Shown here one piece after another: positions 1 through 64,000 of a DNA stretch of 64,000 nucleotides. The notes below the pieces were generated by a model. It searched no databases, was not told where the DNA came from, and saw only the letters and a program-made list of their open reading frames with translations. The stretch covers positions 282,282 to 346,281 of the forward strand of contig CAVWEV010000005.1 of NCBI GenBank assembly GCA_963754225.1, read 5' to 3'. The stretch is from an uncultured Thermoleophilia bacterium (GTDB taxonomy: Bacteria > Actinomycetota > Thermoleophilia > Solirubrobacterales > 70-9). Position 1 is the stretch's first letter. The number at the start of each line of letters is the position of its first letter. The position numbers and the translations under genes are program-made.

Positions 1-1320
1 GAGGTAGTTCGCAGCGGCCACGATCTCCGGCACGGAGCGGAAGTTGCCGCTCAGGGGCAGTAACTCGGCCTGCTCGTCAGGCTGCTTGCGGATCCGCTCG
101 CGCTCGCGCCGGAACACCCTCAGATCGGCATGACGGAACCCGTAGATCGACTGGAACTCGTCTCCGACCGAGAACACGCGCGTCTCCGGGCCCGTGAGCA
201 GGCGCACGAGCTCGAGCTGGACCTCGTTGGTGTCCTGGAACTCGTCCACCATCACATGGCGGAAGCGCTCCGTGTAGAGGGCGGCGACCGCGGAGTGCTC
301 GCGCAGCAGGCGCACCGCCTCGAGCTGGAGGTCCTCGAAGTCGAGCCCCGAGCGCTCCTGCTTGAGCTCTGCGAAGCGCCGCCCGAACCCGCGCACGAGC
401 TCCGACAGGTGGAGGTACAGGTGCGCCGTGTCGCGCTCGACCAGCGCCCGGCGCGCCGCCCTCCACGCCTCCCGGTAGCGGCGGCACGCGGGCCCCGCGA
501 ACGACTTGGCGCCGGAGCTGAGCTCCAGCACGGCGAGCTGCGCCTCGTCGGGGACGGAGTCCGGGTCGAGCCGCGACGCCTCCGCGATGCGGTCGAGGTT
601 GGCGCCGGCGCGCGAGTCCGCACACTCCTCGAGCGCCGCTCGCGCGGCCTCGACGAGCTCGCGCAGCGCCGCCGCCGGGTCCGGCGGCGGGGGCTGCGGG
701 AGGGCGGCGACCGCGAGGCCCAGGCTGCGGAGCTCGTCGTGGGCCGTTCGCACGAGAGCGCGCAGCGACCCGGGGCCGATCGCCGCGACGAGCCGCGCCG
801 CGTCGGGGTCGGCTCCCCCGAGCAGGTCCTCGAGGGCGTCGTCGAACGCGCGCGCGGCGACCCGCTCTGCCTCGGGCTCGTCGAGCACGCGGAACCGGGG
901 GTCGAGGCCCAGGGCGACGGGATGGGAGGCGAGCAGGCGCCGGCAGAAACCGTGGATCGTCGAGATCAACGCCCGCTCGCTGTCGCGGCTCATCTGCGCG
1001 AGCGCCGCGGCGCTCTCCTGCTCGCCCCGATCCGCTGCGCCCGCGGCGCGCGCTCCGAGCTCGGTCCGGATCCGATGGCGCAGCTCCGCCGCCGCCCGGT
1101 CGGTGAACGTGAAGGCGAGGATCGCGTCGATCCCACCCAGCTCCTCGGCGGCCGCGCAGTAGCGCTCCACGAGCACGCGGGTCTTGCCGGTGCCCGCGCC
1201 CGCCTCGAGGAGCACGTCGCGATCCCTGGCCTCGATCGCGCGGATCTGCTCGGGGGTCGGCACGCGGTCGACGTCCTGGGCGCCCGGCCCCTCTCCGAGT
1301 TGCAATTGCGCGCCGATCAA
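1..1320 (-). CDS. UvrD/AddA-type ATP-dependent DNA helicase, N-terminal part (continues beyond window start)
   Basis: Absent from the ORF track because it is open at the window edge. My reverse-strand translation from TTG at 1320 gives PTPEQIRAIEARDRDVLLEAGAGTGKTRVLVERY (Walker A), STIHGFCRRLL, VMVDEFQDTN (DExQ box) and GDEFQSIYGFRHAD. The start overlaps the upstream stop (GTTGA). Confidence 0.8.
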   Translation of the reverse strand, partial: MIGAQLQLGEGPGAQDVDRVPTPEQIRAIEARDRDVLLEAGAGTGKTRVLVERYCAAAEELGGIDAILAFTFTDRAAAELRHRIRTELGARAAGAADRGEQESAAALAQMSRDSERALISTIHGFCRRLLASHPVALGLDPRFRVLDEPEAERVAARAFDDALEDLLGGADPDAARLVAAIGPGSLRALVRTAHDELRSLGLAVAALPQPPPPDPAAALRELVEAARAALEECADSRAGANLDRIAEASRLDPDSVPDEAQLAVLELSSGAKSFAGPACRRYREAWRAARRALVERDTAHLYLHLSELVRGFGRRFAELKQERSGLDFEDLQLEAVRLLREHSAVAALYTERFRHVMVDEFQDTNEVQLELVRLLTGPETRVFSVGDEFQSIYGFRHADLRVFRRERERIRKQPDEQAELLPLSGNFRSVPEIVAAANYL

Positions 1321-4300
1321 CCCGCCTGCTCCTCCTCGTCCTCCTCGTCGATGACCGGGGCGGGCGCCAGGCCCGCGGCGCGCTCGCGCCGGCAGATCGC
1401 CTGGAAGGTGCAGAAGCTCGGGCAGCGGTCGTCGATCGGGTCGCGGCTCGATCCGGCCCGCGCGCATCGCGGCGACGATCTCCGTGCGCCCGCGCGGCGG
1501 CGGCGTCGAGCGCGGCCTCGAACTCGTCGGCGTCGAGCAGGTCGTTCGCGTACAGCGGCAGTCCGTCCAGCAGGCCGTCGCGCTCGTCGCCCCTGAGCAG
1601 CCCCCGCGGGCGCCGATCGTCGGTCGCGGCGAGCGGCTCGTAGACGCCCCCGAGCGGCTCGATGTCCCATAGGTCGGGCGAGCGCTAGCGCGTACAGCTG
1701 CAGCTGCAGCTTTCCCTCGTCCGCGAGCTTGGCGGCCGGGGTGACGGTCCGCGATGCCTTGTAGTCCCGGATCAGCCCGGCGCTCCGCCCCGGCCGCGAC
1801 GTCGACCCGGTCGATCTGTCCGTGCAAGCCGAAGCCGCCGAGGTCGAGCGGGGGACGTGCGTCCTCGGGGCCGTCCCCGAAGCTCGCCTCGAGCAGCTCC
1901 GGGTCGGGCCGCAGCGGAGACTCCGTCCGCGCCTCGCGCTCGAGGAAGCCGCCGACGAGCGCCTCGATCCGCGCCCGGGAGGTGGCGCCCCGGGCGTCGC
2001 CGGCGCCCAGTCCGGCGTCGGGTGCGAGCTCGCCCACCAGCTCGGCGGCGCGACTCCGCCACGCCGCCAGGGTCGCGGGCCGCGGCAGCGGGTCGGGTCC
2101 CGGCGGCTCGCGGTACAGCCGCTCCAGCACGCCGTGGATGACCGAGCCCTGGAGCAGCGGGTCGGGGTCGGGGTCCAGCCCGCGCGGGCCGCAGCTCGTG
2201 GTCGACGAACCAGCGGTAGGAGCACAGCGCGTAGTCCTCGAGGGTCGAGGCCCCGAACAGCTGTCGTCCCTGAGCGCCTCGATCACCGCGGGCACCTGGA
2301 GCGGGCCCGGGAGCGCGCGCGAGCGCTCCGCGGCCACCTCGAGGCGGCGCTGCAGCGACTCGCGGAGCGCCTCCGGGATGTCGAGATCCGGCGGGATCTC
2401 GACGCCGTTGCGCCGCTGCCGGGCGGCGCAGGGCGCGGGCGAGCTCGTCCGGGCTCGGGGCGTCTGCCGGCTCGACGGTGACCTCGCCGAGCGTGCGGCG
2501 CCGGACCTCGGAGTCCAGCGGGTCGGTCTCGCCGGACCGGGGAGGCGCTGGAGAAAGCAGGTCGCGGACGTCGTCGAGCAACGGGGACCGTGAGGCGGCG
2601 GCGCCCTCGTCGTCGCAGCTGCGCCAGCAGAGGTGGAGGCGCTCGGCGGGTCGCGAGAGGCAGACGTAGAACAGGTAACGCTCCTCGTCGTCCGGCTCCG
2701 CGCGGGGCGGCAAGCCCGAGCTCGGCCCGCCCTTCGTCGGACAGCAGCGGTTCGCCCGGATCGTGGCGTGGGAACTCCCCTTCCTGGAGCGAGGCGACGA
2801 ACAGGTGACGAGCCCGGCGAGCCCTGATCCGGTAGGGGCTGGTCACGCGCACATGGCCGTCGCTGGGGCCGCGCCACAGTGCGACGTCGAGGGCCTCGAG
2901 ACACGCGAGAGCCTCCCCGGGCCCGCCTCGATGCCGGGGACCTCCGCCAGCTCCTCGAGCGCGCTCGCCGCGGTTGCCGCCGCGCGCAGCTCGAGCCGGC
3001 GCTCGCGCGCCGGCCGAGGCGCGCGTGCGCTCGTAGGGGTACTCGGCGAGCATGCGCGCAAGGTCGGGCGACCGCTCGCAGCAGCTCGCGCGCGTCGGTT
3101 GCGTCCCGCAGGTCGCGAAGCTCGAACAGCTCGCGTCCGCGCCACGCCTCGAGCGCGTCGTCGGCGCCGCGCAGCCTCCCGCGGCGGATCGCTCGCTCGA
3201 GCCAGTCGGTCGCGTCCGGCCACGCCCGACCGGGCGTGCGCAGGAAAGCGAGGACGTCGTCGGCCGACCGCGAGCCGAAGCCGGCTCGCAGCAGCGCGAG
3301 CAGGCCTCTGCCGACCGCCGTGCGCGCGAGCGGAACACGCGCTTCGACCGCGGCCGGGATCCCGAGTGCGGCCAGCACCTGCTCGTAGAGCGGGCCCTCG
3401 CGGTCCGGCGCGCGCAGCACCACGGCGATCTCGTCCGGGCTCTCGCCGGCGGCGAGGAGGCGGGCGATCTCGCCACCGATCTGCTCCGCCTGGCCGCGCT
3501 CGCCGGCCGCCTCCATCAGCACCAGCCCGGGGTCAACGGGCAGTCGGCTCGCGCCCTCGCGCAGGAACCCGCGCTCGAGGTGGAACAGCACCTCGCTGTG
3601 GGTGTTGGCCGGGTTCGGCTCGCACCGCTCGGTGACCTCGCCGCCCCGCTGCCGAAGCTCTTCGCGCAGCGACGCCCGCGCCGCGAGCGCGTCGCGGTCC
3701 TCGAAGGTGACCGCGGCGGTGACGTCGGCGGCGGCGGCGAGGGCGCCGACCAGCTCGAGCTGCTCGACGGTCATGTCGTCGAAGCCATAGAGCAGGACCG
3801 GCCGGGATCCCCACGCGCCGGGATGCGCGCGCAGCGCCGCGGTCGCCTCCGCGGCCGTGACATGCGTGTCTCCCAGCCCCAGCGCGTCGCGCAGCTCGAC
3901 GTAGGCGCGGTAAAGCGCCGCGAGCTCGGCCAGGTATCCGCGCGCCGCCGGCCGCCGCGCGCTCCTCCGACCGTTCGCCGGATCGAGGCCGGTCGACTGC
4001 GAGCTCCTCGATCAGCGCGCTCGAGCGCGGGCGCGAAGCCGCGGTGGCGCGCCGAGCGCGCCAGCGCGTGCGAGCCGGTCTTCGCGATCGCGCGCCGGAC
4101 GAGGTGGCAGCGCGCTGGGCGGTCGGTCAGGGGCGGACGGCCGGCGCCGCCGGTGGCCCGCGCAACCTCGTCGAACAGTCGCTCGAAGGTGAGGATCGAG
4201 ACACCGAGGACCGGCGCCGCCGCGTCGCACAGCTCGCGCTCGAAGCGCGAGGCGTCGTCGAGGGTCGGCACGACGAGCACCGGGTCGCGACCCAGCGCCG

Positions 4301-4370
4301 CCGCCAGGCGCTCCCGGATCTCCCCCGCGCGGCCCGAGTTCGGCGGCCCGACGATCAGCGACAGGGACAT
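1317..4370 (-). CDS. AddB-like helicase-nuclease subunit (degenerate Walker A N-terminus, RecB-family nuclease C-terminus); frame disrupted
   Basis: N-terminus MSLSLIVGPPNSGRAGEI..VLVVPTLDDASRFEREL. Internal VFVASLQEGEFPRH and EERYLFYVCLSRPAERLHL. C-terminus GLIRDYKASRTV..GKLQLQLYALAL..DDRCPSFCTFQAIC (nuclease motif plus Cys cluster). The sensible reading hops between track ORFs 3771..4388, 2283..3476, 1772..2713 and 1317..2225. Confidence 0.7.
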
Positions 4371-4462
4371 GCGCCCAGCATAGGTCACGCCTGCGGCGTG
4401 GTTCCGTCGGACGGCGACTCTATCTTTGGCCGCGCGCGAACAAGTCGAAACCAGGCACCCTC

Positions 4463-4919
4463 ATGCCCCTCTGCTTCATCGACCCCGCCGACGCGATCCG
4501 CGCGATCGCCGACTCGGTCGGCCGCGAGGCCCGCCGCCAGCTGCTCGGCGAGGCGGTGCGCGCCTGGGTCGACGAGATCCCCGACGACGAGCTCGAGGCC
4601 CACTACGCGAAGGCGATCTCCGAGCTCGACGAGCACGACATCTCGATGCTCGCCGCCTGGCACGCCTCGCTCGACGTCGGCCACCCGGTGCCCAACCGCG
4701 ACTTCCTGATGGGCGCGTTCTCCTCGCTCGGCGAGCACCGGCGCGAGGCGCTGAAGCTCGCCGCCGGCTTCCGCGGCGAGGAGGCGGTCGACCGCGGCGT
4801 CACCGAGGAGCGGGCGCTCGAGACCGTGCTCGGGTGGCTCTCCGCCGCCGCGGCTGATGGAGCTCGCCGTCGAGGCGGTCGAGCTCTACGTCTGGGACCG
4901 CGGCGGCTCCGAGAACTAG
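4463..4919 (+). CDS. hypothetical protein
   Basis: Track ORF 4463..5038 has coding-like composition for about 130 aa (MPLCFIDPADAIRAIADSV..GVTEERALETVLGWLSAAA). The likely true end is ..ELAVEAVELYVWDRGGSEN* after a frame change near 4850. No family recognised. Confidence 0.4.
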
Positions 4920-5580
4920 CGTCCGTCGCGCCTCGAGCGCCGAGCGGCCGCCTGCGGATCTCGCGGGATCGCCTGCTCGTTGTCGCGGAAGTGGACCGGC
5001 GCGCATTCCCGAGCTCGCCGCGCGCGCGTCGCAGTTGACCTCGACGTCGTCGACGAACAGGCACTCCGGCGGCGCCACGTCGCCCGAGCCGCTCCAGGGT
5101 CAGCTCGTAGATCTCGCGGCTCGGGCTTGCGCATGCCGACGAAGGCCGAGTCGACGACCAGCTCGAAGATCTCGTCGACCGGCAGCATCGAGCGCCACAG
5201 CGGCTCCCACTCGCGGACGTTGTTGGTCAGCAGCGCCATCCGGTAGCCGCGCCGCTTCAGGTCGCGCATCAGCTCGATCATCGGCTCGTTGGGGTCGAGC
5301 GCCTCGAAGTAGATCTCGCTGAAGCGGTGCAGCTCGGGCCGGTGGCCGAGCTCGGGCTCGAGCTCGTCGCGCAGCAGCTCGAGGAAGTCGACCTCGGTGA
5401 TCCGCCCCTGCTCGAGCTCGAACAGCGGGTGCGCGCCGTTGCGCTCGGCGGCCGCGCTGCATCGCCTTGCCGAGCGCCTCGAACGAGATCCCGGTCTCGT
5501 CCTGGAAGGCCACGAACGAGCGCAGCAGCGGCGTCGTCAGCACGCCGCCGAAGTCCGAGATCACCGCGCGGATCGGCATC
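4916..5580 (-). CDS. HAD-superfamily hydrolase; frame disrupted
   Basis: MPIRAVISDFGGVLTTPLL (HAD motif I-like), LMRDLKRRGYRMALLTNN, DSAFVGMRKPEP and ECLFVDDVEVNCDAA (motifs III/IV). The pieces lie in track ORFs 5100..6302, 4916..5281 and 4800..5078, so at least two frame changes are needed. Confidence 0.7.
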
Positions 5581-5602
5581 GGGGTGATTCGCGGACTACT
5601 CG

Positions 5603-6457
5603 GCGGGCGCGTGTCGATGTCGTAACTCGCCGTACCCGGAGCACCGTCGAGAGTGAAGCGCAGGAATGCCGTCTTCAGTTGACCGAAGTCGGACGCGGAG
5701 GGGCCGAGCAGGGTGCCGGCGCCGCGCAGCGGCGCGGTGTCTTCCTCCGCCGCCCACAGCTCGAGCCCGGCGCGGCGATGAGCGCCGCTCGCGTCGTACT
5801 CGGTGGACAGAAGCGGCTCCTCGAAGCTGGTCAACGCACCCTCGGAGTCGAGCAGAACCGCGCTGGCTGCCTCCTCGCCGTGGCCGGCGGCGCCTCGAGG
5901 CCGCGCCGACGCCATGACGAGCAGCGAGCCGTCGTCGAGCACCCCGGTCAGCGAGCGGATCAGCTCGATTCGGGCCCAGTCCGGCGCTGCCGGAGGTGCG
6001 GACGAGCCGGCCCAACTGGTCGATCCGGCGGCGCGTCGCCGGCCGGCGTCCGCAGCTCGCCGGTGACCTGCGACCGCGAACGCCTCGTGGATCTGGCCCG
6101 TCGCGTCAGCGAACGGCGATCCCGCTTCGAGCGTCACCCCGGCCACCCTCGTGGCCTCGAGCTCGAGCTCGCCCGCCTCGCCGCTCAACGACACCGCGGT
6201 TCGCTCTCCGTCGTCTGATACGCGAAGGTCGCCCAGCTCGATCGAGTCCCAGTCGGAGGGAACATCGGCGTCGAGCTCTCGAGTCGTCCACGGTTGCGAC
6301 ATCCGCCGTCAAGCACGATCTCCACCGCGCGTGCGCGCCCGGCGTCGACTCGCAGCTCGACGAGGACCAGCGCGGCGGTCCCGCTCTCGGGGTCCGCGAA
6401 GTCGATGCTCAGCGAGTCGGAGAACCCCTCGCCGTCACGCCGTACCGGGAGGCTCAC
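5603..6457 (-). CDS. hypothetical protein; frame uncertain
   Basis: GTG start overlapping the fxsA stop (GTGA), giving VSLPVRRDGEGFSDSLSIDFADPESGTAALVLVELRVD.. This continues as ..SQPWTTRELDADVPSDWDSIELGDLRVSDDGERTAVSL.. in track ORF 5100..6302. The end is inferred from an out-of-frame TAG near 5603. No family recognised. Confidence 0.35.
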
Positions 6458-6983
6458 GGCGGCAGCGTCGGTCGGGTGCCCTCGCCGGGCGCCGGCTCGT
6501 CGGGCACCTCGCGGGCTGTTCCATCCACGTCGTAGGGGCGCTCGGGCTCGGGTGGACCGGGACGGCCGCGGCGCCGTCCGGCCGCGCGATCGGCGGTCCA
6601 GAACACGACGCGCTGCCCCATGCTGAAGCGCCGCAGCGCGACCAGCGTCAGCCCGCGGCGGACGACCGCGCGGGTCGGCGGGGATGAGCAGCATGAGGCC
6701 GAAGATGTCGGTGATGAAGCCGGGCGTGAGCAGCAGCGCGCCGCCGAAGATGACCATCACGCCGTCGAACGTCTCGCGATGGGGCACGCGGCCCTCGGCC
6801 AGCGCGAGGTTGAAGCGCCGCCACGCGGCGCGTCCCTGGTGGCGCAGCAGCATGGCGCCGAGCACGCCGTCGAGCAGCAGCAGGCGCGATCGTCGGCAGC
6901 GCGCCGATCCACTCGCCGACGCGGATGATCACGTACAGCTCGGCGAGCGGGACGACGATGAACAGCAGCACGAGCAGGAACAC
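6455..6983 (-). CDS. fxsA: FxsA-family cytoplasmic membrane protein; frame disrupted
   Basis: MFLLVLLFIVVPLAELYVIIRVGEWIGALPTI (track 6648..6983), then GAMLLRHQGRAAWRRFNLALAEGRVPHRETFDGVMVIFGGALLLTPGFITDIFGLMLLIP (track 6185..6865). This is the typical FxsA signature. At least two frame changes are needed. Confidence 0.7.
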
Positions 6984-7037
6984 GCACCAAAGCGTAGCCC
7001 GCCCGGACTTCCCTCTACGACCCTCTACGATTTAGGC

Positions 7038-7334
7038 ATGGCCACCGAAGAAGAGGTCAACGAGGCGCTCGAGGAGGTCATCGACCCCGAGCTGGGGCTC
7101 GATTTCGTCTCGCTCGGCCTCGTCTACGACGTCGAGATCGAGAACGGCGAGGTGTTCATCACCTTCACGCTGACCACGCCCGCGTGCCCGATCGGGCCCC
7201 AGGTCACCGAGCAGATGCGGGAGTTCGTCGGCGAGCTCGACGGGGTCGAGAAGGTCCACCCGAAGATGATCTTCGACCCGCCGTGGTCCCCGGAGATGAT
7301 GACCGAGGACGCGAAGTTCGCGCTGGGGTTCTGA
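7038..7334 (+). CDS. DUF59 / MIP18 (SufT-like) Fe-S assembly family protein
   Basis: MATEEEVNEALEEVIDPELGLDFVSLGLVYDVEIENGEVFITFTLTTPACPIGPQVTEQMREFV..PPWSPEMMTEDAKFALGF*. This is the classic DUF59 layout with the TxxxCP motif. ATG at 7038 lies within track ORF 6684..7334. Confidence 0.85.
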   Translation: MATEEEVNEALEEVIDPELGLDFVSLGLVYDVEIENGEVFITFTLTTPACPIGPQVTEQMREFVGELDGVEKVHPKMIFDPPWSPEMMTEDAKFALGF

Positions 7335-7352
7335 ACGGCTCTAGCAAGCGGC
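7290..7352 (+). repeat. Repeat copy 1: 3' end of the DUF59 gene plus 17-nt flank ACGGCTCTAGCAAGCGG
   Basis: Core ATGATGACCGAGGACGCGAAGTTCGCGCTGGGGTTCTGA (7296-7334) recurs at 18923, 22294 and 39327, and decayed near 42755. Confidence 0.9.
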
Positions 7353-7421
7353 TACCCGTCCCGGGGGTCTCACAACAGGTCTGACACGCCTCTGATCATT
7401 CGGACCCTGTCGCCAGCGACG

Positions 7422-8410
7422 TCAGCCCTGGCGATCGAACCTCGGCTCGAGGGGCATCGTGGCATTCAGCAACGGCGACGGCACGCTCGGATCGTCCTGA
7501 TCGCAGACGAACAGGAAGTCGATTACCCCCGTATCGACCGCCGCGTCCACGCCCTCGACCTTCCAGCGAGGGTCGATCGTGCGCAGCCGTCGGACTTGGC
7601 CGCCGGCGTCGATCGTTCCGACGACCGAGCCGCGAATGTCGCCCTTCTCGGCGCCTTCCGCGGAGGCGGTGAAGCAGATCAACTCGTCCGTGAGCATCGT
7701 CGCGTCAGAGAAGCAGACGGCACGCCGTCAAGGTCGCCGAGCTCGTAGCCGCGCAGCGACCGCAACTCGCCCGGGGTCACTACCAGGTCCTCGGTGAGGG
7801 TTCGCGACAGGTCGGCGAGCTCGAACTCGGCTACCGCGTTGCGTCCGCCTCCCTCGTTGCCACGGTGAAGCAACCAGAGCCGGTCGCGGAGCACCGCCGC
7901 CCCCTCGATGTTGACCTCGCCACCCAACTCCTCGCGGAGCACGTCGTACACGGGTTGGACGTCGATCGTACGGGCGTCGCCCTGAAGCGAGCCGTCCGCG
8001 GCGAAGGAGCAGAAGAAGCCGCGGTCGCGGCTCGGATTCGAGCCCGAGCCGATTCCGAGCAGGCCCCCGTGGGGCTCGCCCTCGACCGGAGGCAGCGCAG
8101 TCAATGCTTCGAGATCCGGCTTGCGCTCGGCGCGCAGCTCGCCGTCCGCGGGCAGGTCGCCCGGCAACACCTTCAGCGCTCGACCCGGCTCGCCCGCGGC
8201 AATCTCGAAGATCGCCACCTGCAGCAGGTCGTCGCCGATCACGTAGACGAAGTCCCCCCTGCGCACGACGCCGGAAGCGGAAGCCACGTGCGCGGGGACA
8301 CCGTCGTCCGGGGGGTCGCGTAGGTCGAGATCGCGCAGCCGCCGGAGCTCGAGCGGCGGGAGGCTTTCGGGCGTGGCGACGCGGTCGTCCGTGTGACCCG
8401 GATCTGCCAT
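7422..8410 (-). CDS. hypothetical protein (possibly beta-propeller-like); one frame change near 7700
   Basis: Strong RBS GGAAGGAGAG before ATG at 8410 (MADPGHTDDRVATPESL..). Track ORF 7679..8470 continues into 7422..7697 (..LCFSDATMLTDELICFTASAEG..). No confident family. Confidence 0.5.
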
Positions 8411-8543
8411 CTTGATCTCTCCTTCCGAGTGGTTGGCGTCTGTGCCTGGACAATGCCGTCTACCCCGCACTTGGATCGAAAAACCCGCACGCGGCGGCGC
8501 TTCGGTTGTGGCTCCAAAACGGCGCTAGACGCGCCATCCACCA

Positions 8544-10162
8544 CTAGCCCCCGCCCCCCGGCAGCCGCTCCCGGCTTCGCTTGATCGCGCGGCCGAGCCC
8601 GTCGGGGATTCGCGAGCGTAGGTCGAGGGCGCCGGCGCCGAGAACGCGGGCCAGGTGGGCGCCGAGGCGCACGAGCTCGAACCGATCGGCAAGCGAGAGG
8701 TCCGAGAGCTCCGCGTCTCCGCTGCGGACCTCGTCGATGTCGTAGCGGCGCTTGGACTCGACGAAGGACATCGTCCGGCGGACGATCTCGTCGTCGAGGC
8801 CGCAGGCGGGCAATCCCTGGTCGAGCCAGGCGATCGCGCTCTGGTAGCCGAGCGCGAAGTCGCTGACGCGCAGCTCGCGGCTGAGAAAGCCGCCGAAGTC
8901 GCCCATGAACTCGCCTGCCAGCAGGCTGCCGACGTCGCCGTCGGAGCTGTCGGCAAGCAGCCAACGGGGAGATCACGTCGATCGCGACGCGCTCCTTGCC
9001 GACCAGCCCGCCGATCTCGCACAGCGCCCGGCGCAGCAGCTCGGTCGGGCTCGCCGTCCGCCGCGTCCGTGCCGTCGTGCCGCGGTGACGCTCGTCGGCG
9101 CGCATCTCCCGCGCGCTCGGACTCGACCTCCTCGAGGAACTCCCGCAGGCTGGACGCCGCCTCGTCGTCGAGCTCGTCGGCGAGCCGATCGGCGAGCCGC
9201 TCGGCCCACTCGATCCGCGAGTTGTCCTTCTCGATCCGGCGCATGTCGTCGAAGAGGCTCTGCTCGGAGAGGATCGCGAGCGCCCGCGAGGCGCCGGTCT
9301 GCCAGCTCGGCTCGGCGTCCGGGATCGCTCCACCTGTCCAGCGAGGCGTTCTCGGAGCGCGGGTCGATGAGGACGATGGACGCCCGTGCGAGTCCTCGTC
9401 GATCCCGTGCAGCGCGCGGCCGGCGGCGATCACGCGCCCGAGCGGCTGCGCGCCGAGCAGGCCGCCGTCCGTGTACCAGAGGTGGCCGGACTCGGGGAAG
9501 TTCTCGATCCCGTGGCTCTCGTAGGCGTCGGCGTCGGGACGGCGGTCGAGCAGCTGCGGCGCGAACCCGCCCGGGCTCGCGGCGGAGGCGAGGACGAAAT
9601 CGAGCGGCGAGCGGCCCTCGGGCTCGAGTCATCTGCTCGCACCCCGCCGCCCGGCTCGAGCTCGAAGCGCCCCCAGTCGGCGTAGGTGGCGCCGGCATCG
9701 GCGCGTCGCGGCGCAGGCCGCGAATCGGATACGTGAGCCCGCGCAGGCCGGTGACCTGGACGTGCAGCGCGATCGTGCGGTTCTGGCGATACTCGATGTC
9801 GTCGGGGTCGGCTCGGCCGGGCCGTCGGGGTCGAGCACCTCCGGTACGCGCTCGCGCAGCTCGTCGAACGAGAGCAGCGACCGGGAGTCGCGTGCTGCGC
9901 AGGAGCGGCAAGCGTCACCCGCTCGACCCAGGCCTCGTGCAGGAGCGCCTCCGGGATCGAGACCCTCGAGCAGCGCGTGCGCGGTGAAGAAGCTCACCAG
10001 CGCGCCGGCGGAGGCGCCGCCGATCGCGTCGACGTGGCCTCCTGACCCTCCTCGGCGTCGAGGTAGCGCGACGGCGACGGCAAGGCCGGCGGCGGCGCCG
10101 GCCTCATAGGCGCCGAGCGAGGCGCCGCCGGAGAGGGTCAGGTAGAAGCGGAGCGGTCGCAT
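8544..10162 (-). CDS. patatin-like phospholipase; frame disrupted
   Basis: MRPLRFYLTLSGGASLGAYEAG (oxyanion GGxxxG), IGGASAGAL (GxSxG) and YTDGGLLGAQPLG (catalytic Asp-Gly) by my translation. C-terminus in track ORF 8544..8906. Pieces are spread over ORFs 9629..10162, 9430..9918, 8525..9433 and 8544..8906. Confidence 0.7.
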
Positions 10163-10292
10163 CGTTCACCAGTAGTACCCGGCTGTAGGCGACTTACGCG
10201 CGACGGCGATGTCGGGCTCGCAGCTTCGGCTCGGATCTGATTTGGCTTTGCAGCCCGGCGGGTTCCAACCCCGCGCGAGCCGGAAAACCTGC

Positions 10293-10421
10293 TCAGAACA
10301 ATCGGATCAGCAGGTTCACCAAGATGGTCAGCGCGATTGAGAGCGCGATTGACCAGACAAGGCAGCCGGGCATGAAGCGCACCTGGGTGCGTTCGCCCGA
10401 TCGCTTCCAGATCGCGATCAT
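10293..10421 (-). CDS. small membrane protein (42 aa), hypothetical
   Basis: Below the track size cutoff. My translation is MIAIWKRSGERTQVRFMPGCLVWSIALSIALTILVNLLIRLF*. It sits directly downstream of the 10435..10635 gene. Confidence 0.3.
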   Translation of the reverse strand: MIAIWKRSGERTQVRFMPGCLVWSIALSIALTILVNLLIRLF

Positions 10422-10434
10422 CTACGGCGTCGCG

Positions 10435-10635
10435 TCAACTTCGAGCGGCCGTCAGAGCGCGACGCAGTGTCCCAACGACGTAGTAGACGGCAAGTGCGAA
10501 GAAGACCCCACCGATCACCGCACGAACCTGCTCGTCCGCCAGCGGGGTCCGCTCGGACACCGGTCCGGCGACGCTCCCGGCAACCTTCTCCCGCCAGCCA
10601 ACAAGTCCCGTCTGAGCAAGCTCAGTGGCGTCCAT
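10435..10635 (-). CDS. small membrane protein, hypothetical
   Basis: Track ORF 10435..10644. ATG at 10635 is preceded by GTGAGGA. One TM segment (VIGGVFFALAVYYVVG). Confidence 0.45.
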   Translation of the reverse strand: MDATELAQTGLVGWREKVAGSVAGPVSERTPLADEQVRAVIGGVFFALAVYYVVGTLRRALTAARS

Positions 10636-10719
10636 CGTCCTCACTTTCGTTCCATCGCGCTCGGTCTGAGACCCCCCGGCCCCTCGGCATCCCGGCAGCC
10701 GGCGGGGCGAGAGTACGCG

Positions 10720-11313
10720 CTACGCCTTCTTAGCCGCCTTGTCAGCGGTCTCGCTCACCGTCTGGACGCTGCTCGCCACGCTGCTCACGCGCTGCCCGAA
10801 CCGATCGGCACGCTTTGCGCCATCGGTAACGGCCCCGGCGATCTTTCGAGCATCGAGATTCTTGAGCTCCTTACCTCGCGGCATCGTCACCCCGAGTACC
10901 TTGCGACGGCGAGAGCGCGCGTTGTTGAGCGCCGCGGCTCCAGCCAATCCGGCAATCGCGACACCACCCGCGATCAGAGGCGTCTTCGCGCGCTTGACGA
11001 AGCCGGCCACACCTTGGGCAGCACTCTGAGCACCTGAAGAGACCGTTTGCGCACCGGAGGACACCGCCCCCGTGACCCCCTCAACCGCGGTCGCTCCGTT
11101 CCCGGAGCGGCTCGAACGCTCCCGCGTGCTTCCGGCAGCCCGCGCGCTCGGCTTCTTTTGCGACGCCTTCCTCTGCGCAGAGCTCCTGCTTTGGCGGGCG
11201 GACCCTCCGCTCGACGAGCGACCACCCGAGCGACCGTTCGAGGCACGCGCCTTCGAGCCGGATTTCGAAGAACCCGACGAACCGCGGCGTTGGGATGTCT
11301 TGGTCTGGGCCAT
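10720..11313 (-). CDS. membrane-anchored protein with Ser/Arg/Lys/Gly-rich disordered N-terminus
   Basis: MAQTKTSQRRGSSGSSKSGSKARASNGRSGGRSSSGG.. followed by TM segment PLIAGGVAIAGLAGAAAL. RBS GAGAGGAAAC before ATG at 11313. The N-terminal style is shared with the genes at 12671..14058 and 14058..15008 and with the tail of 15666..16920. Confidence 0.6.
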   Translation of the reverse strand: MAQTKTSQRRGSSGSSKSGSKARASNGRSGGRSSSGGSARQSRSSAQRKASQKKPSARAAGSTRERSSRSGNGATAVEGVTGAVSSGAQTVSSGAQSAAQGVAGFVKRAKTPLIAGGVAIAGLAGAAALNNARSRRRKVLGVTMPRGKELKNLDARKIAGAVTDGAKRADRFGQRVSSVASSVQTVSETADKAAKKA

Positions 11314-11438
11314 GTTTCCTCTCTTTTGCTGGGAAATCCGTTCTCCGATCACTTACCCGCAGGGAATCGGACTAATCCCTCGTCCCCCGTGGCGTAGATG
11401 TCGAGCGGGCGCGCGGCGAAGCCCGAGCAACTGTTCCC

Positions 11439-11663
11439 CTAGCGCATCCGCAGTGGAACCTCGAACTCCTCGCTGCACTCCTCCGCCACGTCGGCCGCGT
11501 CGAGCAGCTTGTTCGCGAGGTCGCGCGCCTCTTCTACGGTCATGAACTGCCACCTGTGTGGCCGCACCACCGCCACGTCCAGGTTGGCGCCATCTGCGTC
11601 GTGGTGCTCGAACACCGTGACGATGGTCAACTCCCTCGTCGCGGTTTCGGTCGGGTCGGTCAT
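11439..11663 (-). CDS. small acidic hypothetical protein
   Basis: ATG at 11663 after GAGAGGAGGG. Sequence MTDPTETATRELTIVTVFEHHDADGANLDVAVVRPHRWQFMTVEEARDLANKLLDAADV.. Confidence 0.45.
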   Translation of the reverse strand: MTDPTETATRELTIVTVFEHHDADGANLDVAVVRPHRWQFMTVEEARDLANKLLDAADVAEECSEEFEVPLRMR

Positions 11664-11928
11664 CGGTGGTGTCCCTCCTCTCGCTCGCTGCAGGTATCGG
11701 TTCGTGGCGCCAAGTAACGCATGCGACGCGGACGAAGACATCGGCGAGCTCGAGGCTCCTAGATCCGCGCGCTCGCGTCGTCCCTACTAGCCCCCGAGGG
11801 CTCACCTCGGTTGAAGCGGCTCGACGTTCTCCCGCGACATCGCCTACTCCGACAGCCCGGCGGCTTCGAGGGCCCGGTCGCGGGTCGAGTATCGGGGCAC
11901 TCAATCTGGATCTGCTCCGGAGGACTCG

Positions 11929-12216
11929 TCACGACTTCCGCTCCCTTCGGCCCGCGATCATCTCCTGCACCCGGCCGACGCTAGGCCGCGACGGGGAAGC
12001 GGCGTTCCGGCGTGTCCGCCCCGGCTCGCCCGCCCGCTTGCCTTCCCTTCGGGATGTGACGATCTGCTGCACTCGCGAGAGGCTAAGACCGGTTGCGGCG
12101 GCGACGGCTCGGCGGCTCATACCTGCGTCGCTCGCCTTCACGATCAGATCGTCGCGGCGTTTCTTAGCCGCCTCTAGTTGCTCCGAGGCGCGTCTCAACT
12201 GCGTGTCGAACGGCAC
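11929..12216 (-). CDS. small helix-turn-helix protein, hypothetical regulator
   Basis: ..DAGMSRRAVAAATGLSLSRVQQIV.. looks like a sigma-region-4/Xre-style HTH. Track ORF 11929..12216. Confidence 0.45.
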   Translation of the reverse strand: MPFDTQLRRASEQLEAAKKRRDDLIVKASDAGMSRRAVAAATGLSLSRVQQIVTSRREGKRAGEPGRTRRNAASPSRPSVGRVQEMIAGRRERKS

Positions 12217-12353
12217 GTTTAGTTTCCTACACGCACATGGAAGATATGCGCACGCACCGCCGCAGCGGCCGGGCGCGTGGCACCGAAGGGATTAGCTCTG
12301 CAGGCTTGGGCGAAAGCAGCTGATGGGAGACGGAGCACGCGCGAGTCTCGCCG

Positions 12354-12668
12354 CTAGCCGTCCTCGTCCGAGTCAGGTTCTCGCCTCGCTTCGGCATCCT
12401 TTATCTCCGCCGCGGCGCGCCAGCGGACGTGGACGTCGCGGTAGGTAACGCCGGGCTCAACCTCGTCGGGGAGATTCTCCCGCTCGGTGTGTGAGCCTCC
12501 CTCGCCCTCGATCCTCTCCATCGCGCGGGCAAGCTCAGGGTCGATCTCGCTCTCGGCGTGGGTATCCACCTCGACCCGCGGCTTGCGCTTGAACCGCAAG
12601 CGCTTGGCGCTGGCGGCGGCGCCGATCTCGACGTCAGGCTTGCCGGCGCGATCCCGCTCGCGCGCCAC
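12354..12668 (-). CDS. hypothetical charged protein
   Basis: GTG start 3 nt after the upstream stop. Sequence MARERDRAGKPDVEIG..THAESEIDPELARAMERIEGEGG.. No family recognised. Confidence 0.4.
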   Translation of the reverse strand: MARERDRAGKPDVEIGAAASAKRLRFKRKPRVEVDTHAESEIDPELARAMERIEGEGGSHTERENLPDEVEPGVTYRDVHVRWRAAAEIKDAEARREPDSDEDG

Positions 12669-12670
12669 CG

Positions 12671-14058
12671 CTACTCGTCCCTGGCGGCCCTACGCACGTC
12701 CGCCACGGTGATCCGGCCGTCGGGGCCGCTGCCGTCGACGATCGTCGGGATCGACGTCCAGCTCTTCGGCGGTGCGAAGAGCCTTTTCCGTCGCGTTCAG
12801 CTCCTCGGCCTTGCGCTGCTTGCGCCGCTCCCCGACCTCCTTCGCCTTGCGGGTCGCGGCGAGGCCCAGCTCCTTCGCCTCCTCCTTCGTCGCGGCAGAG
12901 AGCTCCTTCGCGACGAGCTTCGCGGCCAGCTTCGCGATCTCGGCGCGGCCGGCCTGAGTCCCTGCGTCGCCGCCGTTGCCGCCACCGCCCCCGACGGACG
13001 CCGGCAGCCGCCTGCTCGAGCTGGCCGGCGGCGCCGCCGACGCCTTGAGCGATCCCACCGACGGCCTCGCCGGCACCTTGACCGACCTCTCCGACCGCTC
13101 GCTCGGCTCCGTGCACGCCTTCGCCCACGCCTTCGGCCGCCTCGCCGACGGCCTCACCCGCCTGGCCGGCCGTATGGCCGACGCCCTGTACGGTCTGATC
13201 GAGGTTGCCGACCGCCTCCCCGGCCCCCTCGCCGACGTCGCCAACGGCTTCGCCGGCGCCCTCGCCGACATCGCCGACCGCCTCGCCGGCGCCCTCGCCG
13301 ACATCACCGACGGCCTGGCCGGCGCCCTTGCCGACGCCGCTCACGGCCCTGCCGGCCCCCTCGCCGATCTCGCCGACGCCCTCTCCGGCCCCCTTGCCGA
13401 TGAACTCGAGGGCGTCCTCGGCGCCCTCGCCGACGTCCTCGACGGCTTCCCCGGCCTCGCCGAGCATGTCGCCGCCGCCGGCGCCGATGTCCTCGACCGC
13501 GGCACCGATGCTCTCGAGCAGCTCAGGATTCCGGTCGAGCGTGGTCATGACGCGGTCGACGATGGCGGCCACATGGTCAAGACGCACCTTCACGAGCGCC
13601 TGCGCCTCCACCCCGCGAATGTCCAGGCGGACGCGTCCGAGGTGGACGTCGACGCCAACCTTCAGCTTGACGAGGTCGAGCACGTATGCGTTCAGCGAAA
13701 CGTGCGCGTCCAGGTTCTCGAGCTCGAAGTGGAGGCTGTCGAGCTTGACGACGGGAACGTCGAGCAGAACGTCGGGAAGCTCGTCGTCGAGCTCCCACGG
13801 GTCCATCTCGGCGTAGTGCTGGTATTCGCGCTCCGCCGCGGTGCCCAGACCCTCCACATTCTTCGCGAAGCGGTACTTCTCGGTCTTCTGCGAGGCTGGA
13901 CGGGAGTCGTCGTCGCGACGCTGCGGGCTCGACCTGTTGGTGCGCTTGGACTGCGGGCGCGTCATGGCTTGCCGCTTGCCCTTGGAGCCGTCCTTTCGGG
14001 AGTTCGCGTTCGAGGCGTTGCCGGTGCTGCGACGCTTTTTCGTTCGCTGGGTGGCCAT
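12671..14058 (-). CDS. repeat protein: basic disordered N-terminus, conserved core, 11-residue Gly/Ala/Val/Glu repeats, PSBD-like C-terminus; two frame changes
   Basis: MATQRTKKRRSTGNASN.. Core DVPVVKLDSLHFELENLDAHVSLNAYVLDLVKLKVGVDVHLGRVRLDIRGVEAQALVKVRLDHV. Repeats GDVGEGAGEAV x3 and variants. After frame changes near 13010 and 12755 it ends ..AEELDVDP.TIVDGSGPDGRITVADVRRAARDE*. Confidence 0.6.
13040..13440 (-). repeat. 33-bp (11-codon) tandem repeats inside the 12671..14058 gene
   Basis: For example, six successive 33-nt units from 13204 to 13401 (..gccgaccgcctcgccggcgccctcgccgacatc..). Confidence 0.85.
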
Positions 14059-15008
14059 CAACTCTCACCTTTACCTTTCTGCTTCCTGGCACGCCCCTGG
14101 CCGGACTGTCCACCCTGAGCGAGGTTGTCGGTCAGCTGCTCGGCACCCTTACCCACGCCCTCGACGCCCCGGCCGGTGCCGCGCCCGACACCGGCGACGC
14201 CGCGCTTGGCGCCCCGTCCGACACCGGCGACGCCGCGCTCGGCGCCTTCACCGATCTCGCCGACGCCTTCGCCGGCGCCTTTGCCCACCTGGCTTACGGC
14301 CTGGCCGGCGCCTTCGCCCACGGGGCCAAGGGCCTTTTTGGTCCCTTCGCCGACGTCCTCGACCGCGTCGCCGGAGTGGTCGAGCAGGTCGCCGGTGCCG
14401 GCGCCCAGCTCCTCGACCGCCTTGCCCACGCTTTGAAGCAGGGCGGGATTGCGATCGAGGCTCAGCAGGACCCGTTCGAGGATCGCCGTTACGTTGTTGA
14501 GCTTCGCCTTGAGGAGCGCCTGGGCCTCGACGCCCTCGATCTTCAGCTCGACCTTGTCGAGCTGCGCCTCGGCCCCCACGCCGATCTTCACCAGCTTGCG
14601 TACCTCGGCGAGCACGGCCACCTGCGCGTGCAGGTCGTCGACCTCGACGTCGATCTCGTCGACCTTGACGACCGGAACGTCGATCAAGACGTCCGGTCCC
14701 CCCGCGATGTCCTTCGGATCGACCACCGAATAGTCCTTGAATTCCTCTCGCTTGCGCTTTCGACGTGAGGAACTGCGGCCGTTGCTCCCCGAGCTCACGG
14801 ACCGCGTCTGGGACGGCCTCACTCGCGCGTGGCCTTCGTCCCCGACGTGTCCCGCCGCTTCCTGCGAGGGGTTCTGCAGCGCCTGAGGCTTCGAGCCCTG
14901 CTTGGAAGAGCCGGACTTCGACGAGCTGCTGCGCTTCGAGCCGCTGCCCGACTTCTTGCTCCCGGACCGCGAGCTCGACTTCTTGCTCGACTTTTTGTTG
15001 GTCGCCAT
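14058..15008 (-). CDS. paralog of the 12671..14058 repeat protein (intact)
   Basis: MATNKKSSKKSSSRSGSKKSGSGSKRSSSS.. Core DVPVVKVDEIDVEVDDLHAQVAVLAEVRKLVKIGVGAEAQLDKVELKIEGVEAQALLKAKLNNV aligns with the neighbour. Repeats VGEGAGQAVSQ/VGKGAGEGVGE. RBS AGGAGA. The stop overlaps the next start (TGATG). Confidence 0.7.
   Translation of the reverse strand: MATNKKSSKKSSSRSGSKKSGSGSKRSSSSKSGSSKQGSKPQALQNPSQEAAGHVGDEGHARVRPSQTRSVSSGSNGRSSSRRKRKREEFKDYSVVDPKDIAGGPDVLIDVPVVKVDEIDVEVDDLHAQVAVLAEVRKLVKIGVGAEAQLDKVELKIEGVEAQALLKAKLNNVTAILERVLLSLDRNPALLQSVGKAVEELGAGTGDLLDHSGDAVEDVGEGTKKALGPVGEGAGQAVSQVGKGAGEGVGEIGEGAERGVAGVGRGAKRGVAGVGRGTGRGVEGVGKGAEQLTDNLAQGGQSGQGRARKQKGKGES
14150..14360 (-). repeat. 33-bp tandem repeats inside the 14058..15008 gene
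   Basis: Consecutive 33-nt units, for example gacaccggcgacgccgcgcttggcgccccgtcc / gacaccggcgacgccgcgctcggcgccttcacc. Confidence 0.8.
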
Positions 15009-15041
15009 CCTGTCTCCTGTTGACTAGTTCTTGCTGGCCGG

Positions 15042-15066
15042 GTACCCGCGAGGGCGAGGGTGAAAC
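15042..15066 (-). promoter_or_regulatory. SigB/SigF-type promoter candidate P1 upstream of 14058..15008
   Basis: Minus strand reads GTTTCA-N13-GGGTAC. The -10 element lies 33 nt upstream of the ATG. Confidence 0.55.
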
Positions 15067-15098
15067 AATTTGCCGCGGATAATCCGCTTGTCGGCCGG

Positions 15099-15123
15099 GT
15101 ACCCGCGGCCGGCGGGGCTAAAC
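15099..15123 (-). promoter_or_regulatory. SigB/SigF-type promoter candidate P2 (tandem to P1)
   Basis: Minus strand reads GTTTAG-N13-GGGTAC. The element GGCCGGGTACCCGCG is duplicated 57 bp from P1. Confidence 0.5.
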
Positions 15124-15164
15124 GAAGCGGCGGAGCGGCGCTTCCTCTCCCGTCGCGCGGCTCC

Positions 15165-15500
15165 TCATCTTGCGGAACGGCGACGCTCCCAGATCGCGGT
15201 GAGGATGCGGGGTGGAAGCAGGGTCACGACCGATCTCCCAACAGCCTCCCAGCTGCTGTCGCTGTCACCTGTCGTGGCCTTCTTCAACAGGGACACGAGC
15301 CGGCGACGGTCCGTGCTGCTCAGGTTCCAGGGCCGACCGCGCCCTTTTCGAACGATGCGTGCGAAGTCCTGGCGCTCCCTCTCGCTGAGCGTCTCGTTCA
15401 CGCGGTCGCGCGCGTTGATCCACAGAGACCTTGCGACCTCCCACACAACCGCCCATGGGACGGCTCGACCGCGGGCCCAAACGCTTTTGATTGAAGGCAT
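15165..15500 (-). CDS. hypothetical protein
   Basis: Track ORF 15165..15575. ATG at 15500 is preceded by GAGGTGG. Sequence MPSIKSVWARGRAVPWAVVWEVARSLWINARDRVNETLSERERQDFARIV.. Confidence 0.4.
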   Translation of the reverse strand: MPSIKSVWARGRAVPWAVVWEVARSLWINARDRVNETLSERERQDFARIVRKGRGRPWNLSSTDRRRLVSLLKKATTGDSDSSWEAVGRSVVTLLPPRILTAIWERRRSAR

Positions 15501-15602
15501 CCAACCCCACCTCGGACTCTCGGACTCAGACTCGCCTGATTCGGCGGATACCCGTGGCCAGACGCTGAAAACCACGCGCCGAGGCGTTCACCGAGCGGGG
15601 CC

Positions 15603-15627
15603 GTTTACAGCATCTGCTCCCGGGTAA
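15603..15627 (+). promoter_or_regulatory. SigB/SigF-type promoter candidate upstream of the SRPBCC gene
   Basis: GTTTAC-N13-GGGTAA, then AAGGAGG RBS and GTG at 15666. Confidence 0.55.
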
Positions 15628-15665
15628 GGGATTAGTTCACCGATATCCAAGGAGGAAAAGAAAAG

Positions 15666-16920
15666 GTGGCCAAGGACATGACAGACATAGGCCAGACGAT
15701 CGGAAGTGCGTTCGGCACGATCGTGCGAGATGCCGCCCAGAGCGTTTCGAGCAACGGGCATAAGGGTCTCTCTGGCAGAGGTACCAACGGAGCGCTTTCG
15801 GGAATTCGGGGGGTAGCCGCTGGCGCCGGGCTTGCCGCCGCGGCCCCGCTCGCCGCGAAGGGAGCCAGCAAGCTCGTCAAGGGCGCCGGCAAGCGCGTCG
15901 CGTCTCCCGCCAAGGACGCGACCGAGAAGGTCGGCGAGAAGGCGAAGGAAGCGGTCGGCGAGAAGGTCGACGACGCAGGCGGCCCGGCGGGCGTCGCCAA
16001 GGAAGCCGGCAAGAGCCTCATACCAGGCGTGGGCGGTAAGGGCGAAGACCAGAAGGGCGGAGGCCAGAAGGGCACCCCCGGCGTCGGCAAGGGTCGGCGG
16101 ATGCCCGTGCAGCAGGCCGTCGACGTGGCCGTGCCGCTACAGACCGCGTACAACCAGTGGACCCAGTTCGAGGAATGGCCTCAGTTCATGCACCGCCTCG
16201 ACCAGGCGACGCAGGAGGACGACGAGAACGTCTCCTTCCGGACGAAGGTCTGGGGCATGTCGAGGGAGTTCGAGGCGCAGATCGTGCAGCAGCGCCCCGA
16301 CGAGCGGATCATGTGGAACGTCAGCCAGGGCGTCCAGCACACGGGGGTCGTCACCTTCCACGAGCTGGCCGACCGCCTGACGCGGATCCAGGTGAGCATC
16401 GACGTGGAGCCGGGCTCGCTGCTCGAGAAGGCGGCGCGCGGGATGCGCCACGTGAAGCGCGCCGTGCGGGCCGATCTGGCCCGGTTCAAGGCGTTCATCG
16501 AGATGCAGGAGGTCGAGACCGGCGCCTGGCGCGGGGTGATCGAGGACGGCGAAGTCGTCCAGGACCATCCCTCGAGCTACGACAAGGGTCGGGATTACGC
16601 CGATTTCGAGGACATCCACGACCGCGAGCACTCGCACACGCCACAGAACGGCTCCGGGAACGGAAGCTCGGCCTCGGGGCGTTCGACGGGATCCAGCCGC
16701 AAGAGCGGCGGTTCGTCGAGCTCCCGTTCGCGAGGCTCCAGCCGGAAGCGCGGCGGCGCCTCGGCGAAGGGCCGTTCGACACGGTCGAGCAAGGGCCGTT
16801 CGACAGGGTCAAGCAGCAAGCGCGGCGGATCGGCTTCCGGGCGGCTCGTCCTCGGGTGGACGCTCCAGGTCCCGCAGCCGTTCCGGCTCCAGCCGAAAGA
16901 CGGCCTCGACGAGGTCGTAG
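15666..16920 (+). CDS. SRPBCC (cyclase/dehydrase-like) domain protein with Gly/Lys-rich N-terminus and Ser/Arg/Gly/Lys-rich tail; one frame change near 16830
   Basis: Core VDVAVPLQTAYNQWTQFEEWPQFMHRLDQATQEDDENVSFRTKVWGMSREFEAQIVQQRPDERIMWNVSQGVQHTGVVTFHELADRLTRIQVSIDVEP is typical of actinobacterial SRPBCC proteins. Tail ..GRSTGSSRKSGGSSSSRSRGSSRKRGG.. continues in the +1 frame to a TAG at 16918-16920. Confidence 0.7.
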
Positions 16921-16945
16921 GGTTGGATGACAGAGGTCAAGGACG

Positions 16946-17089
16946 ATGAGCGATTTCCTGAAGCGCGTCGCGGCTGACCGGATCGGCGGGGACCGGCCTT
17001 CGGCACCCCGCGCGCTGGGGGCCGCCGCTGTCGTAGGAGCGACAGCGGCGGCCCTGACCTATCGGTTGCTCAGGAAGCAGGCGGAGTGA
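16946..17089 (+). CDS. small membrane protein (47 aa), hypothetical
   Basis: Below the track cutoff. My translation is MSDFLKRVAADRIGGDRPSAPRALGAAAVVGATAAALTYRLLRKQAE*. The stop is 1 nt before the next ATG. Confidence 0.35.
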   Translation: MSDFLKRVAADRIGGDRPSAPRALGAAAVVGATAAALTYRLLRKQAE

Positions 17090-17090
17090 A

Positions 17091-17372
17091 ATGTTTGGCA
17101 AGAAGGTAAAAACACCGTCGATCGACGTCGAACGGGTGGTCATGGCCGCGGTCGAGGCTGCGTTCGGTGAGAACGGCTCCGATCGCGATAGCGCGGCGAC
17201 CCGATCCGACTCCGATGCGGGCCACAACCACCGGTTCGGAGCGGTGGCGGCTGTGGCAACCGGTGTTGTGGTCGCGACGGCCGCCCGCGCCGCCTACATG
17301 CGGGTGCGCAACGTGGACCTGGAGCAGGTGGCCGAGGCAGTCGAGCACAAGCTTCAGGACCGCAGCGGCTGA
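17091..17372 (+). CDS. small membrane protein, hypothetical
   Basis: Track ORF 17091..17372. TM segment FGAVAAVATGVVVATAARAAY. Confidence 0.4.
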   Translation: MFGKKVKTPSIDVERVVMAAVEAAFGENGSDRDSAATRSDSDAGHNHRFGAVAAVATGVVVATAARAAYMRVRNVDLEQVAEAVEHKLQDRSG

Positions 17373-17705
17373 CCGCCGCCTCCCGAGTCGCTACTCGCCC
17401 GCCGACCGCTCCCACGCCGACATCCACCTCGTCGGGCGCTCGTTCCCGACGGGGCCGACGCTCGGGTGTCGCGTGGTCAGGCCAGATGGCAGCTGGTACG
17501 TCGGCGTCGTGCGGGACAACATGTTCGCGGTGGAGGCAGCAGCGCTCGATGAGGTGCAGGTCTGGCCACGTCCGCAGTCTCAGCCGACCACTTGGCGCTG
17601 ACGAGGACTGGAGCAAACGGGCGCGACACCGGCACCGCCTTTACCTCTCCGCGCCGGGGCCGCGCCTCGTGTGATCTCCCGCCCGGCGGGTAGCAGAGCC
17701 ATCAC

Positions 17706-18695
17706 ATGACGGGACTCCTGCTAGCGGCGGCGTTCGTGCTGATCATCGGCGGAGCAATCCTGTTCACGAACGCGATCGAGTGGTCGGGCAAGCGTCTCGA
17801 CCTCGGCGAAGGAGCCGTGGGAAGCCTGCTGGCCGCAGTCGGCACGGCGCTGCCGGAGTCGCTGATTCCCGTGGTCGCGGTCCTCTCGGGTGGCGAGTCC
17901 GAACAGGTCGCGATCGGCGCCATCGTCGGCGCCCCCTTCATGCTGGGCACGCTCGCCATGCTGGTGGTCGGCGCCAGCGCGCTGGCGTTTCGCCGGCGGC
18001 GAAGCAGCGGCTCGGTGGTGACCGCCGACAACCGCTCGCTGCGTCGCGACCTCGGCCTCTTTCTGCCCTGCTTCGCCATCGGCATCGGCCTGGGGCTGAT
18101 CGACTCGAAATCCATCCACATCGCCGGGGCGGTCGGATTGCTGATCGCCTACGGAGCTTATGCGCGGCGGACGGTCCGGCACAGCGGCGAGAGCGAGGAC
18201 GTGGACGAGCTCAAGCCGCTCACGTTCGACCCCAGCAAGGAGGACCCGCCTCGCAACATCGCGATCGTCGCCCAGCTCGTTGTCGGGCTGCTGATGATTG
18301 TCGGCGGCGCCGAGCTCTTCGTGGAGGAGGTCGTGACCGTGGCCGAGGCGCTCGGCATCTCCGCGCTGGTCCTCTCCCTCGTGCTCGCGCCGCTGGCGAC
18401 CGAGCTTCCGGAGAAGCTCAACAGCGTGCTCTGGATGCGCCGCGACAAGGACACCCTGGCGGTCGGCAATATCACTGGGGCGATGGCGTTTCAGTCCACC
18501 GTGCCGATCGCCCTCGGCCTCGCGGTGACCGACTGGGACCTCGACCGGTACGCAGTCGCCGCCGGGGTCGCCGGCCTGGCCGGCGGCGCGCTGGCGCTGT
18601 GGCGGCTTCGCGAGGACAGGCTGGGGATACCAGCGGTGGCCGCCTGGAGCGTCCTGTTCGCCGGCTTTGTCGCCTTCGCCGCGCTGGGCTCCTGA
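17706..18695 (+). CDS. CaCA-family sodium/calcium (cation/H+) exchanger membrane protein
   Basis: Two alpha-repeat signatures: GTALPESLIPVVAV and LATELPEKLNSVLW. About 10 predicted TM segments. Intact 329-aa ORF. Confidence 0.8.
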   Translation: MTGLLLAAAFVLIIGGAILFTNAIEWSGKRLDLGEGAVGSLLAAVGTALPESLIPVVAVLSGGESEQVAIGAIVGAPFMLGTLAMLVVGASALAFRRRRSSGSVVTADNRSLRRDLGLFLPCFAIGIGLGLIDSKSIHIAGAVGLLIAYGAYARRTVRHSGESEDVDELKPLTFDPSKEDPPRNIAIVAQLVVGLLMIVGGAELFVEEVVTVAEALGISALVLSLVLAPLATELPEKLNSVLWMRRDKDTLAVGNITGAMAFQSTVPIALGLAVTDWDLDRYAVAAGVAGLAGGALALWRLREDRLGIPAVAAWSVLFAGFVAFAALGS

Positions 18696-18783
18696 GCCGC
18701 AGCGGACCGCGCTTCTCTCGCGCCGATGGGTTGCTCACAAGCGCCGGCGGTGCGGGCCGAGTGGGAATGCCCATGGGTTCGAC

Positions 18784-18803
18784 TGCAACCCAAACTGCAA
18801 CCC
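18784..18803 (+). repeat. TGCAACCC-AAAC-TGCAACCC direct doublet
   Basis: One of four such doublets; the others are at 22376 (degenerate), 39419 and 42864. Confidence 0.8.
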
Positions 18804-18916
18804 AACGGCGCAGAACGAGCCGGTACGGGGCGACACGAACACTCATGCCAGTGCAGCGTTTCCCCCGCTCTCACGGACAAGCCGATACGGGACGGCACGC
18901 ACCGTCACGGCGCCGC

Positions 18917-18979
18917 CCGGAGATGATGTCCGAGGACGCCAACTTCGCGCTGGGGTTCTAGACGGCTCTAGCAAGCGGG
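18917..18979 (+). repeat. Repeat copy 2 of the DUF59 3' end plus flank
   Basis: CCGGAGATGATGTCCGAGGACGCCAACTTCGCGCTGGGGTTCTAG followed by ACGGCTCTAGCAAGCGG (flank identical to copy 1). It would encode PEMMSEDANFALGF*, with no DUF59 body upstream. Confidence 0.9.
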
Positions 18980-19026
18980 TTGGGGGGCGCGGGGGAGCGG
19001 CTGCGAAACGCTCTGGAGGCAGACGC

Positions 19027-20423
19027 CTAGCCGAGGACGCGCGCGTCGATCGGATCTCCGAGCGCTATCCCTTCCGAAGTAATGTCGAATTCGCGGATCT
19101 CGGGGTCGTGGGCGCTCCCGCGCGACTTGAGGACCGTCACCGTGCGCAGGAGGCGTGACTCGGCTCGCACGTACTGCACCAGGACGACGTTGTCGGAGAG
19201 GTGGGAGATCCCGTACTCGGCGAGGCGGCCAAGTTCGAAGAGGTCCGGCACCTCGCTGGTCATGATCGAACTTATCCCCGCGCGCGAGAGGCGTTGCGTG
19301 AGCGAGTAAATGAACTCGCGGAAGCGGACCGGATCGGTCGCCGCGTAGTGCAGGTCGCTCAGGCTATCGATCAGCACGCGCGTCGCGCCGGTGGCCTCCA
19401 CAAGGTCGAGCAGCTCGTACACCCATTCGTCGATGTAGACATCGTTGGGAGACCTGTACATGACGGCCACCCGCTCGTCGTCCAGCGACCAGCCGAACCC
19501 TGCGGCGACACGCTGCAGCTGGATAGGGTTCTCCTGCAGGCGTCGCGATCACGCCCTGCTCGCCGCTCGCGGCGCCGTTGAAGATGAAATGGAGTCCCAT
19601 CAACGTCTTGCCCGCACCCGACGGGCCGGCGACGAGAGTGGAGCTACCCTGCCTGTAGCCCTCGGCGAGCATATTGTCGAGCGGCGGGATGCCGGAGGAG
19701 ATTCGGTCTTCGCCGAGCCGATACCCCTCCTGTCTGACGGGGTCGGCGAGCCGGGGAAAGACAGTGATGCCGTCGCTGGAGAGGCGATATCCGTGACGTC
19801 CTGAGAGGTACTCGCCCCCGCGCAGCTTGGTCACCTGAATCAGGCGTAGTGTGCGCTCGTTCGCACGCTCCGTCCCGAGGGCGATGATCCCGTCGGCCAC
19901 GGCGGCCTCCGGCGCCGCGCGCGTCTCTTCGCTCGCTGTACTCGCCTATCCAGAACGAGGTCACGGGGAAGGCCGTGAGCAGCGCGGCGAGGTCGTGCAG
20001 GAAGCGCCGGAAGGCCTGCGCGTCCTGCGCGAACGCGGCCAGCGCCTTGAAGCTGTCGATCGCGATGATCCCCGGCCGCCGCTCCCTGATCAGCACGCCG
20101 ATCCGCTCGGTCACGGCGGTGAGCCCGTCCTCGCCGACCAATGCGCCCCCGAGGTCCTCGTAATAGATCGAGCGGCCGATCGCATGGCGATCGAAGAAGC
20201 TCAGCGTCTGGCCGTAGCGGAGCATCTTCTCGAACGGCTCGGAGACCGTGGAGAAGTAGATCGCAGGGCGCTCCTCGGTCGCGCCCGCGAAGACGAACTG
20301 CTGGGACAGCATGGTTTTTCCCGAGCCGGGCAGCCCGATGATCAGGTTGATCCCGTTCACCGGCAGGCCGCCGCCGAGGATCATGTCGAGCCCCTCGTCG
20401 CCGCTCGTCAGGCGCTCGTCCAC
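19027..20423 (-). CDS. KaiC-like double-domain RecA-superfamily ATPase; two frame changes
   Basis: Domain 1 LIIGLPGSGKTMLSQQF (Walker A) in track ORF 19644..20423. Domain 2 LVAGPSGAGKTLMGLHF in 19364..19900. C-terminus ..VLKSRGSAHDPEIREFDITSEGI.. in 19027..19470. Confidence 0.75.
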
Positions 20424-21097
20424 TAGCGCCTCTCCTCTGCGCCGCGACCGACCAGCGCGCTGGTCCCGAGCAGGTCCTTGACGGTTGAGACGAGCTCGAG
20501 CGGGTCAAATGGCTTCTGCAGAAAGGCATCAGCGCCCGCAGCGAGCGCCTCATCTCTGGCCTCGAGGACGGAGATGGCGAGCACCGGCCCGGCATCGTGG
20601 TCCTTCAATTGCCTGCAGAGCTCCGCTCCGAGACCTCCGGAGATCATCAGCTCCACGATCGCGAGCTGCGGCCGGCTCTCGAGCCAGTGCTCCTCGGCTT
20701 CCCCGACTGCAAGGGCCAGGTTCACTTCGTATCCCTCGGTGCGCAGGAAGAACTGCTCTAGTTCCGCCGCGACAGGATCGCGCTCCGCCAGCAGCACTAG
20801 CACCCGCGTACGACCGCTTGAGCTGGCGTTCACCGGCGGCTGGCCGCCCTGGCTCTGCTCCGATAGCAGTCGGTGGGCGTCGGCGGCCGAGAGCCCGCGC
20901 GCAACCTCCGCCGCGATGAAGCGAAGCTGCTCTACCTGATCGCGGGAGTACAGGCGGTGTCCTCCAGGGCTCCGCTGAGGGACGATCGTCGCGTAGCGCT
21001 CCTCCCAGTTGCGGATCGTCGCGGGCGCAATCCCCAGCATTCGAGCTACTGCCCCAATGCTGTAGACGCCATGGCCAGCGCCAGCTTCGTCAGACAC
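20423..21097 (-). CDS. MerR-family HTH fused to a CheY-like receiver domain (Glu at the phospho-acceptor position)
   Basis: YSIGAVARMLGIAPATIRNWEERY..GHRLYSRDQVEQLRFI (MerR HTH), then RVLVLLAERDP..PQLAIVELMISG..PVLAISV..DAFLQKPFDP (receiver beta1/3/4/5 pattern). The stop overlaps the KaiC-like GTG by 1 nt. Confidence 0.75.
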   Translation of the reverse strand: MSDEAGAGHGVYSIGAVARMLGIAPATIRNWEERYATIVPQRSPGGHRLYSRDQVEQLRFIAAEVARGLSAADAHRLLSEQSQGGQPPVNASSSGRTRVLVLLAERDPVAAELEQFFLRTEGYEVNLALAVGEAEEHWLESRPQLAIVELMISGGLGAELCRQLKDHDAGPVLAISVLEARDEALAAGADAFLQKPFDPLELVSTVKDLLGTSALVGRGAEERR

Positions 21098-21229
21098 CGC
21101 AGTGATGCTATCCGATCGGCCGGATTGGGGAGCTTATGAGTAAGTTCCGACGAGGATTTCCCCCGAGCGATCACGCCCGATTCTCCTCATAACCTCGTCA
21201 GAATCTGCTAGAGTCGGTGCGGTGTTGGA

Positions 21230-22099
21230 GTGGCTTCGAGCCGTCACGCCTCATACAAGCACGGAGTTCGACGCGTGAACCCCGGGACAGTTGTGCGGCC
21301 TAGTGCCCTCACCAACGGTAGGACTCCGCCGTATTCACTGCAGAGGCGGCGCGAGGAGCAGCGACTGCTCGAGGAGTACGCCGACACCCGCGATCCGGCC
21401 GTCCTCGAGGAGCTGGTCGAGCGCTTCCTGCCCCTCGCGAGGCGGCTCGCGTCGCGTTTCCGCGGTGGGACCGAGCCGTTCGAGGACCTCGTGCAGGTCG
21501 CGAGCGTGGGTCTGCTGAACGCGATCACTCGCTTCGACCCGAGTCTTGGATTTGCGTTCACGTCGTTCGCGACGCCGACCATTGTCGGCGAGCTCAAGCG
21601 ACACTTCCGGGATCGCAGCTGGTCGGTATGTGTCGACCGAGGGGCCAAGGACCGCGCTGTCGTGGTCGAGCGGGCGATCGAGCAGCTCACCCAGAGGGAG
21701 GGCCACTCCCCGTCGGTCGCCGAGATCGCGAACTGGACGGAGTTGTCAGCGGAGAAGGTCATCGAGGCGATCGAAGTCGGCCAGGCCCACCGGCCGCACT
21801 CGCTCGACAAACCGGTGGATTCCGATGCCGACGCCGCCGCACTCCTCGACTGCCTGGGCGAATACGACACGTTCTACGACGTCGTCGAGTACGCCGAGGC
21901 AATCGCGCCCGCGCTCGACGAGTTCTCGCCGCGTGACCGACTGGTCCTTCATCTCCGCTTCGTCGAGGACATGACCCAGACCGAGATCGCGGAGCGAATC
22001 GGCGTCTCCCAGATGCAGGTCTCCCGGATCCTCCGGTCCTTGCTTGAGCGGCTTCGCGACCAGGTGCAGGGTTGTGCCGAGGCTCGGACTGCCGGATGA
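21230..22099 (+). CDS. SigB/SigF/SigG-subfamily RNA polymerase sigma factor
   Basis: FEDLVQVASVGLLNAITRFDP..FTSFATPTIVGELKRHFRDRSW (region 2) and LRFVEDMTQTEIAERIGVSQMQVSRILRSLLERL (region 4). The exact start is uncertain; a GTG near 21275 is possible. Confidence 0.8.
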   Translation: MASSRHASYKHGVRRVNPGTVVRPSALTNGRTPPYSLQRRREEQRLLEEYADTRDPAVLEELVERFLPLARRLASRFRGGTEPFEDLVQVASVGLLNAITRFDPSLGFAFTSFATPTIVGELKRHFRDRSWSVCVDRGAKDRAVVVERAIEQLTQREGHSPSVAEIANWTELSAEKVIEAIEVGQAHRPHSLDKPVDSDADAAALLDCLGEYDTFYDVVEYAEAIAPALDEFSPRDRLVLHLRFVEDMTQTEIAERIGVSQMQVSRILRSLLERLRDQVQGCAEARTAG

Positions 22100-22290
22100 C
22101 ATCGAATCGATCGATGCATTCGGACTGCAAGCTGCGACCGGGCAAGTAGCGTCCCGGCGAACGGTCTAGCTAACGCGTAGCTAACGAACGGCGCCGTACA
22201 GGGCGATACGCGGCGGTACGGGGCGTACGCAAAACCGCTCTAGAAGGCGGTTTGCCGGACAGGACGATAGGAGCCGGACACGGCGCCCCT

Positions 22291-22350
22291 TTGATGATGA
22301 CCGAGGACGCGAAGTTCGCTTTGGGGTTCTGAACGGCTTGACCAGAGCGG
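22291..22350 (+). repeat. Repeat copy 3 of the DUF59 3' end plus diverged flank
   Basis: TTGATGATGACCGAGGACGCGAAGTTCGCTTTGGGGTTCTGA, then ACGGCTTGACCAGAGCGG. It differs from copy 1 only by two synonymous changes (GCG>GCT, CTG>TTG). Confidence 0.9.
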
Positions 22351-22375
22351 TTTTCGGGATCGGTCGTCGGCGAGC

Positions 22376-22395
22376 TACAGCCCGATTTGCAGCCC
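22376..22395 (+). repeat. degenerate doublet TACAGCCC-GATT-TGCAGCCC
   Basis: Same 12-nt periodicity and same position relative to the core (about 45 nt downstream) as the doublets at 39419 and 42864. Confidence 0.5.
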
Positions 22396-22571
22396 TAGCC
22401 GCTCGAGCAGCTCGCCGCACGGGGCGACGTCGAGCGCGCCGCCCAGGGGCGCTCTGACCGACGCCGACGGGCGCGACCCGGTGACAAAGCGCCATCGATG
22501 CAGTAGGTCGGCTCCCGGTGGTTCCCACAGGGTCCATCTGCAGGGTGTGTGCCGGGTGCATAATCCTCCCG

Positions 22572-22889
22572 ATGAAGCCACTGGCGGAGGAGGACGCCGC
22601 GCAGCGACGGGTGTTTGTCGATGGCCGATACAGGCTGTTCGGCGAGCTCACCTCCGAGCAGGTGTCCGCCCACGCCGCCGAGCTGGGGCAGGCCGCCGGC
22701 CTGGGCCATGGAAGCCGTGTCGGCCCGGTGTCCGCGGCCTGGAAGCAGCTCGCGATGGAGCTCGAAAGCCGGGGCGCGGCGAGAGTCTCCGGTCTCGACG
22801 CAGCAACAGTGGCTACCTTCGCCGAGCGCCTCTGGATCCTGCCTCCGGGGGGCGAACTGCTCGCGGGTGGGCCGACCGGGGGACGGTAG
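22572..22889 (+). CDS. hypothetical protein
   Basis: MKPLAEEDAAQRRVFVDGRYRLFGELTSEQVSAHAAELGQAAGLGHGS..ATFAERLWILPPGGELL within track ORF 22518..22889. No family recognised. Confidence 0.4.
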   Translation: MKPLAEEDAAQRRVFVDGRYRLFGELTSEQVSAHAAELGQAAGLGHGSRVGPVSAAWKQLAMELESRGAARVSGLDAATVATFAERLWILPPGGELLAGGPTGGR

Positions 22890-22956
22890 CCGCTGAGCAA
22901 AATCGGGCTTGTGCGGGAAGTCAGCGCGGATATAGACTCGGCCCGATGGGGGTCCC

Positions 22957-23368
22957 GTGCCGCATGCGCTGAGCTCAGGTCTGCCGAAGGACTTCCTCCG
23001 GCCATGTCTGCTGCTGCTTTTGCGCGAGCGCGAGGCGCACGGGTACGAGCTGCTGGAGAGCGTCGCGGCCTTCGGATTCGACCACTCGGATCCGGGCGCG
23101 CTCTACAAGACGCTGCGCCGGCTCGAGCACGACGGCCTGGTGCAGTCGGATTGGGAGAGTCCGGCAACGGCCCTCGTAAGCGGGTGTACAGGCTGACCCG
23201 GAAGGGGTTGAGGAGCTGGACCATCGGGCGACCGACCTCGCCGAGGGCGAGCGCCGGATCGACGCGTTTATCGAGCGCTATCTGCGCGCCCGCCGCCTCC
23301 CCTCGGGCGACCGCCGCCGTCGCGCGATGGCGGGGCGGCTCGAGGCCCACCGAGCGGCGGTCAACTGA
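22957..23368 (+). CDS. PadR-family transcriptional regulator; two frame changes
   Basis: LRPCLLLLLREREAHGYELLESVAAFGFDHSDPGALYKTLRRLEHDGLVQSDWES (track 22957..23196), then ..GNGPRKRVYRLTRKG (track 22911..23504 frame), then ..EELDHRATDLAEGERRIDAFIERYL.. by my translation. Confidence 0.7.
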
Positions 23369-23494
23369 GCGGCTGCACTATAGGTCCAACGTCATATGTG
23401 ACGTTCGCACTTTGCGCCAGGCACTTACGGCGCTCGATCCCGCGAAATACGTTATCGCCCCGCCGACATCGGGGAGCGGGGTGGGAGACGAGCT

Positions 23495-23773
23495 ATGTGC
23501 TTAGCGATTCCAGGCCAGATACTCGAGATCGTCGATGACGAGAATCGACTCGCGCAGGTGGACGTAGCGGGGGTGCGCCGAAACGTCAACGTCGGCCTCC
23601 TCGACGGCGAGGCCGGTGGGATCGAACCGGGCGACTGGGTGCTGATCCACGTCGGTTTCGCGATCTCGAAGGTGGACGAGGAGGAGGCTCGCGCTACCCG
23701 CGAGCTGCTCGAGGGTATGGGCGCAGACTACGAGCAGGAGCTCGAGGAGCTGAAGGCGAGCGTGATCGAGTGA
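23495..23773 (+). CDS. hypC: hydrogenase maturation chaperone HypC
   Basis: MCLAIPGQILEIV..AQVDVAGVRRNVNVGLL..GDWVLIHVGFAI. Canonical N-terminal Cys and OB-fold pattern. Confidence 0.9.
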   Translation: MCLAIPGQILEIVDDENRLAQVDVAGVRRNVNVGLLDGEAGGIEPGDWVLIHVGFAISKVDEEEARATRELLEGMGADYEQELEELKASVIE

Positions 23774-24003
23774 GCGAGCCGTTCCAGGAGTGCCACGACG
23801 ACCACTGCATCACGTGCGGGGACGTCGCCGAGTCGATGCGCGTCCTCGATGTCGACTCCGCGCGGGCCCTCGCGCTTTGCGAGCTGGACCCAGGAGAGCG
23901 GCAGACCGTCGAGATCGCCCTCGTCGGCCCGGTCGAGGTCGGGGACCGGCTGCTGGTCCACGCCGGGACGGCGATCGCCAGGGCGGAGGAGAGCATCGCG
24001 TGA
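23770..24003 (+). CDS. HypC/HupF-like OB-fold protein with internal CxxC (second copy)
   Basis: ..CHDDHCITCGDVAESMRVLDVD..GERQTVEIALVGPVEVGDRLLVHAGTAIA resembles HypC but has an N-terminal extension in place of Met-Cys. Start and stop both overlap the neighbours by 4 nt. Confidence 0.6.
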   Translation: MSEPFQECHDDHCITCGDVAESMRVLDVDSARALALCELDPGERQTVEIALVGPVEVGDRLLVHAGTAIARAEESIA

Positions 24004-25121
24004 GGTTCGTCGACGAGTTTCGCGACGCCGAGCTCGGCCGGGTGCTCGCCGGCGAGATCGCCGCGGCCGCGGAGCCGGGGCGTCACTACAAGCTGATGGA
24101 GGTATGCGGCGGTCACACACACTCGATCTACAAGTACGGCGTAGACGACCTGCTGCCTGACAACGTCGAGCTGGTGCACGGGCCCGGGTGCCCGGTGTGC
24201 GTGATCCCGATGGGTCGAGTCGACGATGGGATCGCGATCGCCCACGAGGAGAACGTCATCTTCACGTGCTTCGGCGACATGATGCGGGTGCCGGGCTCGG
24301 AGGGGACCCTGCTCGACGCCAAGGCCGAGGGCGCGGACGTGCGGATGGTCTACTCGCCGCTCGACGCGCTTCGAATCGCGAAGTCCAATCCAGAGCGCAA
24401 GGTCGTCTTCTTCGCGATCGGGTTCGAGACCACCGCGCCGTCGACGGCCCTGACCCTCAAGCGGGCGAAGGCCGAGGAAGTCGAGAACTTCCTCTGCATG
24501 TGCAACCACGTGACGATCGTTCCGCCGTTGCGGGCCCTTCTCGACTCGCCCGATCTGCGCCTCGACGGATTCATCGGGCCGGGCCATGTCTCGACGATCG
24601 TCGGCGCGCGTCCGTTCGAGTTCATACCCGCCGACTACGGGAGGCCGCTCGTCACCGCCGGGTTTGAGCCGCTCGACATCCTCCAGGCGATCCTGATGAT
24701 CCTCCGCCAGCTCGCGGACGGCCGCTGCGAAGTCGAGAACCAGTACAAGCGCGTCGTCCCGTACGAGGGAAACCTCCCGGCTCTGGCGGCGATGGCGGAG
24801 GTGTTCGAGCTGCGCCCGCACTTCGAGTGGCGCGGCCTCGGCTTCATCTCGCAGAGCGCGCTGCGGCTCGCGGACTCCTACGCGGACCTCGACGCCGAGC
24901 GCCACTACGAGGTGCCCGGGGTGCGGGTCGCAGATCCAAAGGCGTGTCAGTGCGGAGAGGTGCTGAAGGGCGTGATCAAGCCCTGGGAGTGCAAGGTGTT
25001 CGGAACCGCGTGCACGCCCGAGCACGCGATCGGGACGTGCATGGTCTCCCCGGAGGGCGCGTGCGCCGCCTACTACAACTACGGACGCTACGCTCGCAGG
25101 CGCGAGGCGGTCGCGTCGTGA
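24000..25121 (+). CDS. hypD: hydrogenase maturation protein HypD
   Basis: MEVCGGHTH, GPGCPVCV, FETTAP, GPGHVS and C-terminal CxxxxxxC..CTPEHAIGTCMVSPEGAC. GTG start overlaps the upstream stop. Confidence 0.92.
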   Translation: MRFVDEFRDAELGRVLAGEIAAAAEPGRHYKLMEVCGGHTHSIYKYGVDDLLPDNVELVHGPGCPVCVIPMGRVDDGIAIAHEENVIFTCFGDMMRVPGSEGTLLDAKAEGADVRMVYSPLDALRIAKSNPERKVVFFAIGFETTAPSTALTLKRAKAEEVENFLCMCNHVTIVPPLRALLDSPDLRLDGFIGPGHVSTIVGARPFEFIPADYGRPLVTAGFEPLDILQAILMILRQLADGRCEVENQYKRVVPYEGNLPALAAMAEVFELRPHFEWRGLGFISQSALRLADSYADLDAERHYEVPGVRVADPKACQCGEVLKGVIKPWECKVFGTACTPEHAIGTCMVSPEGACAAYYNYGRYARRREAVAS

Positions 25122-26239
25122 GCGAGCGCGCCCTCAGCGAGCGGGCGAAGGGGCGCGCCTCGGGTGAGGATCGCGAGCAGCGCATCCTGGAGATCATCGA
25201 GACCGCGCGCTCGAAGCGCCCGCGGTTCAAGGACACGCAGATCACGATGTCCCACGGCGCGGGGGGGAAGGCCACCCAGACGATGATCGAGGGGCTGTTC
25301 GTCCCCGCGTTCGAGTCGGAGCCGCTGGCCGAGCTCGGCGACGCCGGCGGGGTCGAGGTCGACGGCGTCAAGCTGGCGATGACCACCGACACGTTCGTCG
25401 TCAAGCCGATCCGGTTCCCGGGCGGCTCGATCGGCGAGCTTGCGGTCAACGGGACGGTGAACGATCTCGCGGCCGCGGGCGCCCGAGCGAGCGCGCTGAG
25501 CGTGGCGATCGTGCTCGAGGAGGGACTCGAAGCGGACGTGCTGCGCGGCGAGGTCGAGGCGATCGCGGAGGCGGCCGGCGGCGCCGGAGTCGAGGTCATC
25601 ACCGGCGACACCAAGGTCGTCGACCGCGGACACGCCGACGAGATGTACATCTGCACGTCTGGGCTCGGCAGGGTCGATGAGCGGGCGTCGCTCTCGACCG
25701 GCTCGCTGGCCGCCGGCGATCGCGTGCTGGTCTCGAAGCCGGTGGGCGAGCACGGCACGGCGATCATGCTCGCGCGGGGCGAGCTCGGCCTCGATGCCGA
25801 TGTCGTCTCCGACACGCGCTCGCTGTGGCCGGTCGCGGACGCCCTGCTCGACTCGGCCGGGGCCGAGCTGCGGTGCATGCGCGACGCGACCCGCGGTGGC
25901 GTCGCGACGGTCCTGAACGAGCTTGCCCGCGCGTCCGGCGTCGGAATGAGTGTTCGCGAAGCGGACGTCCCCGCAGCGCCCGAGGTCGTCGGCGCCGCGG
26001 AGCTGCTCGGGATCGACCCGATGTACGTGGCTAACGAGGGCGTGATGGTCGCCTTCGTCGGGCCGCAGGCCGCCGACGCCGCGGTCGAGGCGCTGCGCTC
26101 CGTGCCCGGATGTGAGGCGGCAGTGGAGATCGGCGAGGTCCGGGACGAGCCTCCGGGGATGGTCCTGGTCGAGACGGCGTTCGGGGGCCAGCGGGTGATG
26201 GACCTGCTCGCCGGAGACCCGCTACCGAGGATCTGCTGA
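25118..26239 (+). CDS. hypE: hydrogenase maturation protein HypE
   Basis: MSHGAGGKAT.., AVNGTVNDLAAAGA, TGDTKVV and the diagnostic C-terminal PRIC*. Confidence 0.92.
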   Translation: MSERALSERAKGRASGEDREQRILEIIETARSKRPRFKDTQITMSHGAGGKATQTMIEGLFVPAFESEPLAELGDAGGVEVDGVKLAMTTDTFVVKPIRFPGGSIGELAVNGTVNDLAAAGARASALSVAIVLEEGLEADVLRGEVEAIAEAAGGAGVEVITGDTKVVDRGHADEMYICTSGLGRVDERASLSTGSLAAGDRVLVSKPVGEHGTAIMLARGELGLDADVVSDTRSLWPVADALLDSAGAELRCMRDATRGGVATVLNELARASGVGMSVREADVPAAPEVVGAAELLGIDPMYVANEGVMVAFVGPQAADAAVEALRSVPGCEAAVEIGEVRDEPPGMVLVETAFGGQRVMDLLAGDPLPRIC

Positions 26240-26291
26240 GCAGGGGAGTGAGCTTGAAACAGATGCAGCCGCGAGCGAGGAGAGGAAGGCG

Positions 26292-27362
26292 ATGGACGTA
26301 AAGGCTGAGTTCGTTCCCGACCAGGCGAAGACCGAGGCGGTCGAGGCGCACGTGATCTGGATGACGACCGGGCTGTCGTGCGACGGCGACTCGGTGGCGA
26401 TGACCTCCGCCGTCAACCCCAGCCTCGAGGACATCGTCACGCAGGCGATTCCGGGGATGCCGAAGGTGATCGTCCACAACCCCGTGCTCGCGTACGAGAA
26501 CGGCCCCGAGTTCATCGAGTACTGGTGGCGCGCGGAGCGTGGCGAGCTCGATCCGTTCGTGCTCGTGGTCGAGGGTTCGGTGCCGAACGAGGACCTCTCC
26601 GGCGAGGGGTACTGGGCCGGGATCGGCGACGACCCGGAGTCGGGGCAGCCGATCACGACGAACGAGTGGATCGACCGCCTGGCGCCGAAGGCGGCGGCCG
26701 TCGTCGCGGTCGGTACATGCGCCACCTACGGCGGCATACCCGCGATGAAGAACAACCCGACCGGCGCGATGGGCGTGGCCGACTACCTCGGCTGGGACTG
26801 GAAGTCGAGCGCGGGGCTGCCCGTGGTCAACATCCCGGGCTGCCCGGCCCAGCCGGACAACACCACCGAGACGCTGCTCTACCTCGCGCTGCATCTCGCG
26901 GGGCGTGCCCCGGTCCCGGATCTCGACGAGGCGCTGCGGCCGACGTGGCTGTTCGGGCGAACGGTTCGCGAGGGCTGCAACCGCGCCGGCTTCGTCGAGC
27001 AGGGCAGGTTCGCCACCGAGTACGGTGACGATCCCCGCTGCCTGATCAAGCTCGGCTGCAAGGGCCCCGTCGTGAAGTGCAACGTCCCGGTTCGCGGGTG
27101 GGTCGACGGCTACGGGGGATGCCCCAATGTCGGCGGGATCTGCATGGCGTGCACGATGCCCGGGTTCCCCGACAAGTACATGCCGTTCATGGAGCCGGAC
27201 TCGTGGGGTAGCGCCGCCGCGAACTTCGAGCGGTTCACGTTCGGGCCGGTGATCCGCTACTTCCGCCAGCGGCACATCAAGAACAAGTACGACGTCGAAC
27301 CGGAGTGGCGCAAGCGCAGCTCGCGGCTCGAGACCGGCTATCAGGCACGGAACTACGGCTGA
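26292..27362 (+). CDS. hhyS: [NiFe]-hydrogenase small subunit, group 1h type (no Tat signal)
   Basis: GLSCDGDS, GTCATYGGIPA, PGCPAQPD and CKGPVVKCNVP..GGCPNVGGICMACTMPGFPD (Fe-S cluster ligands). The N-terminus lacks an RRxF twin-arginine motif. RBS GAGGAGAGGAAGG. Confidence 0.9.
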   Translation: MDVKAEFVPDQAKTEAVEAHVIWMTTGLSCDGDSVAMTSAVNPSLEDIVTQAIPGMPKVIVHNPVLAYENGPEFIEYWWRAERGELDPFVLVVEGSVPNEDLSGEGYWAGIGDDPESGQPITTNEWIDRLAPKAAAVVAVGTCATYGGIPAMKNNPTGAMGVADYLGWDWKSSAGLPVVNIPGCPAQPDNTTETLLYLALHLAGRAPVPDLDEALRPTWLFGRTVREGCNRAGFVEQGRFATEYGDDPRCLIKLGCKGPVVKCNVPVRGWVDGYGGCPNVGGICMACTMPGFPDKYMPFMEPDSWGSAAANFERFTFGPVIRYFRQRHIKNKYDVEPEWRKRSSRLETGYQARNYG

Positions 27363-27424
27363 GGTGACATCGGCGACAAGAGCGAAGAGCCCCGAGTTTC
27401 ACTGACCCAAGAGGAGAGAAGCAG

Positions 27425-29209
27425 ATGGCAACCGTAGAGACACCGCGCGGCGACCAGAAGGTGATGGTCAAGGAGATGTCCTGGGACCCGATCACCCGGA
27501 TCGTCGGCAGCCTCGGGATCCACACCGAGATCGACTTCTCGAACCAGCAGGTTCTGAAGTGCTACTCGACCTCGATGGTCTTCCGCGGGTTCGACATCTT
27601 CATGAAGGGGATCGACCCCCGCGACGCGCACTTCATCACCAGCCGCATCTGCGGGATCTGCGGTGACAACCACTGCACCTGCTCGTGCCTGAACCAGAAC
27701 ATGGCCTACGGCGTCAAGCCGCCGCCGCTGGGCGATCTCGCGTTCAACCTCGCGGAGTCGGCGGACTACATGTTCGACCACGCGATCTTCAACGACTGCA
27801 TGGCGAACGTCGACTTCTGCGAGCAGATGGTCAAGGAGACGAACCCCTCGCTGCTGGCGAAGGCCGAGCAGGAGCTCGCGCCGCACTCCGACATCCACGG
27901 CTACCGGACGATCGCCGACATCATGCGGTCGCTGAACCCGTTCACGGGGGACTTCTATCTCGAGACCCTCCAGGTGGCGCGGTACACGCGCGAGATGTAC
28001 TGCCTGTTCGGCGGTCGCCACACGCACCCCTCGACGATCATGCCCGGGGGCTGCAGCGCGCACATCACGCACCAGACGCTGACCGACTACTACGTGCGGC
28101 TGATGCGTTACTTCGAGTACGTGAAGCGCACCGTGCCGATGCACGACGACCTCTACGACTTCTTCCTCCGGGAGTTGCCGGGGTACGACATGGTCGGCTA
28201 CCGCGACACCAATCTCGTCAACTGGGGCGCGTTCGACGACCCCGACTACGTCGACTACGACTACCGCAACATGACCGAGTGGGGTCGGAAGCGGTACGTC
28301 ACGCCGGGAGTGGTGATCAACGGGGAGTTGATCTCCACCGACCTGGTCGAGATCAACCTGATGATTCGGATCCTGCTCGGGTCTTCGTACTTCGACGACT
28401 GGACGGAGACCGAGCAGCCTTTCGTCACCCAGGACCCGCTCGGGAACCCGGTCGACCCGCGGCACCCCTGGAACAAGGTGACGATCCCGCGCCCTCAGAA
28501 GCGGGACTGGGCGGACAAGTACAGCTGGGTGGTCTCCCCGCGGATCTACGACGAGCGCACCGACACGCACGTTTGCTGCGACACGGGCGGCGGCCCGTTC
28601 GCGCGGCAGTGGTGCACCGCAAAGGCGGGCCTGGTCGACTTCGGGTACGCGAAGGCGACCGGGGAGAGCATCCAGATGGTGCTGCCGAAGACGCCCAACT
28701 CCGCGGAGACGGAGCTCGAGTGGAAGATTCCGGAGAAGTCGAACGCGATCGAGCGCGATCGCGCCCGGACCTACCACCAGGCGTACTCGGCGCTGATCGG
28801 GCTGCACTGCCTTGAGCGCGCGTTCACCGAGGTGCGCGCAGGGCGGACCAAGAGCTGGTCTGACTTCACGGTCCCGAACGAGACGATCAGCGTCGGGTTC
28901 CACGAGGCCGCGCGCGGCGTGCTCTCCCATCACATGGTGATCCAGGGAGGCAAGATCGCGAACTACCAGCCTTACCCGCCGACGCCGTGGAACGCCAGCG
29001 TGCGCGACGTCTACGGAACTCCGGGCCCCTACGAGGACGCGGTGCAGAACACGCCGATCTTCGAGGAGAACGGCCCGGAGAACTTCAAGGGCGTCGACAT
29101 CATGCGGGCAGTCCGCAGCTTCGACCCGTGCCTGCCGTGCGGCGTGCACATGTACGACGGCAAGGGCGGCGTGCGGAAGGTGATGCATACGCCGACGGGG
29201 ATGTGCTGA
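27425..29209 (+). CDS. hhyL: [NiFe]-hydrogenase large subunit, group 1h/5 type
   Basis: N-terminal TSRICGICGDNHCTCS and C-terminal SFDPCLPCGVHMY (the two CxxC Ni-Fe ligand pairs). Intact 594 aa. Confidence 0.92.
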   Translation: MATVETPRGDQKVMVKEMSWDPITRIVGSLGIHTEIDFSNQQVLKCYSTSMVFRGFDIFMKGIDPRDAHFITSRICGICGDNHCTCSCLNQNMAYGVKPPPLGDLAFNLAESADYMFDHAIFNDCMANVDFCEQMVKETNPSLLAKAEQELAPHSDIHGYRTIADIMRSLNPFTGDFYLETLQVARYTREMYCLFGGRHTHPSTIMPGGCSAHITHQTLTDYYVRLMRYFEYVKRTVPMHDDLYDFFLRELPGYDMVGYRDTNLVNWGAFDDPDYVDYDYRNMTEWGRKRYVTPGVVINGELISTDLVEINLMIRILLGSSYFDDWTETEQPFVTQDPLGNPVDPRHPWNKVTIPRPQKRDWADKYSWVVSPRIYDERTDTHVCCDTGGGPFARQWCTAKAGLVDFGYAKATGESIQMVLPKTPNSAETELEWKIPEKSNAIERDRARTYHQAYSALIGLHCLERAFTEVRAGRTKSWSDFTVPNETISVGFHEAARGVLSHHMVIQGGKIANYQPYPPTPWNASVRDVYGTPGPYEDAVQNTPIFEENGPENFKGVDIMRAVRSFDPCLPCGVHMYDGKGGVRKVMHTPTGMC

Positions 29210-30111
29210 GCGAGCCGACAGCCGAAGGCGCGGATCCGGATGCCCTCGTCGCGCGAGTCCAGGAGCTGACCGGGGCCGGGCTCGACGAAATCGAGGACCC
29301 GGCGACCCGCGCCCGCGTCGAGGAGCTGGTCGGCGCGGTGATCGAGCTCTACGGGGCGGGACTGGAGCGCGTCTTCGCTGCCCTCGCGGACACTGGCGAG
29401 GCAGGGCTCCAGATCGGACGCAGGCTGGCCGACGACGGGGTGGTCGCCAGCCTGATGCTGATCCACGGCCTCTACCCCGTCGACCTCGAGACGCGTGTGC
29501 GGGAGGCGCTCGAGGGCGTCCGCCCGTACATGGAGTCGCATGCGGGCGATGTCGAGCTGCTCGAGATCACCGACGGGGTCGCCCGGATACGGCTCGAGGG
29601 AAGCTGCCGCGGGTGCGCCGCATCCTCGGCGACGCTCGAGCTGGCGATCAAGCAGGCGCTCGACGAGCACGCCCCGGACCTCGTCGGCCTCGAGGTCGAT
29701 GGGGCCGCCCCGGCCACCCAGGCGGACTCCGCCGCGAACGGTATGGAGCTGCCGGTGATCCAGGTCGATTCCGGCGGGGGCGCCGATGGGGCTCCCGGAC
29801 CCTCGTGGTTCGACCTCGACGGCGCCGTGACCCCGGCCGAGGGGGCGCTCGCGCGGATCGAGGTCGGGACGGTCGTGCTGCTGGTGGCGAACGTCGGCGG
29901 GACCCTGCTCGCGTACGTCGACCGCTGCGCCGGCTGCGGCGCCAGCCTGGCCGGGGGCGAGCTCGACGGACGCGCGATGCGATGCGCGTCGTGCTCCCGG
30001 CGGTTCGACCTCCGCGCCGCGGGCCGTGCGCTCGACGGTGACGACCTCCAGCTCGACCCGGTTCCGCTGCTGGAGGAGGACGAGGGCGTGCGGGTCGCCC
30101 TGCGCGGATGA
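29203..30111 (+). CDS. NifU-C-terminal-like domain fused to a Cys-rich Rieske-like domain (hydrogenase-associated)
   Basis: ..VREALEGVRPYMESHAGDVELLEITDGVARIRLEGSCRGCAASSATLELAIKQAL (NifU-like CxxC), then VANVGGTLLAYVDRCAGCGASL..MRCASCSRRFDL. GTG start overlaps the hhyL stop. Confidence 0.65.
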   Translation: MLSEPTAEGADPDALVARVQELTGAGLDEIEDPATRARVEELVGAVIELYGAGLERVFAALADTGEAGLQIGRRLADDGVVASLMLIHGLYPVDLETRVREALEGVRPYMESHAGDVELLEITDGVARIRLEGSCRGCAASSATLELAIKQALDEHAPDLVGLEVDGAAPATQADSAANGMELPVIQVDSGGGADGAPGPSWFDLDGAVTPAEGALARIEVGTVVLLVANVGGTLLAYVDRCAGCGASLAGGELDGRAMRCASCSRRFDLRAAGRALDGDDLQLDPVPLLEEDEGVRVALRG

Positions 30112-30797
30112 GCACGGGCGGCGACGCGCTCGCGCGCAAGGCGGCGGCCCGCCGGCGGGCGGAGCTGGTCTCCAGCCTGAGGCGGATCGGCGCCGGGAAG
30201 GCAGGCGCGGGCACGGCGGGATCCAGCGCGTCGAACGGGGCGTCGGCGCCGGGAGAGCGCTGCGAGCTGTGCTCGACGACGATCCCCGACGAGCACCGCC
30301 ACATGATCCACCTCGACGAGCGGCGGATCCTGTGCGTGTGCGACCCGTGCTGGTCGCTTCGCTCCGACGACCCCGAGCTGCGCCCGGCCGGCGTGCGCAC
30401 GGTGTGGCTCGACGACCTCGAGCTGCCGGACGATCTGTGGGCGCGATTCGAGATCCCGATCGGTCTCGCGTTCTTCCTCCGCAACGGCGCCGACGATCGC
30501 GTGGTCGCGCTGTACCCGAGCCCGGCCGGGGCGACGGAGTCGGACATCGACCCCGACGCCTGGAACGAGGCGGTAGACGCGAATGCGCAGCTGAGGAGGC
30601 TGGAGCCCGACGCCGAGGCGCTGATCGTGAACCGCCTCACCGAGCCCCACTGCAACGTGATCGCCCCGATCGACGAGTGCTATCGCCTCGTCGGCATGAT
30701 CAAGCTGAGCTGGGAGGGAATCTCGGGCGGTGAGGGGCCTGAGCGTGCCGTGGAGGCGTTCTTCGCCCACCTGCGCGAGCGCGAGGTCGCCGGATGA
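30108..30797 (+). CDS. conserved hydrogenase-associated hypothetical protein (Cys-rich; I believe DUF5947-like)
   Basis: ..ERCELCSTTIPDEHRHMIHLDERRILCVCDPCW..FEIPIGLAFFLRN.. 4-nt overlaps with both neighbours. Family name is from memory and unverified. Confidence 0.55.
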   Translation: MSTGGDALARKAAARRRAELVSSLRRIGAGKAGAGTAGSSASNGASAPGERCELCSTTIPDEHRHMIHLDERRILCVCDPCWSLRSDDPELRPAGVRTVWLDDLELPDDLWARFEIPIGLAFFLRNGADDRVVALYPSPAGATESDIDPDAWNEAVDANAQLRRLEPDAEALIVNRLTEPHCNVIAPIDECYRLVGMIKLSWEGISGGEGPERAVEAFFAHLREREVAG

Positions 30798-31483
30798 GCG
30801 TCGGCCAGGCGCTCGGCGACGAGACCATCAAGGCACCGCCGGAGCACCCCCGGCCCGAGTTCGAGATCCTCGATGCGGGGCCGGTCGAGCGCGCGGCCGC
30901 TCCGACCCTGCGGTTCGGGACGCGCGTGAGCGACCGCTCCGGCCGCGAGGTGTTCCTCGCCGCGCTCTCGGTCCTGATCGAGCTCGAGCCCGCGAAGCGG
31001 GGCTACGACGCGGCGGCCAAGGAGCGGCTTGCGGAGCTGTTCGGGGCGCCGGAGGCCCGGGCGGGGATCACCACGAACATCCGCTGGGCCCAGGTCGAGT
31101 CCTACGTGCCGGAGTTCCGCGGCGAGACGACGTTCTCGATCACCGTTCCGGCCACCTACGACCTCGAGGTGGCGGCGACAAAGTACCTCTACGGGCTCGC
31201 CGATGGGGAGGCGCCGCTGCGCTTCCACTTCAACGGCCAGGTGATGTACGCCGGCGACCGCGATCGTCTCCAGATCGTCCGCGTGCCGTGGGATTGCGTC
31301 TCGCGCTACCGGCTACCGGTCGAGGTGTGGCGCCGGATGATCGAGGCCCACTATCCCGGCGGCGGCTGGGCGCGGCTTGGGACCGACACGCTCGAGCGCC
31401 TGCGACGGCGGCGCACGGAGCGCGGCCTCACGTCGCTCGACGCGACGATCGCCGACCTGCTCCAACGCGCGGAGGGCGGCTAG
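30794..31483 (+). CDS. conserved hydrogenase-associated hypothetical protein (I believe DUF6084-like)
   Basis: ..PEFEILDAGPVERAAAPTLRFGTRVSD..IELEPAKRGYD..LRFHFNGQVMY.. Translationally coupled to its neighbours. Confidence 0.5.
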   Translation: MSVGQALGDETIKAPPEHPRPEFEILDAGPVERAAAPTLRFGTRVSDRSGREVFLAALSVLIELEPAKRGYDAAAKERLAELFGAPEARAGITTNIRWAQVESYVPEFRGETTFSITVPATYDLEVAATKYLYGLADGEAPLRFHFNGQVMYAGDRDRLQIVRVPWDCVSRYRLPVEVWRRMIEAHYPGGGWARLGTDTLERLRRRRTERGLTSLDATIADLLQRAEGG

Positions 31484-31486
31484 GAG

Positions 31487-32650
31487 ATGGACCGGTCGCT
31501 CGAGAGGCTGCTCGACTCGCTTCTCTACGAGGGCTACGCGCTCTATCCCTACACCCCGGGCGCGACCAAGAACGCGACCCCGACCCCGTTCGGGATCGTG
31601 TACCCGCCCGCGTACGCCGAGCGCAACGACGCGACCTACGACCTGCTGCGGATGGAGTGCATCGTCGAGGCAGCGGGCGACGCTGTGCTGCGCGGGGAGG
31701 TTCGGTTCCTTCAGGCCGAAGGTGAGCGGCACAAGGGAATCGAGCGCCGGGTCGAGATACCCGCGACCGGCGTTGCGGACCTCGAGGCGGAAGGCACCGG
31801 ACAGGGGTTCGGCTTCGATGCGGCCGTCCGGCTCGAGGGCCGGGTCCGGATGCGCGCCACCATGCTCGGCGGCGGGTTGACGCGGATTGCCGTCTGCGTC
31901 CACAACACGACGCCGGTCGAGGGCGACGGGGTGACCGACCGCACGAGCGCGCTGAGCGCCAGCTTGATCTCCACGCATACAGTCGCCGAGATCGAGGGCG
32001 GGCGCTTCATCTCCCCGCTCGAACGCGAGGGAGTCGCCGGAGAAGCAGTCGCCTCGTGCCGCAATTTCAACACGTGGCCGGTGCTGGCGAGCCCCCGCGA
32101 CGACGCCGTTCTGGGAGCGGCGATCCACCTTCCGGATCACCCGTCGATGGCTCCGGAGAGCCTGGGGAACCTCTTCGACTCGACCGAGATCGAGGAGGCG
32201 CTGTTGCTGCACGTGCACGCGCTCTCGGACGACGAGCGTGGAGCGATCGCCGAGCAGGACCCCGCAGTGAAGGAGATGGTCGAGCGGGCGCTGAGCGCCG
32301 GGCGCGAGGACATCTTCTCGCTGCACGGCAGGCTGGAGGAGGTCGTCGCCGAGCCCGGGCATCCGGTCCCCGGCGAGTCCGAGATCGAGGTCGACGGCGT
32401 CACGTTCCGCAAGGGCGGCAAGGTGATCCTGCGGCCGGGCCGGAGTCGCGATGTCTACGACTCGATGCTGGACGGGCGCACCGCGACGATCGAGCGCCTC
32501 TACTACGACAGCGACGGAGATGCTCATATCGCGGTCACCGTCGACGGCGACGCCGCCCAGGGCCTGTTCCGCGAGACCGGCCGCTATCTGTTCTTCCGCG
32601 GTCACGAGGTCGAAGCGGTTCCGGAAAGGAGCAAGGCGACCCATGGGTGA
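31487..32650 (+). CDS. conserved hydrogenase-associated hypothetical protein
   Basis: MDRSLERLLDSLLYEGYALYPYTPGATKNATPTPFGIVYPPAY.. Intact 387 aa. No family recognised. Confidence 0.5.
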   Translation: MDRSLERLLDSLLYEGYALYPYTPGATKNATPTPFGIVYPPAYAERNDATYDLLRMECIVEAAGDAVLRGEVRFLQAEGERHKGIERRVEIPATGVADLEAEGTGQGFGFDAAVRLEGRVRMRATMLGGGLTRIAVCVHNTTPVEGDGVTDRTSALSASLISTHTVAEIEGGRFISPLEREGVAGEAVASCRNFNTWPVLASPRDDAVLGAAIHLPDHPSMAPESLGNLFDSTEIEEALLLHVHALSDDERGAIAEQDPAVKEMVERALSAGREDIFSLHGRLEEVVAEPGHPVPGESEIEVDGVTFRKGGKVILRPGRSRDVYDSMLDGRTATIERLYYDSDGDAHIAVTVDGDAAQGLFRETGRYLFFRGHEVEAVPERSKATHG

Positions 32651-33167
32651 TGCACAGCGGGAGAAGCAGATCCTGATCGCGGGGATCGGCAACGCGTGGA
32701 TGCGCGACGACGGCTTCGGCGGTCGGGTGGCCGAGAGCCTCTCCGCGGGCGATCTGCCGGCCGGGGTGAGCGTGTTCGACTTCGGCACCGGCGGGCTCGA
32801 CCTCGCGTACGAGGTCATGCGCGGCTACGACGCCCTGGTGCTGGTGGACGTCAGCCGCCAGGGTGGCGAGCCCGGGACGCTGTACGTGATCGAGCCCGAT
32901 CCGGAGGACATCGAGCCGATCGAGGACGGCCACGCCGTCAACCCGCACGGTATGGACCCGAGGACCGTGCTTCGGTTCGTGAAAACGGTGGGAGGGTGGC
33001 CTGGCAAGGTCGTCGTCGTCGCGTGCGAGCCCGCCGGAGGCGACGACGAGATGGGGCTCGAGCTCTCACCCGAGGTCGGCGCGGCCGTCGAGCGGGCGAC
33101 GAGGCTCGTCCTCGACACCGTGGATGAGCTGAGATCGGACGCCGCGTACGCGGAGGCGGAGTCCTAA
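32643..33167 (+). CDS. hydrogenase maturation endopeptidase (HupD/HyaD/HybD family)
   Basis: ILIAGIGNAWMRDDGFGGRV..DFGTGGLDLAYEV..DALVLVDV..NPHGMDP. Typical Asp/His metal-site pattern. Confidence 0.85.
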   Translation: MGDAQREKQILIAGIGNAWMRDDGFGGRVAESLSAGDLPAGVSVFDFGTGGLDLAYEVMRGYDALVLVDVSRQGGEPGTLYVIEPDPEDIEPIEDGHAVNPHGMDPRTVLRFVKTVGGWPGKVVVVACEPAGGDDEMGLELSPEVGAAVERATRLVLDTVDELRSDAAYAEAES

Positions 33168-33169
33168 TC

Positions 33170-33577
33170 GTGCACGAGCTTTCGATCTCGAGCGCGATCG
33201 TGAACACCGCCGAGCGCCACGCGGCCGGCCGAAAGGTGACCGCCGTCGACGTCAGGGTTGGCAGCCTGCGACAGGTCGTCCCAGGGTCGCTGGTCTTCTA
33301 CTTCGAGATCGTGGCCCGGGACACGGTCTGCGCCGACGCCCGGCTGAAGCTCGAGTCCGTGGCCGCGCTGCTGCGGTGCCCCGATTGCGGACGCGAGTGG
33401 GACCCGGCGCCGCCGCCGCTCGCGACCCACGAGCCGCTCGCGGGGTCGGGCCTGCCGCCGGTGCCGGCGTTTCGTTGCCTGGACTGCGTCTCCCCGGGCG
33501 AGGTCATCGCGGGAGACGAGCTCGAGGTCGAGTCAATCGAGGTCCAAGGCTCAGCGGCGGCGGCCGCGGCCGGCTGA
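33170..33577 (+). CDS. hypA: hydrogenase nickel incorporation protein HypA
   Basis: MHELSISSAIVNT.. N-terminal MHE motif and the zinc site CPDCG..CLDC. Confidence 0.88.
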   Translation: MHELSISSAIVNTAERHAAGRKVTAVDVRVGSLRQVVPGSLVFYFEIVARDTVCADARLKLESVAALLRCPDCGREWDPAPPPLATHEPLAGSGLPPVPAFRCLDCVSPGEVIAGDELEVESIEVQGSAAAAAAG

Positions 33578-33591
33578 GAAAGGAGGGGACG

Positions 33592-34272
33592 ATGCATCGC
33601 ACCAAGATCACGGTCGCCGAGGACGCCCTTGACGCGAACGAGACGATCGCCCGAACGAACCGCAATGACTTCGACCGCGCCGAGGTCGCGGTCGTGAACC
33701 TGATGAGCTCGCCCGGGGCGGGCAAGACGACGTTGCTCGAGCGCAGCCTCGGCGACCTCGGCGGCGTTCGGGCGGGGGTGCTCGAAGGAGACGTCCAGGG
33801 GAGCATCGACTCCGACCGCATCGCCTCCCTGCATGTGCCGGTCACGCAGCTCAACACCGGCGCAGGGTTCGGCGGCGAGTGCCATCTCGACGCGAACATG
33901 GTCCGCTCCGCGCTTCCCTCGCTCCCCCTCGCCGACCTCGACCTGCTGGTGATCGAGAACGTTGGCAACCTCGTGTGCCCGGCCGAGTTCAAGGTCGGGG
34001 AGGACGCGCGGGTGATGATCGCGTCGGTCACCGAGGGGGAGGACAAGCCGCTCAAGTACCCGCTCATGTTCCGCGCCTGCGAGCTGATCGTCATCAACAA
34101 GATCGACCTCTTGCCCCACATCGAGTTCGACCTCGAACGCCTCCGGGAGAACCTCGACATCGTCCATCCGGGGGTCGAGCGGATCGAGCTCAGCGCTCGC
34201 ACCGGCGAGGGGGTTGAGGCCTGGCGGAGCTGGCTCTCCGCGGTCCCGGAGCGCCGGCGGGCGATCGCCTGA
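33592..34272 (+). CDS. hypB: hydrogenase nickel incorporation GTPase HypB
   Basis: MSSPGAGKTTLL (P-loop), ENVGNLVCPA, VINKIDLL. RBS AAGGAGGGG before ATG at 33592. Confidence 0.9.
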   Translation: MHRTKITVAEDALDANETIARTNRNDFDRAEVAVVNLMSSPGAGKTTLLERSLGDLGGVRAGVLEGDVQGSIDSDRIASLHVPVTQLNTGAGFGGECHLDANMVRSALPSLPLADLDLLVIENVGNLVCPAEFKVGEDARVMIASVTEGEDKPLKYPLMFRACELIVINKIDLLPHIEFDLERLRENLDIVHPGVERIELSARTGEGVEAWRSWLSAVPERRRAIA

Positions 34273-34280
34273 GGCCATCC

Positions 34281-35486
34281 ATGCCCGGGACCGCGGCAGA
34301 GACGCTCCACTCGCGGCTCGACGCGTTCCGAGCGGTTCGCACCGAGGCGAATCGAGACTTCTTCGCGGCCGAGGCCGAGCGGCTCGCTCGCTGCTGCCAC
34401 TCCATGGCCGAGCGCTTCGCTCGCGGGGGGCGACTCGTCGCGCTCGGGCGCTCGCCGGTGGCGCGCTCGGATGCGCGTCATGTCGCGGTCGAGTTCGTCC
34501 ATCCGGTCATCGTGGGCAAGCGCGCGCTTCCGGCGCTCGCGCTCGCGGGTGAGGGTGGACCGCTGGAGAGACAGGTCCGCGCGGTGGTCGAATCCGGGGA
34601 CATCGCGATCGGCTACGGGATCGAGGACCCGGACGAGCTCGAGACGCGGGACGCGCTGGCGGTGGCGAGGGAGCTCGGGTGCCTGACGATCGCTTTCGGC
34701 CCCGGCCCCGCGGAGTGGGTGTTCGAGCCCGAGGCTCCGGACTCGTTCGTCAGGCAGGAGCTCGTCGAGACCCTCTACCACGTGCTGTGGGAGCTCGTCC
34801 ATGTCTTCTTCGAGCACCGCGGCCTGCTCGAGGGACGCGAGATCGGCCCGGTCCACGACACCGGCGCATCGAGCTTTCTCTATCCCTTCCTCTCGGAGTC
34901 TGAGGCGGACCTCGAGGGCGTGATCGAGGACGTTCGGGCCTCGATCCTGATGAAGGCGCAGGAGGTGGGTTCGCTGCGGGAGCAGACCCTGGCGGAGGGC
35001 GGCGAGGCGCTGCTTGCCGCCGCCGACGAGCTGCGCCGCGCCCGGGATGCCGGGGCCCGTGTGCTGGCGATGGGCAACGGCGGCTCGGCGACCGACGCGA
35101 TGGACTTCGTCGCCGACCTTCGGGCCGCGGGGCTGCGTTCGATCGACCTCACCGAGGACGCGTCGATCCTGACCGCGATCGCGAACGACGTCGGCGTCGA
35201 GGAGATCTTCCAGCGACAGGTGATCGCGTACGGGCGCGCGGGGGACATCGCCGTGGCGCTGTCGACGAGCGGAAACTCGGCGAACCTGATCGAGGCGCTG
35301 ACCGAGGCTCGCCGCCAGCGGCTCACGACGCTCGCGTTCGTCGGCTACGACGGGGGGCGGATCGCCTCCGAGCGGCTGACGGACCACGTGGTCGTGACGC
35401 GGTCTCAGCACATCCCCCGCATCCAGGAGGCACAGGCGAGCGGCTACCACGCCCTGGTCGAGCTGATCCGCGCACCCGAGGAGTGA
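34281..35486 (+). CDS. tandem SIS-domain protein (GmhA/phosphoheptose-isomerase-like), hydrogenase-associated
   Basis: Second half: RVLAMGNGGSATDAMDFVADL..VALSTSGNSANLIEAL..FVGYDGG. First half is a more diverged SIS-like repeat. Confidence 0.7.
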   Translation: MPGTAAETLHSRLDAFRAVRTEANRDFFAAEAERLARCCHSMAERFARGGRLVALGRSPVARSDARHVAVEFVHPVIVGKRALPALALAGEGGPLERQVRAVVESGDIAIGYGIEDPDELETRDALAVARELGCLTIAFGPGPAEWVFEPEAPDSFVRQELVETLYHVLWELVHVFFEHRGLLEGREIGPVHDTGASSFLYPFLSESEADLEGVIEDVRASILMKAQEVGSLREQTLAEGGEALLAAADELRRARDAGARVLAMGNGGSATDAMDFVADLRAAGLRSIDLTEDASILTAIANDVGVEEIFQRQVIAYGRAGDIAVALSTSGNSANLIEALTEARRQRLTTLAFVGYDGGRIASERLTDHVVVTRSQHIPRIQEAQASGYHALVELIRAPEE

Positions 35487-35489
35487 CCC

Positions 35490-37834
35490 GTGGCGTTGTC
35501 GGCGAGAACAACCGAGAGGCGTCGGGTGAGGGCCCGGGTTGCCGGGGTCGTTCAGGGAGTTGGATTTCGACCCTACGTCTTCCGTCTCGCCGAGGAGCTG
35601 GGGCTCGGTGGGTGGGTGCTGAACGACGAGCGCGGAGTGGAGGTCGAAGTCGAGGGTGAGCCGGCCTCGGTCGACGAGTTCCTGGCAAGGCTCCCCGCCG
35701 AAGCGCCACCGCTCGCGAGCGTCGAGTCGGTCCGCGTCGACCCCGCGCGGGCGAGCGGGGAGTGCACATTCCGGATCGTCGAGTCGGAGCGCGGCGCCGA
35801 GCCCGAGGCGCTGGTCTCGGCCGACTTCGCCACCTGCCCCGACTGCCTGACCGAGCTGTTCGATCGCGGCCAACAGGCGTCACCGATATCCGTTCATCAA
35901 CTGCACGAACTGCGGCCCGCGGTTCACGATCGTGCGCGGCGTCCCGTACGACCGACCGTTGACGACGATGGCCGGGTTCGAGATGTGCGACAGCTGCCGG
36001 GCCGAGTACGAGGACCCCCGCGACCGCCGCTTCCACGCCCAGCCGAATGCGTGCCCTGAGTGCGGTCCCCGCGTTCGCCTCCTCGACCCGGCCGGAGCCG
36101 AGCTGGCCCGAGGGCTGTATCGCGATGCGGTCGCCGCCGCCGCCGCGATGCTCGCCGCCGGGAAGGTGGTCGCCGTGAAAGGGCTCGGGGGTTACCACCT
36201 CGCGTGCCGGGCCGACGACGAGGCCGCGGTTCGCGAGCTCCGCTCGCGCAAGCACCGCGAGGACAAGCCGTTCGCGCTCATGTGCGGGAACCTCGCCGAA
36301 GCGCGGGAGCTGGTCGAGCTGACCGCCCACGAGGAGGAGCTCCTCGCGGGGCCGGAGCGACCGATCGTGATCGCGCGACGTCGTCCCCGGGCGGAGGTCG
36401 CCTCCGCGGTCGCGCCCTACTCGCCCGACCTCGGGGTGATGCTTGCCTACTCACCGCTCCATCACCTGCTTCTCGCCGACGCCGCGAGGACGCTCGTGAT
36501 GACCTCCGGCAACGTCTCGGACGAGCCGATCGCGTACCGCGATGACGACGCGCTCGAACGGCTGGGGGAGATCGCCGACGCCTTCCTCGTCAGCGACCGC
36601 CCGATCCACATCCGAACCGACGACTCGGTGCTCCGCTCACTGGACCCCTCGGTCCGCTCCGAGCCGGTGTTGATGCGGCGCTCCCGGGGCTTCGTGCCGG
36701 CCAGCATCGAGCTGCCGCTCGAGGCGCCGCCGCTGCTCGCGTCAGGCGCCGAGCTGAAGAGCACCTTCTGCGTCGCCAAGGGACGTCGCGCCTGGGTCAG
36801 CCACCACATCGGCGACCTGAAGAACTGGGAGACGCTGCACTCGTTCCGCGAGGGAGTGGAGCACTTCGAGCGCGTGTTCGCCGTCGAGCCGCGCCTAGTC
36901 GCTCACGACCTGCACCCGGACTACCTGTCGACGCGCGAGGCGCTCGAGCGAGTTGGCGACCGGCTCGTCGGCGTCCAGCACCACCACGCCCACCTCGCAG
37001 CATGCCTCGCGGAGCACGGTGAGCTTGGGCCGGCGATCGGCGCGATCTATGACGGCAGCGGCTACGGGACCGACGGAACCGTGTGGGGCGGCGAGCTGCT
37101 CGCGGGCGACCTTGCGAGGTTCGATCGCGTGGGGCTGCTGTTCCCGGCCCGCTTGCCCGGCGGCGACGCTGCGGTTGGCGAGCCGTGGAGGATGGCGTGC
37201 GCGTGGCTAGCGCTCTCGCACGACGAGGAGCTGCCCGCGATCCCGTCACCTCTCCGCACGGCGGTCGAACCCCGCCGCTGGGAGGCGGTCTGCGAGCTCG
37301 TTCGCACCGGGGTCGGCTCGCCGCTCACGACCAGCGTGGGGCGGCTGTTCGATGCGGCGGCGGCCTTGTGCGGCCTCCGCGCCAAGGTCAACTACGAGGG
37401 CCAGGCGGCGGTCGAGCTCGAAGGCGCGACGCGACCCGCGCGAGCGGGGCGCCTACCCGATGCCGCTGCTCCCCGCCGACCGCGTCGGTCAGGGCGTGGG
37501 CCGAGGGGCGATGACTGTTCTCGACGCTCGCGAGACTGTTCGCGCCCTCGTCGCTGACCTCGAGCGGGGCGCCTCGCCGGCCACCGTCGGAGGTCGCCTG
37601 CACAACGGTCTCGCGAATGCCACCGCGGAGGCATGCGCGCGCGAGGCCGAGCGGCGCGGCACCTCGACCGTAGTGCTCTCGGGCGGGGTGTTCCAGAACC
37701 GGTTGTTGGTCGAGCGCACGCTCGCGCGGCTGCAGGAGCACGGCCTGAGGGTCCTGCTGCCTACGCGCCTGCCTCCCAACGACGGCGGCATCTCCTACGG
37801 CCAGGCGGCGGTAGCGGCCGCGACCCACCCGTAA
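35490..37834 (+). CDS. hypF: carbamoyltransferase HypF; two frame changes
   Basis: Acylphosphatase domain VAGVVQGVGFRPYV. Zinc fingers CPDC..(frame change near 35870)..NCTNCGPRFTI..CDSC..CPECGP. YrdC-like KGLGGYHLAC. C-terminus SGGVFQNRLL..NDGGISYGQA after a frame change near 37430 (track ORFs 35490..36059, 35932..37557, 37352..37834). Confidence 0.85.
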
Positions 37835-37841
37835 CTGTTTG

Positions 37842-38594
37842 ATGGATTTCGAGTTTCTCTACAAGGCCGTCGAGGACGTCGACATGTGGTTCGAGGGTCT
37901 GTTCGCCGGGGCGCCGTTCGCCGTTGTCCTCGGGATCGCGCTCATCCTCGGCGCCCGGCACGCATCCGACCCCGACCACCTCGTCGCCGTTACCTCGCTC
38001 GTGGCCGCGGACGGCGGGGACGTGCGGGGCGCCGCCCGGCTCGGCGCCTGGTGGGGGGCCGGCCACGCCGGGGCGCTGCTCGTCCTCGGCGTCCCGTTGA
38101 TCCTGTTCAAGTCGGAGATGCCCGCGTGGCTCGAGCGTGGCGCCGAGACAGCGGTCGGAGTCGTGATTCTCGTGCTCGCGCTGCGGATCGTCGTCAAGTG
38201 GGCACGCGGCGACTTCCGGGCCGGGAGACACGAGCACCGCAATGCCTCCCAGTCGGTCGGCCACCGCCACCTCCGCGAGGGCGCGGACACCGCGCACCCT
38301 CACCGCCACCTTCGCTCGCGACGTCAGGCGCTCGGGATCGGCGTCCTCCACGGGCTCGCTGGGACCGGCCCGGTGGCGTTGCTGCTCATCGCCGCGCTTC
38401 CCACCCAGCTCGAGGCGGCGGCGGCGCTCGCCGTGTTCGCGCCGATGTCGGTGATCTCGATGGCGCTGTGCACGACAGCGTTCGCGTGGCTGCTTACCCG
38501 CCCGGTAGTCGACCCGATCTATCGCACCGTGCTGATCCCGGCGTTCGGGATCTTCGGGCTCATGTTCGGGCTCTGGTACACGGGGATCGCGTAG
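37842..38594 (+). CDS. NicO/NiCoT-like nickel(cobalt) permease with His-rich loop
   Basis: GARHASDPDHL (HAxDxDH-type signature), loop HEHRNASQSVGHRHLREGADTAHPHRH and second-half motif GVLHGLAGTGP. About 6 TM segments. Confidence 0.7.
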   Translation: MDFEFLYKAVEDVDMWFEGLFAGAPFAVVLGIALILGARHASDPDHLVAVTSLVAADGGDVRGAARLGAWWGAGHAGALLVLGVPLILFKSEMPAWLERGAETAVGVVILVLALRIVVKWARGDFRAGRHEHRNASQSVGHRHLREGADTAHPHRHLRSRRQALGIGVLHGLAGTGPVALLLIAALPTQLEAAAALAVFAPMSVISMALCTTAFAWLLTRPVVDPIYRTVLIPAFGIFGLMFGLWYTGIA

Positions 38595-38641
38595 AGGCTT
38601 ACGAACACGCGCACTCGCACCCCGTCATCTATCTGAGGTGA

Positions 38642-39139
38642 TTACCGTGCTGCGGCCGGCTCGCCGACGAGCGCGTCAGTGCCTACCCGGATCCGTTCCT
38701 GCTCCAGCTGGGCGTGTTGCGTTCGGGCCCGCTCCATCAACCGGTCGAGATCGATCGCGGCGAGCGGCTCGTAGCGGTCCTGCACCCGCAGCAGCACCTG
38801 CCACATGCACTCCTTGCCGGCGACGCCCAGGGTCAGGCTCTCGAGCGCCATGAAGAGCCCGATGTCGGGCTCGCCCGAGCTGAGACCGCTGAACTTCACG
38901 CGGCTCGCCTTCTCGGTCATCCAGGCACCGGCCTGCTTGACGGGGTTCTTCGTCGTACGCATACGCTCCATCAGCTCGATGAGGGTCTCCCGATCCTCCT
39001 CGATCTCGGCCGTGATCGTCTCCATCAGCGCTCGCAGCCGGCCCTCGGAGCGGTCCCGAATCTGCTTCGCGAGGTCGAATCCGAGCGTCGAACCAGCGAG
39101 GTGATCGTTGAGGTAGGTGTCCATCGGCTTGTCCGCCAT
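38642..39139 (-). CDS. hypothetical protein
   Basis: Intact 165-aa ORF MADKPMDTYLNDHLAGSTLGFDLAKQIRDRSEG.. RBS GGGAGG. No family recognised. Confidence 0.45.
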   Translation of the reverse strand: MADKPMDTYLNDHLAGSTLGFDLAKQIRDRSEGRLRALMETITAEIEEDRETLIELMERMRTTKNPVKQAGAWMTEKASRVKFSGLSSGEPDIGLFMALESLTLGVAGKECMWQVLLRVQDRYEPLAAIDLDRLMERARTQHAQLEQERIRVGTDALVGEPAAAR

Positions 39140-39326
39140 CGAACCTCCCGATACTTGGGTGCGTGTGTCGAACCGGCTACCCGGATCGCGCGGTCCTACT
39201 CAGCGTGCGGAGCTCAGGTCGTCCGCTGCTCCTTCGGCTCGCGCGACGGTACGCGGCGGACGCGAAACCGCACTAGAAAGCCGTTTCCCGGACGGGGCGG
39301 TACGGGGTGGACGCCGCGCCCCTTAG

Positions 39327-39365
39327 ATGATGTCCGAGGACGCCAAGTTCGCGCTGGGCTTCTAG
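39327..39365 (+). repeat. Repeat copy 4 of the DUF59 3' end
   Basis: ATGATGTCCGAGGACGCCAAGTTCGCGCTGGGCTTCTAG, preceded in frame by TAG. Upstream 39245-39320 carries the GGTACGGGG sub-repeats and a CACTAGAAAGCCG box shared with copy 3. Confidence 0.9.
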
Positions 39366-39418
39366 ACCCTGCAAGTCGGCACTTTCTGAGCCGAGGGGAG
39401 CGCGTCGAGTACGCCATT

Positions 39419-39436
39419 TGCAACCCGATTGCAACC
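39419..39436 (+). repeat. TGCAACCC-GAT-TGCAACC direct doublet
   Basis: Lies 54 nt downstream of repeat copy 4. Confidence 0.8.
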
Positions 39437-39695
39437 GCGCGGACGACCGCCGCGCATAACCGTTTGAATTGCGGCGCTCTCGCTCTTACGGGATCGGAAA
39501 GGCGACGCTCACATAGCCGCGGTTCTCGTGTCTGAAAAGCAAAGTGGCGCTGAGACGAGCTGGGACGTCTATCCGTATGGGCCTCTCGGGGCCGAACACG
39601 GGTTGGGCTCTGATGCAGCCTACGAAGACGACGGATCGGCCGCCCCGGCTTGCCGGTCTTCTCGTCGAGAACGCTGTGAGCGGCAAGCTACGCGT

Positions 39696-42130
39696 TCACG
39701 GAGCGAACGCGGGCGAGGGCGCGGGCGGAAGCTCGACGGTCGCCTCGTCAGCAGCGGGTAGCCCGCCCGTCTCGTCACGTACTGGCGCGGCTCGCCGCCC
39801 CGGGGCCGTAGGCACGCGGGGGTCGCGGGACCGCGCCCGGTCCGTCACGTCGGCGCCTCGTGCTCGCGTTGCCTCGTGCTCGCGCCGCCTGCGCTCACGG
39901 TCCAGGCGTCGCGCCTCGCGGGCGCGAGCCTCGGGGTCGTCGAAGCGGAACGGATCGGTCGGGGGAGCCGATGCGGCCACCGCGTCGCGGATTAGAGAGA
40001 GATCGTCGAGCCGCCGATCTATCTGTGTTAGTAGCCGCCTCAAATCCTCGTCGGCACTTCCCTTCAGGTACTGGCGCGGCCCGCGGTCGATCCGCTCGTG
40101 AAGGCGCCGGATCTCCTGGTCCAGATAGTCTCGGAGCGGAGGTGGGTCGTAAGTGTCCCGCCGGGCGTCGTCGAGGCCGGGGACCGTCACCTCGGCGGGG
40201 CTCGTGGGTCGGAGCGCCCTAGCGCCGTCTCCGCGCGCGTTCGCGTTGCCGTCTGAGCCGATCTCTCGGAAGCGACGCGAGCGGGTAGGCCTGGCGAACG
40301 TCTGAGGCACGTCGCCGCGTCTCAGCGCGAGCGGCACAAGAGTCCCCGCCGTCATCACGAGCGCTAGCGCGACCAGGATCAGCCCTGGCGATCCAGCGGG
40401 CACGTTCATGTCCGCAGCTCCCTGCGCGAACCAAGCGAGCGCCGCCGTAACCGAGCCGCGCTCCTCGGTGACAGTGAGCACGTCGTAGGCGTCGCCGCCG
40501 CGCAAGACGAACGCCGTTGCGACGGCCAGCGCGACCGCGGCGGTCGCCGCGAGTTGCGGCCCTGCGAACTTGAACACGGGCATGGTGAGGTGAGCCCGAT
40601 TCTCGCGTACGTGCAGCATGACCACAGCCGCGGTGACGACCGAGTAGATCAGGGCGTTGGTGAGACAGAACCAGTAGTAACCCCGTGCGGAGCCGGGATC
40701 ACTCACGACGATTGCGGCAACAGCACAGGCGAGGGCCAGCACCGGGTAGGGCAACAGGGCGACCAAGGGCAGCCGTCTCGGCCTGGTCACCCGCTTTGGC
40801 GTCACCTTAAAGGTGAACTGCTTCCTCAAGACCCACCCCGCAAGGGCCTGGACAACCCCCCAGAGCACCCAGGGCCACCTGTGTAAAGGCGAAGAGGAAG
40901 GTCTCCCAGGTGAACAGCTTGGCGTCCGCTGGCCGGTGGTATCCCTGTCGCCGCAGCCACCAGAGAACGGCGAGCCCGGCGAGGCCGACCAACCCTGCCC
41001 GGATGAGGAACTCGAGCAGGGGTACGCCCACCCAGGGAGTGTCGGTCAGTATCGCCACGACCGGAAACACCAGGACCATCAGCATGTGAAAAGCCATCAG
41101 CGGGTACCAGACCTGGTTGTATGCCAGCTTCACCTTCTGGCGGACGCCCAGACCGCCCCAATAGCGCTTACTGACCTGCAGCAGGATGTTGGTCAGGCTT
41201 CGAGACCACTGGTATTCCTGAACGATGCAATCGGCGAAGGTGGAAGGCCCGTCCCCGTGCGCCATGGCATCGATCGCGAACACCCCGCGCCAGCCGCGGG
41301 AGGCCAGCATCAGGGTGGTCGAGAAGTCCTCCGCCAGCTCTGGACCAAGGCCACCGACCTCCTCGAGCGCGGCGGTTCGTACCGCGTAGTGAGAGCCGAT
41401 GCACGCGGGCGCGTACTCCCCCGTGTATCCCGCCTGTTGCGGACCGTGGAGGGGGGCCTCCCTGTAGAGGCGCCCTCGCGCAGCCCAGGACTCGGTCGCG
41501 TTTTTGTCGCAAACGCTCGGCGCGGCTACGTAACCAACGGTCGGATCGCCAAACGGTCGAACCATCTCCCGCAGGTATCCCGGGGCCGGAACGTGATCGG
41601 CGTCCAGTTGCGCGACGACGTCGTAATCCCGGTAGCCCCAGTGGTCATAGAAGTAGGCCAGATTGCCTTCCTTGCACCTGGTCCTTCGAGGCCATGTCGG
41701 GCGGTGGTAGCCATCGACTCCCTCCCGGCAGGAGACCTTGACGCTGTGCTCCTCGCACCAGCGCAGGGTCTCCGGCGAAGGGGACTCGTCCGCCAGCCAA
41801 ACGTCGTAGGGGTAGGGGTAGTCCTGCCGCAACATGCCGTCGAGCGTTTCCGTCAACACGACCCACGGTTCGGAGGGGGCTTTGGTCACGATGATGGCCG
41901 TTCGCAACCGCGGGATAGGGAGACTCGGATTCGGCCGCTTGATCCGATACGTGAAGAAGAAGAACCACCCGGGCAGGAGCATCGAGTAGAAGACCATCAC
42001 CGAACTGACGACCATCCCGGCTGGAGTCACCCAGTGATCGCTCTGAAGCCACCAGATCCAGAAGACGACCACGGTGCCGATCCAGACTGCCAAGAGCGCG
42101 CGATATGACCGTTTCTGACTGGCGCTCATT
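39696..42130 (-). CDS. GT2 processive glycosyltransferase (cellulose-synthase-like) with long C-terminal membrane plus coiled-coil extension; one frame change near 40865
   Basis: IIVTKAPSEP, QLDADH, GSHYAVR..LAEDFSTTL and QEYQWSRS (QxxRW-type) in track ORF 40807..42708. It continues as WGVVQALAGWVLRKQFTFKVTPK.. in 39696..40868, with RDYLDQEIRRLHERIDRG..LRRLLTQIDRRLDDL. Confidence 0.75.
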
Positions 42131-42708
42131 ATGTCCACGAGGTAGCGCCGGTTGTCGACTGTCTCATCGGCCGGCGGGATGGGGCGGAGCCTTGGCGCCC
42201 TTTGCCTGAGAGGCGAGCGGGGGCCCCCATGGGTCCGCGTGCGTGCCGTCTCCCCGCCACGCAGCCCGAGCCTGCCGGGAGCAGGCAAGCTCAAACCAGG
42301 TTCCCCACCATTGCCCGCACCGCTCAGTGAGCGAAACGCGGTAGTCGCAGCGCCGGATGCCGGCCGTCGTCGGCGTCGCTCCGCAATCGCTCCGCCGCAG
42401 AACTCGGCCAGCAACACGAGCATCAATAGGAGCGTGATGAGCTCGAGCGTGGAGGGAAGCCCTGGGTCCGAGCCAGACCTCTCCGGCTCGTGGAGGGCCG
42501 ACTTTGGTCGAGCAGAGGCTTCCACCGTCCCGCGCGTGAAGTCCAGTCGTCTCGAGGTCTCGACCCCAACGACTCCGCTTCTTCCGCTAAGCACGTCCTG
42601 CTCGGGCTCGGCTTTGAGCACCGGCGCTCCGGCGAGCTGGATTGACACGCCGAGTAGCGCTGCTATCAGACCTTTTGCGAGCATTCGTTCCACCGGCGAA
42701 AGACTCAA
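42131..42708 (-). CDS. possible separate exported/anchored protein, in frame with the GT2 gene
   Basis: MLAKGLIAALLGVSIQLAGAPVLKAEPEQD (signal-like) and ..GLPSTLELITLLLMLVLLAEFCGGAIAERRRRR (TM plus Arg tail). No stop before the GT2 Met at 42130, so the boundaries are unclear. Confidence 0.3.
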
Positions 42709-42754
42709 CCCAGCCGTTTGACCGGGCGTTGGGCCTCTCGCGATTCCCTCGCCC

Positions 42755-42817
42755 TTTTGAAGGCTGAAAGCGCAAACTCCGGACTCTGGGGTACGAGCAG
42801 CCTAGAAGAAAATCCGC
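42755..42817 (+). repeat. Repeat copy 5 (decayed) of the DUF59 3'-end unit
   Basis: GCCCTTTTGAAGGCTGAAAGCGCAAACTCCGGACTCTGGGGTACGAGCAGCCTAGAAGAAAATCCGC aligns by eye to GCCCCTTTGATGATGACCGAGGACGCGAAGTTCGCTTTGGGGTTCTGAACGGC.. of copy 3 and to the CTCTAGCAAGCGG flank. Confidence 0.55.
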
Positions 42818-42863
42818 TATTTGCGGCTTTTTCCGGTTCGGTGGAGAAGCTGAAACCGCCCGA

Positions 42864-42883
42864 TGCAACCCCGATTGCAACCC
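42864..42883 (+). repeat. TGCAACCCC-GAT-TGCAACCC direct doublet
   Basis: About 50 nt downstream of decayed copy 5, the same arrangement as at copy 4. Confidence 0.8.
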
Positions 42884-43049
42884 GGAGGCATCAGCGCACC
42901 CACGGCTGGCGGGCGAGAACTACCTGCCGATCAGACGGGCTGTTCCAGGATTCGACGCAGGACACGCGGGCAGGGGCCTTCCCGTCGTTCGCCCGTTGGA
43001 CATCGGTAGGCAGCGCTGGCTTACTCGCTGCGGAAGCGCCTGACTTCCG

Positions 43050-43526
43050 CTACGTGCGGGACCGGCCGGGATGCCGGACCAGAGGGATGGCGGCCCAAAG
43101 CGAGCCAAGAAGGAGCGTTGCGACGAGGCCGGCGATCACCGCCAGGGTCGCGCTGAATGCAAAGTCGGCGATCAGAATCACGGCGCCGATCATGGCGAGC
43201 GCGAGAAAGGCCAGCCCGCCAATTGAGAGCTTATTGGACGCTATGAGAATGCTCTCCTTGTTCTTCTGGCGGAAGTGGATCCGGTGCCACGCTGACGGGG
43301 CGATCAGCAGGGCCGTGGAGATCGCGGTCGCGGCGAGCGTCGCAAAGAAAAGATCGCGCTGAAAGGTGGTTGTCTTGACGAAGCCCTGGCTGAACGGGAC
43401 CGTGAGCAGGAACGCGAACAGAACCTGCACTCCGGGTAGCGCGACTCGCAACTCCTGAAGCAGCTCTCCGAGTTCGCGGTTGACCCGCTCGCCCTGATCC
43501 TCAGGCTGGCCGCCCTTCTCGCTCAT
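43050..43526 (-). CDS. membrane protein (I believe DUF6328-like)
   Basis: NRELGELLQELRVALPGVQVLFAFLLTVPFSQGF.. plus three further TM segments. Intact 158 aa. Confidence 0.55.
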   Translation of the reverse strand: MSEKGGQPEDQGERVNRELGELLQELRVALPGVQVLFAFLLTVPFSQGFVKTTTFQRDLFFATLAATAISTALLIAPSAWHRIHFRQKNKESILIASNKLSIGGLAFLALAMIGAVILIADFAFSATLAVIAGLVATLLLGSLWAAIPLVRHPGRSRT

Positions 43527-43678
43527 CTAGAGCCCATTCTCAGGGACGGAACGATCTCCTCCTCGATGCCGGTGTCCGCCCTGACGACTCAAATCTCCAT
43601 CCGGTCGTGGGTCCCCGGTCACTTGCCGCATGTGCCACCCGCTGCTGTCTCAGCGCACACTGCTCGCCGGTCAAGCAT

Positions 43679-43703
43679 GTTTCGCGCCGGGCCGATCGGG
43701 TAA
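43679..43703 (+). promoter_or_regulatory. SigB/SigF-type promoter candidate (near-leaderless) for 43715..43954
   Basis: GTTTCG-N13-GGGTAA. The -10 ends 11 nt before the ATG at 43715. Confidence 0.55.
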
Positions 43704-43714
43704 TCGAAGGCGCA

Positions 43715-43954
43715 ATGCTGATTGGAGCGATCATCGCGTTCTGCGTGCTGGTTTTCATCGTCGCGTTGCTTGCGCCGCGGCTCTCCCAATACCTGCAGCG
43801 CGGCGGGGATAAGCCGCTCGCGGCGGGCCAGCGCGCTGGGAGTAAAGCTCCCGGCGCACTCGGCAGGTGGGCGCAGAAGCCGTTCGGCAAGTCGCGCCAG
43901 GCCGTGTCGAAGAGCGGCTCGGAGGGTCGGCGCACGCGCCGGAAGCTCTTCTAA
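43715..43954 (+). CDS. small membrane protein with basic tail, hypothetical
   Basis: MLIGAIIAFCVLVFIVALLAPRLSQYLQRGGDKPLAAGQRAGSKAPGALGRWAQKPFGKSRQ.. within track ORF 43607..43954. Confidence 0.5.
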   Translation: MLIGAIIAFCVLVFIVALLAPRLSQYLQRGGDKPLAAGQRAGSKAPGALGRWAQKPFGKSRQAVSKSGSEGRRTRRKLF

Positions 43955-43973
43955 CTCTGAGAGGGGGAGGCGG

Positions 43974-44339
43974 CTAGTCGAGCTCTCGCTCGCGCTGTGC
44001 GGCTTCCTCGTCGTGACGAGCGGCCGCGCGGCCCTCGCGCTTGAGCCGCTCCTCGGCCTCAGCGGCCCGCTGCTCCTCGGATTTCGCCGCCTCGGCGTGC
44101 TCCTCGGCGGCGGCGGCGTGTGTGCCCGCTCTCTCGCGACGGGCGCTCGCCTCGTGGCTCAGTTCTTGGGCCTTGGTGGCGTGCGCGTCCGCCTCTTGCC
44201 GATGCCCCGCGGCCTCGGAGCTGAGTCGCTCACGCTCCCGCCGCTTCTCTTCGGCGCGCCGCTGTGTCCAGCGCCACGCAACGAACGCGACCACCGCGAT
44301 CGCGACCACGATGATCAGGATTAGAAGCCCGGTCGACAT
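43974..44339 (-). CDS. membrane-anchored charged coiled-coil protein, hypothetical
   Basis: MSTGLLILIIVVAIAVVAFVAWRW, then a Glu/Arg/Ala-rich helix (..EEKRRERERLSSEAAGHRQEADAHATKAQEL..). Confidence 0.5.
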   Translation of the reverse strand: MSTGLLILIIVVAIAVVAFVAWRWTQRRAEEKRRERERLSSEAAGHRQEADAHATKAQELSHEASARRERAGTHAAAAEEHAEAAKSEEQRAAEAEERLKREGRAAARHDEEAAQRERELD

Positions 44340-44348
44340 GCTGTTCTA

Positions 44349-44374
44349 GTACCCGCTCGCCACACGGCTTAACC
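44349..44374 (-). promoter_or_regulatory. SigB/SigF-type promoter candidate (leaderless) for 43974..44339
   Basis: Minus strand reads GGTTAA-N14-GGGTAC. The -10 ends 9 nt before the ATG. Confidence 0.5.
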
Positions 44375-44529
44375 GAGGATAACGACGTAAATGGTGGGGC
44401 TACCGTCTCGGGCGCCGTCTTGAGCTTCCGCTCGTATCCGCCGTTGATCCGGGGCGGATTAGCTTCAACGTCGCAGTTCCAGCCGCGGCGTCCCGTCAGG
44501 CGGAGCGCAAGCCTGATAAGAGGTCGGGG

Positions 44530-46181
44530 ATGGCTGAGCTGGTACTGGGTCCCGTCCTGCGTTACGTCTCCGACACGGAGGCCATCGTGTGGGTGGAGAC
44601 CGATGAGCCCTGCGAGGTCGAGGTGCTCGACCATCGCGCGCGCACCTTCGGCGTCGAGGGCCACTACTACGCGCTGGTCTGCGTCGACGGGCTCGAGCCC
44701 GGACGAAGCTACGAGTACGAGGTCTCGCTCGACGGGGAGACCCTGTGGCCCCTCCCGGGCTCCGAGTTCCCACCCAGCATCATCCGCACGGTCGATCCGG
44801 AGGGGCGGGTCGACCTGATCTTCGGCTCCTGCAGGGTCGCGCTCCCGCACCACCCTCCGTTCACCCTCCCCAAGGAGGAGGACGAGCGCGGGCGCGGGCT
44901 GGACGCTCTCCACACGCTGGCGCTCTCGATGCTCGAGTCGGAGCCCGACCGCTGGCCGGAGCTGGTTTTGCTTCTCGGTGACCAGGTGTACGCGGACGAG
45001 GTCTCGCCGCAGGCGCTCGAGTTCATTCGCTCGAGGCGGGACACGACCGGGCCCCCGGGCGAGGAGGTGGCCGACTTCGAGGAGTACACGCGCCTCTATC
45101 GGGAGTCATGGGAGGATCCGGTGATCCGCTGGCTGTTCTCGACGGTCTCGATCGCGATGGTGATCGACGACCACGACATGCACGACGACTGGAACATCTC
45201 GCGCTCGTGGGTCGAGGAGATGCGTCGCGAGCCGTGGTGGCAGGAGCGGGCGGTAAGTGGGCTGGTCTCGTACTGGATCTACCAGTTCATCGGCAACCTC
45301 TCGCCCCGCGAACTGGAGGAGAGCGACCTCTACCGGAGGGTCCGTGAGCTCGACGATGCCGGTGCCCGTGCTGCGCGAGTTCGCGGCCAAGGACGACCAG
45401 TGAGCGAGAAGGCAAGCGCTGGAGCTACTACCGCGACCTCGGCTCGACGCGGCTGATCGTGATGGATTCACGCACCGGGCGCGTATTGGAGGAGGGTCGG
45501 CGGTCGATCTTCGACGAGGACGAGTGGGACTGGATTCAGGACAAGGCGCGGGGCGACTTCGACCACCTGCTGATCGGGACCTCGGATCCCTACCTCCTGG
45601 CGCCCGGCCTGCACTACCTGGAGGCCTGGAACGAGGCGGTCTGCAACGGCGCCTGGGGCGGCGCAGCCGGCCAAGGTCGGCGAGAGGATCAGGCGGGGCC
45701 TCGACTGCGATCACTGGGGCGCCTTCCAGCGCTCGTTCATGCGACTCACCGCGCCTGCTGCGAGGAGATCGGCTCCGGTGAGCGCGGCCGCCCCCCGGCC
45801 TCGATCTGCATCCTCTCCGGTGACGTCCACCACGCGTACCTCGCCGAGGTGGCGTTCCGGCGCGACGCGAACGTGAGCAGCGCCGTCTACCAGGCGGTCT
45901 GCTCGCCGTACCGGAAGGCACTCGACGTCCACGAGCGCCTCGCGGTGAAGATCGGCCATTCGCGCCCCACGGAGGTCCTCGTCCGGGCCCTCGCGCACGC
46001 CGCGGGGGTGAAGGACCCCGACATCCGGTGGCGGTTTGCCGGCGGTCCGTACTTCGACAACCAGCTCGCGACGCTGAGTCTCGAGGGGCGAGAGGCGACG
46101 CTCACCATCTCGAAGACGGTCCACGATCCCGACCGGGAAGGGGTCGGGCTGGAAACCGCCTTCGAGCGACGGATCGCCTGA
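44530..46181 (+). CDS. PhoD-like / metallophosphoesterase family protein; frame disrupted near 45370 and 45650-45780
   Basis: LLLGDQVYADE, VIDDHDMHDDWN (track 44530..45456) and ICILSGDVHHAY..VCSPY (track 45459..46181). Confidence 0.6.
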
Positions 46182-46335
46182 CCTTGGCTCGCAGGGCGCT
46201 CGTCACGGAAGCACTTCGGTCCTCGGATGCCGGTGATGCGGACTCGCAGTCGGCATCTCGAACGGAAACGAACGACACCGTACGGGCCGGCGCCCTTTCC
46301 GAGCGGCGCTTGACTTCAAGCGCACTTGAAGGTGC

Positions 46336-46785
46336 ATGCTGGGAGACCCGATGAACCTCGAACCCCACATCGTCGTAACGGACGCCGACGCAGCGGCAGC
46401 CTGGTACGCGCGCGCGTTCGGAGCCGAGGAGCGCGGTCGGGTGCCGCTTCCCGGCGGCCGCGTGATGACCATCGAACTCGCGATCGGTGACTCGACCCTC
46501 CACGTGGCCAGCGAGTTCGCAGACGCTGGGGTCCTCTCGCCATTGACAATCGGCGGCACTGCGACCGTGCTGCAGATCCAGACGGACGATGCCGCCGCGC
46601 TTTGGGCCCGGGCGCTGGGCGCGGGTGCCGAGGTGCGCCATGAGCTCGCCGATCAGTTCTGGGGAGAGCGCCACGGCCAGGTTGTCGATCCCTTCGGGCA
46701 TCGCTGGAACATCGCCGAGCGCGTCCGCGACGTCACGCCCGAGGAGCTCGAATCAGGCGCCGCGAAGGCCTTCGGTAGCGGCTGA
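46336..46785 (+). CDS. VOC-family (glyoxalase/bleomycin-resistance, PhnB-like) protein
   Basis: ..PHIVVTDADAAAAWYARAFGAEE..MTIELAIGDSTLHVASEF..FWGERHGQVVDPFGHRWNI. Confidence 0.75.
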   Translation: MLGDPMNLEPHIVVTDADAAAAWYARAFGAEERGRVPLPGGRVMTIELAIGDSTLHVASEFADAGVLSPLTIGGTATVLQIQTDDAAALWARALGAGAEVRHELADQFWGERHGQVVDPFGHRWNIAERVRDVTPEELESGAAKAFGSG

Positions 46786-46945
46786 ACGGCCCGCTTTGGG
46801 CCTCGCGCAGAGCACGAGGCGAAGGAAGGTGAGGAGCGAGCGCGAGGAGGTCGACCGGAAGATCATGGCCACGAAGGTCATGGCCGACGGCGAGCGATCA
46901 GAGTGGCGCCACGGCCGACGACGCGGTCAGGGTGAAGCTGAGGGA

Positions 46946-47200
46946 TTAAGCGGATGGGTGGGGTGGACCCGCTCGCGTCTCCCAGAACTCCTCGTGCAGC
47001 CGCCGCGCACGCTCGAGGAACTGCGGCGCGTATCGGTCCGAGACCGTGCGCGGAACGGGGATCAGCGATGCGCGGTCGAGCAGGGCCTCGCGGTCATCGG
47101 CCTGGATCGCGGCGTGGCATTTCTCGCACGCGTTCCACTCGCTCCGGGCCGGGTACACCCACTTCACGACTCGGCTGCCACAGAAGTCGCAACGAGGCAC
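46946..47200 (-). CDS. small zinc-ribbon-like hypothetical protein
   Basis: MPRCDFCGSRVVKWVYPARSEWNACEKCHAAIQ (CxxC..CxxC). Confidence 0.45.
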   Translation of the reverse strand: MPRCDFCGSRVVKWVYPARSEWNACEKCHAAIQADDREALLDRASLIPVPRTVSDRYAPQFLERARRLHEEFWETRAGPPHPSA

Positions 47201-47298
47201 CGGTCGACTGTATCGAACATACGTTCGACCCCCCAGGACGACGCCCCCGACGCTTCGGGATTCTGCCGCACAGGGTCGAAATAGTGGGCCGTTGAGCG

Positions 47299-47598
47299 TC
47301 AGGCGGCGGTCGGCGGCGGCGCGCCGCCGCCTGGCGGCCCCGAGCCGGGTCCCTTCTCCCCGAGCTCGTGCTCGAGCTCGCGATCGAGCTGGATCGCTCG
47401 GACCGCGTGCTCGTCGGGGAGCTTGGCCAGAACCTCGTGGATCACGCGTATCACGTCGGACTGCTCGTGCCCGAAGTCGTCGAGCAGGGAGTGCAGCGCC
47501 GAGTAGGTGATCTTGAGCTGCGCCGGGGTCAGCTCCAGGTGGTAGTGGAACTGGGTCGACGGGCTCTTTGAGTCAGTGTCGTCACTCACGGCGCCCAT
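47299..47598 (-). CDS. hypothetical protein
   Basis: MGAVSDDTDSKSPSTQFHYHLELTPAQLKITYSALHSLLDDFGHEQSDVIRVIHEVLAKL.. The C-terminal part of track ORF 47299..48102; the upstream part of that ORF looks non-coding. Confidence 0.4.
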   Translation of the reverse strand: MGAVSDDTDSKSPSTQFHYHLELTPAQLKITYSALHSLLDDFGHEQSDVIRVIHEVLAKLPDEHAVRAIQLDRELEHELGEKGPGSGPPGGGAPPPTAA

Positions 47599-47655
47599 GG
47601 TACGGGCGACGGCGGCCGGTTTCTCCGCTCCTTTCGATGCCCCTAGGCTTGTTCG

Positions 47656-47976
47656 GTGAGCCGGATGGCGAGGCGGGCGTCGGGCCGGCGGGGAAGCGTG
47701 GCGATCGCGGGCGCCGTCGGCCTGATCGCGGCCTCGATCGGGGCGCCGGTGGGCTGGGCGGCGGAGCCGGTGCCGGTGTCCGCCGATCCCGAGCGCCCGC
47801 AGCCCACCGGACGAGCGATCGTGCTCGTCCGCGCGTCGGCGAGCGCGTCCGCCGTGCTCGAGGGCTCCGAGTTGAGGCGCGAGATCTCCATCCCGCAGCA
47901 GGGAGCGGCGGCCGTCGAGCCTCCAGACGACCCCGGCGTCGCCGGCGTGCGGCGCGCCCTGAGCGGCGAGCAATAG
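47656..47976 (+). CDS. small secreted hypothetical protein
   Basis: Signal-like RRGSVAIAGAVGLIAASIGAPVGWAAEP. Confidence 0.3.
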   Translation: MSRMARRASGRRGSVAIAGAVGLIAASIGAPVGWAAEPVPVSADPERPQPTGRAIVLVRASASASAVLEGSELRREISIPQQGAAAVEPPDDPGVAGVRRALSGEQ

Positions 47977-48197
47977 AGGGGCGAACGGGGGCTGGATAGG
48001 GGGGAACCAGGCGACGTCGCAAACGCGGATCTCGATCACCTCTGGGGCGCGAGTGTCGAGTAAACGGTCATATAGACCGTCAACACGGATCTCGCGTTCC
48101 AACGGGCGACGAGATCCGCGTTTGCGGCATTCCCCCGCCTCCCCCTACCCAGCCGCCGCTCGCCCGCTACACGCGATGCATTGGAATCAGCCGCCGG

Positions 48198-49616
48198 TTA
48201 ACCCGCCGCCGCGGCCGGCTCTCGCTCCCCCTCGGCTCGGTCGGCCTCGCGGAGCAGCTCCGCGATCGAGGCCTCGATCCCGGCGGTCAGCTCGTCGACG
48301 TCCTCGAGGGCGTCGTAGTCGGCGAGCAGCCCGAAGTCGAGGCCGCCGTTGTAGCTCATGATCGCGACGGCGAGCGCGTGGTTCTCGGGCAAGAACGCGA
48401 CCGGGAAGACATCCTCGAGCTCGCGACCAAGCACGTAGAGCGGGATCTGGGGGCCCGGCACGTTGGTCACGATCAGGTTGAACAGCCGGGTCGAGAAGTT
48501 GATCCGCGATGCCTGCGCCAGAAGGGTGGGAGGGGCGAAGTCGTTGAAGCGGGCGATCACCTCGGCGCCGAGCGCCTGCTTGGAGGACTTGACTCCCCCC
48601 ATCGCCTCGCGCACGGCGTCCAGGCGCCGCACCGGGTCCTCGATATAGACGGGGAGCGGGCCGCGCAAGGCCGCGATCCGGTTGCCGAGCTCGCCGCGCT
48701 CGTCCTCGGCGCGGATGCTGAGCGGCACCAGGGCCCGCAGCTCGAGCCCCTGCGGTGCGCACACCGCGCGAGTGCAGCCAGCGCCGCAGCGCCCCCGATG
48801 ACGACGGCGAGCACAACGTCGTTGACCGTGCCTCCGAGCACGTTCTTGATCCGCTTCAGGTCGTCGAGCTCGGCACGCACCCAGCTGAAGCGCCGGTGCG
48901 ACCCGATCGCGGTGTTCGAGCGGCACCTCCGGCGCGGGGTTGGCCAGCGCCCAACCGACCTCGCCCAGCGCCTGGACGGCCTCGGTGGCCTGCTCGATCG
49001 CGGGCCGAGGATGCTCGACGGCCGACTCGAGCCGCCGGGCGAGCTTCAGCGGGGTGGTGGCGAGGCCCTCGAGTCCGCGCGCCACGAGGTCGGCCTGGGA
49101 GGGCTCCGGCTCGGGTACCCACTCGTGATCGGGCTCGGCGGGCTCCGGCACCGGGGTGACGTCGAACAGCACCGTGGCGATGTCGACGCCCGAGACGCCG
49201 TCGACGAGCGCGTGATGGGTCTTGGTCAGCAGCGCGAAGCGCTTGCGCTTCAGGCCCTGCACGAGCCACAGCTCCCACAGCGGCTTGGTGCGGTCGAGCT
49301 GCTGCGAGAACAGGCGCCCGGCCAGCCTGCGCAGCTGGTCCTCGGACCCGGGCGCAGGGAGCGCCGAGTGGCGGACGTGGTATTCGAGGTGGAAGTGCTG
49401 GTCGTCGACCCAGAACGGCCGACCCATCTGCAGCGGGGGGAACGCGAGCTTCTGGCGGAAGCGCGGGACGAGGTGGAGGCGGGAGCGGATGTGGTCGAGG
49501 AGATCGCCGTAGCTCGGAGGCGGCCCCTCGAAGATCAGCACCGCGCCGACGTGCATGTGGCTGGCCGAGCCCTCCTGGGTGAGGAAGGATGCGTCGATCG
49601 AGCTGAGGCGATCCAT
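48198..49616 (-). CDS. wax ester synthase / diacylglycerol acyltransferase (WS/DGAT); frame disrupted near 48750-48900
   Basis: MDRLSSIDASFL.., catalytic HHALVDGVSG and C-terminal NLIVTNVPGPQIPLY..MSYNGGLDFGL. Confidence 0.8.
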   Translation of the reverse strand: MDRLSSIDASFLTQEGSASHMHVGAVLIFEGPPPSYGDLLDHIRSRLHLVPRFRQKLAFPPLQMGRPFWVDDQHFHLEYHVRHSALPAPGSEDQLRRLAGRLFSQQLDRTKPLWELWLVQGLKRKRFALLTKTHHALVDGVSGVDIATVLFDVTPVPEPAEPDHEWVPEPEPSQADLVARGLEGLATTPLKLARRLESAVEHPRPAIEQATEAVQALGEVGWALANPAPEVPLEHRDRVAPALQLGACRARRPEADQERARRHGQRRCARRRHRGRCGAGCTRAVCAPQGLELRALVPLSIRAEDERGELGNRIAALRGPLPVYIEDPVRRLDAVREAMGGVKSSKQALGAEVIARFNDFAPPTLLAQASRINFSTRLFNLIVTNVPGPQIPLYVLGRELEDVFPVAFLPENHALAVAIMSYNGGLDFGLLADYDALEDVDELTAGIEASIAELLREADRAEGEREPAAAAG

Positions 49617-49650
49617 GTGCCCTTGCGCCATGAGGTGAGACCCTACCGCG

Positions 49651-50607
49651 ATGCGAACACGGCGCAAATTGGCGTCATTGAGCGTCGCCGCGCTCACGGT
49701 GGCCGTGATTCTCGCGGCATGCGGTGAGCGCGAGGAGCCCGCGGTGGGGGGCTCCGGCGGACAGGCGGCCGAGCGCGTCGCGGCGCGCTTCGACGCGCGC
49801 CGCGCGTTCGCCGATCTCAGAGCTCAGGTCGCGCTCGGCGCGCGGCCCGCAGGCTCCGCCGCGAACCAGCGCCTCGTCGCACTGCTCGCGCGGCGGCTGC
49901 GGGACGCCGGCGTGCAGGACGTCGCGATCCAGCGACCGAACCGAAACGTCGTCGGGATGATCCCGGGGAGCGAGCCGGGCGCGATTGTGCTCGGCGCCCA
50001 CCATGACACCAAGGACCAGATCCCGGGACGCTTCGTGGGCGCGAACGACGGCGCCTCCGGGGTCGCGGTCGTGCTCGAGCTCGCCCGCGCCCTCCCGGAT
50101 CGCGTCGACGGCCCCGCGATCGAGATCGCGCTGTTCGACGCCGAGGAGGCGCGCGGCGACCGGGCCTTCACCGAGGACGGGACGCGCGGGAGCGACCAGT
50201 ACGTGCGCTACTCGGTCGCCGGCGGCGAGCAGGGGTCGCCGCCCCTGGACGAGGTCGACGCGATGGTGCTGTTCGACCTGGTCGGGGACTGCGAGCTGCA
50301 GATTCCGCGCGAGGACAACTCGGACGCGGCGCTGTACGACCGCTTCCGCGACGCCGCGCTGCAGCTCGACCCGGAGGGCGACGGAGAGCCGTTCGTGGGT
50401 GAGACGAGCTCGATCCTCGACGACCACATCCCGTTCGCCGAGGCCGGCACCCCCGCCGTTGACCTGATCGACTTCACCTACGGACCCGGCGGGAGTCCGG
50501 GCGCGTACTGGCACACGGATGAGGACGACCTCGAGCACGTCTGCCCGCAGAGCCTCGCGGCCGTGGGGCGCCCGGCGCTGGTCGCGCTGACTACATGGAC
50601 TCCTTGA
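49651..50607 (+). CDS. M28-family metallopeptidase (glutaminyl-cyclase-like) lipoprotein
   Basis: Lipobox VILAACG; HHDTK; GANDGASGVAVVLELAR; FDAEE; HTDEDD. Confidence 0.75.
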   Translation: MRTRRKLASLSVAALTVAVILAACGEREEPAVGGSGGQAAERVAARFDARRAFADLRAQVALGARPAGSAANQRLVALLARRLRDAGVQDVAIQRPNRNVVGMIPGSEPGAIVLGAHHDTKDQIPGRFVGANDGASGVAVVLELARALPDRVDGPAIEIALFDAEEARGDRAFTEDGTRGSDQYVRYSVAGGEQGSPPLDEVDAMVLFDLVGDCELQIPREDNSDAALYDRFRDAALQLDPEGDGEPFVGETSSILDDHIPFAEAGTPAVDLIDFTYGPGGSPGAYWHTDEDDLEHVCPQSLAAVGRPALVALTTWTP

Positions 50608-51727
50608 GCGCGAGGATTCGAAGGTAGGAGCGCTCCACGTCCGGCCGGCTCAGCTCGCCCCGCCTCAGCGCGTCGCGCAGCGCCTGGCGGGCCGGCTCGG
50701 CATCGCCGGTCTTCGCGAACAGCAGGATGTCGACCCCCGCCTCGGCCGCCGCGACCGGCGCCTCTCGCTCCGAGGCGGCGGCCTGGACCGCGGCCGCGCC
50801 CAGGTCGTCGCTGATCACCACCCCCTCGAAGCCCAGCTCGCCCCGCAGGAGGTCCTCGACGATCGCGGGGGAGAGGGCGGCGGGAAGCTCCGCGTCGAGC
50901 GCCGTGTAGGTGGCGAGGCCCACCATCACCATCGGCACCTCGCGCGCGACCGCCTCCCGGAACGGAGCCAGGTCCTGGTCGAGGGCATCTCGGCGCGCGT
51001 CGATCTCGCTCGCCTCCAGATCGGTGTTCGCAGGGGCCCTGCCGAGCCCCGGGAAATGCTTGACGGCGGGGATCACTCCGCCCGCCTCGAGCCCCTCGGC
51101 GAAGGCCGAGCCGTTCGCGGCCACCACCCGGGGATCGACGCCGAACGAACGCGCGGAGATGAACGAGGACGCCGACGAGGGGACGTCGAGGACCGGCGCG
51201 AGGTCGACGTCGATCCCGAGCCGATCCAGATAGCGGCCGGTCTGCACCCCGGCGCCCCGGGCCGCGCGCTCGTCGCCGGGCGCTGCGAGCTCCGCCGGCG
51301 AGCGGTCGGGCGGTCCGTCCGGCAGGCGCTTGACCTCGCCGCCCTCCTGGTCGATCGCGACAAGCAGGGGCGGCCGATCCCCCTTGCGGGCGGCGTCCTG
51401 CAGCCGCGCGATCTCCCCGCGCAGCTCGCCCGGCGGCTGGCCGGGCGGGGGAAAGACGATCACGCCCCCGATCTCGCCCTGCCGCGCCTGCCGGATCAGG
51501 GCGCCGGTAGCGGTTCCATCCATTCGGACCATCAGCTTCTGTGCGAGCAGGGCGGAGTCGGGCACGGCGCTCAGGGAAGTCCTCTCGATCTCGGCCGGGT
51601 CCGGGCCGACCCTCTCGTCGCCCAGGGCGCCCTCGATCGCGAGCGATCCCCCCGCGACCACGAGCACGAGGACCCCGGCGGCGACTCGCCGCCTCCTTCT
51701 GTACAGCGACTGGTCGCGCCTGGCCAC
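50591..51727 (-). CDS. glycoside hydrolase family 3 (NagZ-like beta-N-acetylhexosaminidase)
   Basis: ..IDQEGGEVKRL.., KHFPGLGRAPANTD and VVISDDLG. Confidence 0.75.
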   Translation of the reverse strand: MARRDQSLYRRRRRVAAGVLVLVVAGGSLAIEGALGDERVGPDPAEIERTSLSAVPDSALLAQKLMVRMDGTATGALIRQARQGEIGGVIVFPPPGQPPGELRGEIARLQDAARKGDRPPLLVAIDQEGGEVKRLPDGPPDRSPAELAAPGDERAARGAGVQTGRYLDRLGIDVDLAPVLDVPSSASSFISARSFGVDPRVVAANGSAFAEGLEAGGVIPAVKHFPGLGRAPANTDLEASEIDARRDALDQDLAPFREAVAREVPMVMVGLATYTALDAELPAALSPAIVEDLLRGELGFEGVVISDDLGAAAVQAAASEREAPVAAAEAGVDILLFAKTGDAEPARQALRDALRRGELSRPDVERSYLRILALKESM

Positions 51728-51768
51728 GGTCTCTCCGCGCAGGGTAATCGCGGCTACCCTTTGTCGGG

Positions 51769-52737
51769 ATGCCCCCCATCGCCACGAACACCCCGAAGCG
51801 GGTGCTGCTCGCCGCGCCGCGCGGCTACTGCGCCGGCGTCGATCGCGCCGTGCAGGCGGTCGAGCACGCGCTCGACCTGAACGGGCCGCCCGTCTACGTG
51901 CGCAAGGAGATCGTCCACAACAAGCACGTCGTGGAGCAGCTCGAGAAGCGCGGCGCGGTCTTCGTCGAGGAGGAGACCGAGGTGCCGGAGGGCGAGCTGG
52001 TCGTGTTCTCGGCCCACGGCGTGGCGCCGAGCGTGCACGAGAACTCGGCCGCGCGCGGGCTGCAGACGATCGACGCGACGTGCCCTCTGGTCACCAAGGT
52101 CCACGTCGAGGCGCGCAAGTTCGCCAAGCAGGGCTACACGATCGTCCTGATCGGCCACGAGGGCCACGAGGAGGTCGAGGGGACCACCGGCGAGGCGCCG
52201 GGGAGCATCGTCCTCGTCCAGACCACGAGCGACGTGGACGAGCTCGAGGTGCGGGATCCGGACCGCGTCGCCTACATCACCCAGACGACGCTGTCGGTCG
52301 ACGAGACGACCGAGATCATCGAGCGCCTGAAGCAGAAGTTCCCCGCCATCGTCGGCCCGAAGACCGACGACATCTGTTACGCGACCACGAACCGCCAGCA
52401 CGCGGTGAAGGAGCTCGCGTCGCAGAGCGACCTCGTGCTGGTGATCGGCTCCACCAACTCGTCGAACTCCAACCGGCTCGTCGAGGTGGCGCGCGAGCGC
52501 GGGGCGGCCTCGCACCTGATCGACAACTCGCTCCAGGTCGACGAGCAATGGCTGGACGGCGTCGAGACCGTGGGCATCACCTCCGGCGCCAGCGCGCCCG
52601 AGGAGCTGGTCGAGCAGCTGGTCGAGTTCTTCCGCGAGCGCGGCGCCGAGGACGTCTCCGAGCTGCGGACGGTCGACGAGGACGTGCGCTTCATGCTTCC
52701 CGGCGAGATCCGCGAGGCCCTCGCCGCGAAGGCCTAA
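51769..52737 (+). CDS. ispH: 4-hydroxy-3-methylbut-2-enyl diphosphate reductase
   Basis: [64 protein letters not shown]. Confidence 0.92.
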
Positions 52738-52739
52738 AG

Positions 52740-53556
52740 CTACGGCACCCCGGCCGCGAAGCTGATCGACCACACTCGTACGCCCGGCGAGGCGCGCAGC
52801 AGCAGCCGGTGCTCTTCGTGGCGGTCGTGCGCTGCCAGCTCGTACAGGCCGGGCGAGTCGACGGCGATCGGTTCGCGCCCGGCGCCGTCGACCGCCACGT
52901 GGAGCGTGCCCGCGCCGTCGGCGCTCGCGTACACCCCGCCCGCGGCGTACTCGAGCTCGAGCTCCGAGCCGCCCTGCGACGGCTCGCTCGCCGAGCCACC
53001 GGGAAACACCTCATCGCTCGGCGGAATGACGAGCGCTCCCGGGGCGTCGCTGGGCCGCAGCGGCGAGAGCGGCTCGGGTAGCTCGGCATCGGGGCGCGAC
53101 TCGCGCGAGCAGCTCCTGGATCGCCGCCTCGGTGGCCGCGTACTCGCCCTCGCCGAAGTGGTACCAGCGCAGCGCTCCGCCACGTCCCCACAGGAACAGC
53201 GACGGCCATCCCTCGCATCCGTAGGCGCGCCACACCCGGAACCCGGAGTCCAGAGCGACCGCGTAGGGGATCGCGAGCCGGCTGATAGCGGCCGCGACCG
53301 CGTCCCGCGAGGCGGTGAACGGGAAGCGCGGCGAGTGGACCCCGAGCACTGCCAGCCCCGCCTCCCGGTAGCGGTCGTGCCAGGCGTGCAGGTAGGGGAG
53401 CGTGCGGACGCTGTTCAGCTGCGCGAAGTCGAAGAAGTGGACAAGCACCGGAGCCACCGCGGCCAGCCGCTCGATCCGAGGCGTCGTCGCGGCGCCGATC
53501 CAGGGAAGGTCCGCGGGCAGCGGTGGGATGGCGATGTCGGCCACCGGAGGGCGCAT
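52740..53556 (-). CDS. DipZ-C-terminal-like thioredoxin-fold protein lacking CxxC; one frame change near 53100
   Basis: VLVHFFDFAQLNSVRTLPYLHAWHDRY..GLAVLGVHSPRF..GWPSLFLW (track 53011..53556). The C-terminal beta-rich domain is in track 52740..53183. Confidence 0.55.
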
Positions 53557-53691
53557 CTCGCGCGAGCATCGCAGACGGAAGCAGCGCGGAGGGTCGCTAT
53601 GCTGCGGCGCACCGCCGGATACCGCAAACCGGGACTACAACAAACCGCGCGATGTGCTCGCACATCGCGCGTGTGACAGGAGGAGCGCCGC

Positions 53692-54300
53692 GTGAGCACA
53701 ACGATCTGGGACCGCATCGAGGAGAGCCGCAGCCGCTGGAACGTGCTCGAGCATCCGTTCTACGAGCGCTGGTCGGCGGGAGAGCTCAGCCGCGAGGAGC
53801 TTGCTCGCTACTCGGGTCAGTACCGCCACGCGGTCGAGGCGATCGCCGCGATGAGCTCGGCCGCGGCCGCCGAGACCCCCGATCGGGAGGACCTGCGCCG
53901 CCACGCCGCCGAGGAGGACGCACACGTGGAGCTGTGGGACGGTTTCGTCGACGCGGTGGACGGAGACCCGCGCGCCGAGGCGACGCCCGAGACCGAGGAG
54001 TGCGTGCGAGAGTGGACGGCCGCCGACGGGCTGATCCCGACGCTCGCCCGGCTGTACGCCGTGGAGAGCGGGCAGCCCGAGATCTCCCGCGTCAAGCGGG
54101 CCGGCCTGATCGAGCTTTACGGCGTCGCCGACGGCGAGGGAACCGAGTACTTCAGGGTCCACGAGGGCCGCGACGACGACCACGCGGCCGAGGTCCGCGA
54201 GCTGATCGAGCAGCGCGCCCGGCCCGCCGACGCGGACGCCGTCGTGGCGGCGGCCGAGTCGGCATTCCGCGCCAATTGGAGACTCCTGGACGGGGTGTAG
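53692..54300 (+). CDS. heme-oxygenase-like fold protein (TenA/PqqC/iron-containing redox enzyme family)
   Basis: ..HPFYERWSAGELSREELARYSGQYRHAVEAI..EEDAHVELWDGF..LYAVESGQPEI.. Confidence 0.55.
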   Translation: MSTTIWDRIEESRSRWNVLEHPFYERWSAGELSREELARYSGQYRHAVEAIAAMSSAAAAETPDREDLRRHAAEEDAHVELWDGFVDAVDGDPRAEATPETEECVREWTAADGLIPTLARLYAVESGQPEISRVKRAGLIELYGVADGEGTEYFRVHEGRDDDHAAEVRELIEQRARPADADAVVAAAESAFRANWRLLDGV

Positions 54301-54531
54301 GGTCCCGCGACCCCGCCGCGGCCGGCGCGCAACCCTCGGCCGATCCGGCGCCACCCGGTCACCACGAAGCGCCGCGACCTGCTGATCGGGATCGCGCTGG
54401 GGATCCTGCTCGGGATCGCGGTCGTGATCGCGTTCGTGTTCTTCGGCAGCCAGGAAACGATCGACGCGCCGTCGATCGACGACAAGCCGCCGGCCGAGCG
54501 ATCGGCCGATCCCCCGGACAGGCGCTGAGGC

Positions 54532-56004
54532 CTACCCGCTGCTGTCGGTCACGGGCTCTCCCGTGCCGAGATCGACGTGGGCGCGGCTGTCGCGGCTTCG
54601 GATCAGGAACAGCGTCGCCAGCAGGCCGAGCACCGCAATCCCGGCCCCGGCCAGGAACGCCGACTGGAACCCCTCGGTGAGCGCATTCGGCAGCGCTGAC
54701 GGATCTCCCCCGGCGCTCGCCATGAGATCGTCGGTGCGCGAGTTGGCGATCGTCGCCAGCACCGCGAGTCCGAGCGCCCCGCCCACCTGCTGCGAGGTGT
54801 TGATCAGACCGCTCGCGAGACCCGCCTCGCGCTCGCCGACACCCGACACCGCGGCGATCGTCTGCGGCACGAACGCAAGCCCCAGTCCGGCCGCGGCGAG
54901 CAGCGAGGGGCCGAGGATGTCGGACGCGAACCCGCCGCCGACGGACACCTGACCGAACCACACGAGGCCGGCGGCGATCAACACCATGCCCGTGGCCAGC
55001 ACCGGCTTGAACCCGACCCGGGTTACCAGCTGAGAGGCCACCGCGGCCGCAAGGATGATCGTCAGCGCCAGCGGCAGGTACGAGAGTCCTGCCTTGATCG
55101 CGCTGTAGCCGAGCACCTGCTGCATGTAGAGCGAGATGAAGAAGAACATCGAGAACAGCGACGCGCCGGTCAGCACGCCGACCACATTTGCCCCGGTGAG
55201 CGTCCGCAGGCGGAAGATCCCGAACGGCACCAGCGGCGCGTCGGAGCGGCGTTCGATCGCGACGAAGGCGGCGATCAGCGCGACGGCGACGGCCAGCAGG
55301 ACGATCGTCTGTGTCGAGCCCCAGCCGACGTCGGTGGCGTCGACGAGCGCGTACACGAGCACCGATAGACCGGCCGTGACGGTGAACGCGCCGCCGAAGT
55401 CGAAGGCGCGCGTCAGGGACTCGGAGCGGCTCTCGGCGACCAGCGAGGGAGCGATCAGCGCCGCCACTATCCCGATCGGCACGTTGACCCACAGGACCCA
55501 CTCCCAACCGAGGTACTCCGTCAGCACCCCGCCGAGCAGGACACCGGCAGCGCCACCAGAGCCGGCGACCGCGCCCCACGCCCCGAGTGCCTTGTTGCGC
55601 TCCGCTCCGTCGCGGAACGTCGTCGTCACGATCGACAGGGCGGCGGGGGAGAGGATCGCCGCTCCGAGCCCCTGCACGGCGCGGGCGCCGATCAGCCACC
55701 CCTCCGAGGTCGCGAACCCGCCGGCCAGCGAGGCGAGCGCGAACAGCACGAGCCCGAACATGAACACGCGGCGCCGACCGAGCAGATCCGCGAGCCGCCC
55801 GCCGAGCAGCAGGAAGCCACCGAACGTGAGCACGTAGGCGTTGACGACCCAGGAGAGGTTCTCCTGCGAGAAGGCGAGATCCTCGCCGATCGACGGGAGC
55901 GCGACGTTGACGATCGCGGCGTCGAGGACGACCACGAACTGCGCCATGCACAGCAGGCCGAGGGCGATCCAGCGCCGGCGTTCGTACAGCTGAGCTTCGG
56001 TCAT
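54532..56004 (-). CDS. MFS transporter, 14-TM DHA2 (EmrB/QacA)-like
   Basis: MTEAQLYERRRWIALGLLCMAQFVVVLDAAIVNVALPSI..LLGGRLADLLGRRRVF.. Many TM segments. ATG at 56004 within track ORF 54532..56190. Confidence 0.8.
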   Translation of the reverse strand: MTEAQLYERRRWIALGLLCMAQFVVVLDAAIVNVALPSIGEDLAFSQENLSWVVNAYVLTFGGFLLLGGRLADLLGRRRVFMFGLVLFALASLAGGFATSEGWLIGARAVQGLGAAILSPAALSIVTTTFRDGAERNKALGAWGAVAGSGGAAGVLLGGVLTEYLGWEWVLWVNVPIGIVAALIAPSLVAESRSESLTRAFDFGGAFTVTAGLSVLVYALVDATDVGWGSTQTIVLLAVAVALIAAFVAIERRSDAPLVPFGIFRLRTLTGANVVGVLTGASLFSMFFFISLYMQQVLGYSAIKAGLSYLPLALTIILAAAVASQLVTRVGFKPVLATGMVLIAAGLVWFGQVSVGGGFASDILGPSLLAAAGLGLAFVPQTIAAVSGVGEREAGLASGLINTSQQVGGALGLAVLATIANSRTDDLMASAGGDPSALPNALTEGFQSAFLAGAGIAVLGLLATLFLIRSRDSRAHVDLGTGEPVTDSSG

Positions 56005-56214
56005 TCCTGACTCCTCGATTGCTTCCGCCTCGCGTCGTGCGAGACGAAAACGGCGCGCACGGGCCGCGACGCAAAGAGTCCCCCGAACCCAACGAACGAG
56101 GATAGCCACCTGATTCTCGTCCGCCGCGACAGTAAAGTGCGACTCATTATCATTACTACGGCTGACCACTAGGTCAGGCGGGAAACACAACCACGACAGA
56201 AGAGGAGAACGAAC

Positions 56215-56418
56215 ATGGAGATCCAGTTCTACGACGTCAAGACCCGCGAGAAGGTCGGCGTGCCGGAGGCGAACGTGCGCAAGACCCGGTATGAGCGGAC
56301 CACGAAGAACGGGCGCACGAGCACGCGCTACGCGTTCCGCGGCACGTATGAGGGCCGCAAGCTGACGACATTCGTCAGTCGCGAGGACTGGGAGCGCCTC
56401 GACGTGCCCGAGGAGTGA
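56215..56418 (+). CDS. small basic hypothetical protein
   Basis: RBS AGAGGAGAA. Sequence MEIQFYDVKTREKVGVPEANVRKTRYERTTKNGRTSTRYAFRGTYEGRKL.. Confidence 0.5.
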   Translation: MEIQFYDVKTREKVGVPEANVRKTRYERTTKNGRTSTRYAFRGTYEGRKLTTFVSREDWERLDVPEE

Positions 56419-56424
56419 CGGCGC

Positions 56425-57288
56425 CTAGCGCACCGCCCCGACCGCATCCACCGCGGAGCCGCCTCGGCCGGGGCGGCGTCCGCGCCGGCGCCCGAGCGGC
56501 AGGCTGAGCACGAACACGGCGACCGCGACCAGCGCGATCGAGGCGCCGGCTGCCAGCTCGAGGTAGTGGCTGACGTACAGTCCGCCGACCCCGGCGACGA
56601 TCGCGAGGCCGGCCGCCAGGCCGAGAGTCGGCGCCAGCCGCGTCCCGAGCCGAAGCGCCGCCGCGGCGGGGGCGATGATCAGCGCGACCACCAGCAGGTT
56701 GCCGAGCGCCTGCACGGCAACCAGCGTGGTCAGCGCGAGCAACACGAGCAGCGCGAGGCCGATCCGAGCCGGGGATGCGCCGAGGCTCGGAGCGGTCGGC
56801 TCGTCGAACGCGGCGGCGACGAGGCCACGGTGGAGCGCGTAGAGGGCGGCGAGCACCGCGAGTGCGAGCGCAGCGGATGCCGCCAGCTCGCCGCTCGTGG
56901 TGCTGAGCGGGTCGCCGAAGAGGAGCTCTCCGAGCCGCGCCGGCACCTGCGGGGCGAGCGCGAGCAGCGCCCCCGCGCCGAACAGGGCCGTGACCGTCAC
57001 CGCCACCGCGGCGTCGACGCCGACCCCGCGCTCGCGGCTGGCCAGCGACACGCCCACGGCGGCGCCGAGCAACCCCGCTGCGGCGCCGAGCGCGAGCGGG
57101 AACCCGATCAGGGTCGCGAGCACGAGGCCCGGGAGCATCCCGTGGGCTATCGATTCCGCCGCGTAGCTCTGGCGATAGAGGACGACCCACACGCCGAGCG
57201 GCCCGCACGCCGCTCCGAGCACGATCGCGTCGAGGAGCGCCCGCTGTCCGATCCCCTGGCTGAACGGTTCCGTGACGACGTCGAGCAT
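56425..57288 (-). CDS. metal (Zn/Mn) ABC transporter permease, ABC-3 family
   Basis: Intact 287-aa polytopic ORF with the typical ABC-3 layout. Start-stop overlap with the ATPase gene. Confidence 0.8.
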   Translation of the reverse strand: MLDVVTEPFSQGIGQRALLDAIVLGAACGPLGVWVVLYRQSYAAESIAHGMLPGLVLATLIGFPLALGAAAGLLGAAVGVSLASRERGVGVDAAVAVTVTALFGAGALLALAPQVPARLGELLFGDPLSTTSGELAASAALALAVLAALYALHRGLVAAAFDEPTAPSLGASPARIGLALLVLLALTTLVAVQALGNLLVVALIIAPAAAALRLGTRLAPTLGLAAGLAIVAGVGGLYVSHYLELAAGASIALVAVAVFVLSLPLGRRRGRRPGRGGSAVDAVGAVR

Positions 57289-58030
57289 CAGTGGGCGTGA
57301 TGTTGGACGGCGACTACCCGTTCGCCGCCCTCGAGGACGACGAGCTCGCTCCCGTAGGTGCGTTCGAGGACCGATGGCACGAGGGTCTGCTCAGGCGGCC
57401 CCCAGGCGACCGAGCGGCGGTTGAGGCACAGCACGGTGTCGAACGCCCGCGCCTGCTGGATGTCGTGGGTCGCGACGAGCAGGGCATGGCCCTCGGCGCG
57501 CAACTCGCGAAGGATCGCCAGCACGCGCTCGCTCGAGGGACGGTCGACGCCAGTCAGCGGTTCGTCGAGCAGCAGGATCGCGGCGTCCTGGGCGAGGGCG
57601 CGCGCGATCAGCACGCGTTGGCGCTGTCCGCCGGAGAGCTCGCCGTAGGCGGTCGTCGCCTCCGCGGCGAGCCCGACACGGGCGAGCGCCTGCCGCGCGT
57701 CCTCCCGCTCGCCCCGGCCGACCCGCCGGTACCAGGGCAGGCGGGGATACGTGCCCATCAACACCACGTCGAGGGCGTTGACGGGGAAGTCGAGGCGGGA
57801 GCGCTCGGTCTGAGGAACGTACGCGATCGCCCCGCGCAGCGTGACTCGCCCGCTTCGCTGGGGCAGCTCATCGAGCAGGGCGCGAAACAGCGTCGTCTTG
57901 CCGCCGCCGTTGGGCCCCAGCACCGCCAGCAGCTCTCCGCCGCCTACCGTGAAGGTTACGTCCGCGACAGCCGGATCTCCCGCCACGTAGCCGGCGGCGA
58001 GGCCGTCGACCTCGACCAGGGGCCCGCTCA
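57288..58030 (-). CDS. metal ABC transporter ATP-binding protein
   Basis: GPNGGGKTTL (Walker A), LSGGQRQRVLIARAL (signature), LLLDEP (Walker B). GTG at 58030 within track ORF 57288..58409. Confidence 0.85.
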
Positions 58031-58873
58031 CCGCTTCTCCCAACGTGCGGTGGCGATGCGCGAGCCGGCGAGCCGGCGGAACCCCGCCGCCAGCGCGAAG
58101 CCTGCGCCTCCGAGCGTGGCGATCGCGGCGCCGGGGGGGACGTCCAGCTGGTAGGCGATCCACAGGCCGGCCAGCCCCTCGGCGAGGCCGATCGCGCCCG
58201 CGAGCAGCTCGAGCGAGCGGACGCTGCCCGCGAACAGCCGGGCGGTTGCCGCGGGAGTGACGAGGATCGCGCTGACGAGCAGGGCGCCGACCGCGTCTAC
58301 TGCGGCGACGACAGCGATCGCGATCGCGACGAGGAGCGCCCAGTCGGCGAACGCCGCCCGCCCTCGTAGCGCCGAGCTGCCGGTCGCATCGAAGCCGGTT
58401 GCGATCCACACCCTGCGACAGGTCGCCGCGGCGAGCAGGACCACTCCCAGCGCCGCGCCCGTGACCGCCAGCTCGTCCTCTCCGATCGCGAGCAGCGTGC
58501 CGAACAGCAGCTGATCGACCCCGGCCCCGGACTCGAACACGTCGCTGGCGAGCACGGTGCCGATCGCCAGCGCGGCGACCAGCAGGAGAGCGGTGGCAAC
58601 GTCGTAGGCCATGCGCGTCGAGCGACTGAGTCGCTCGAGTCCGGCGGCGAAGCCGAGCCCGGTTCCGAGCGCGGCGAGTGGGGGCGCGATGCCCGCAGGG
58701 CCGGCGACGACCAGGCCGGGGAACGTCGCGGCACCGACCCCGTGCGTGTAGAACGCGAGATGGCGAAGCACGATCTGGGCACCCAGCAGCCCGGCCAGCG
58801 GCGCCAGCAGGACGATCTCGAAGGCGGCGCGCTGGAGGAACGGAAGCTGGAATGGATCGAGCAGGTCTGACAC
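58028..58873 (-). CDS. metal ABC transporter permease, ABC-3 family (second copy)
   Basis: Intact 281-aa polytopic ORF, paralogous in layout to 56425..57288. Confidence 0.8.
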   Translation of the reverse strand: MSDLLDPFQLPFLQRAAFEIVLLAPLAGLLGAQIVLRHLAFYTHGVGAATFPGLVVAGPAGIAPPLAALGTGLGFAAGLERLSRSTRMAYDVATALLLVAALAIGTVLASDVFESGAGVDQLLFGTLLAIGEDELAVTGAALGVVLLAAATCRRVWIATGFDATGSSALRGRAAFADWALLVAIAIAVVAAVDAVGALLVSAILVTPAATARLFAGSVRSLELLAGAIGLAEGLAGLWIAYQLDVPPGAAIATLGGAGFALAAGFRRLAGSRIATARWEKR

Positions 58874-58921
58874 GTGGGCGGGGTGGCTAGGGTGGGAACG
58901 AGTCTCGGTCTTCGTCCATCC

Positions 58922-58939
58922 TGAGAATGATTATCCTGA
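58922..58939. promoter_or_regulatory. Zur/Fur-box candidate in the divergent zur / permease promoter region
   Basis: TGAGAATGATTATCCTGA resembles the actinobacterial Zur box core TGAAAATGATTTTCA. Confidence 0.55.
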
Positions 58940-58948
58940 TTGGCATCG

Positions 58949-59455
58949 ATGCCTAGGGCCAAGGCGAAAGCCCCAAAGAGCGCGAACACGGCGAGCATCG
59001 CCTCGCCGCCCGCGGACCGCTGGGTCGAGTCCGCGGAGGTGGCGCTTCGCCAGGCCGGCCACCGCTCGAGCGTCCCCCGCTCGGCCGTGGTCGAGTTGAT
59101 CGGCAAACAGGACTGCGTCCTGACCGCGCACGAGATCGCCGATGAGCTCCGCCGGCGCGGGCGCGAGGTGGGCACGGCGACCGTCTACCGAACGCTTGAG
59201 CTCCTCGAGGAGCTGAAGCTCGTCCAGCGCCTCGACGTGGGCGGCACCTCGGCTCGCTACGAGCCGGCGCTCCCCGGCGGGGAGCACCATCACCATCATC
59301 TCGTCTGCGATAGCTGCGGCCGCGTGACGCCGTTCGAGGACCCACGCCTCGAGCGGGCGATCGAATCGCTCGCCAGCCGGCTCGACTACCGCGTCGGAGA
59401 CCACGACGTGATCCTCAAGGGCAAGTGCCCCACGTGCGCGAGAGTGCCCGCGTGA
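58949..59455 (+). CDS. zur: Fur-family metalloregulator (Zur-like)
   Basis: ..PRSAVVELIGKQDCVLTAHEIADELRR..TATVYRTLELLEELKLV..HHHHHLVCDSCGRV..KGKCPTCA (HHxH plus two CxxC). Confidence 0.8.
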   Translation: MPRAKAKAPKSANTASIASPPADRWVESAEVALRQAGHRSSVPRSAVVELIGKQDCVLTAHEIADELRRRGREVGTATVYRTLELLEELKLVQRLDVGGTSARYEPALPGGEHHHHHLVCDSCGRVTPFEDPRLERAIESLASRLDYRVGDHDVILKGKCPTCARVPA

Positions 59456-59461
59456 CGGGTG

Positions 59462-60406
59462 TTACCCGCCGGCCCGCACGTCGCAGCTCCGCTCGCCGCC
59501 GCTGAACCCCTCCGCCAGCGTGGCGACGTTCGTTGCCATCGCGTCGATGTAGGTCGCGGCTCCTGAGCCCTCCGGCCCGAGTGTGTCGGCCCATAGCTCG
59601 CCGCCGATCTCCGCCCCCGTCTCGTCGGCGATTGCTTGCTCGAGATCAGTGTTGACTCCGGCCTCGGGGAAGACCGCGTTCACGCCCTCGCTGCGGATCA
59701 GATCCACCAGCTCGGCCGTCTCACCCGCGGACGGCTGCGCCTGTGTGGTGAGTGCGGGAATGGCAGAGCCCACGACCTCGACGTCGTAGCGGTCGGCGAA
59801 GTAGCCGAGCGCGTCGTGGCTGGTGACCAGCTTGCGCTCGTCTTCGGGGATGGCCTTCATGCAGTCGGCGATCTGGTCGTCCATGTTCTCGAGCTGAGCG
59901 GTGTACTCGTCCGCGTTCGCCTGGTAGTCATGGCGTCCGTCGGGGTCGACCTCGATCAGCCGATCGCGGATCGCCTCGACCGCGAGGACCGCGTTCCGCG
60001 GGTTCTCCCACCAGTGGGGGTCGGTCTCCTCGTCCTCATGGGCCGCGCCCTCGATCGTGTGCACCGAGTCGATCAGCGTCGCCACCGGGGCGTCGCTGCC
60101 CGAGCTTTCGATCACCTCGTCGAGCCACAGGTCGACGTCGCCTCCGGACTGCACGACGAGATCGGCCTCCGCGAGCGACTCTGCGTCGCTCGGCCGTGGC
60201 TCGTAGTCGTGGGGGTCGGAGTTGGCGCTCAGGATCCCGATCACCTCGGCGCGGTCGCCCGCCACATTGCGCACGAGGTCGGCGACCTCGGTGGTGGTCG
60301 CGACCACCGTTACGTCGGCGCTCCCGCCGTCATCGTCGCCACCGCACGCGACCGCGGTGAGCGAAAGCACTCCCGCCAGAGCGAAAATGAGAATCATTCG
60401 CAGCAT
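59462..60406 (-). CDS. metal ABC transporter substrate-binding lipoprotein (ZnuA/TroA family)
   Basis: Lipobox LTAVACGG; ..DPHDYEPRPSD..; acidic/His loop GAAHEDEETDPHWW. Start could be ATG at 60406 or 60397. Confidence 0.8.
   Translation of the reverse strand: MLRMILIFALAGVLSLTAVACGGDDDGGSADVTVVATTTEVADLVRNVAGDRAEVIGILSANSDPHDYEPRPSDAESLAEADLVVQSGGDVDLWLDEVIESSGSDAPVATLIDSVHTIEGAAHEDEETDPHWWENPRNAVLAVEAIRDRLIEVDPDGRHDYQANADEYTAQLENMDDQIADCMKAIPEDERKLVTSHDALGYFADRYDVEVVGSAIPALTTQAQPSAGETAELVDLIRSEGVNAVFPEAGVNTDLEQAIADETGAEIGGELWADTLGPEGSGAATYIDAMATNVATLAEGFSGGERSCDVRAGG
60384..60403. promoter_or_regulatory. second Zur-box candidate overlapping the znuA-like start region
   Basis: Minus strand reads TGCGAATGATTCTCATTTTC and shares GAATGATTnTC with the 58922 site. 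Confidence 0.4.
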
Positions 60407-60485
60407 TGAGGCGACCACTATAACGAGGGCCGCGGCCGCGTGTGCACGTGAACCACGGCCCTCGCGCCTCCGTAATACTCACGAC

Positions 60486-60614
60486 ATGGCGCTGCCGCTC
60501 GCTCACGCCGGCCACTGGGCGCTCTACGTCCTGTACGCGGTCCCGATCCTGATCGTGCTGGGCTCGATCATCGCGAACATGCTCAAGGACCGCCGCCGCG
60601 GCCGCGAGAACTAG
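60486..60614 (+). CDS. small membrane protein (42 aa), hypothetical
   Basis: [42 protein letters not shown], the tail of track ORF 60222..60614. Confidence 0.3.
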   Translation: MALPLAHAGHWALYVLYAVPILIVLGSIIANMLKDRRRGREN

Positions 60615-61811
60615 GAAGCGGTCTCGAGGATCTCGGCGAGCCGGCGCTCGAGCGCCGCCGACAGCGCCGTCGCGGACCGGGCCCTCGGGGGCCCGCTCGG
60701 CGAGCGCCTGCAGGAAGCCGTCGATGATCAGCCGCTTGGCCTGCGGCTCCGGCAGGCCGCGCGCGCGCAGGTAGTAGAGCTGCTCGCGGTCGACCTGGGC
60801 GACCGCGGCCGCGTGGGTGCAGCGGACGTCGTTGGCCTCGATCTCGAGCCCCGGGATCGCGTCGGCGTGCGCCCGCTTGCGAGAGCAGCAGGTTGCGGCT
60901 CTCCTGGAAGGCGTCGGTCTGCTGGGCGCCGGGATCGACGCGGATCATCCCGCGCCACACGGCGGTCGCGCGGTCGGCGAGCACGCCGCGGAAGGCGAGG
61001 TCCGAGGTCGTGTGCGGCGCGGCGTGCTCCTGGGTCGTGTCGAAGTCGAGGTGCTGGCGCCCGCGCCCGGCGTAGGCGCCGGTCACCTTCGCGCTCGAGC
61101 CCGCGGCCGGCGAGCTTGGTCTCCATCCGCACCTTGCCGCGCGCCGAGCCGAAGCCGAGCGCGACCCACTCCAGCGAGGCGTCGCGCTCGAGCTCGGCGC
61201 GCTGGGTCGCGAACACCCAGCTGTCGCTCGGACAGCTCCTGCTCGCAGACGTAGCGCAGGTTGGCGCCCGGCGCCGAGCGACGAGCTCGACGACGCCGTT
61301 GAAGAGCCCCGGCGCCGTCGCCGCCGGAGCCGTAGCTGCTCCCAGACCTCGGCCTCGGCGCCCTCCTCGAGCACGATCAGGGTGCGCCAGTCGAGCCGCG
61401 TGCCCTCGGCGCCCGGCTCGACCGAGAGCCGGACGGGCTCCTCCAGCGCGCTGCCCGCGCGGGCACGTAGACGAGCACGCCGCTGCGCCACTCGGCCTCG
61501 TTGCGGGCGACGAACGGGTCGTCCGCGCGGGACCACCGAGCCGAAGCGCTCCCGGACGCAGGTCCGAGCGCTCGGTCGCCACGGCGGCGTCGAGCGACGT
61601 GCGCCCTCGGCGCCGCCACCGTCGCCTCGACCGCTCGACCGACCCTGGCTCGGACGGGTAGGCGTCGAGGTCGAGCTCGGAGAGGTCGGTGAACTCCCAG
61701 CCCTTCGCCTTCGGGTCGGGCAGCGCCAGCTCCTGAGCGAGAGAGGCGCCCTTGCGGCGCCTCTCGATGAGCCAATCCGGCTCCGCTTGCGCCGTCGCGG
61801 ACGCTAGCCAA
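60611..61811 (-). CDS. sufD: Fe-S cluster assembly protein SufD; heavily frame-disrupted
   Basis: Fragments in three frames: [131 protein letters not shown], ..[29 protein letters not shown].. Confidence 0.75.
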
Positions 61812-63264
61812 TCGATCCTTCCATCTGCAGCTCGATCAGGCGGTTCATCTCGACCGCGTACTCCATCGGCAGCTCCTTGGTGATCGGCTCGATGAACCCG
61901 TTGACGATCGTCTTCGAGGCCTCCTCCTCGCTCAGCCCGTGCGCCTGGAGGTAGAAGAGCTGCTCCTCGCCGATCTTCGACACCGAGGCCTCGTGGCCGA
62001 CGTTGGCGTCGCTCTCGTCGATCCGGATCGTCGGGTAGGTGTCGGAGCGCGACTCCTCGTCGAGCAGCAGCGCGTCGCACACGACCTTCGAGCGCGCCTC
62101 GGTGGCGCCCTTGGCGACCTCGAGCAGGCCGCGGTAGGTGCCGCGCCCGCCGTCCTTGGAGATCGACTTGGCGAAGATCGACGAGGTCGTCTTCGGCGCC
62201 CCGTGGATGATCTTGCCGCCGGCGTCCTGGTGCTGGCCCTTGCCGGCGAAGGCGATCGAGAGGATCTCGCCGTGCGCCTCGGGGCCGAGCAGGTAGATCG
62301 ACGGGTACTTCATCGTCAGCTTCGAGCCCAGGTTGCAGTCGACCCACTCCATCGTCGCGCCCTCCTGGGCGATGGCGCGCTTGGTGACCAGGTTGAAGAC
62401 GTTCTGGGACCAGTTCTGGACCGTCGTGTAGCGGACCTTGGCGCCCGGCTTGACGACGATCTCGACCACCGCCGAGTGCAGCGAGTCGGTCGAGTAGACC
62501 GGCGCCGTGCAGCCCTCGATGTAGTGCACGTCCGAGCCCTCCTCGGCGATGATCAGCGTGCGCTCGAACTGGCCCATGTTCTCGGTGTTGATCCGGAAGT
62601 AGGCCTGGAGCGGCATCTCGACCTTGGCGCCCTTCGGGCACGTAGACGAACGAGCCGCCCGACCACACGGCCGAGTTGAGCGCCGCGAGCTTGTTGTCGT
62701 TCGGCGGGATCACGGTCGCCCAGTGCTCGCGCACGATGTCCTCGTACTCGCGCAGCCCGGAGTCCATGTCGAGGAAGACCACGCCCTGCTTCTCGAGGTC
62801 CTCGCGGATCTGGTGGTAGACGACCTCGGACTCGTACTGGGCGCCGACCCCGGCCAGGAAGTCGCGCTCGGCCTCGGGGATGCCGAGGCGGTCGAAGGTC
62901 TTCTTGATGTCCTCGGGGACCTCGTCCCAGCTGCGGCTCTGCTTCTCGGAGGCGCGGACGAAGTAGTGGATGTTGTTCCAGTCGATCTGGCCGAGGTTGC
63001 CGCCCCAGGTCGGCGTCGGGCGCTGCCTCGAAGTGGTCCAGCGCCTTGAGCCGGAACTCGCGCATCCACTCGGGCTCGTCCTTGTACTCGGAGATCGACT
63101 CGACGACCTCGCGCGGAGAGGCCCTTGGGCGCCTTGTAGGCGTAGTCGCTCTCGGGATCGTGGAAGCCGAACTTCTCCTCGTAGTCGGCGCCGATGTCCT
63201 TCAGCGCGTCCTGCTCGGCGAGCTTCGGGTCCAGCTCCTTGATCTTCGTCTCGGGCGTTGCCAT
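61804..63264 (-). CDS. sufB: Fe-S cluster assembly protein SufB; frame-disrupted (at least 3 changes)
   Basis: [32 protein letters not shown] / [13 protein letters not shown] / [49 protein letters not shown] / [49 protein letters not shown]. Spread over track ORFs 62710..63264, 62553..63065, 60728..62782 and 61804..62616. Confidence 0.85.
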
Positions 63265-63265
63265 G

Positions 63266-63613
63266 TCAGTCGACCTCCAGCTTCACGTCGCCGTCCTCGA
63301 CCCGGGCCTCGAAGGTCTCCACCGGGACGTAGGCGGGGAGGGTCTTCGGCCTACCGCTGCGCAGGTCGAACAGCGAGCCGTGACGCGGGCATTCCACTGT
63401 ACAGGCGGCGGCGTCGAACTCCCCCTCGGCGAGCGGCCCGTCGTCGTGCGAGCAGCGATCCTCGATCGCGTACAGCTCGCCGTCGTCGGCGTGGAAGACG
63501 CCGATCTTGCGCCCGTCCTCGGCCTCCACGAGGCGCATCGCGCCCTCGGGAAGCTCGTCGAGCCGGCATACGGTGATCGTGTCGGTCAATGCGGTGGTTG
63601 TGCCCGTCGTCAC
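63266..63613 (-). CDS. Rieske-type [2Fe-2S] ferredoxin (suf-associated)
   Basis: CSHDDGPL ... CPRHGSLFDL (CxH/CxxH ligands). Intact 115 aa, ending 1 nt before sufB. Confidence 0.8.
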   Translation of the reverse strand: MTTGTTTALTDTITVCRLDELPEGAMRLVEAEDGRKIGVFHADDGELYAIEDRCSHDDGPLAEGEFDAAACTVECPRHGSLFDLRSGRPKTLPAYVPVETFEARVEDGDVKLEVD

Positions 63614-63689
63614 GTTATTCCTACCTCGGAAGTCGGATTTTAGCGAGGCGGCCGGTTGGAGGGGCGACGGCGCCGCTTAAGATCCTCGT

Positions 63690-64000
63690 GGTGACGCAGC
63701 TGGACGTGCGCACGCAGACCGGCCTGCCGCGCAGCCTGCCGGCTGGTTGCCGGACCGCGATCTTCGTGCTCGGGTCGTGCTTTCACCGACGCCTGCGCGT
63801 GCGCCGCACCGAGATCGTGGTCGACGGCGTGGCCACCGAGGCGACGGCGCAGGGCATGCCTCGCCTCGATCTCTACCGGGCGCTGCCCGACGCCCACAGC
63901 TACAGGAGCGGGTTCTGGGCGATCGTCCCGGTCGAGGCTCCGCGCGCGGGCGAGATCGAGGTGGCGGTCAGGGCGACGCTCGCGGACGGAAGCACCGCCG
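63690..64000 (+). CDS. hypothetical protein, N-terminal part (runs off window end)
   Basis: My translation from GTG at 63690: VTQLDVRTQTGLPRSLPAGCRTAIFVLGSCFHRRLRVRRTEIVVDGVATEATAQGMPRLDLYRALPDAHSYRSGFWAIVPVEAP.. Open to the window end. Confidence 0.3.

Follow-up and report, generated by a model that had tools for sequence, protein, structure and literature searches.

A group 1h [NiFe]-hydrogenase gene set as a probable cargo unit in an integrase-less island array at the 3′ end of a DUF59 gene

Dormant bacteria in soil live on H2 with the help of high-affinity hydrogenases, enzymes that make up the chief biological sink for this gas in the atmosphere. To our knowledge, concrete vehicles for the transfer of such hydrogenases have rarely been described. 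Phylogenetic work ranks the high-affinity enzymes among the most horizontally transferred of energy genes, often located near mobile elements (PMC13554262). In the window studied here (the whole 64,000-nt stretch of DNA that was analysed, from a soil bacterium of the Solirubrobacterales/Thermoleophilia), a hydrogenase locus lies between two copies of a recurring sequence, an arrangement that an earlier note took as the sign of a discrete and possibly recently acquired module. This raises the question of what the repeat represents, and by which route the genes between its copies came to be there.

Class and gene content of the hydrogenase interval

The proposed assignment to group 1h (formerly named group 5) is upheld by comparison of both subunits with PDB 5AA5, the Ralstonia eutropha actinobacterial-type hydrogenase encoded on megaplasmid pHG1 and the closest match of known structure for each. 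HhyL scores 908 bits against 5AA5_C, with the next class at 154 and Huc of M. smegmatis (2a) at 110, and HhyS scores 499 bits against 5AA5_A versus 145 for the next. The two motifs attributed to hhyL, TSRICGICGDNH and SFDPCLPCGVH, can both be read in the translation of 27425–29209; these are reportedly the L1 and L2 signatures of the group 1h large subunit that Constant et al. described in 2011. As claimed, HhyS has no Tat signal, the N-terminus (MDVKAEFVPDQAKTEAVEAHVIW..., read by eye) holding no RRxF motif, and the neighbouring DUF5947, DUF6084 and NifU–Rieske genes agree with the assignment. NCBIfam holds no 1h-specific model, and all matches to it fell under cut-off; an exact-protein look-up of the window HhyL gave no record. 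Judged by its genes, the interval encodes a whole [NiFe]-hydrogenase of group 1h, the actinobacterial and high-affinity type, together with maturation and nickel-supply genes; its predicted function would be O2-insensitive oxidation of atmospheric H2, and the hydrogenase itself is ordinary.

Pfam bears out the gene content first listed, with the full group 1h set spanning 23.5–38.6 kb of the window (Table 1). Two details needed revision: the protein described as tandem-SIS does contain a SIS domain, but the C-terminal one alone was detected, and the list had omitted two further small ORFs (105 and 165 aa). The former has only four homologues in the protein database, and the latter adjoins NicO in L088–L092. 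The four accessory genes are syntenic in L002, L003 and L084–L088, and the NicO-like gene in L002, L086 and L088. The GC content of the module (0.65–0.73) overlaps that of the backbone and of the other islands, and is uninformative as a sign of foreign origin.

All genes of the supposedly self-sufficient set of ~17 are present, but that description holds only if hypF is intact in the real genome, since as read it occupies three frames; PadR, aligned to L001, carries two 1-nt deletions. hypF is intact in L088 (780 aa) and PadR in L096 and L099 (147 aa), and because such short-read relatives have intact versions (hypF in L088, PadR in L096), the single-base indels of the two genes, four in all, resemble errors of long-read assembly. 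The reported lack of any frame break from 23.5 to 35.5 kb is correct, but is weak as evidence for a module: at roughly 0.2 breaks/kb across the window, we estimate the probability of a clean 12-kb stretch at about 0.1, and it is therefore unremarkable.

Table 1. Features of the window around the hydrogenase block.
Feature	Position	Strand	Remarks
DUF59/SufT-like Fe-S assembly gene, 98 aa	7038..7334	+	PF01883 1.2e-20; SUF_assoc/SufT models below cut-off
Island A	7335..18919		DUF6929 (two frames), patatin-like (several frames), 11-aa-repeat protein, polyketide-cyclase-like, Na/Ca exchanger; no integrase
att core copy 2, MMSEDANFALGF*	18920..18961	+	Upstream arm weakly like copies 3 and 4
Island B	18962..22167		Three genes, below
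KaiC-like gene in three frames (Island B)	19027-20423	-	
MerR-receiver regulator (Island B)	20423-21097	-	
Group-3-type sigma factor (Island B)	21230-22099	+	
att junction 3	22168..22543	+	P arm 22168-22290, core 22291-22332, P′ arm 22333-~22543
105-aa ORF without family	22572..22889	+	First gene of block common to close relatives
PadR-family regulator	22957..23400	+	PF03551; single-base deletions ~23159, ~23197
hypC (23495-23773), hypC-like (23770-24003), hypD, hypE (maturation)	23495..26239	+	PF01455 twice, PF01924, AIRS/AIRS_C
hhyS, small subunit	26292..27362	+	PF01058, PF14720; match to 5AA5_A
hhyL, large subunit	27425..29209	+	L1, L2; C-terminal tail for protease cleavage; match to 5AA5_C
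NifU+Rieske protein, DUF5947, DUF6084, 387-aa protein without family (accessory)	29200..32650	+	Pfam
HycI-type maturation protease, hypA, hypB, SIS-domain protein	32643..35486	+	
hypF	35490..37834	+	Three frames; 1-nt insertions at 35866 and 37430
NicO-like nickel permease, weak match	37839..38594	+	PF03824 26.7 bits vs cut-off 27.7
165-aa ORF without family	38642..39139	-	Last gene of common block
att junction 4	39240..39460	+	P arm ~39240-39323, core 39324-39365, different P′-type arm with GATTGCAAC direct repeats
Island D / variable zone	39461..47300		390-aa protein, GT2 glycosyltransferase, DUF6328, PhoD-like (two frames), glyoxalase
WS/DGAT gene	48198..49823	-	First conserved backbone gene past island zone

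Gene-end repeats and a hypervariable site

The suspicion that the repeats are meaningful proved well founded: they are copies of an att site, left by integrative elements whose target is the 3′ end of the DUF59 gene. Copy 1 (7293–7334) is made up of the final 13 codons and the stop codon of this gene, 42 nt, and is presumed to be the attB/attL core. The 42-nt core occurs in exactly four copies (the others at 18920–18961, 22291–22332 and 39324–39365), all on the + strand, against 0 expected by chance, and nhmmer detected no further degenerate core beyond 39.4 kb. The direct repeats that bound the hydrogenase island, cores 3 and 4, are copies of the 3′ terminus of the target gene and are identical to each other at only 34/42 positions; secondary copies in general keep the codon pattern of a functional gene end (40 synonymous to 17 non-synonymous changes, versus 176 to 79 where the end belongs to a real gene). 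A scan of the window revealed no tRNA or tmRNA, and the site is therefore not a tRNA target; the att core had no match in IMG/VR viral contigs.

The sequences that flank the cores (arms) fall into unrelated families, several of which contain the kind of short direct repeat that arm-type sites usually have. At junction 3, the P arm is 73–81% identical to arms of copy 4, L004 and L092, and the P′ arm is 70% identical to arms of L068, the second L004 copy and L023; in L068 and in that L004 copy, the matching arm is the one proximal to the integrase. The island in L004 has the same pair of arms and different cargo. The hydrogenase island thus has the make-up of a cis-mobilizable element (CIME): a core with its P′ arm forms the left end, a core with its P arm forms the right end, and only hydrogenase-related genes lie between. 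Because cores 3 and 4 stand on either side, the locus does lie between these copies, but not “exactly” so, as its ends are situated inside the arms and away from the cores.

The wider array is flanked by FxsA, DUF59 and WS/DGAT genes, and the distance from the DUF59 stop to the WS/DGAT gene is 40.9 kb here versus 24 bp–9.3 kb in 39 relatives, which makes the site hypervariable and polymorphic for presence and absence. Among 80 related Solirubrobacterales loci surveyed at the site, 15 contain extra cores (20 in all), found only downstream of the DUF59 gene and all on the same strand. Island A was not found downstream of the DUF59 gene in the 80 relatives, nor was hhyL found at this site in any of them (0/80); no terminal att copy was found for Island D. 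L096 likewise has the Island B sigma factor ahead of the module, at 95.6% nucleotide identity. The WS/DGAT gene was considered as a resident recombinase and dropped from consideration. This integration hotspot at the end of a DUF59 gene appears undescribed so far.

Integrases are present at the equivalent position elsewhere: at least 9 of the 80 relatives have a tyrosine integrase beside the DUF59 gene end, directly after the gene in L032 (PF00589) and 1.2 kb after it in L055, where a TrwC relaxase is also encoded (L020, L037, L041, L069, L081 and L082 each have a homologue of the L055 integrase). In L068, a degraded integrase is contiguous with the arm 70% identical to that following copy 3. 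No integrase, excisionase or transfer gene lies anywhere in the window, where regex and tblastn searches for tyrosine or serine recombinases had no hits, and hence none inside an island beside its att site; the islands are therefore either relics or cis-mobilizable elements. No convincing integrase remnant was located by copies 1 and 3 (after copy 3, ~16 codons resemble the tail of the L068 integrase), and a tblastn integrase match at 7171–7512 was rejected as only the antisense of the DUF59 gene.

Arrival of the hydrogenase block

Comparison with relatives delimits a common block of 16.6 kb (~22.55–39.22 kb), with homology to L001, L098 and L099 beginning at 22543–22565 and homology to L088–L090 stopping at 39209–39240. 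The block abuts the arms directly and no element backbone remains. Close relatives (90–96% nucleotide identity) carry this same block either in an att context or between unrelated genes, namely beside DsbA-like and DUF7144 genes where the att core is absent. As claimed, the module is thus discrete: in the 90–96% identical relatives it recurs as one sharply delimited block in two contexts or more. More distant relatives have hypC–hypF in at least four further contexts, and seven more distant hydrogenase loci show no att core. The companion proposal of recent acquisition is not borne out, as identity of the module to L003 and L087 (~82% at the nucleotide level) falls inside the 70–86% range of backbone genes. 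Searches of the relatives' flanks against all loci by tblastx were uninformative, with pervasive spurious matches due to high G+C.

These observations can be accommodated by a scheme in which the terminal 42 nt of the DUF59 gene, its att site, receive elements with a tyrosine integrase, be they integrative, conjugative or mobilizable. Every integration would rebuild the gene end from the copy borne by the element and displace the earlier end downstream, so that repeated events would leave gene-end direct repeats, each bracketed by element-derived arms; copies 3 and 4 would be two such internal junctions. We favour (with a probability of roughly 0.7) the reading that the group 1h set is one unit in an integrase-less island array at this att site, the block most likely having come as cargo of such an element whose integrase has since been lost, and now persisting as a relic or as a cis-mobilizable island. 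The data show the class of the enzyme, the att nature of the repeats, the hypervariability of the site and the discreteness of the block, whereas delivery by site-specific integration, any present-day mobility and the function of the enzyme are inferred. Weighing against the favoured reading are the missing integrase, excisionase and transfer genes, the want of any element backbone between block and arms, the coreless copies beside DsbA-like and DUF7144 genes, the seven more distant loci with no att core, the divergence of cores 3 and 4 and the frameshifted hypF as read. The coreless copies indicate that the block can switch neighbours without visible att sites, or that such sites have been lost. 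A bolder version, which we hold only tentatively, is that the DUF59 3′ end is a major hotspot of the Thermoleophilia, and the block a cis-mobilizable island that resident ICE integrases may excise and pass on.

The att relics could be real and the block nonetheless have arrived by homologous or illegitimate recombination, or by local relocation from a lytB-adjacent site of the kind used in relatives, landing between pre-existing junctions. Such a route would account for block ends (22,543–22,565 and 39,209–39,240) that do not match the cores, for the close relatives with no core, for an island devoid of element backbone and for L003, L085 and L087, in which the cluster adjoins lytB, with this WS/DGAT neighbourhood only a few kb away. 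We regard it as unlikely, given that on either side the block directly meets arms belonging to a single family pair (the one that brackets different cargo in L004), that the att linkage recurs in L096 and L092, and that the window shows no scar at the lytB junction, where the gene boundary is a tight 2 bp.

Much further from the data is the proposal that the repeat is no recombination scar at all and is itself functional, as a small ORF (MMTEDAKFALGF) or as a structured regulatory RNA that precedes gene modules. Each secondary copy can indeed be read as a 12-codon ORF from ATGATG, with variation that is mostly synonymous; against this, the copies always lie downstream of and co-oriented with an intact DUF59 gene, integrases adjoin the same core in relatives, the arm families are unrelated and the window has no match in Rfam. 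RNAalifold on seven arm-plus-core copies gave −10.6 kcal/mol (covariation term 0.09), on which result conserved RNA structure in the arms was rejected; we consider a functional element highly improbable. Least credible of all is a long-read metagenome contig misjoined at repeats of ~130–170 nt. Repeats are classic misjoin points and the window has many of the single-base frame errors typical of long-read assemblies, yet these repeats are far shorter than long reads, and the arrangement is real in that two independent assemblies reproduce the linkage of module and att site: the L096 contig spans sigma factor, att core, 105-aa ORF, PadR and hypC on the left (93–96% identity), and L092 spans the right end of the module and the att arms and continues into backbone.

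Under the favoured reading of delivery as element cargo, the window supplies a candidate vehicle (a sharply bounded block of structural, maturation and nickel-uptake genes between att relics) and a candidate site, at which related genomes hold integrases and a relaxase. The arrangement would give a concrete candidate route for a trace-gas trait to move between genomes; if true, a cis-mobilizable block would be a physical vehicle for the horizontal transfer, reported as unusually frequent, of group 1h enzymes in soil Actinomycetota. Knowledge of an integration hotspot at a protein gene also aids the reading of strain-level variation in MAGs of this order, which is little studied and mostly uncultured.

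Relation to known systems

Known group 1h loci (R. eutropha 5AA5 and hhy of Mycobacterium smegmatis, Streptomyces and Rhodococcus) share with the window the subunit match to 5AA5, the L1/L2 motifs, a small subunit that has no Tat signal, and the clustering of NifU–Rieske, DUF5947, DUF6084, hypABCDEF and protease genes; the present locus differs in its Thermoleophilia/Solirubrobacterales MAG host, in the PadR, 105-aa and 165-aa ORFs at its ends and in lying within an att-bounded island array. An integron array likewise has a promoter-proximal platform gene followed by unrelated cassettes split by a recurring site. We rejected that identity here: no integron integrase stands beside the array, flanked as it is by FxsA, DUF59 and WS/DGAT, the recurring site is a 42-nt gene-end copy with long arms and no conserved hairpin of the attC kind, and the units are multi-gene islands of 3–17 kb.

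A closer parallel in cargo is provided by the ssrA-specific islands of Dehalococcoides that carry vcrABC (PMC3146451), which also place a respiratory or energy operon at the end of one single-copy gene between direct repeats, and are a major source of strain-level variation. Half of those islands keep a syntenic integration module by the site, and their cargo is near-identical between strains (PMC3146451), whereas the integration module is gone here. In mechanism, the closest counterpart is tandem ICE/IME/CIME accretion at a gene 3′ end, as for ICESt1/ICESt3 at fda in Streptococcus thermophilus and the pathogenicity islands of Streptomyces (PMC5704250): common to both are direct repeats of the target 3′ end, tandem islands, integrase-less islands that keep their att sites and integrase-bearing relatives at the same site in other genomes. 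The window departs from these in its DUF59/SufT-like target, in its host clade and in containing no functional ICE; excision or cis-mobilization of its islands is a prediction. Both the enzyme and the mechanism of island accretion are of known kinds.

Copies of a gene end as attachment sites

The repeat family of the window has four copies, all on the plus strand, where none would be expected by chance. Copy 1 is an authentic gene end, that of a DUF59/SufT-like gene at its 3′ side (C-terminus of the product ..PEMMTEDAKFALGF*), and copies 2–4 reproduce its last 13 codons and stop as 42-nt cores that differ from one another mostly at third codon positions and in the stop codon. In several genomes, 16 secondary copies carry 40 synonymous versus 17 non-synonymous changes; this ratio resembles that of real DUF59 gene ends (176 versus 79, n = 80), which suggests that the secondary copies are gene ends that were displaced or carried in on elements, and not chance matches. 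Upstream of the core, copies 3 and 4 share a 95-nt arm (73% identical between the two, 75–81% identical to that in the relative L004) that is present only weakly at copy 2.

A DUF59 protein scan of species-representative genomes gave 80 loci, nearly all from Solirubrobacterales or Thermoleophilia MAGs. A profile of the 42-nt core located 20 extra copies in 15 of these, each extra full core lying downstream of an intact DUF59 gene on the same strand. Tyrosine integrases (PF00589) occur directly after the DUF59 gene end in locus L032 and 1.2 kb past it in L055, where a TrwC relaxase follows, identifying the L055 element as an ICE or IME; homologues of the L055 integrase hold the same position in L020, L037, L041, L069, L081 and L082, and L068 has a degraded integrase of a type unlike that of L055. 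The L032 integrase ORF (10125–11495 of that locus) continues through the antisense of the DUF59 3′ end, its first stop lying 170 nt inside, and in L068 the stop codons of the integrase and the DUF59 gene abut.

The arms beside the cores sort into families whose short direct repeats resemble those that serve integrases as arm-type sites: GGGGTCA and GTCCCCA repeats in a family found at at least 20 loci, TGCARCCC pairs at window copy 3, and GATTGCAAC pairs after window copy 4. Over the ~110 nt that follow copy 3, the window shares 70% identity with the L068 arm that leads without a break into the integrase gene; in the window, a remnant of only ~16 codons resembles an integrase tail. We read the repeats as att sites, with a probability of about 0.9. 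The DUF59 gene end is a protein-gene integration hotspot, for which a literature search returned no earlier description.

A tRNA gene was ruled out as the target; Rfam held no family match for the repeat, and RNAalifold gave no support for RNA structure in the arms. Phage-related elements may use the DUF59 att site too. An island at this site in L008 contains an HK97-type prohead protease-like gene (11547–12248), although the att core had no match in IMG/VR.

Features of the window
Feature	Position	Strand	Basis or remark
FxsA gene	6185–6865	minus
DUF59/SufT-like gene, 98 aa	7038–7334	plus	PF01883; 3′ end is copy 1 (7293–7334)
DUF6929 and patatin-like phospholipase genes	7422–10200		in two frames; several frame changes
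Dispersed ~54-nt repeat	11820–11874		core TTCTCCYGCGACATCGCSTACTC
Low-complexity protein gene, island A	12634–14061	minus	ORF
Tandem 33-nt (11-aa) repeats	13017–14408		about twenty, in two blocks, inside low-complexity gene
Copy 2 core	18920–18961	plus
Island B genes	19027–22099		directly upstream of block; KaiC-like ATPase gene read in three frames, MerR-receiver hybrid regulator, group-3-type sigma factor
Copy 3 core	22291–22332	plus
105-aa ORF	22572–22889		additional small gene
PadR	22957–~23400		Pfam/ORF
hypC	23495–23773		Pfam/ORF
Second HypC-family gene	23770–24003		Pfam/ORF
hypD, hypE	after HypC-family genes		Pfam/ORF
hhyS	26292–27362		Pfam/ORF
hhyL	27425–29209		Pfam/ORF
NifU+Rieske protein, DUF5947, DUF6084, 387-aa protein without family	hydrogenase interval		Pfam/ORF
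HycI-type protease, hypA, hypB	hydrogenase interval		Pfam/ORF
SIS-domain protein, hypF	hydrogenase interval		Pfam/ORF
NicO-like permease	37839–38594		Pfam/ORF, weak match
165-aa ORF	38642–39139	minus	additional small gene
Copy 4 core	39324–39365	plus
Inverted repeat	47979–48165		91-nt arms, 71% complementary, 5-nt loop; between small ORF and WS/DGAT stop codon, where conserved backbone resumes
WS/DGAT	48198–49823		wax-ester synthase gene

The group 1h hydrogenase block

An earlier note had placed a hydrogenase locus between repeat copies 3 and 4, and this is what we find (core 3, a 17-kb island, core 4); its gene list was likewise recovered by ORF listing and Pfam scans, and neither the 105-aa nor the 165-aa ORF had a family match in Pfam or NCBIfam. 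Translation confirms both motifs reported for HhyL (TSRICGICGDNH and SFDPCLPCGVH, beyond which lies a 19-residue tail for proteolytic maturation) and the lack of a twin-arginine motif in HhyS. Among all PDB sequences, HhyL matches chain C of 5AA5, the actinobacterial-type (group 5/1h) hydrogenase of Ralstonia eutropha, at 908 bits, versus 154 bits for the next best class and 110 bits for M. smegmatis Huc (group 2a); HhyS scores 499 bits to chain A of the same entry versus 145 bits for the next class. We regard the group 1h assignment as secure at the sequence level, and the hydrogenase is a standard locus of this group, in a clade already known for such enzymes.

The proposal that these genes form a discrete module is borne out among close relatives, where the same 16.6-kb block is sharply ended in two settings. 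The first is window-like: L096, an independent 3.3-kb JGI contig (93–96% identical), runs from sigma factor through partial att core, 105-aa ORF and intact PadR (147 aa) to hypC, and in L092, which derives from a 32-kb JGI contig, window position 39212 marks the end of the block. Beyond it L092 has arm-like sequence and a partial core, then one glycosyltransferase gene, then a full arm whose core is degenerate, and finally backbone resembling L004. In L096 the partial core (1390–1460) forms one reading frame with the sigma-factor gene, whose ORF ends ...EDAKFALGL* on a borrowed DUF59 tail and stop codon. In the second setting, a DsbA-like gene lies left of the 105-aa ORF, with homology from 22,543–22,565 (L001, 96.6% identical over 10.6 kb, L098 and L099), and a DUF7144 gene lies past the 165-aa ORF, homology stopping at 39,209–39,240 (L088, L089 and L090). 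The block ends directly abut att arms in the window, and no att core lies beside the block in L088, L089 or L090.

More distant relatives keep only hypC–hypF (23,495–37,822), some with NicO and some lacking it, and place it in four or more further settings; no att core was found in their hydrogenase loci. In L003, L085 and L087 the cluster adjoins lytB, a few kb from the WS/DGAT neighbourhood, and separates it from a 264-aa gene that in the window is 2 bp away (a tight 52,737/52,740 boundary).

The 12 kb free of frame breaks that the earlier note had singled out is clean as read, but at ~0.2 breaks per kb over the window such a run has a probability of ~0.1 and so carries no biological message. 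Relative to the short-read contig L088 (HypF intact, 780 aa), coding indels are in frame except for a 1-nt insertion at each of two hypF positions, 35866 and 37430; in PadR, which L096 and L099 encode intact, two single nucleotides are missing from short homopolymers relative to L001. Similar fragmentation is seen in related MAGs named in the "contig_N" style, and the PadR and hypF breaks are probably long-read consensus errors; were those in hypF real, maturation would fail unless another hypF lies elsewhere. Islands A and B seem to have more closely spaced frame breaks than the backbone (1–7 kb, 48–64 kb), which might be due to real decay or to a poorer consensus where the DNA varies among strains.

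Arrival of the block and the island array

On the best reading, the block came in as cargo on an element that inserted at the end of the DUF59 gene, a carrier that would later have lost its integrase and backbone. This is supported by the L004 island, which has the same pair of arm types and unrelated cargo. The main rival, in which the block entered between two pre-existing junctions via some other recombination, draws on the occurrence of the block in the second setting and on the absence of an element backbone, and we give delivery by site-specific integration roughly even odds. Recent acquisition, which the earlier note had raised as possible, is not established: only 34 of 42 positions agree between cores 3 and 4, and the module stands at ~82% (nucleotide level) to L003 and L087, within the 70–86% spread of backbone genes.

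Downstream of the DUF59 gene the locus is hypervariable, with an unusually long array in the window: from the DUF59 stop codon to WS/DGAT the distance is 40.9 kb in the window versus 24 bp–9.3 kb in 39 relatives; past WS/DGAT, the backbone is collinear through M28 peptidase, lytB and further. The DUF59 gene is followed by island A (11.6 kb) and core 2, island B (3.3 kb) and core 3, the hydrogenase island and core 4, then a further 8-kb variable stretch without terminal core before the backbone. None of the cargo at 7.3–47.3 kb adjoins the DUF59 gene in 80 relatives, and the window contains no integrase, excisionase or transfer gene. The island B sigma factor may regulate the block, because it is also upstream of it in L096.

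The window and some relatives have the FxsA gene upstream of the DUF59 gene, and in many other of the 80 loci it is downstream, beyond inserted islands, such that the DUF59 gene and its inserts appear to sit either side of fxsA. The dispersed repeat, which looks like a small REP/MITE-like element of the clade, recurs at 89–100% identity in islands of related genomes (four copies in L092, two to three in L068, and also in L013, L007, L008 and L028). The low-complexity repeat protein of island A had no informative family match.

That 1h hydrogenases are transferred horizontally and are associated with mobile elements has been reported in general terms (PMC13554262); what is added here is the setting, comprising a discrete block, an att-bounded island without integrase and a protein-gene integration hotspot. 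The array matches published accounts of decayed or cis-mobilizable elements accreting in tandem at the end of a gene (PMC5704250), and resembles the Dehalococcoides ssrA islands that carry vcrABC (PMC3146451).
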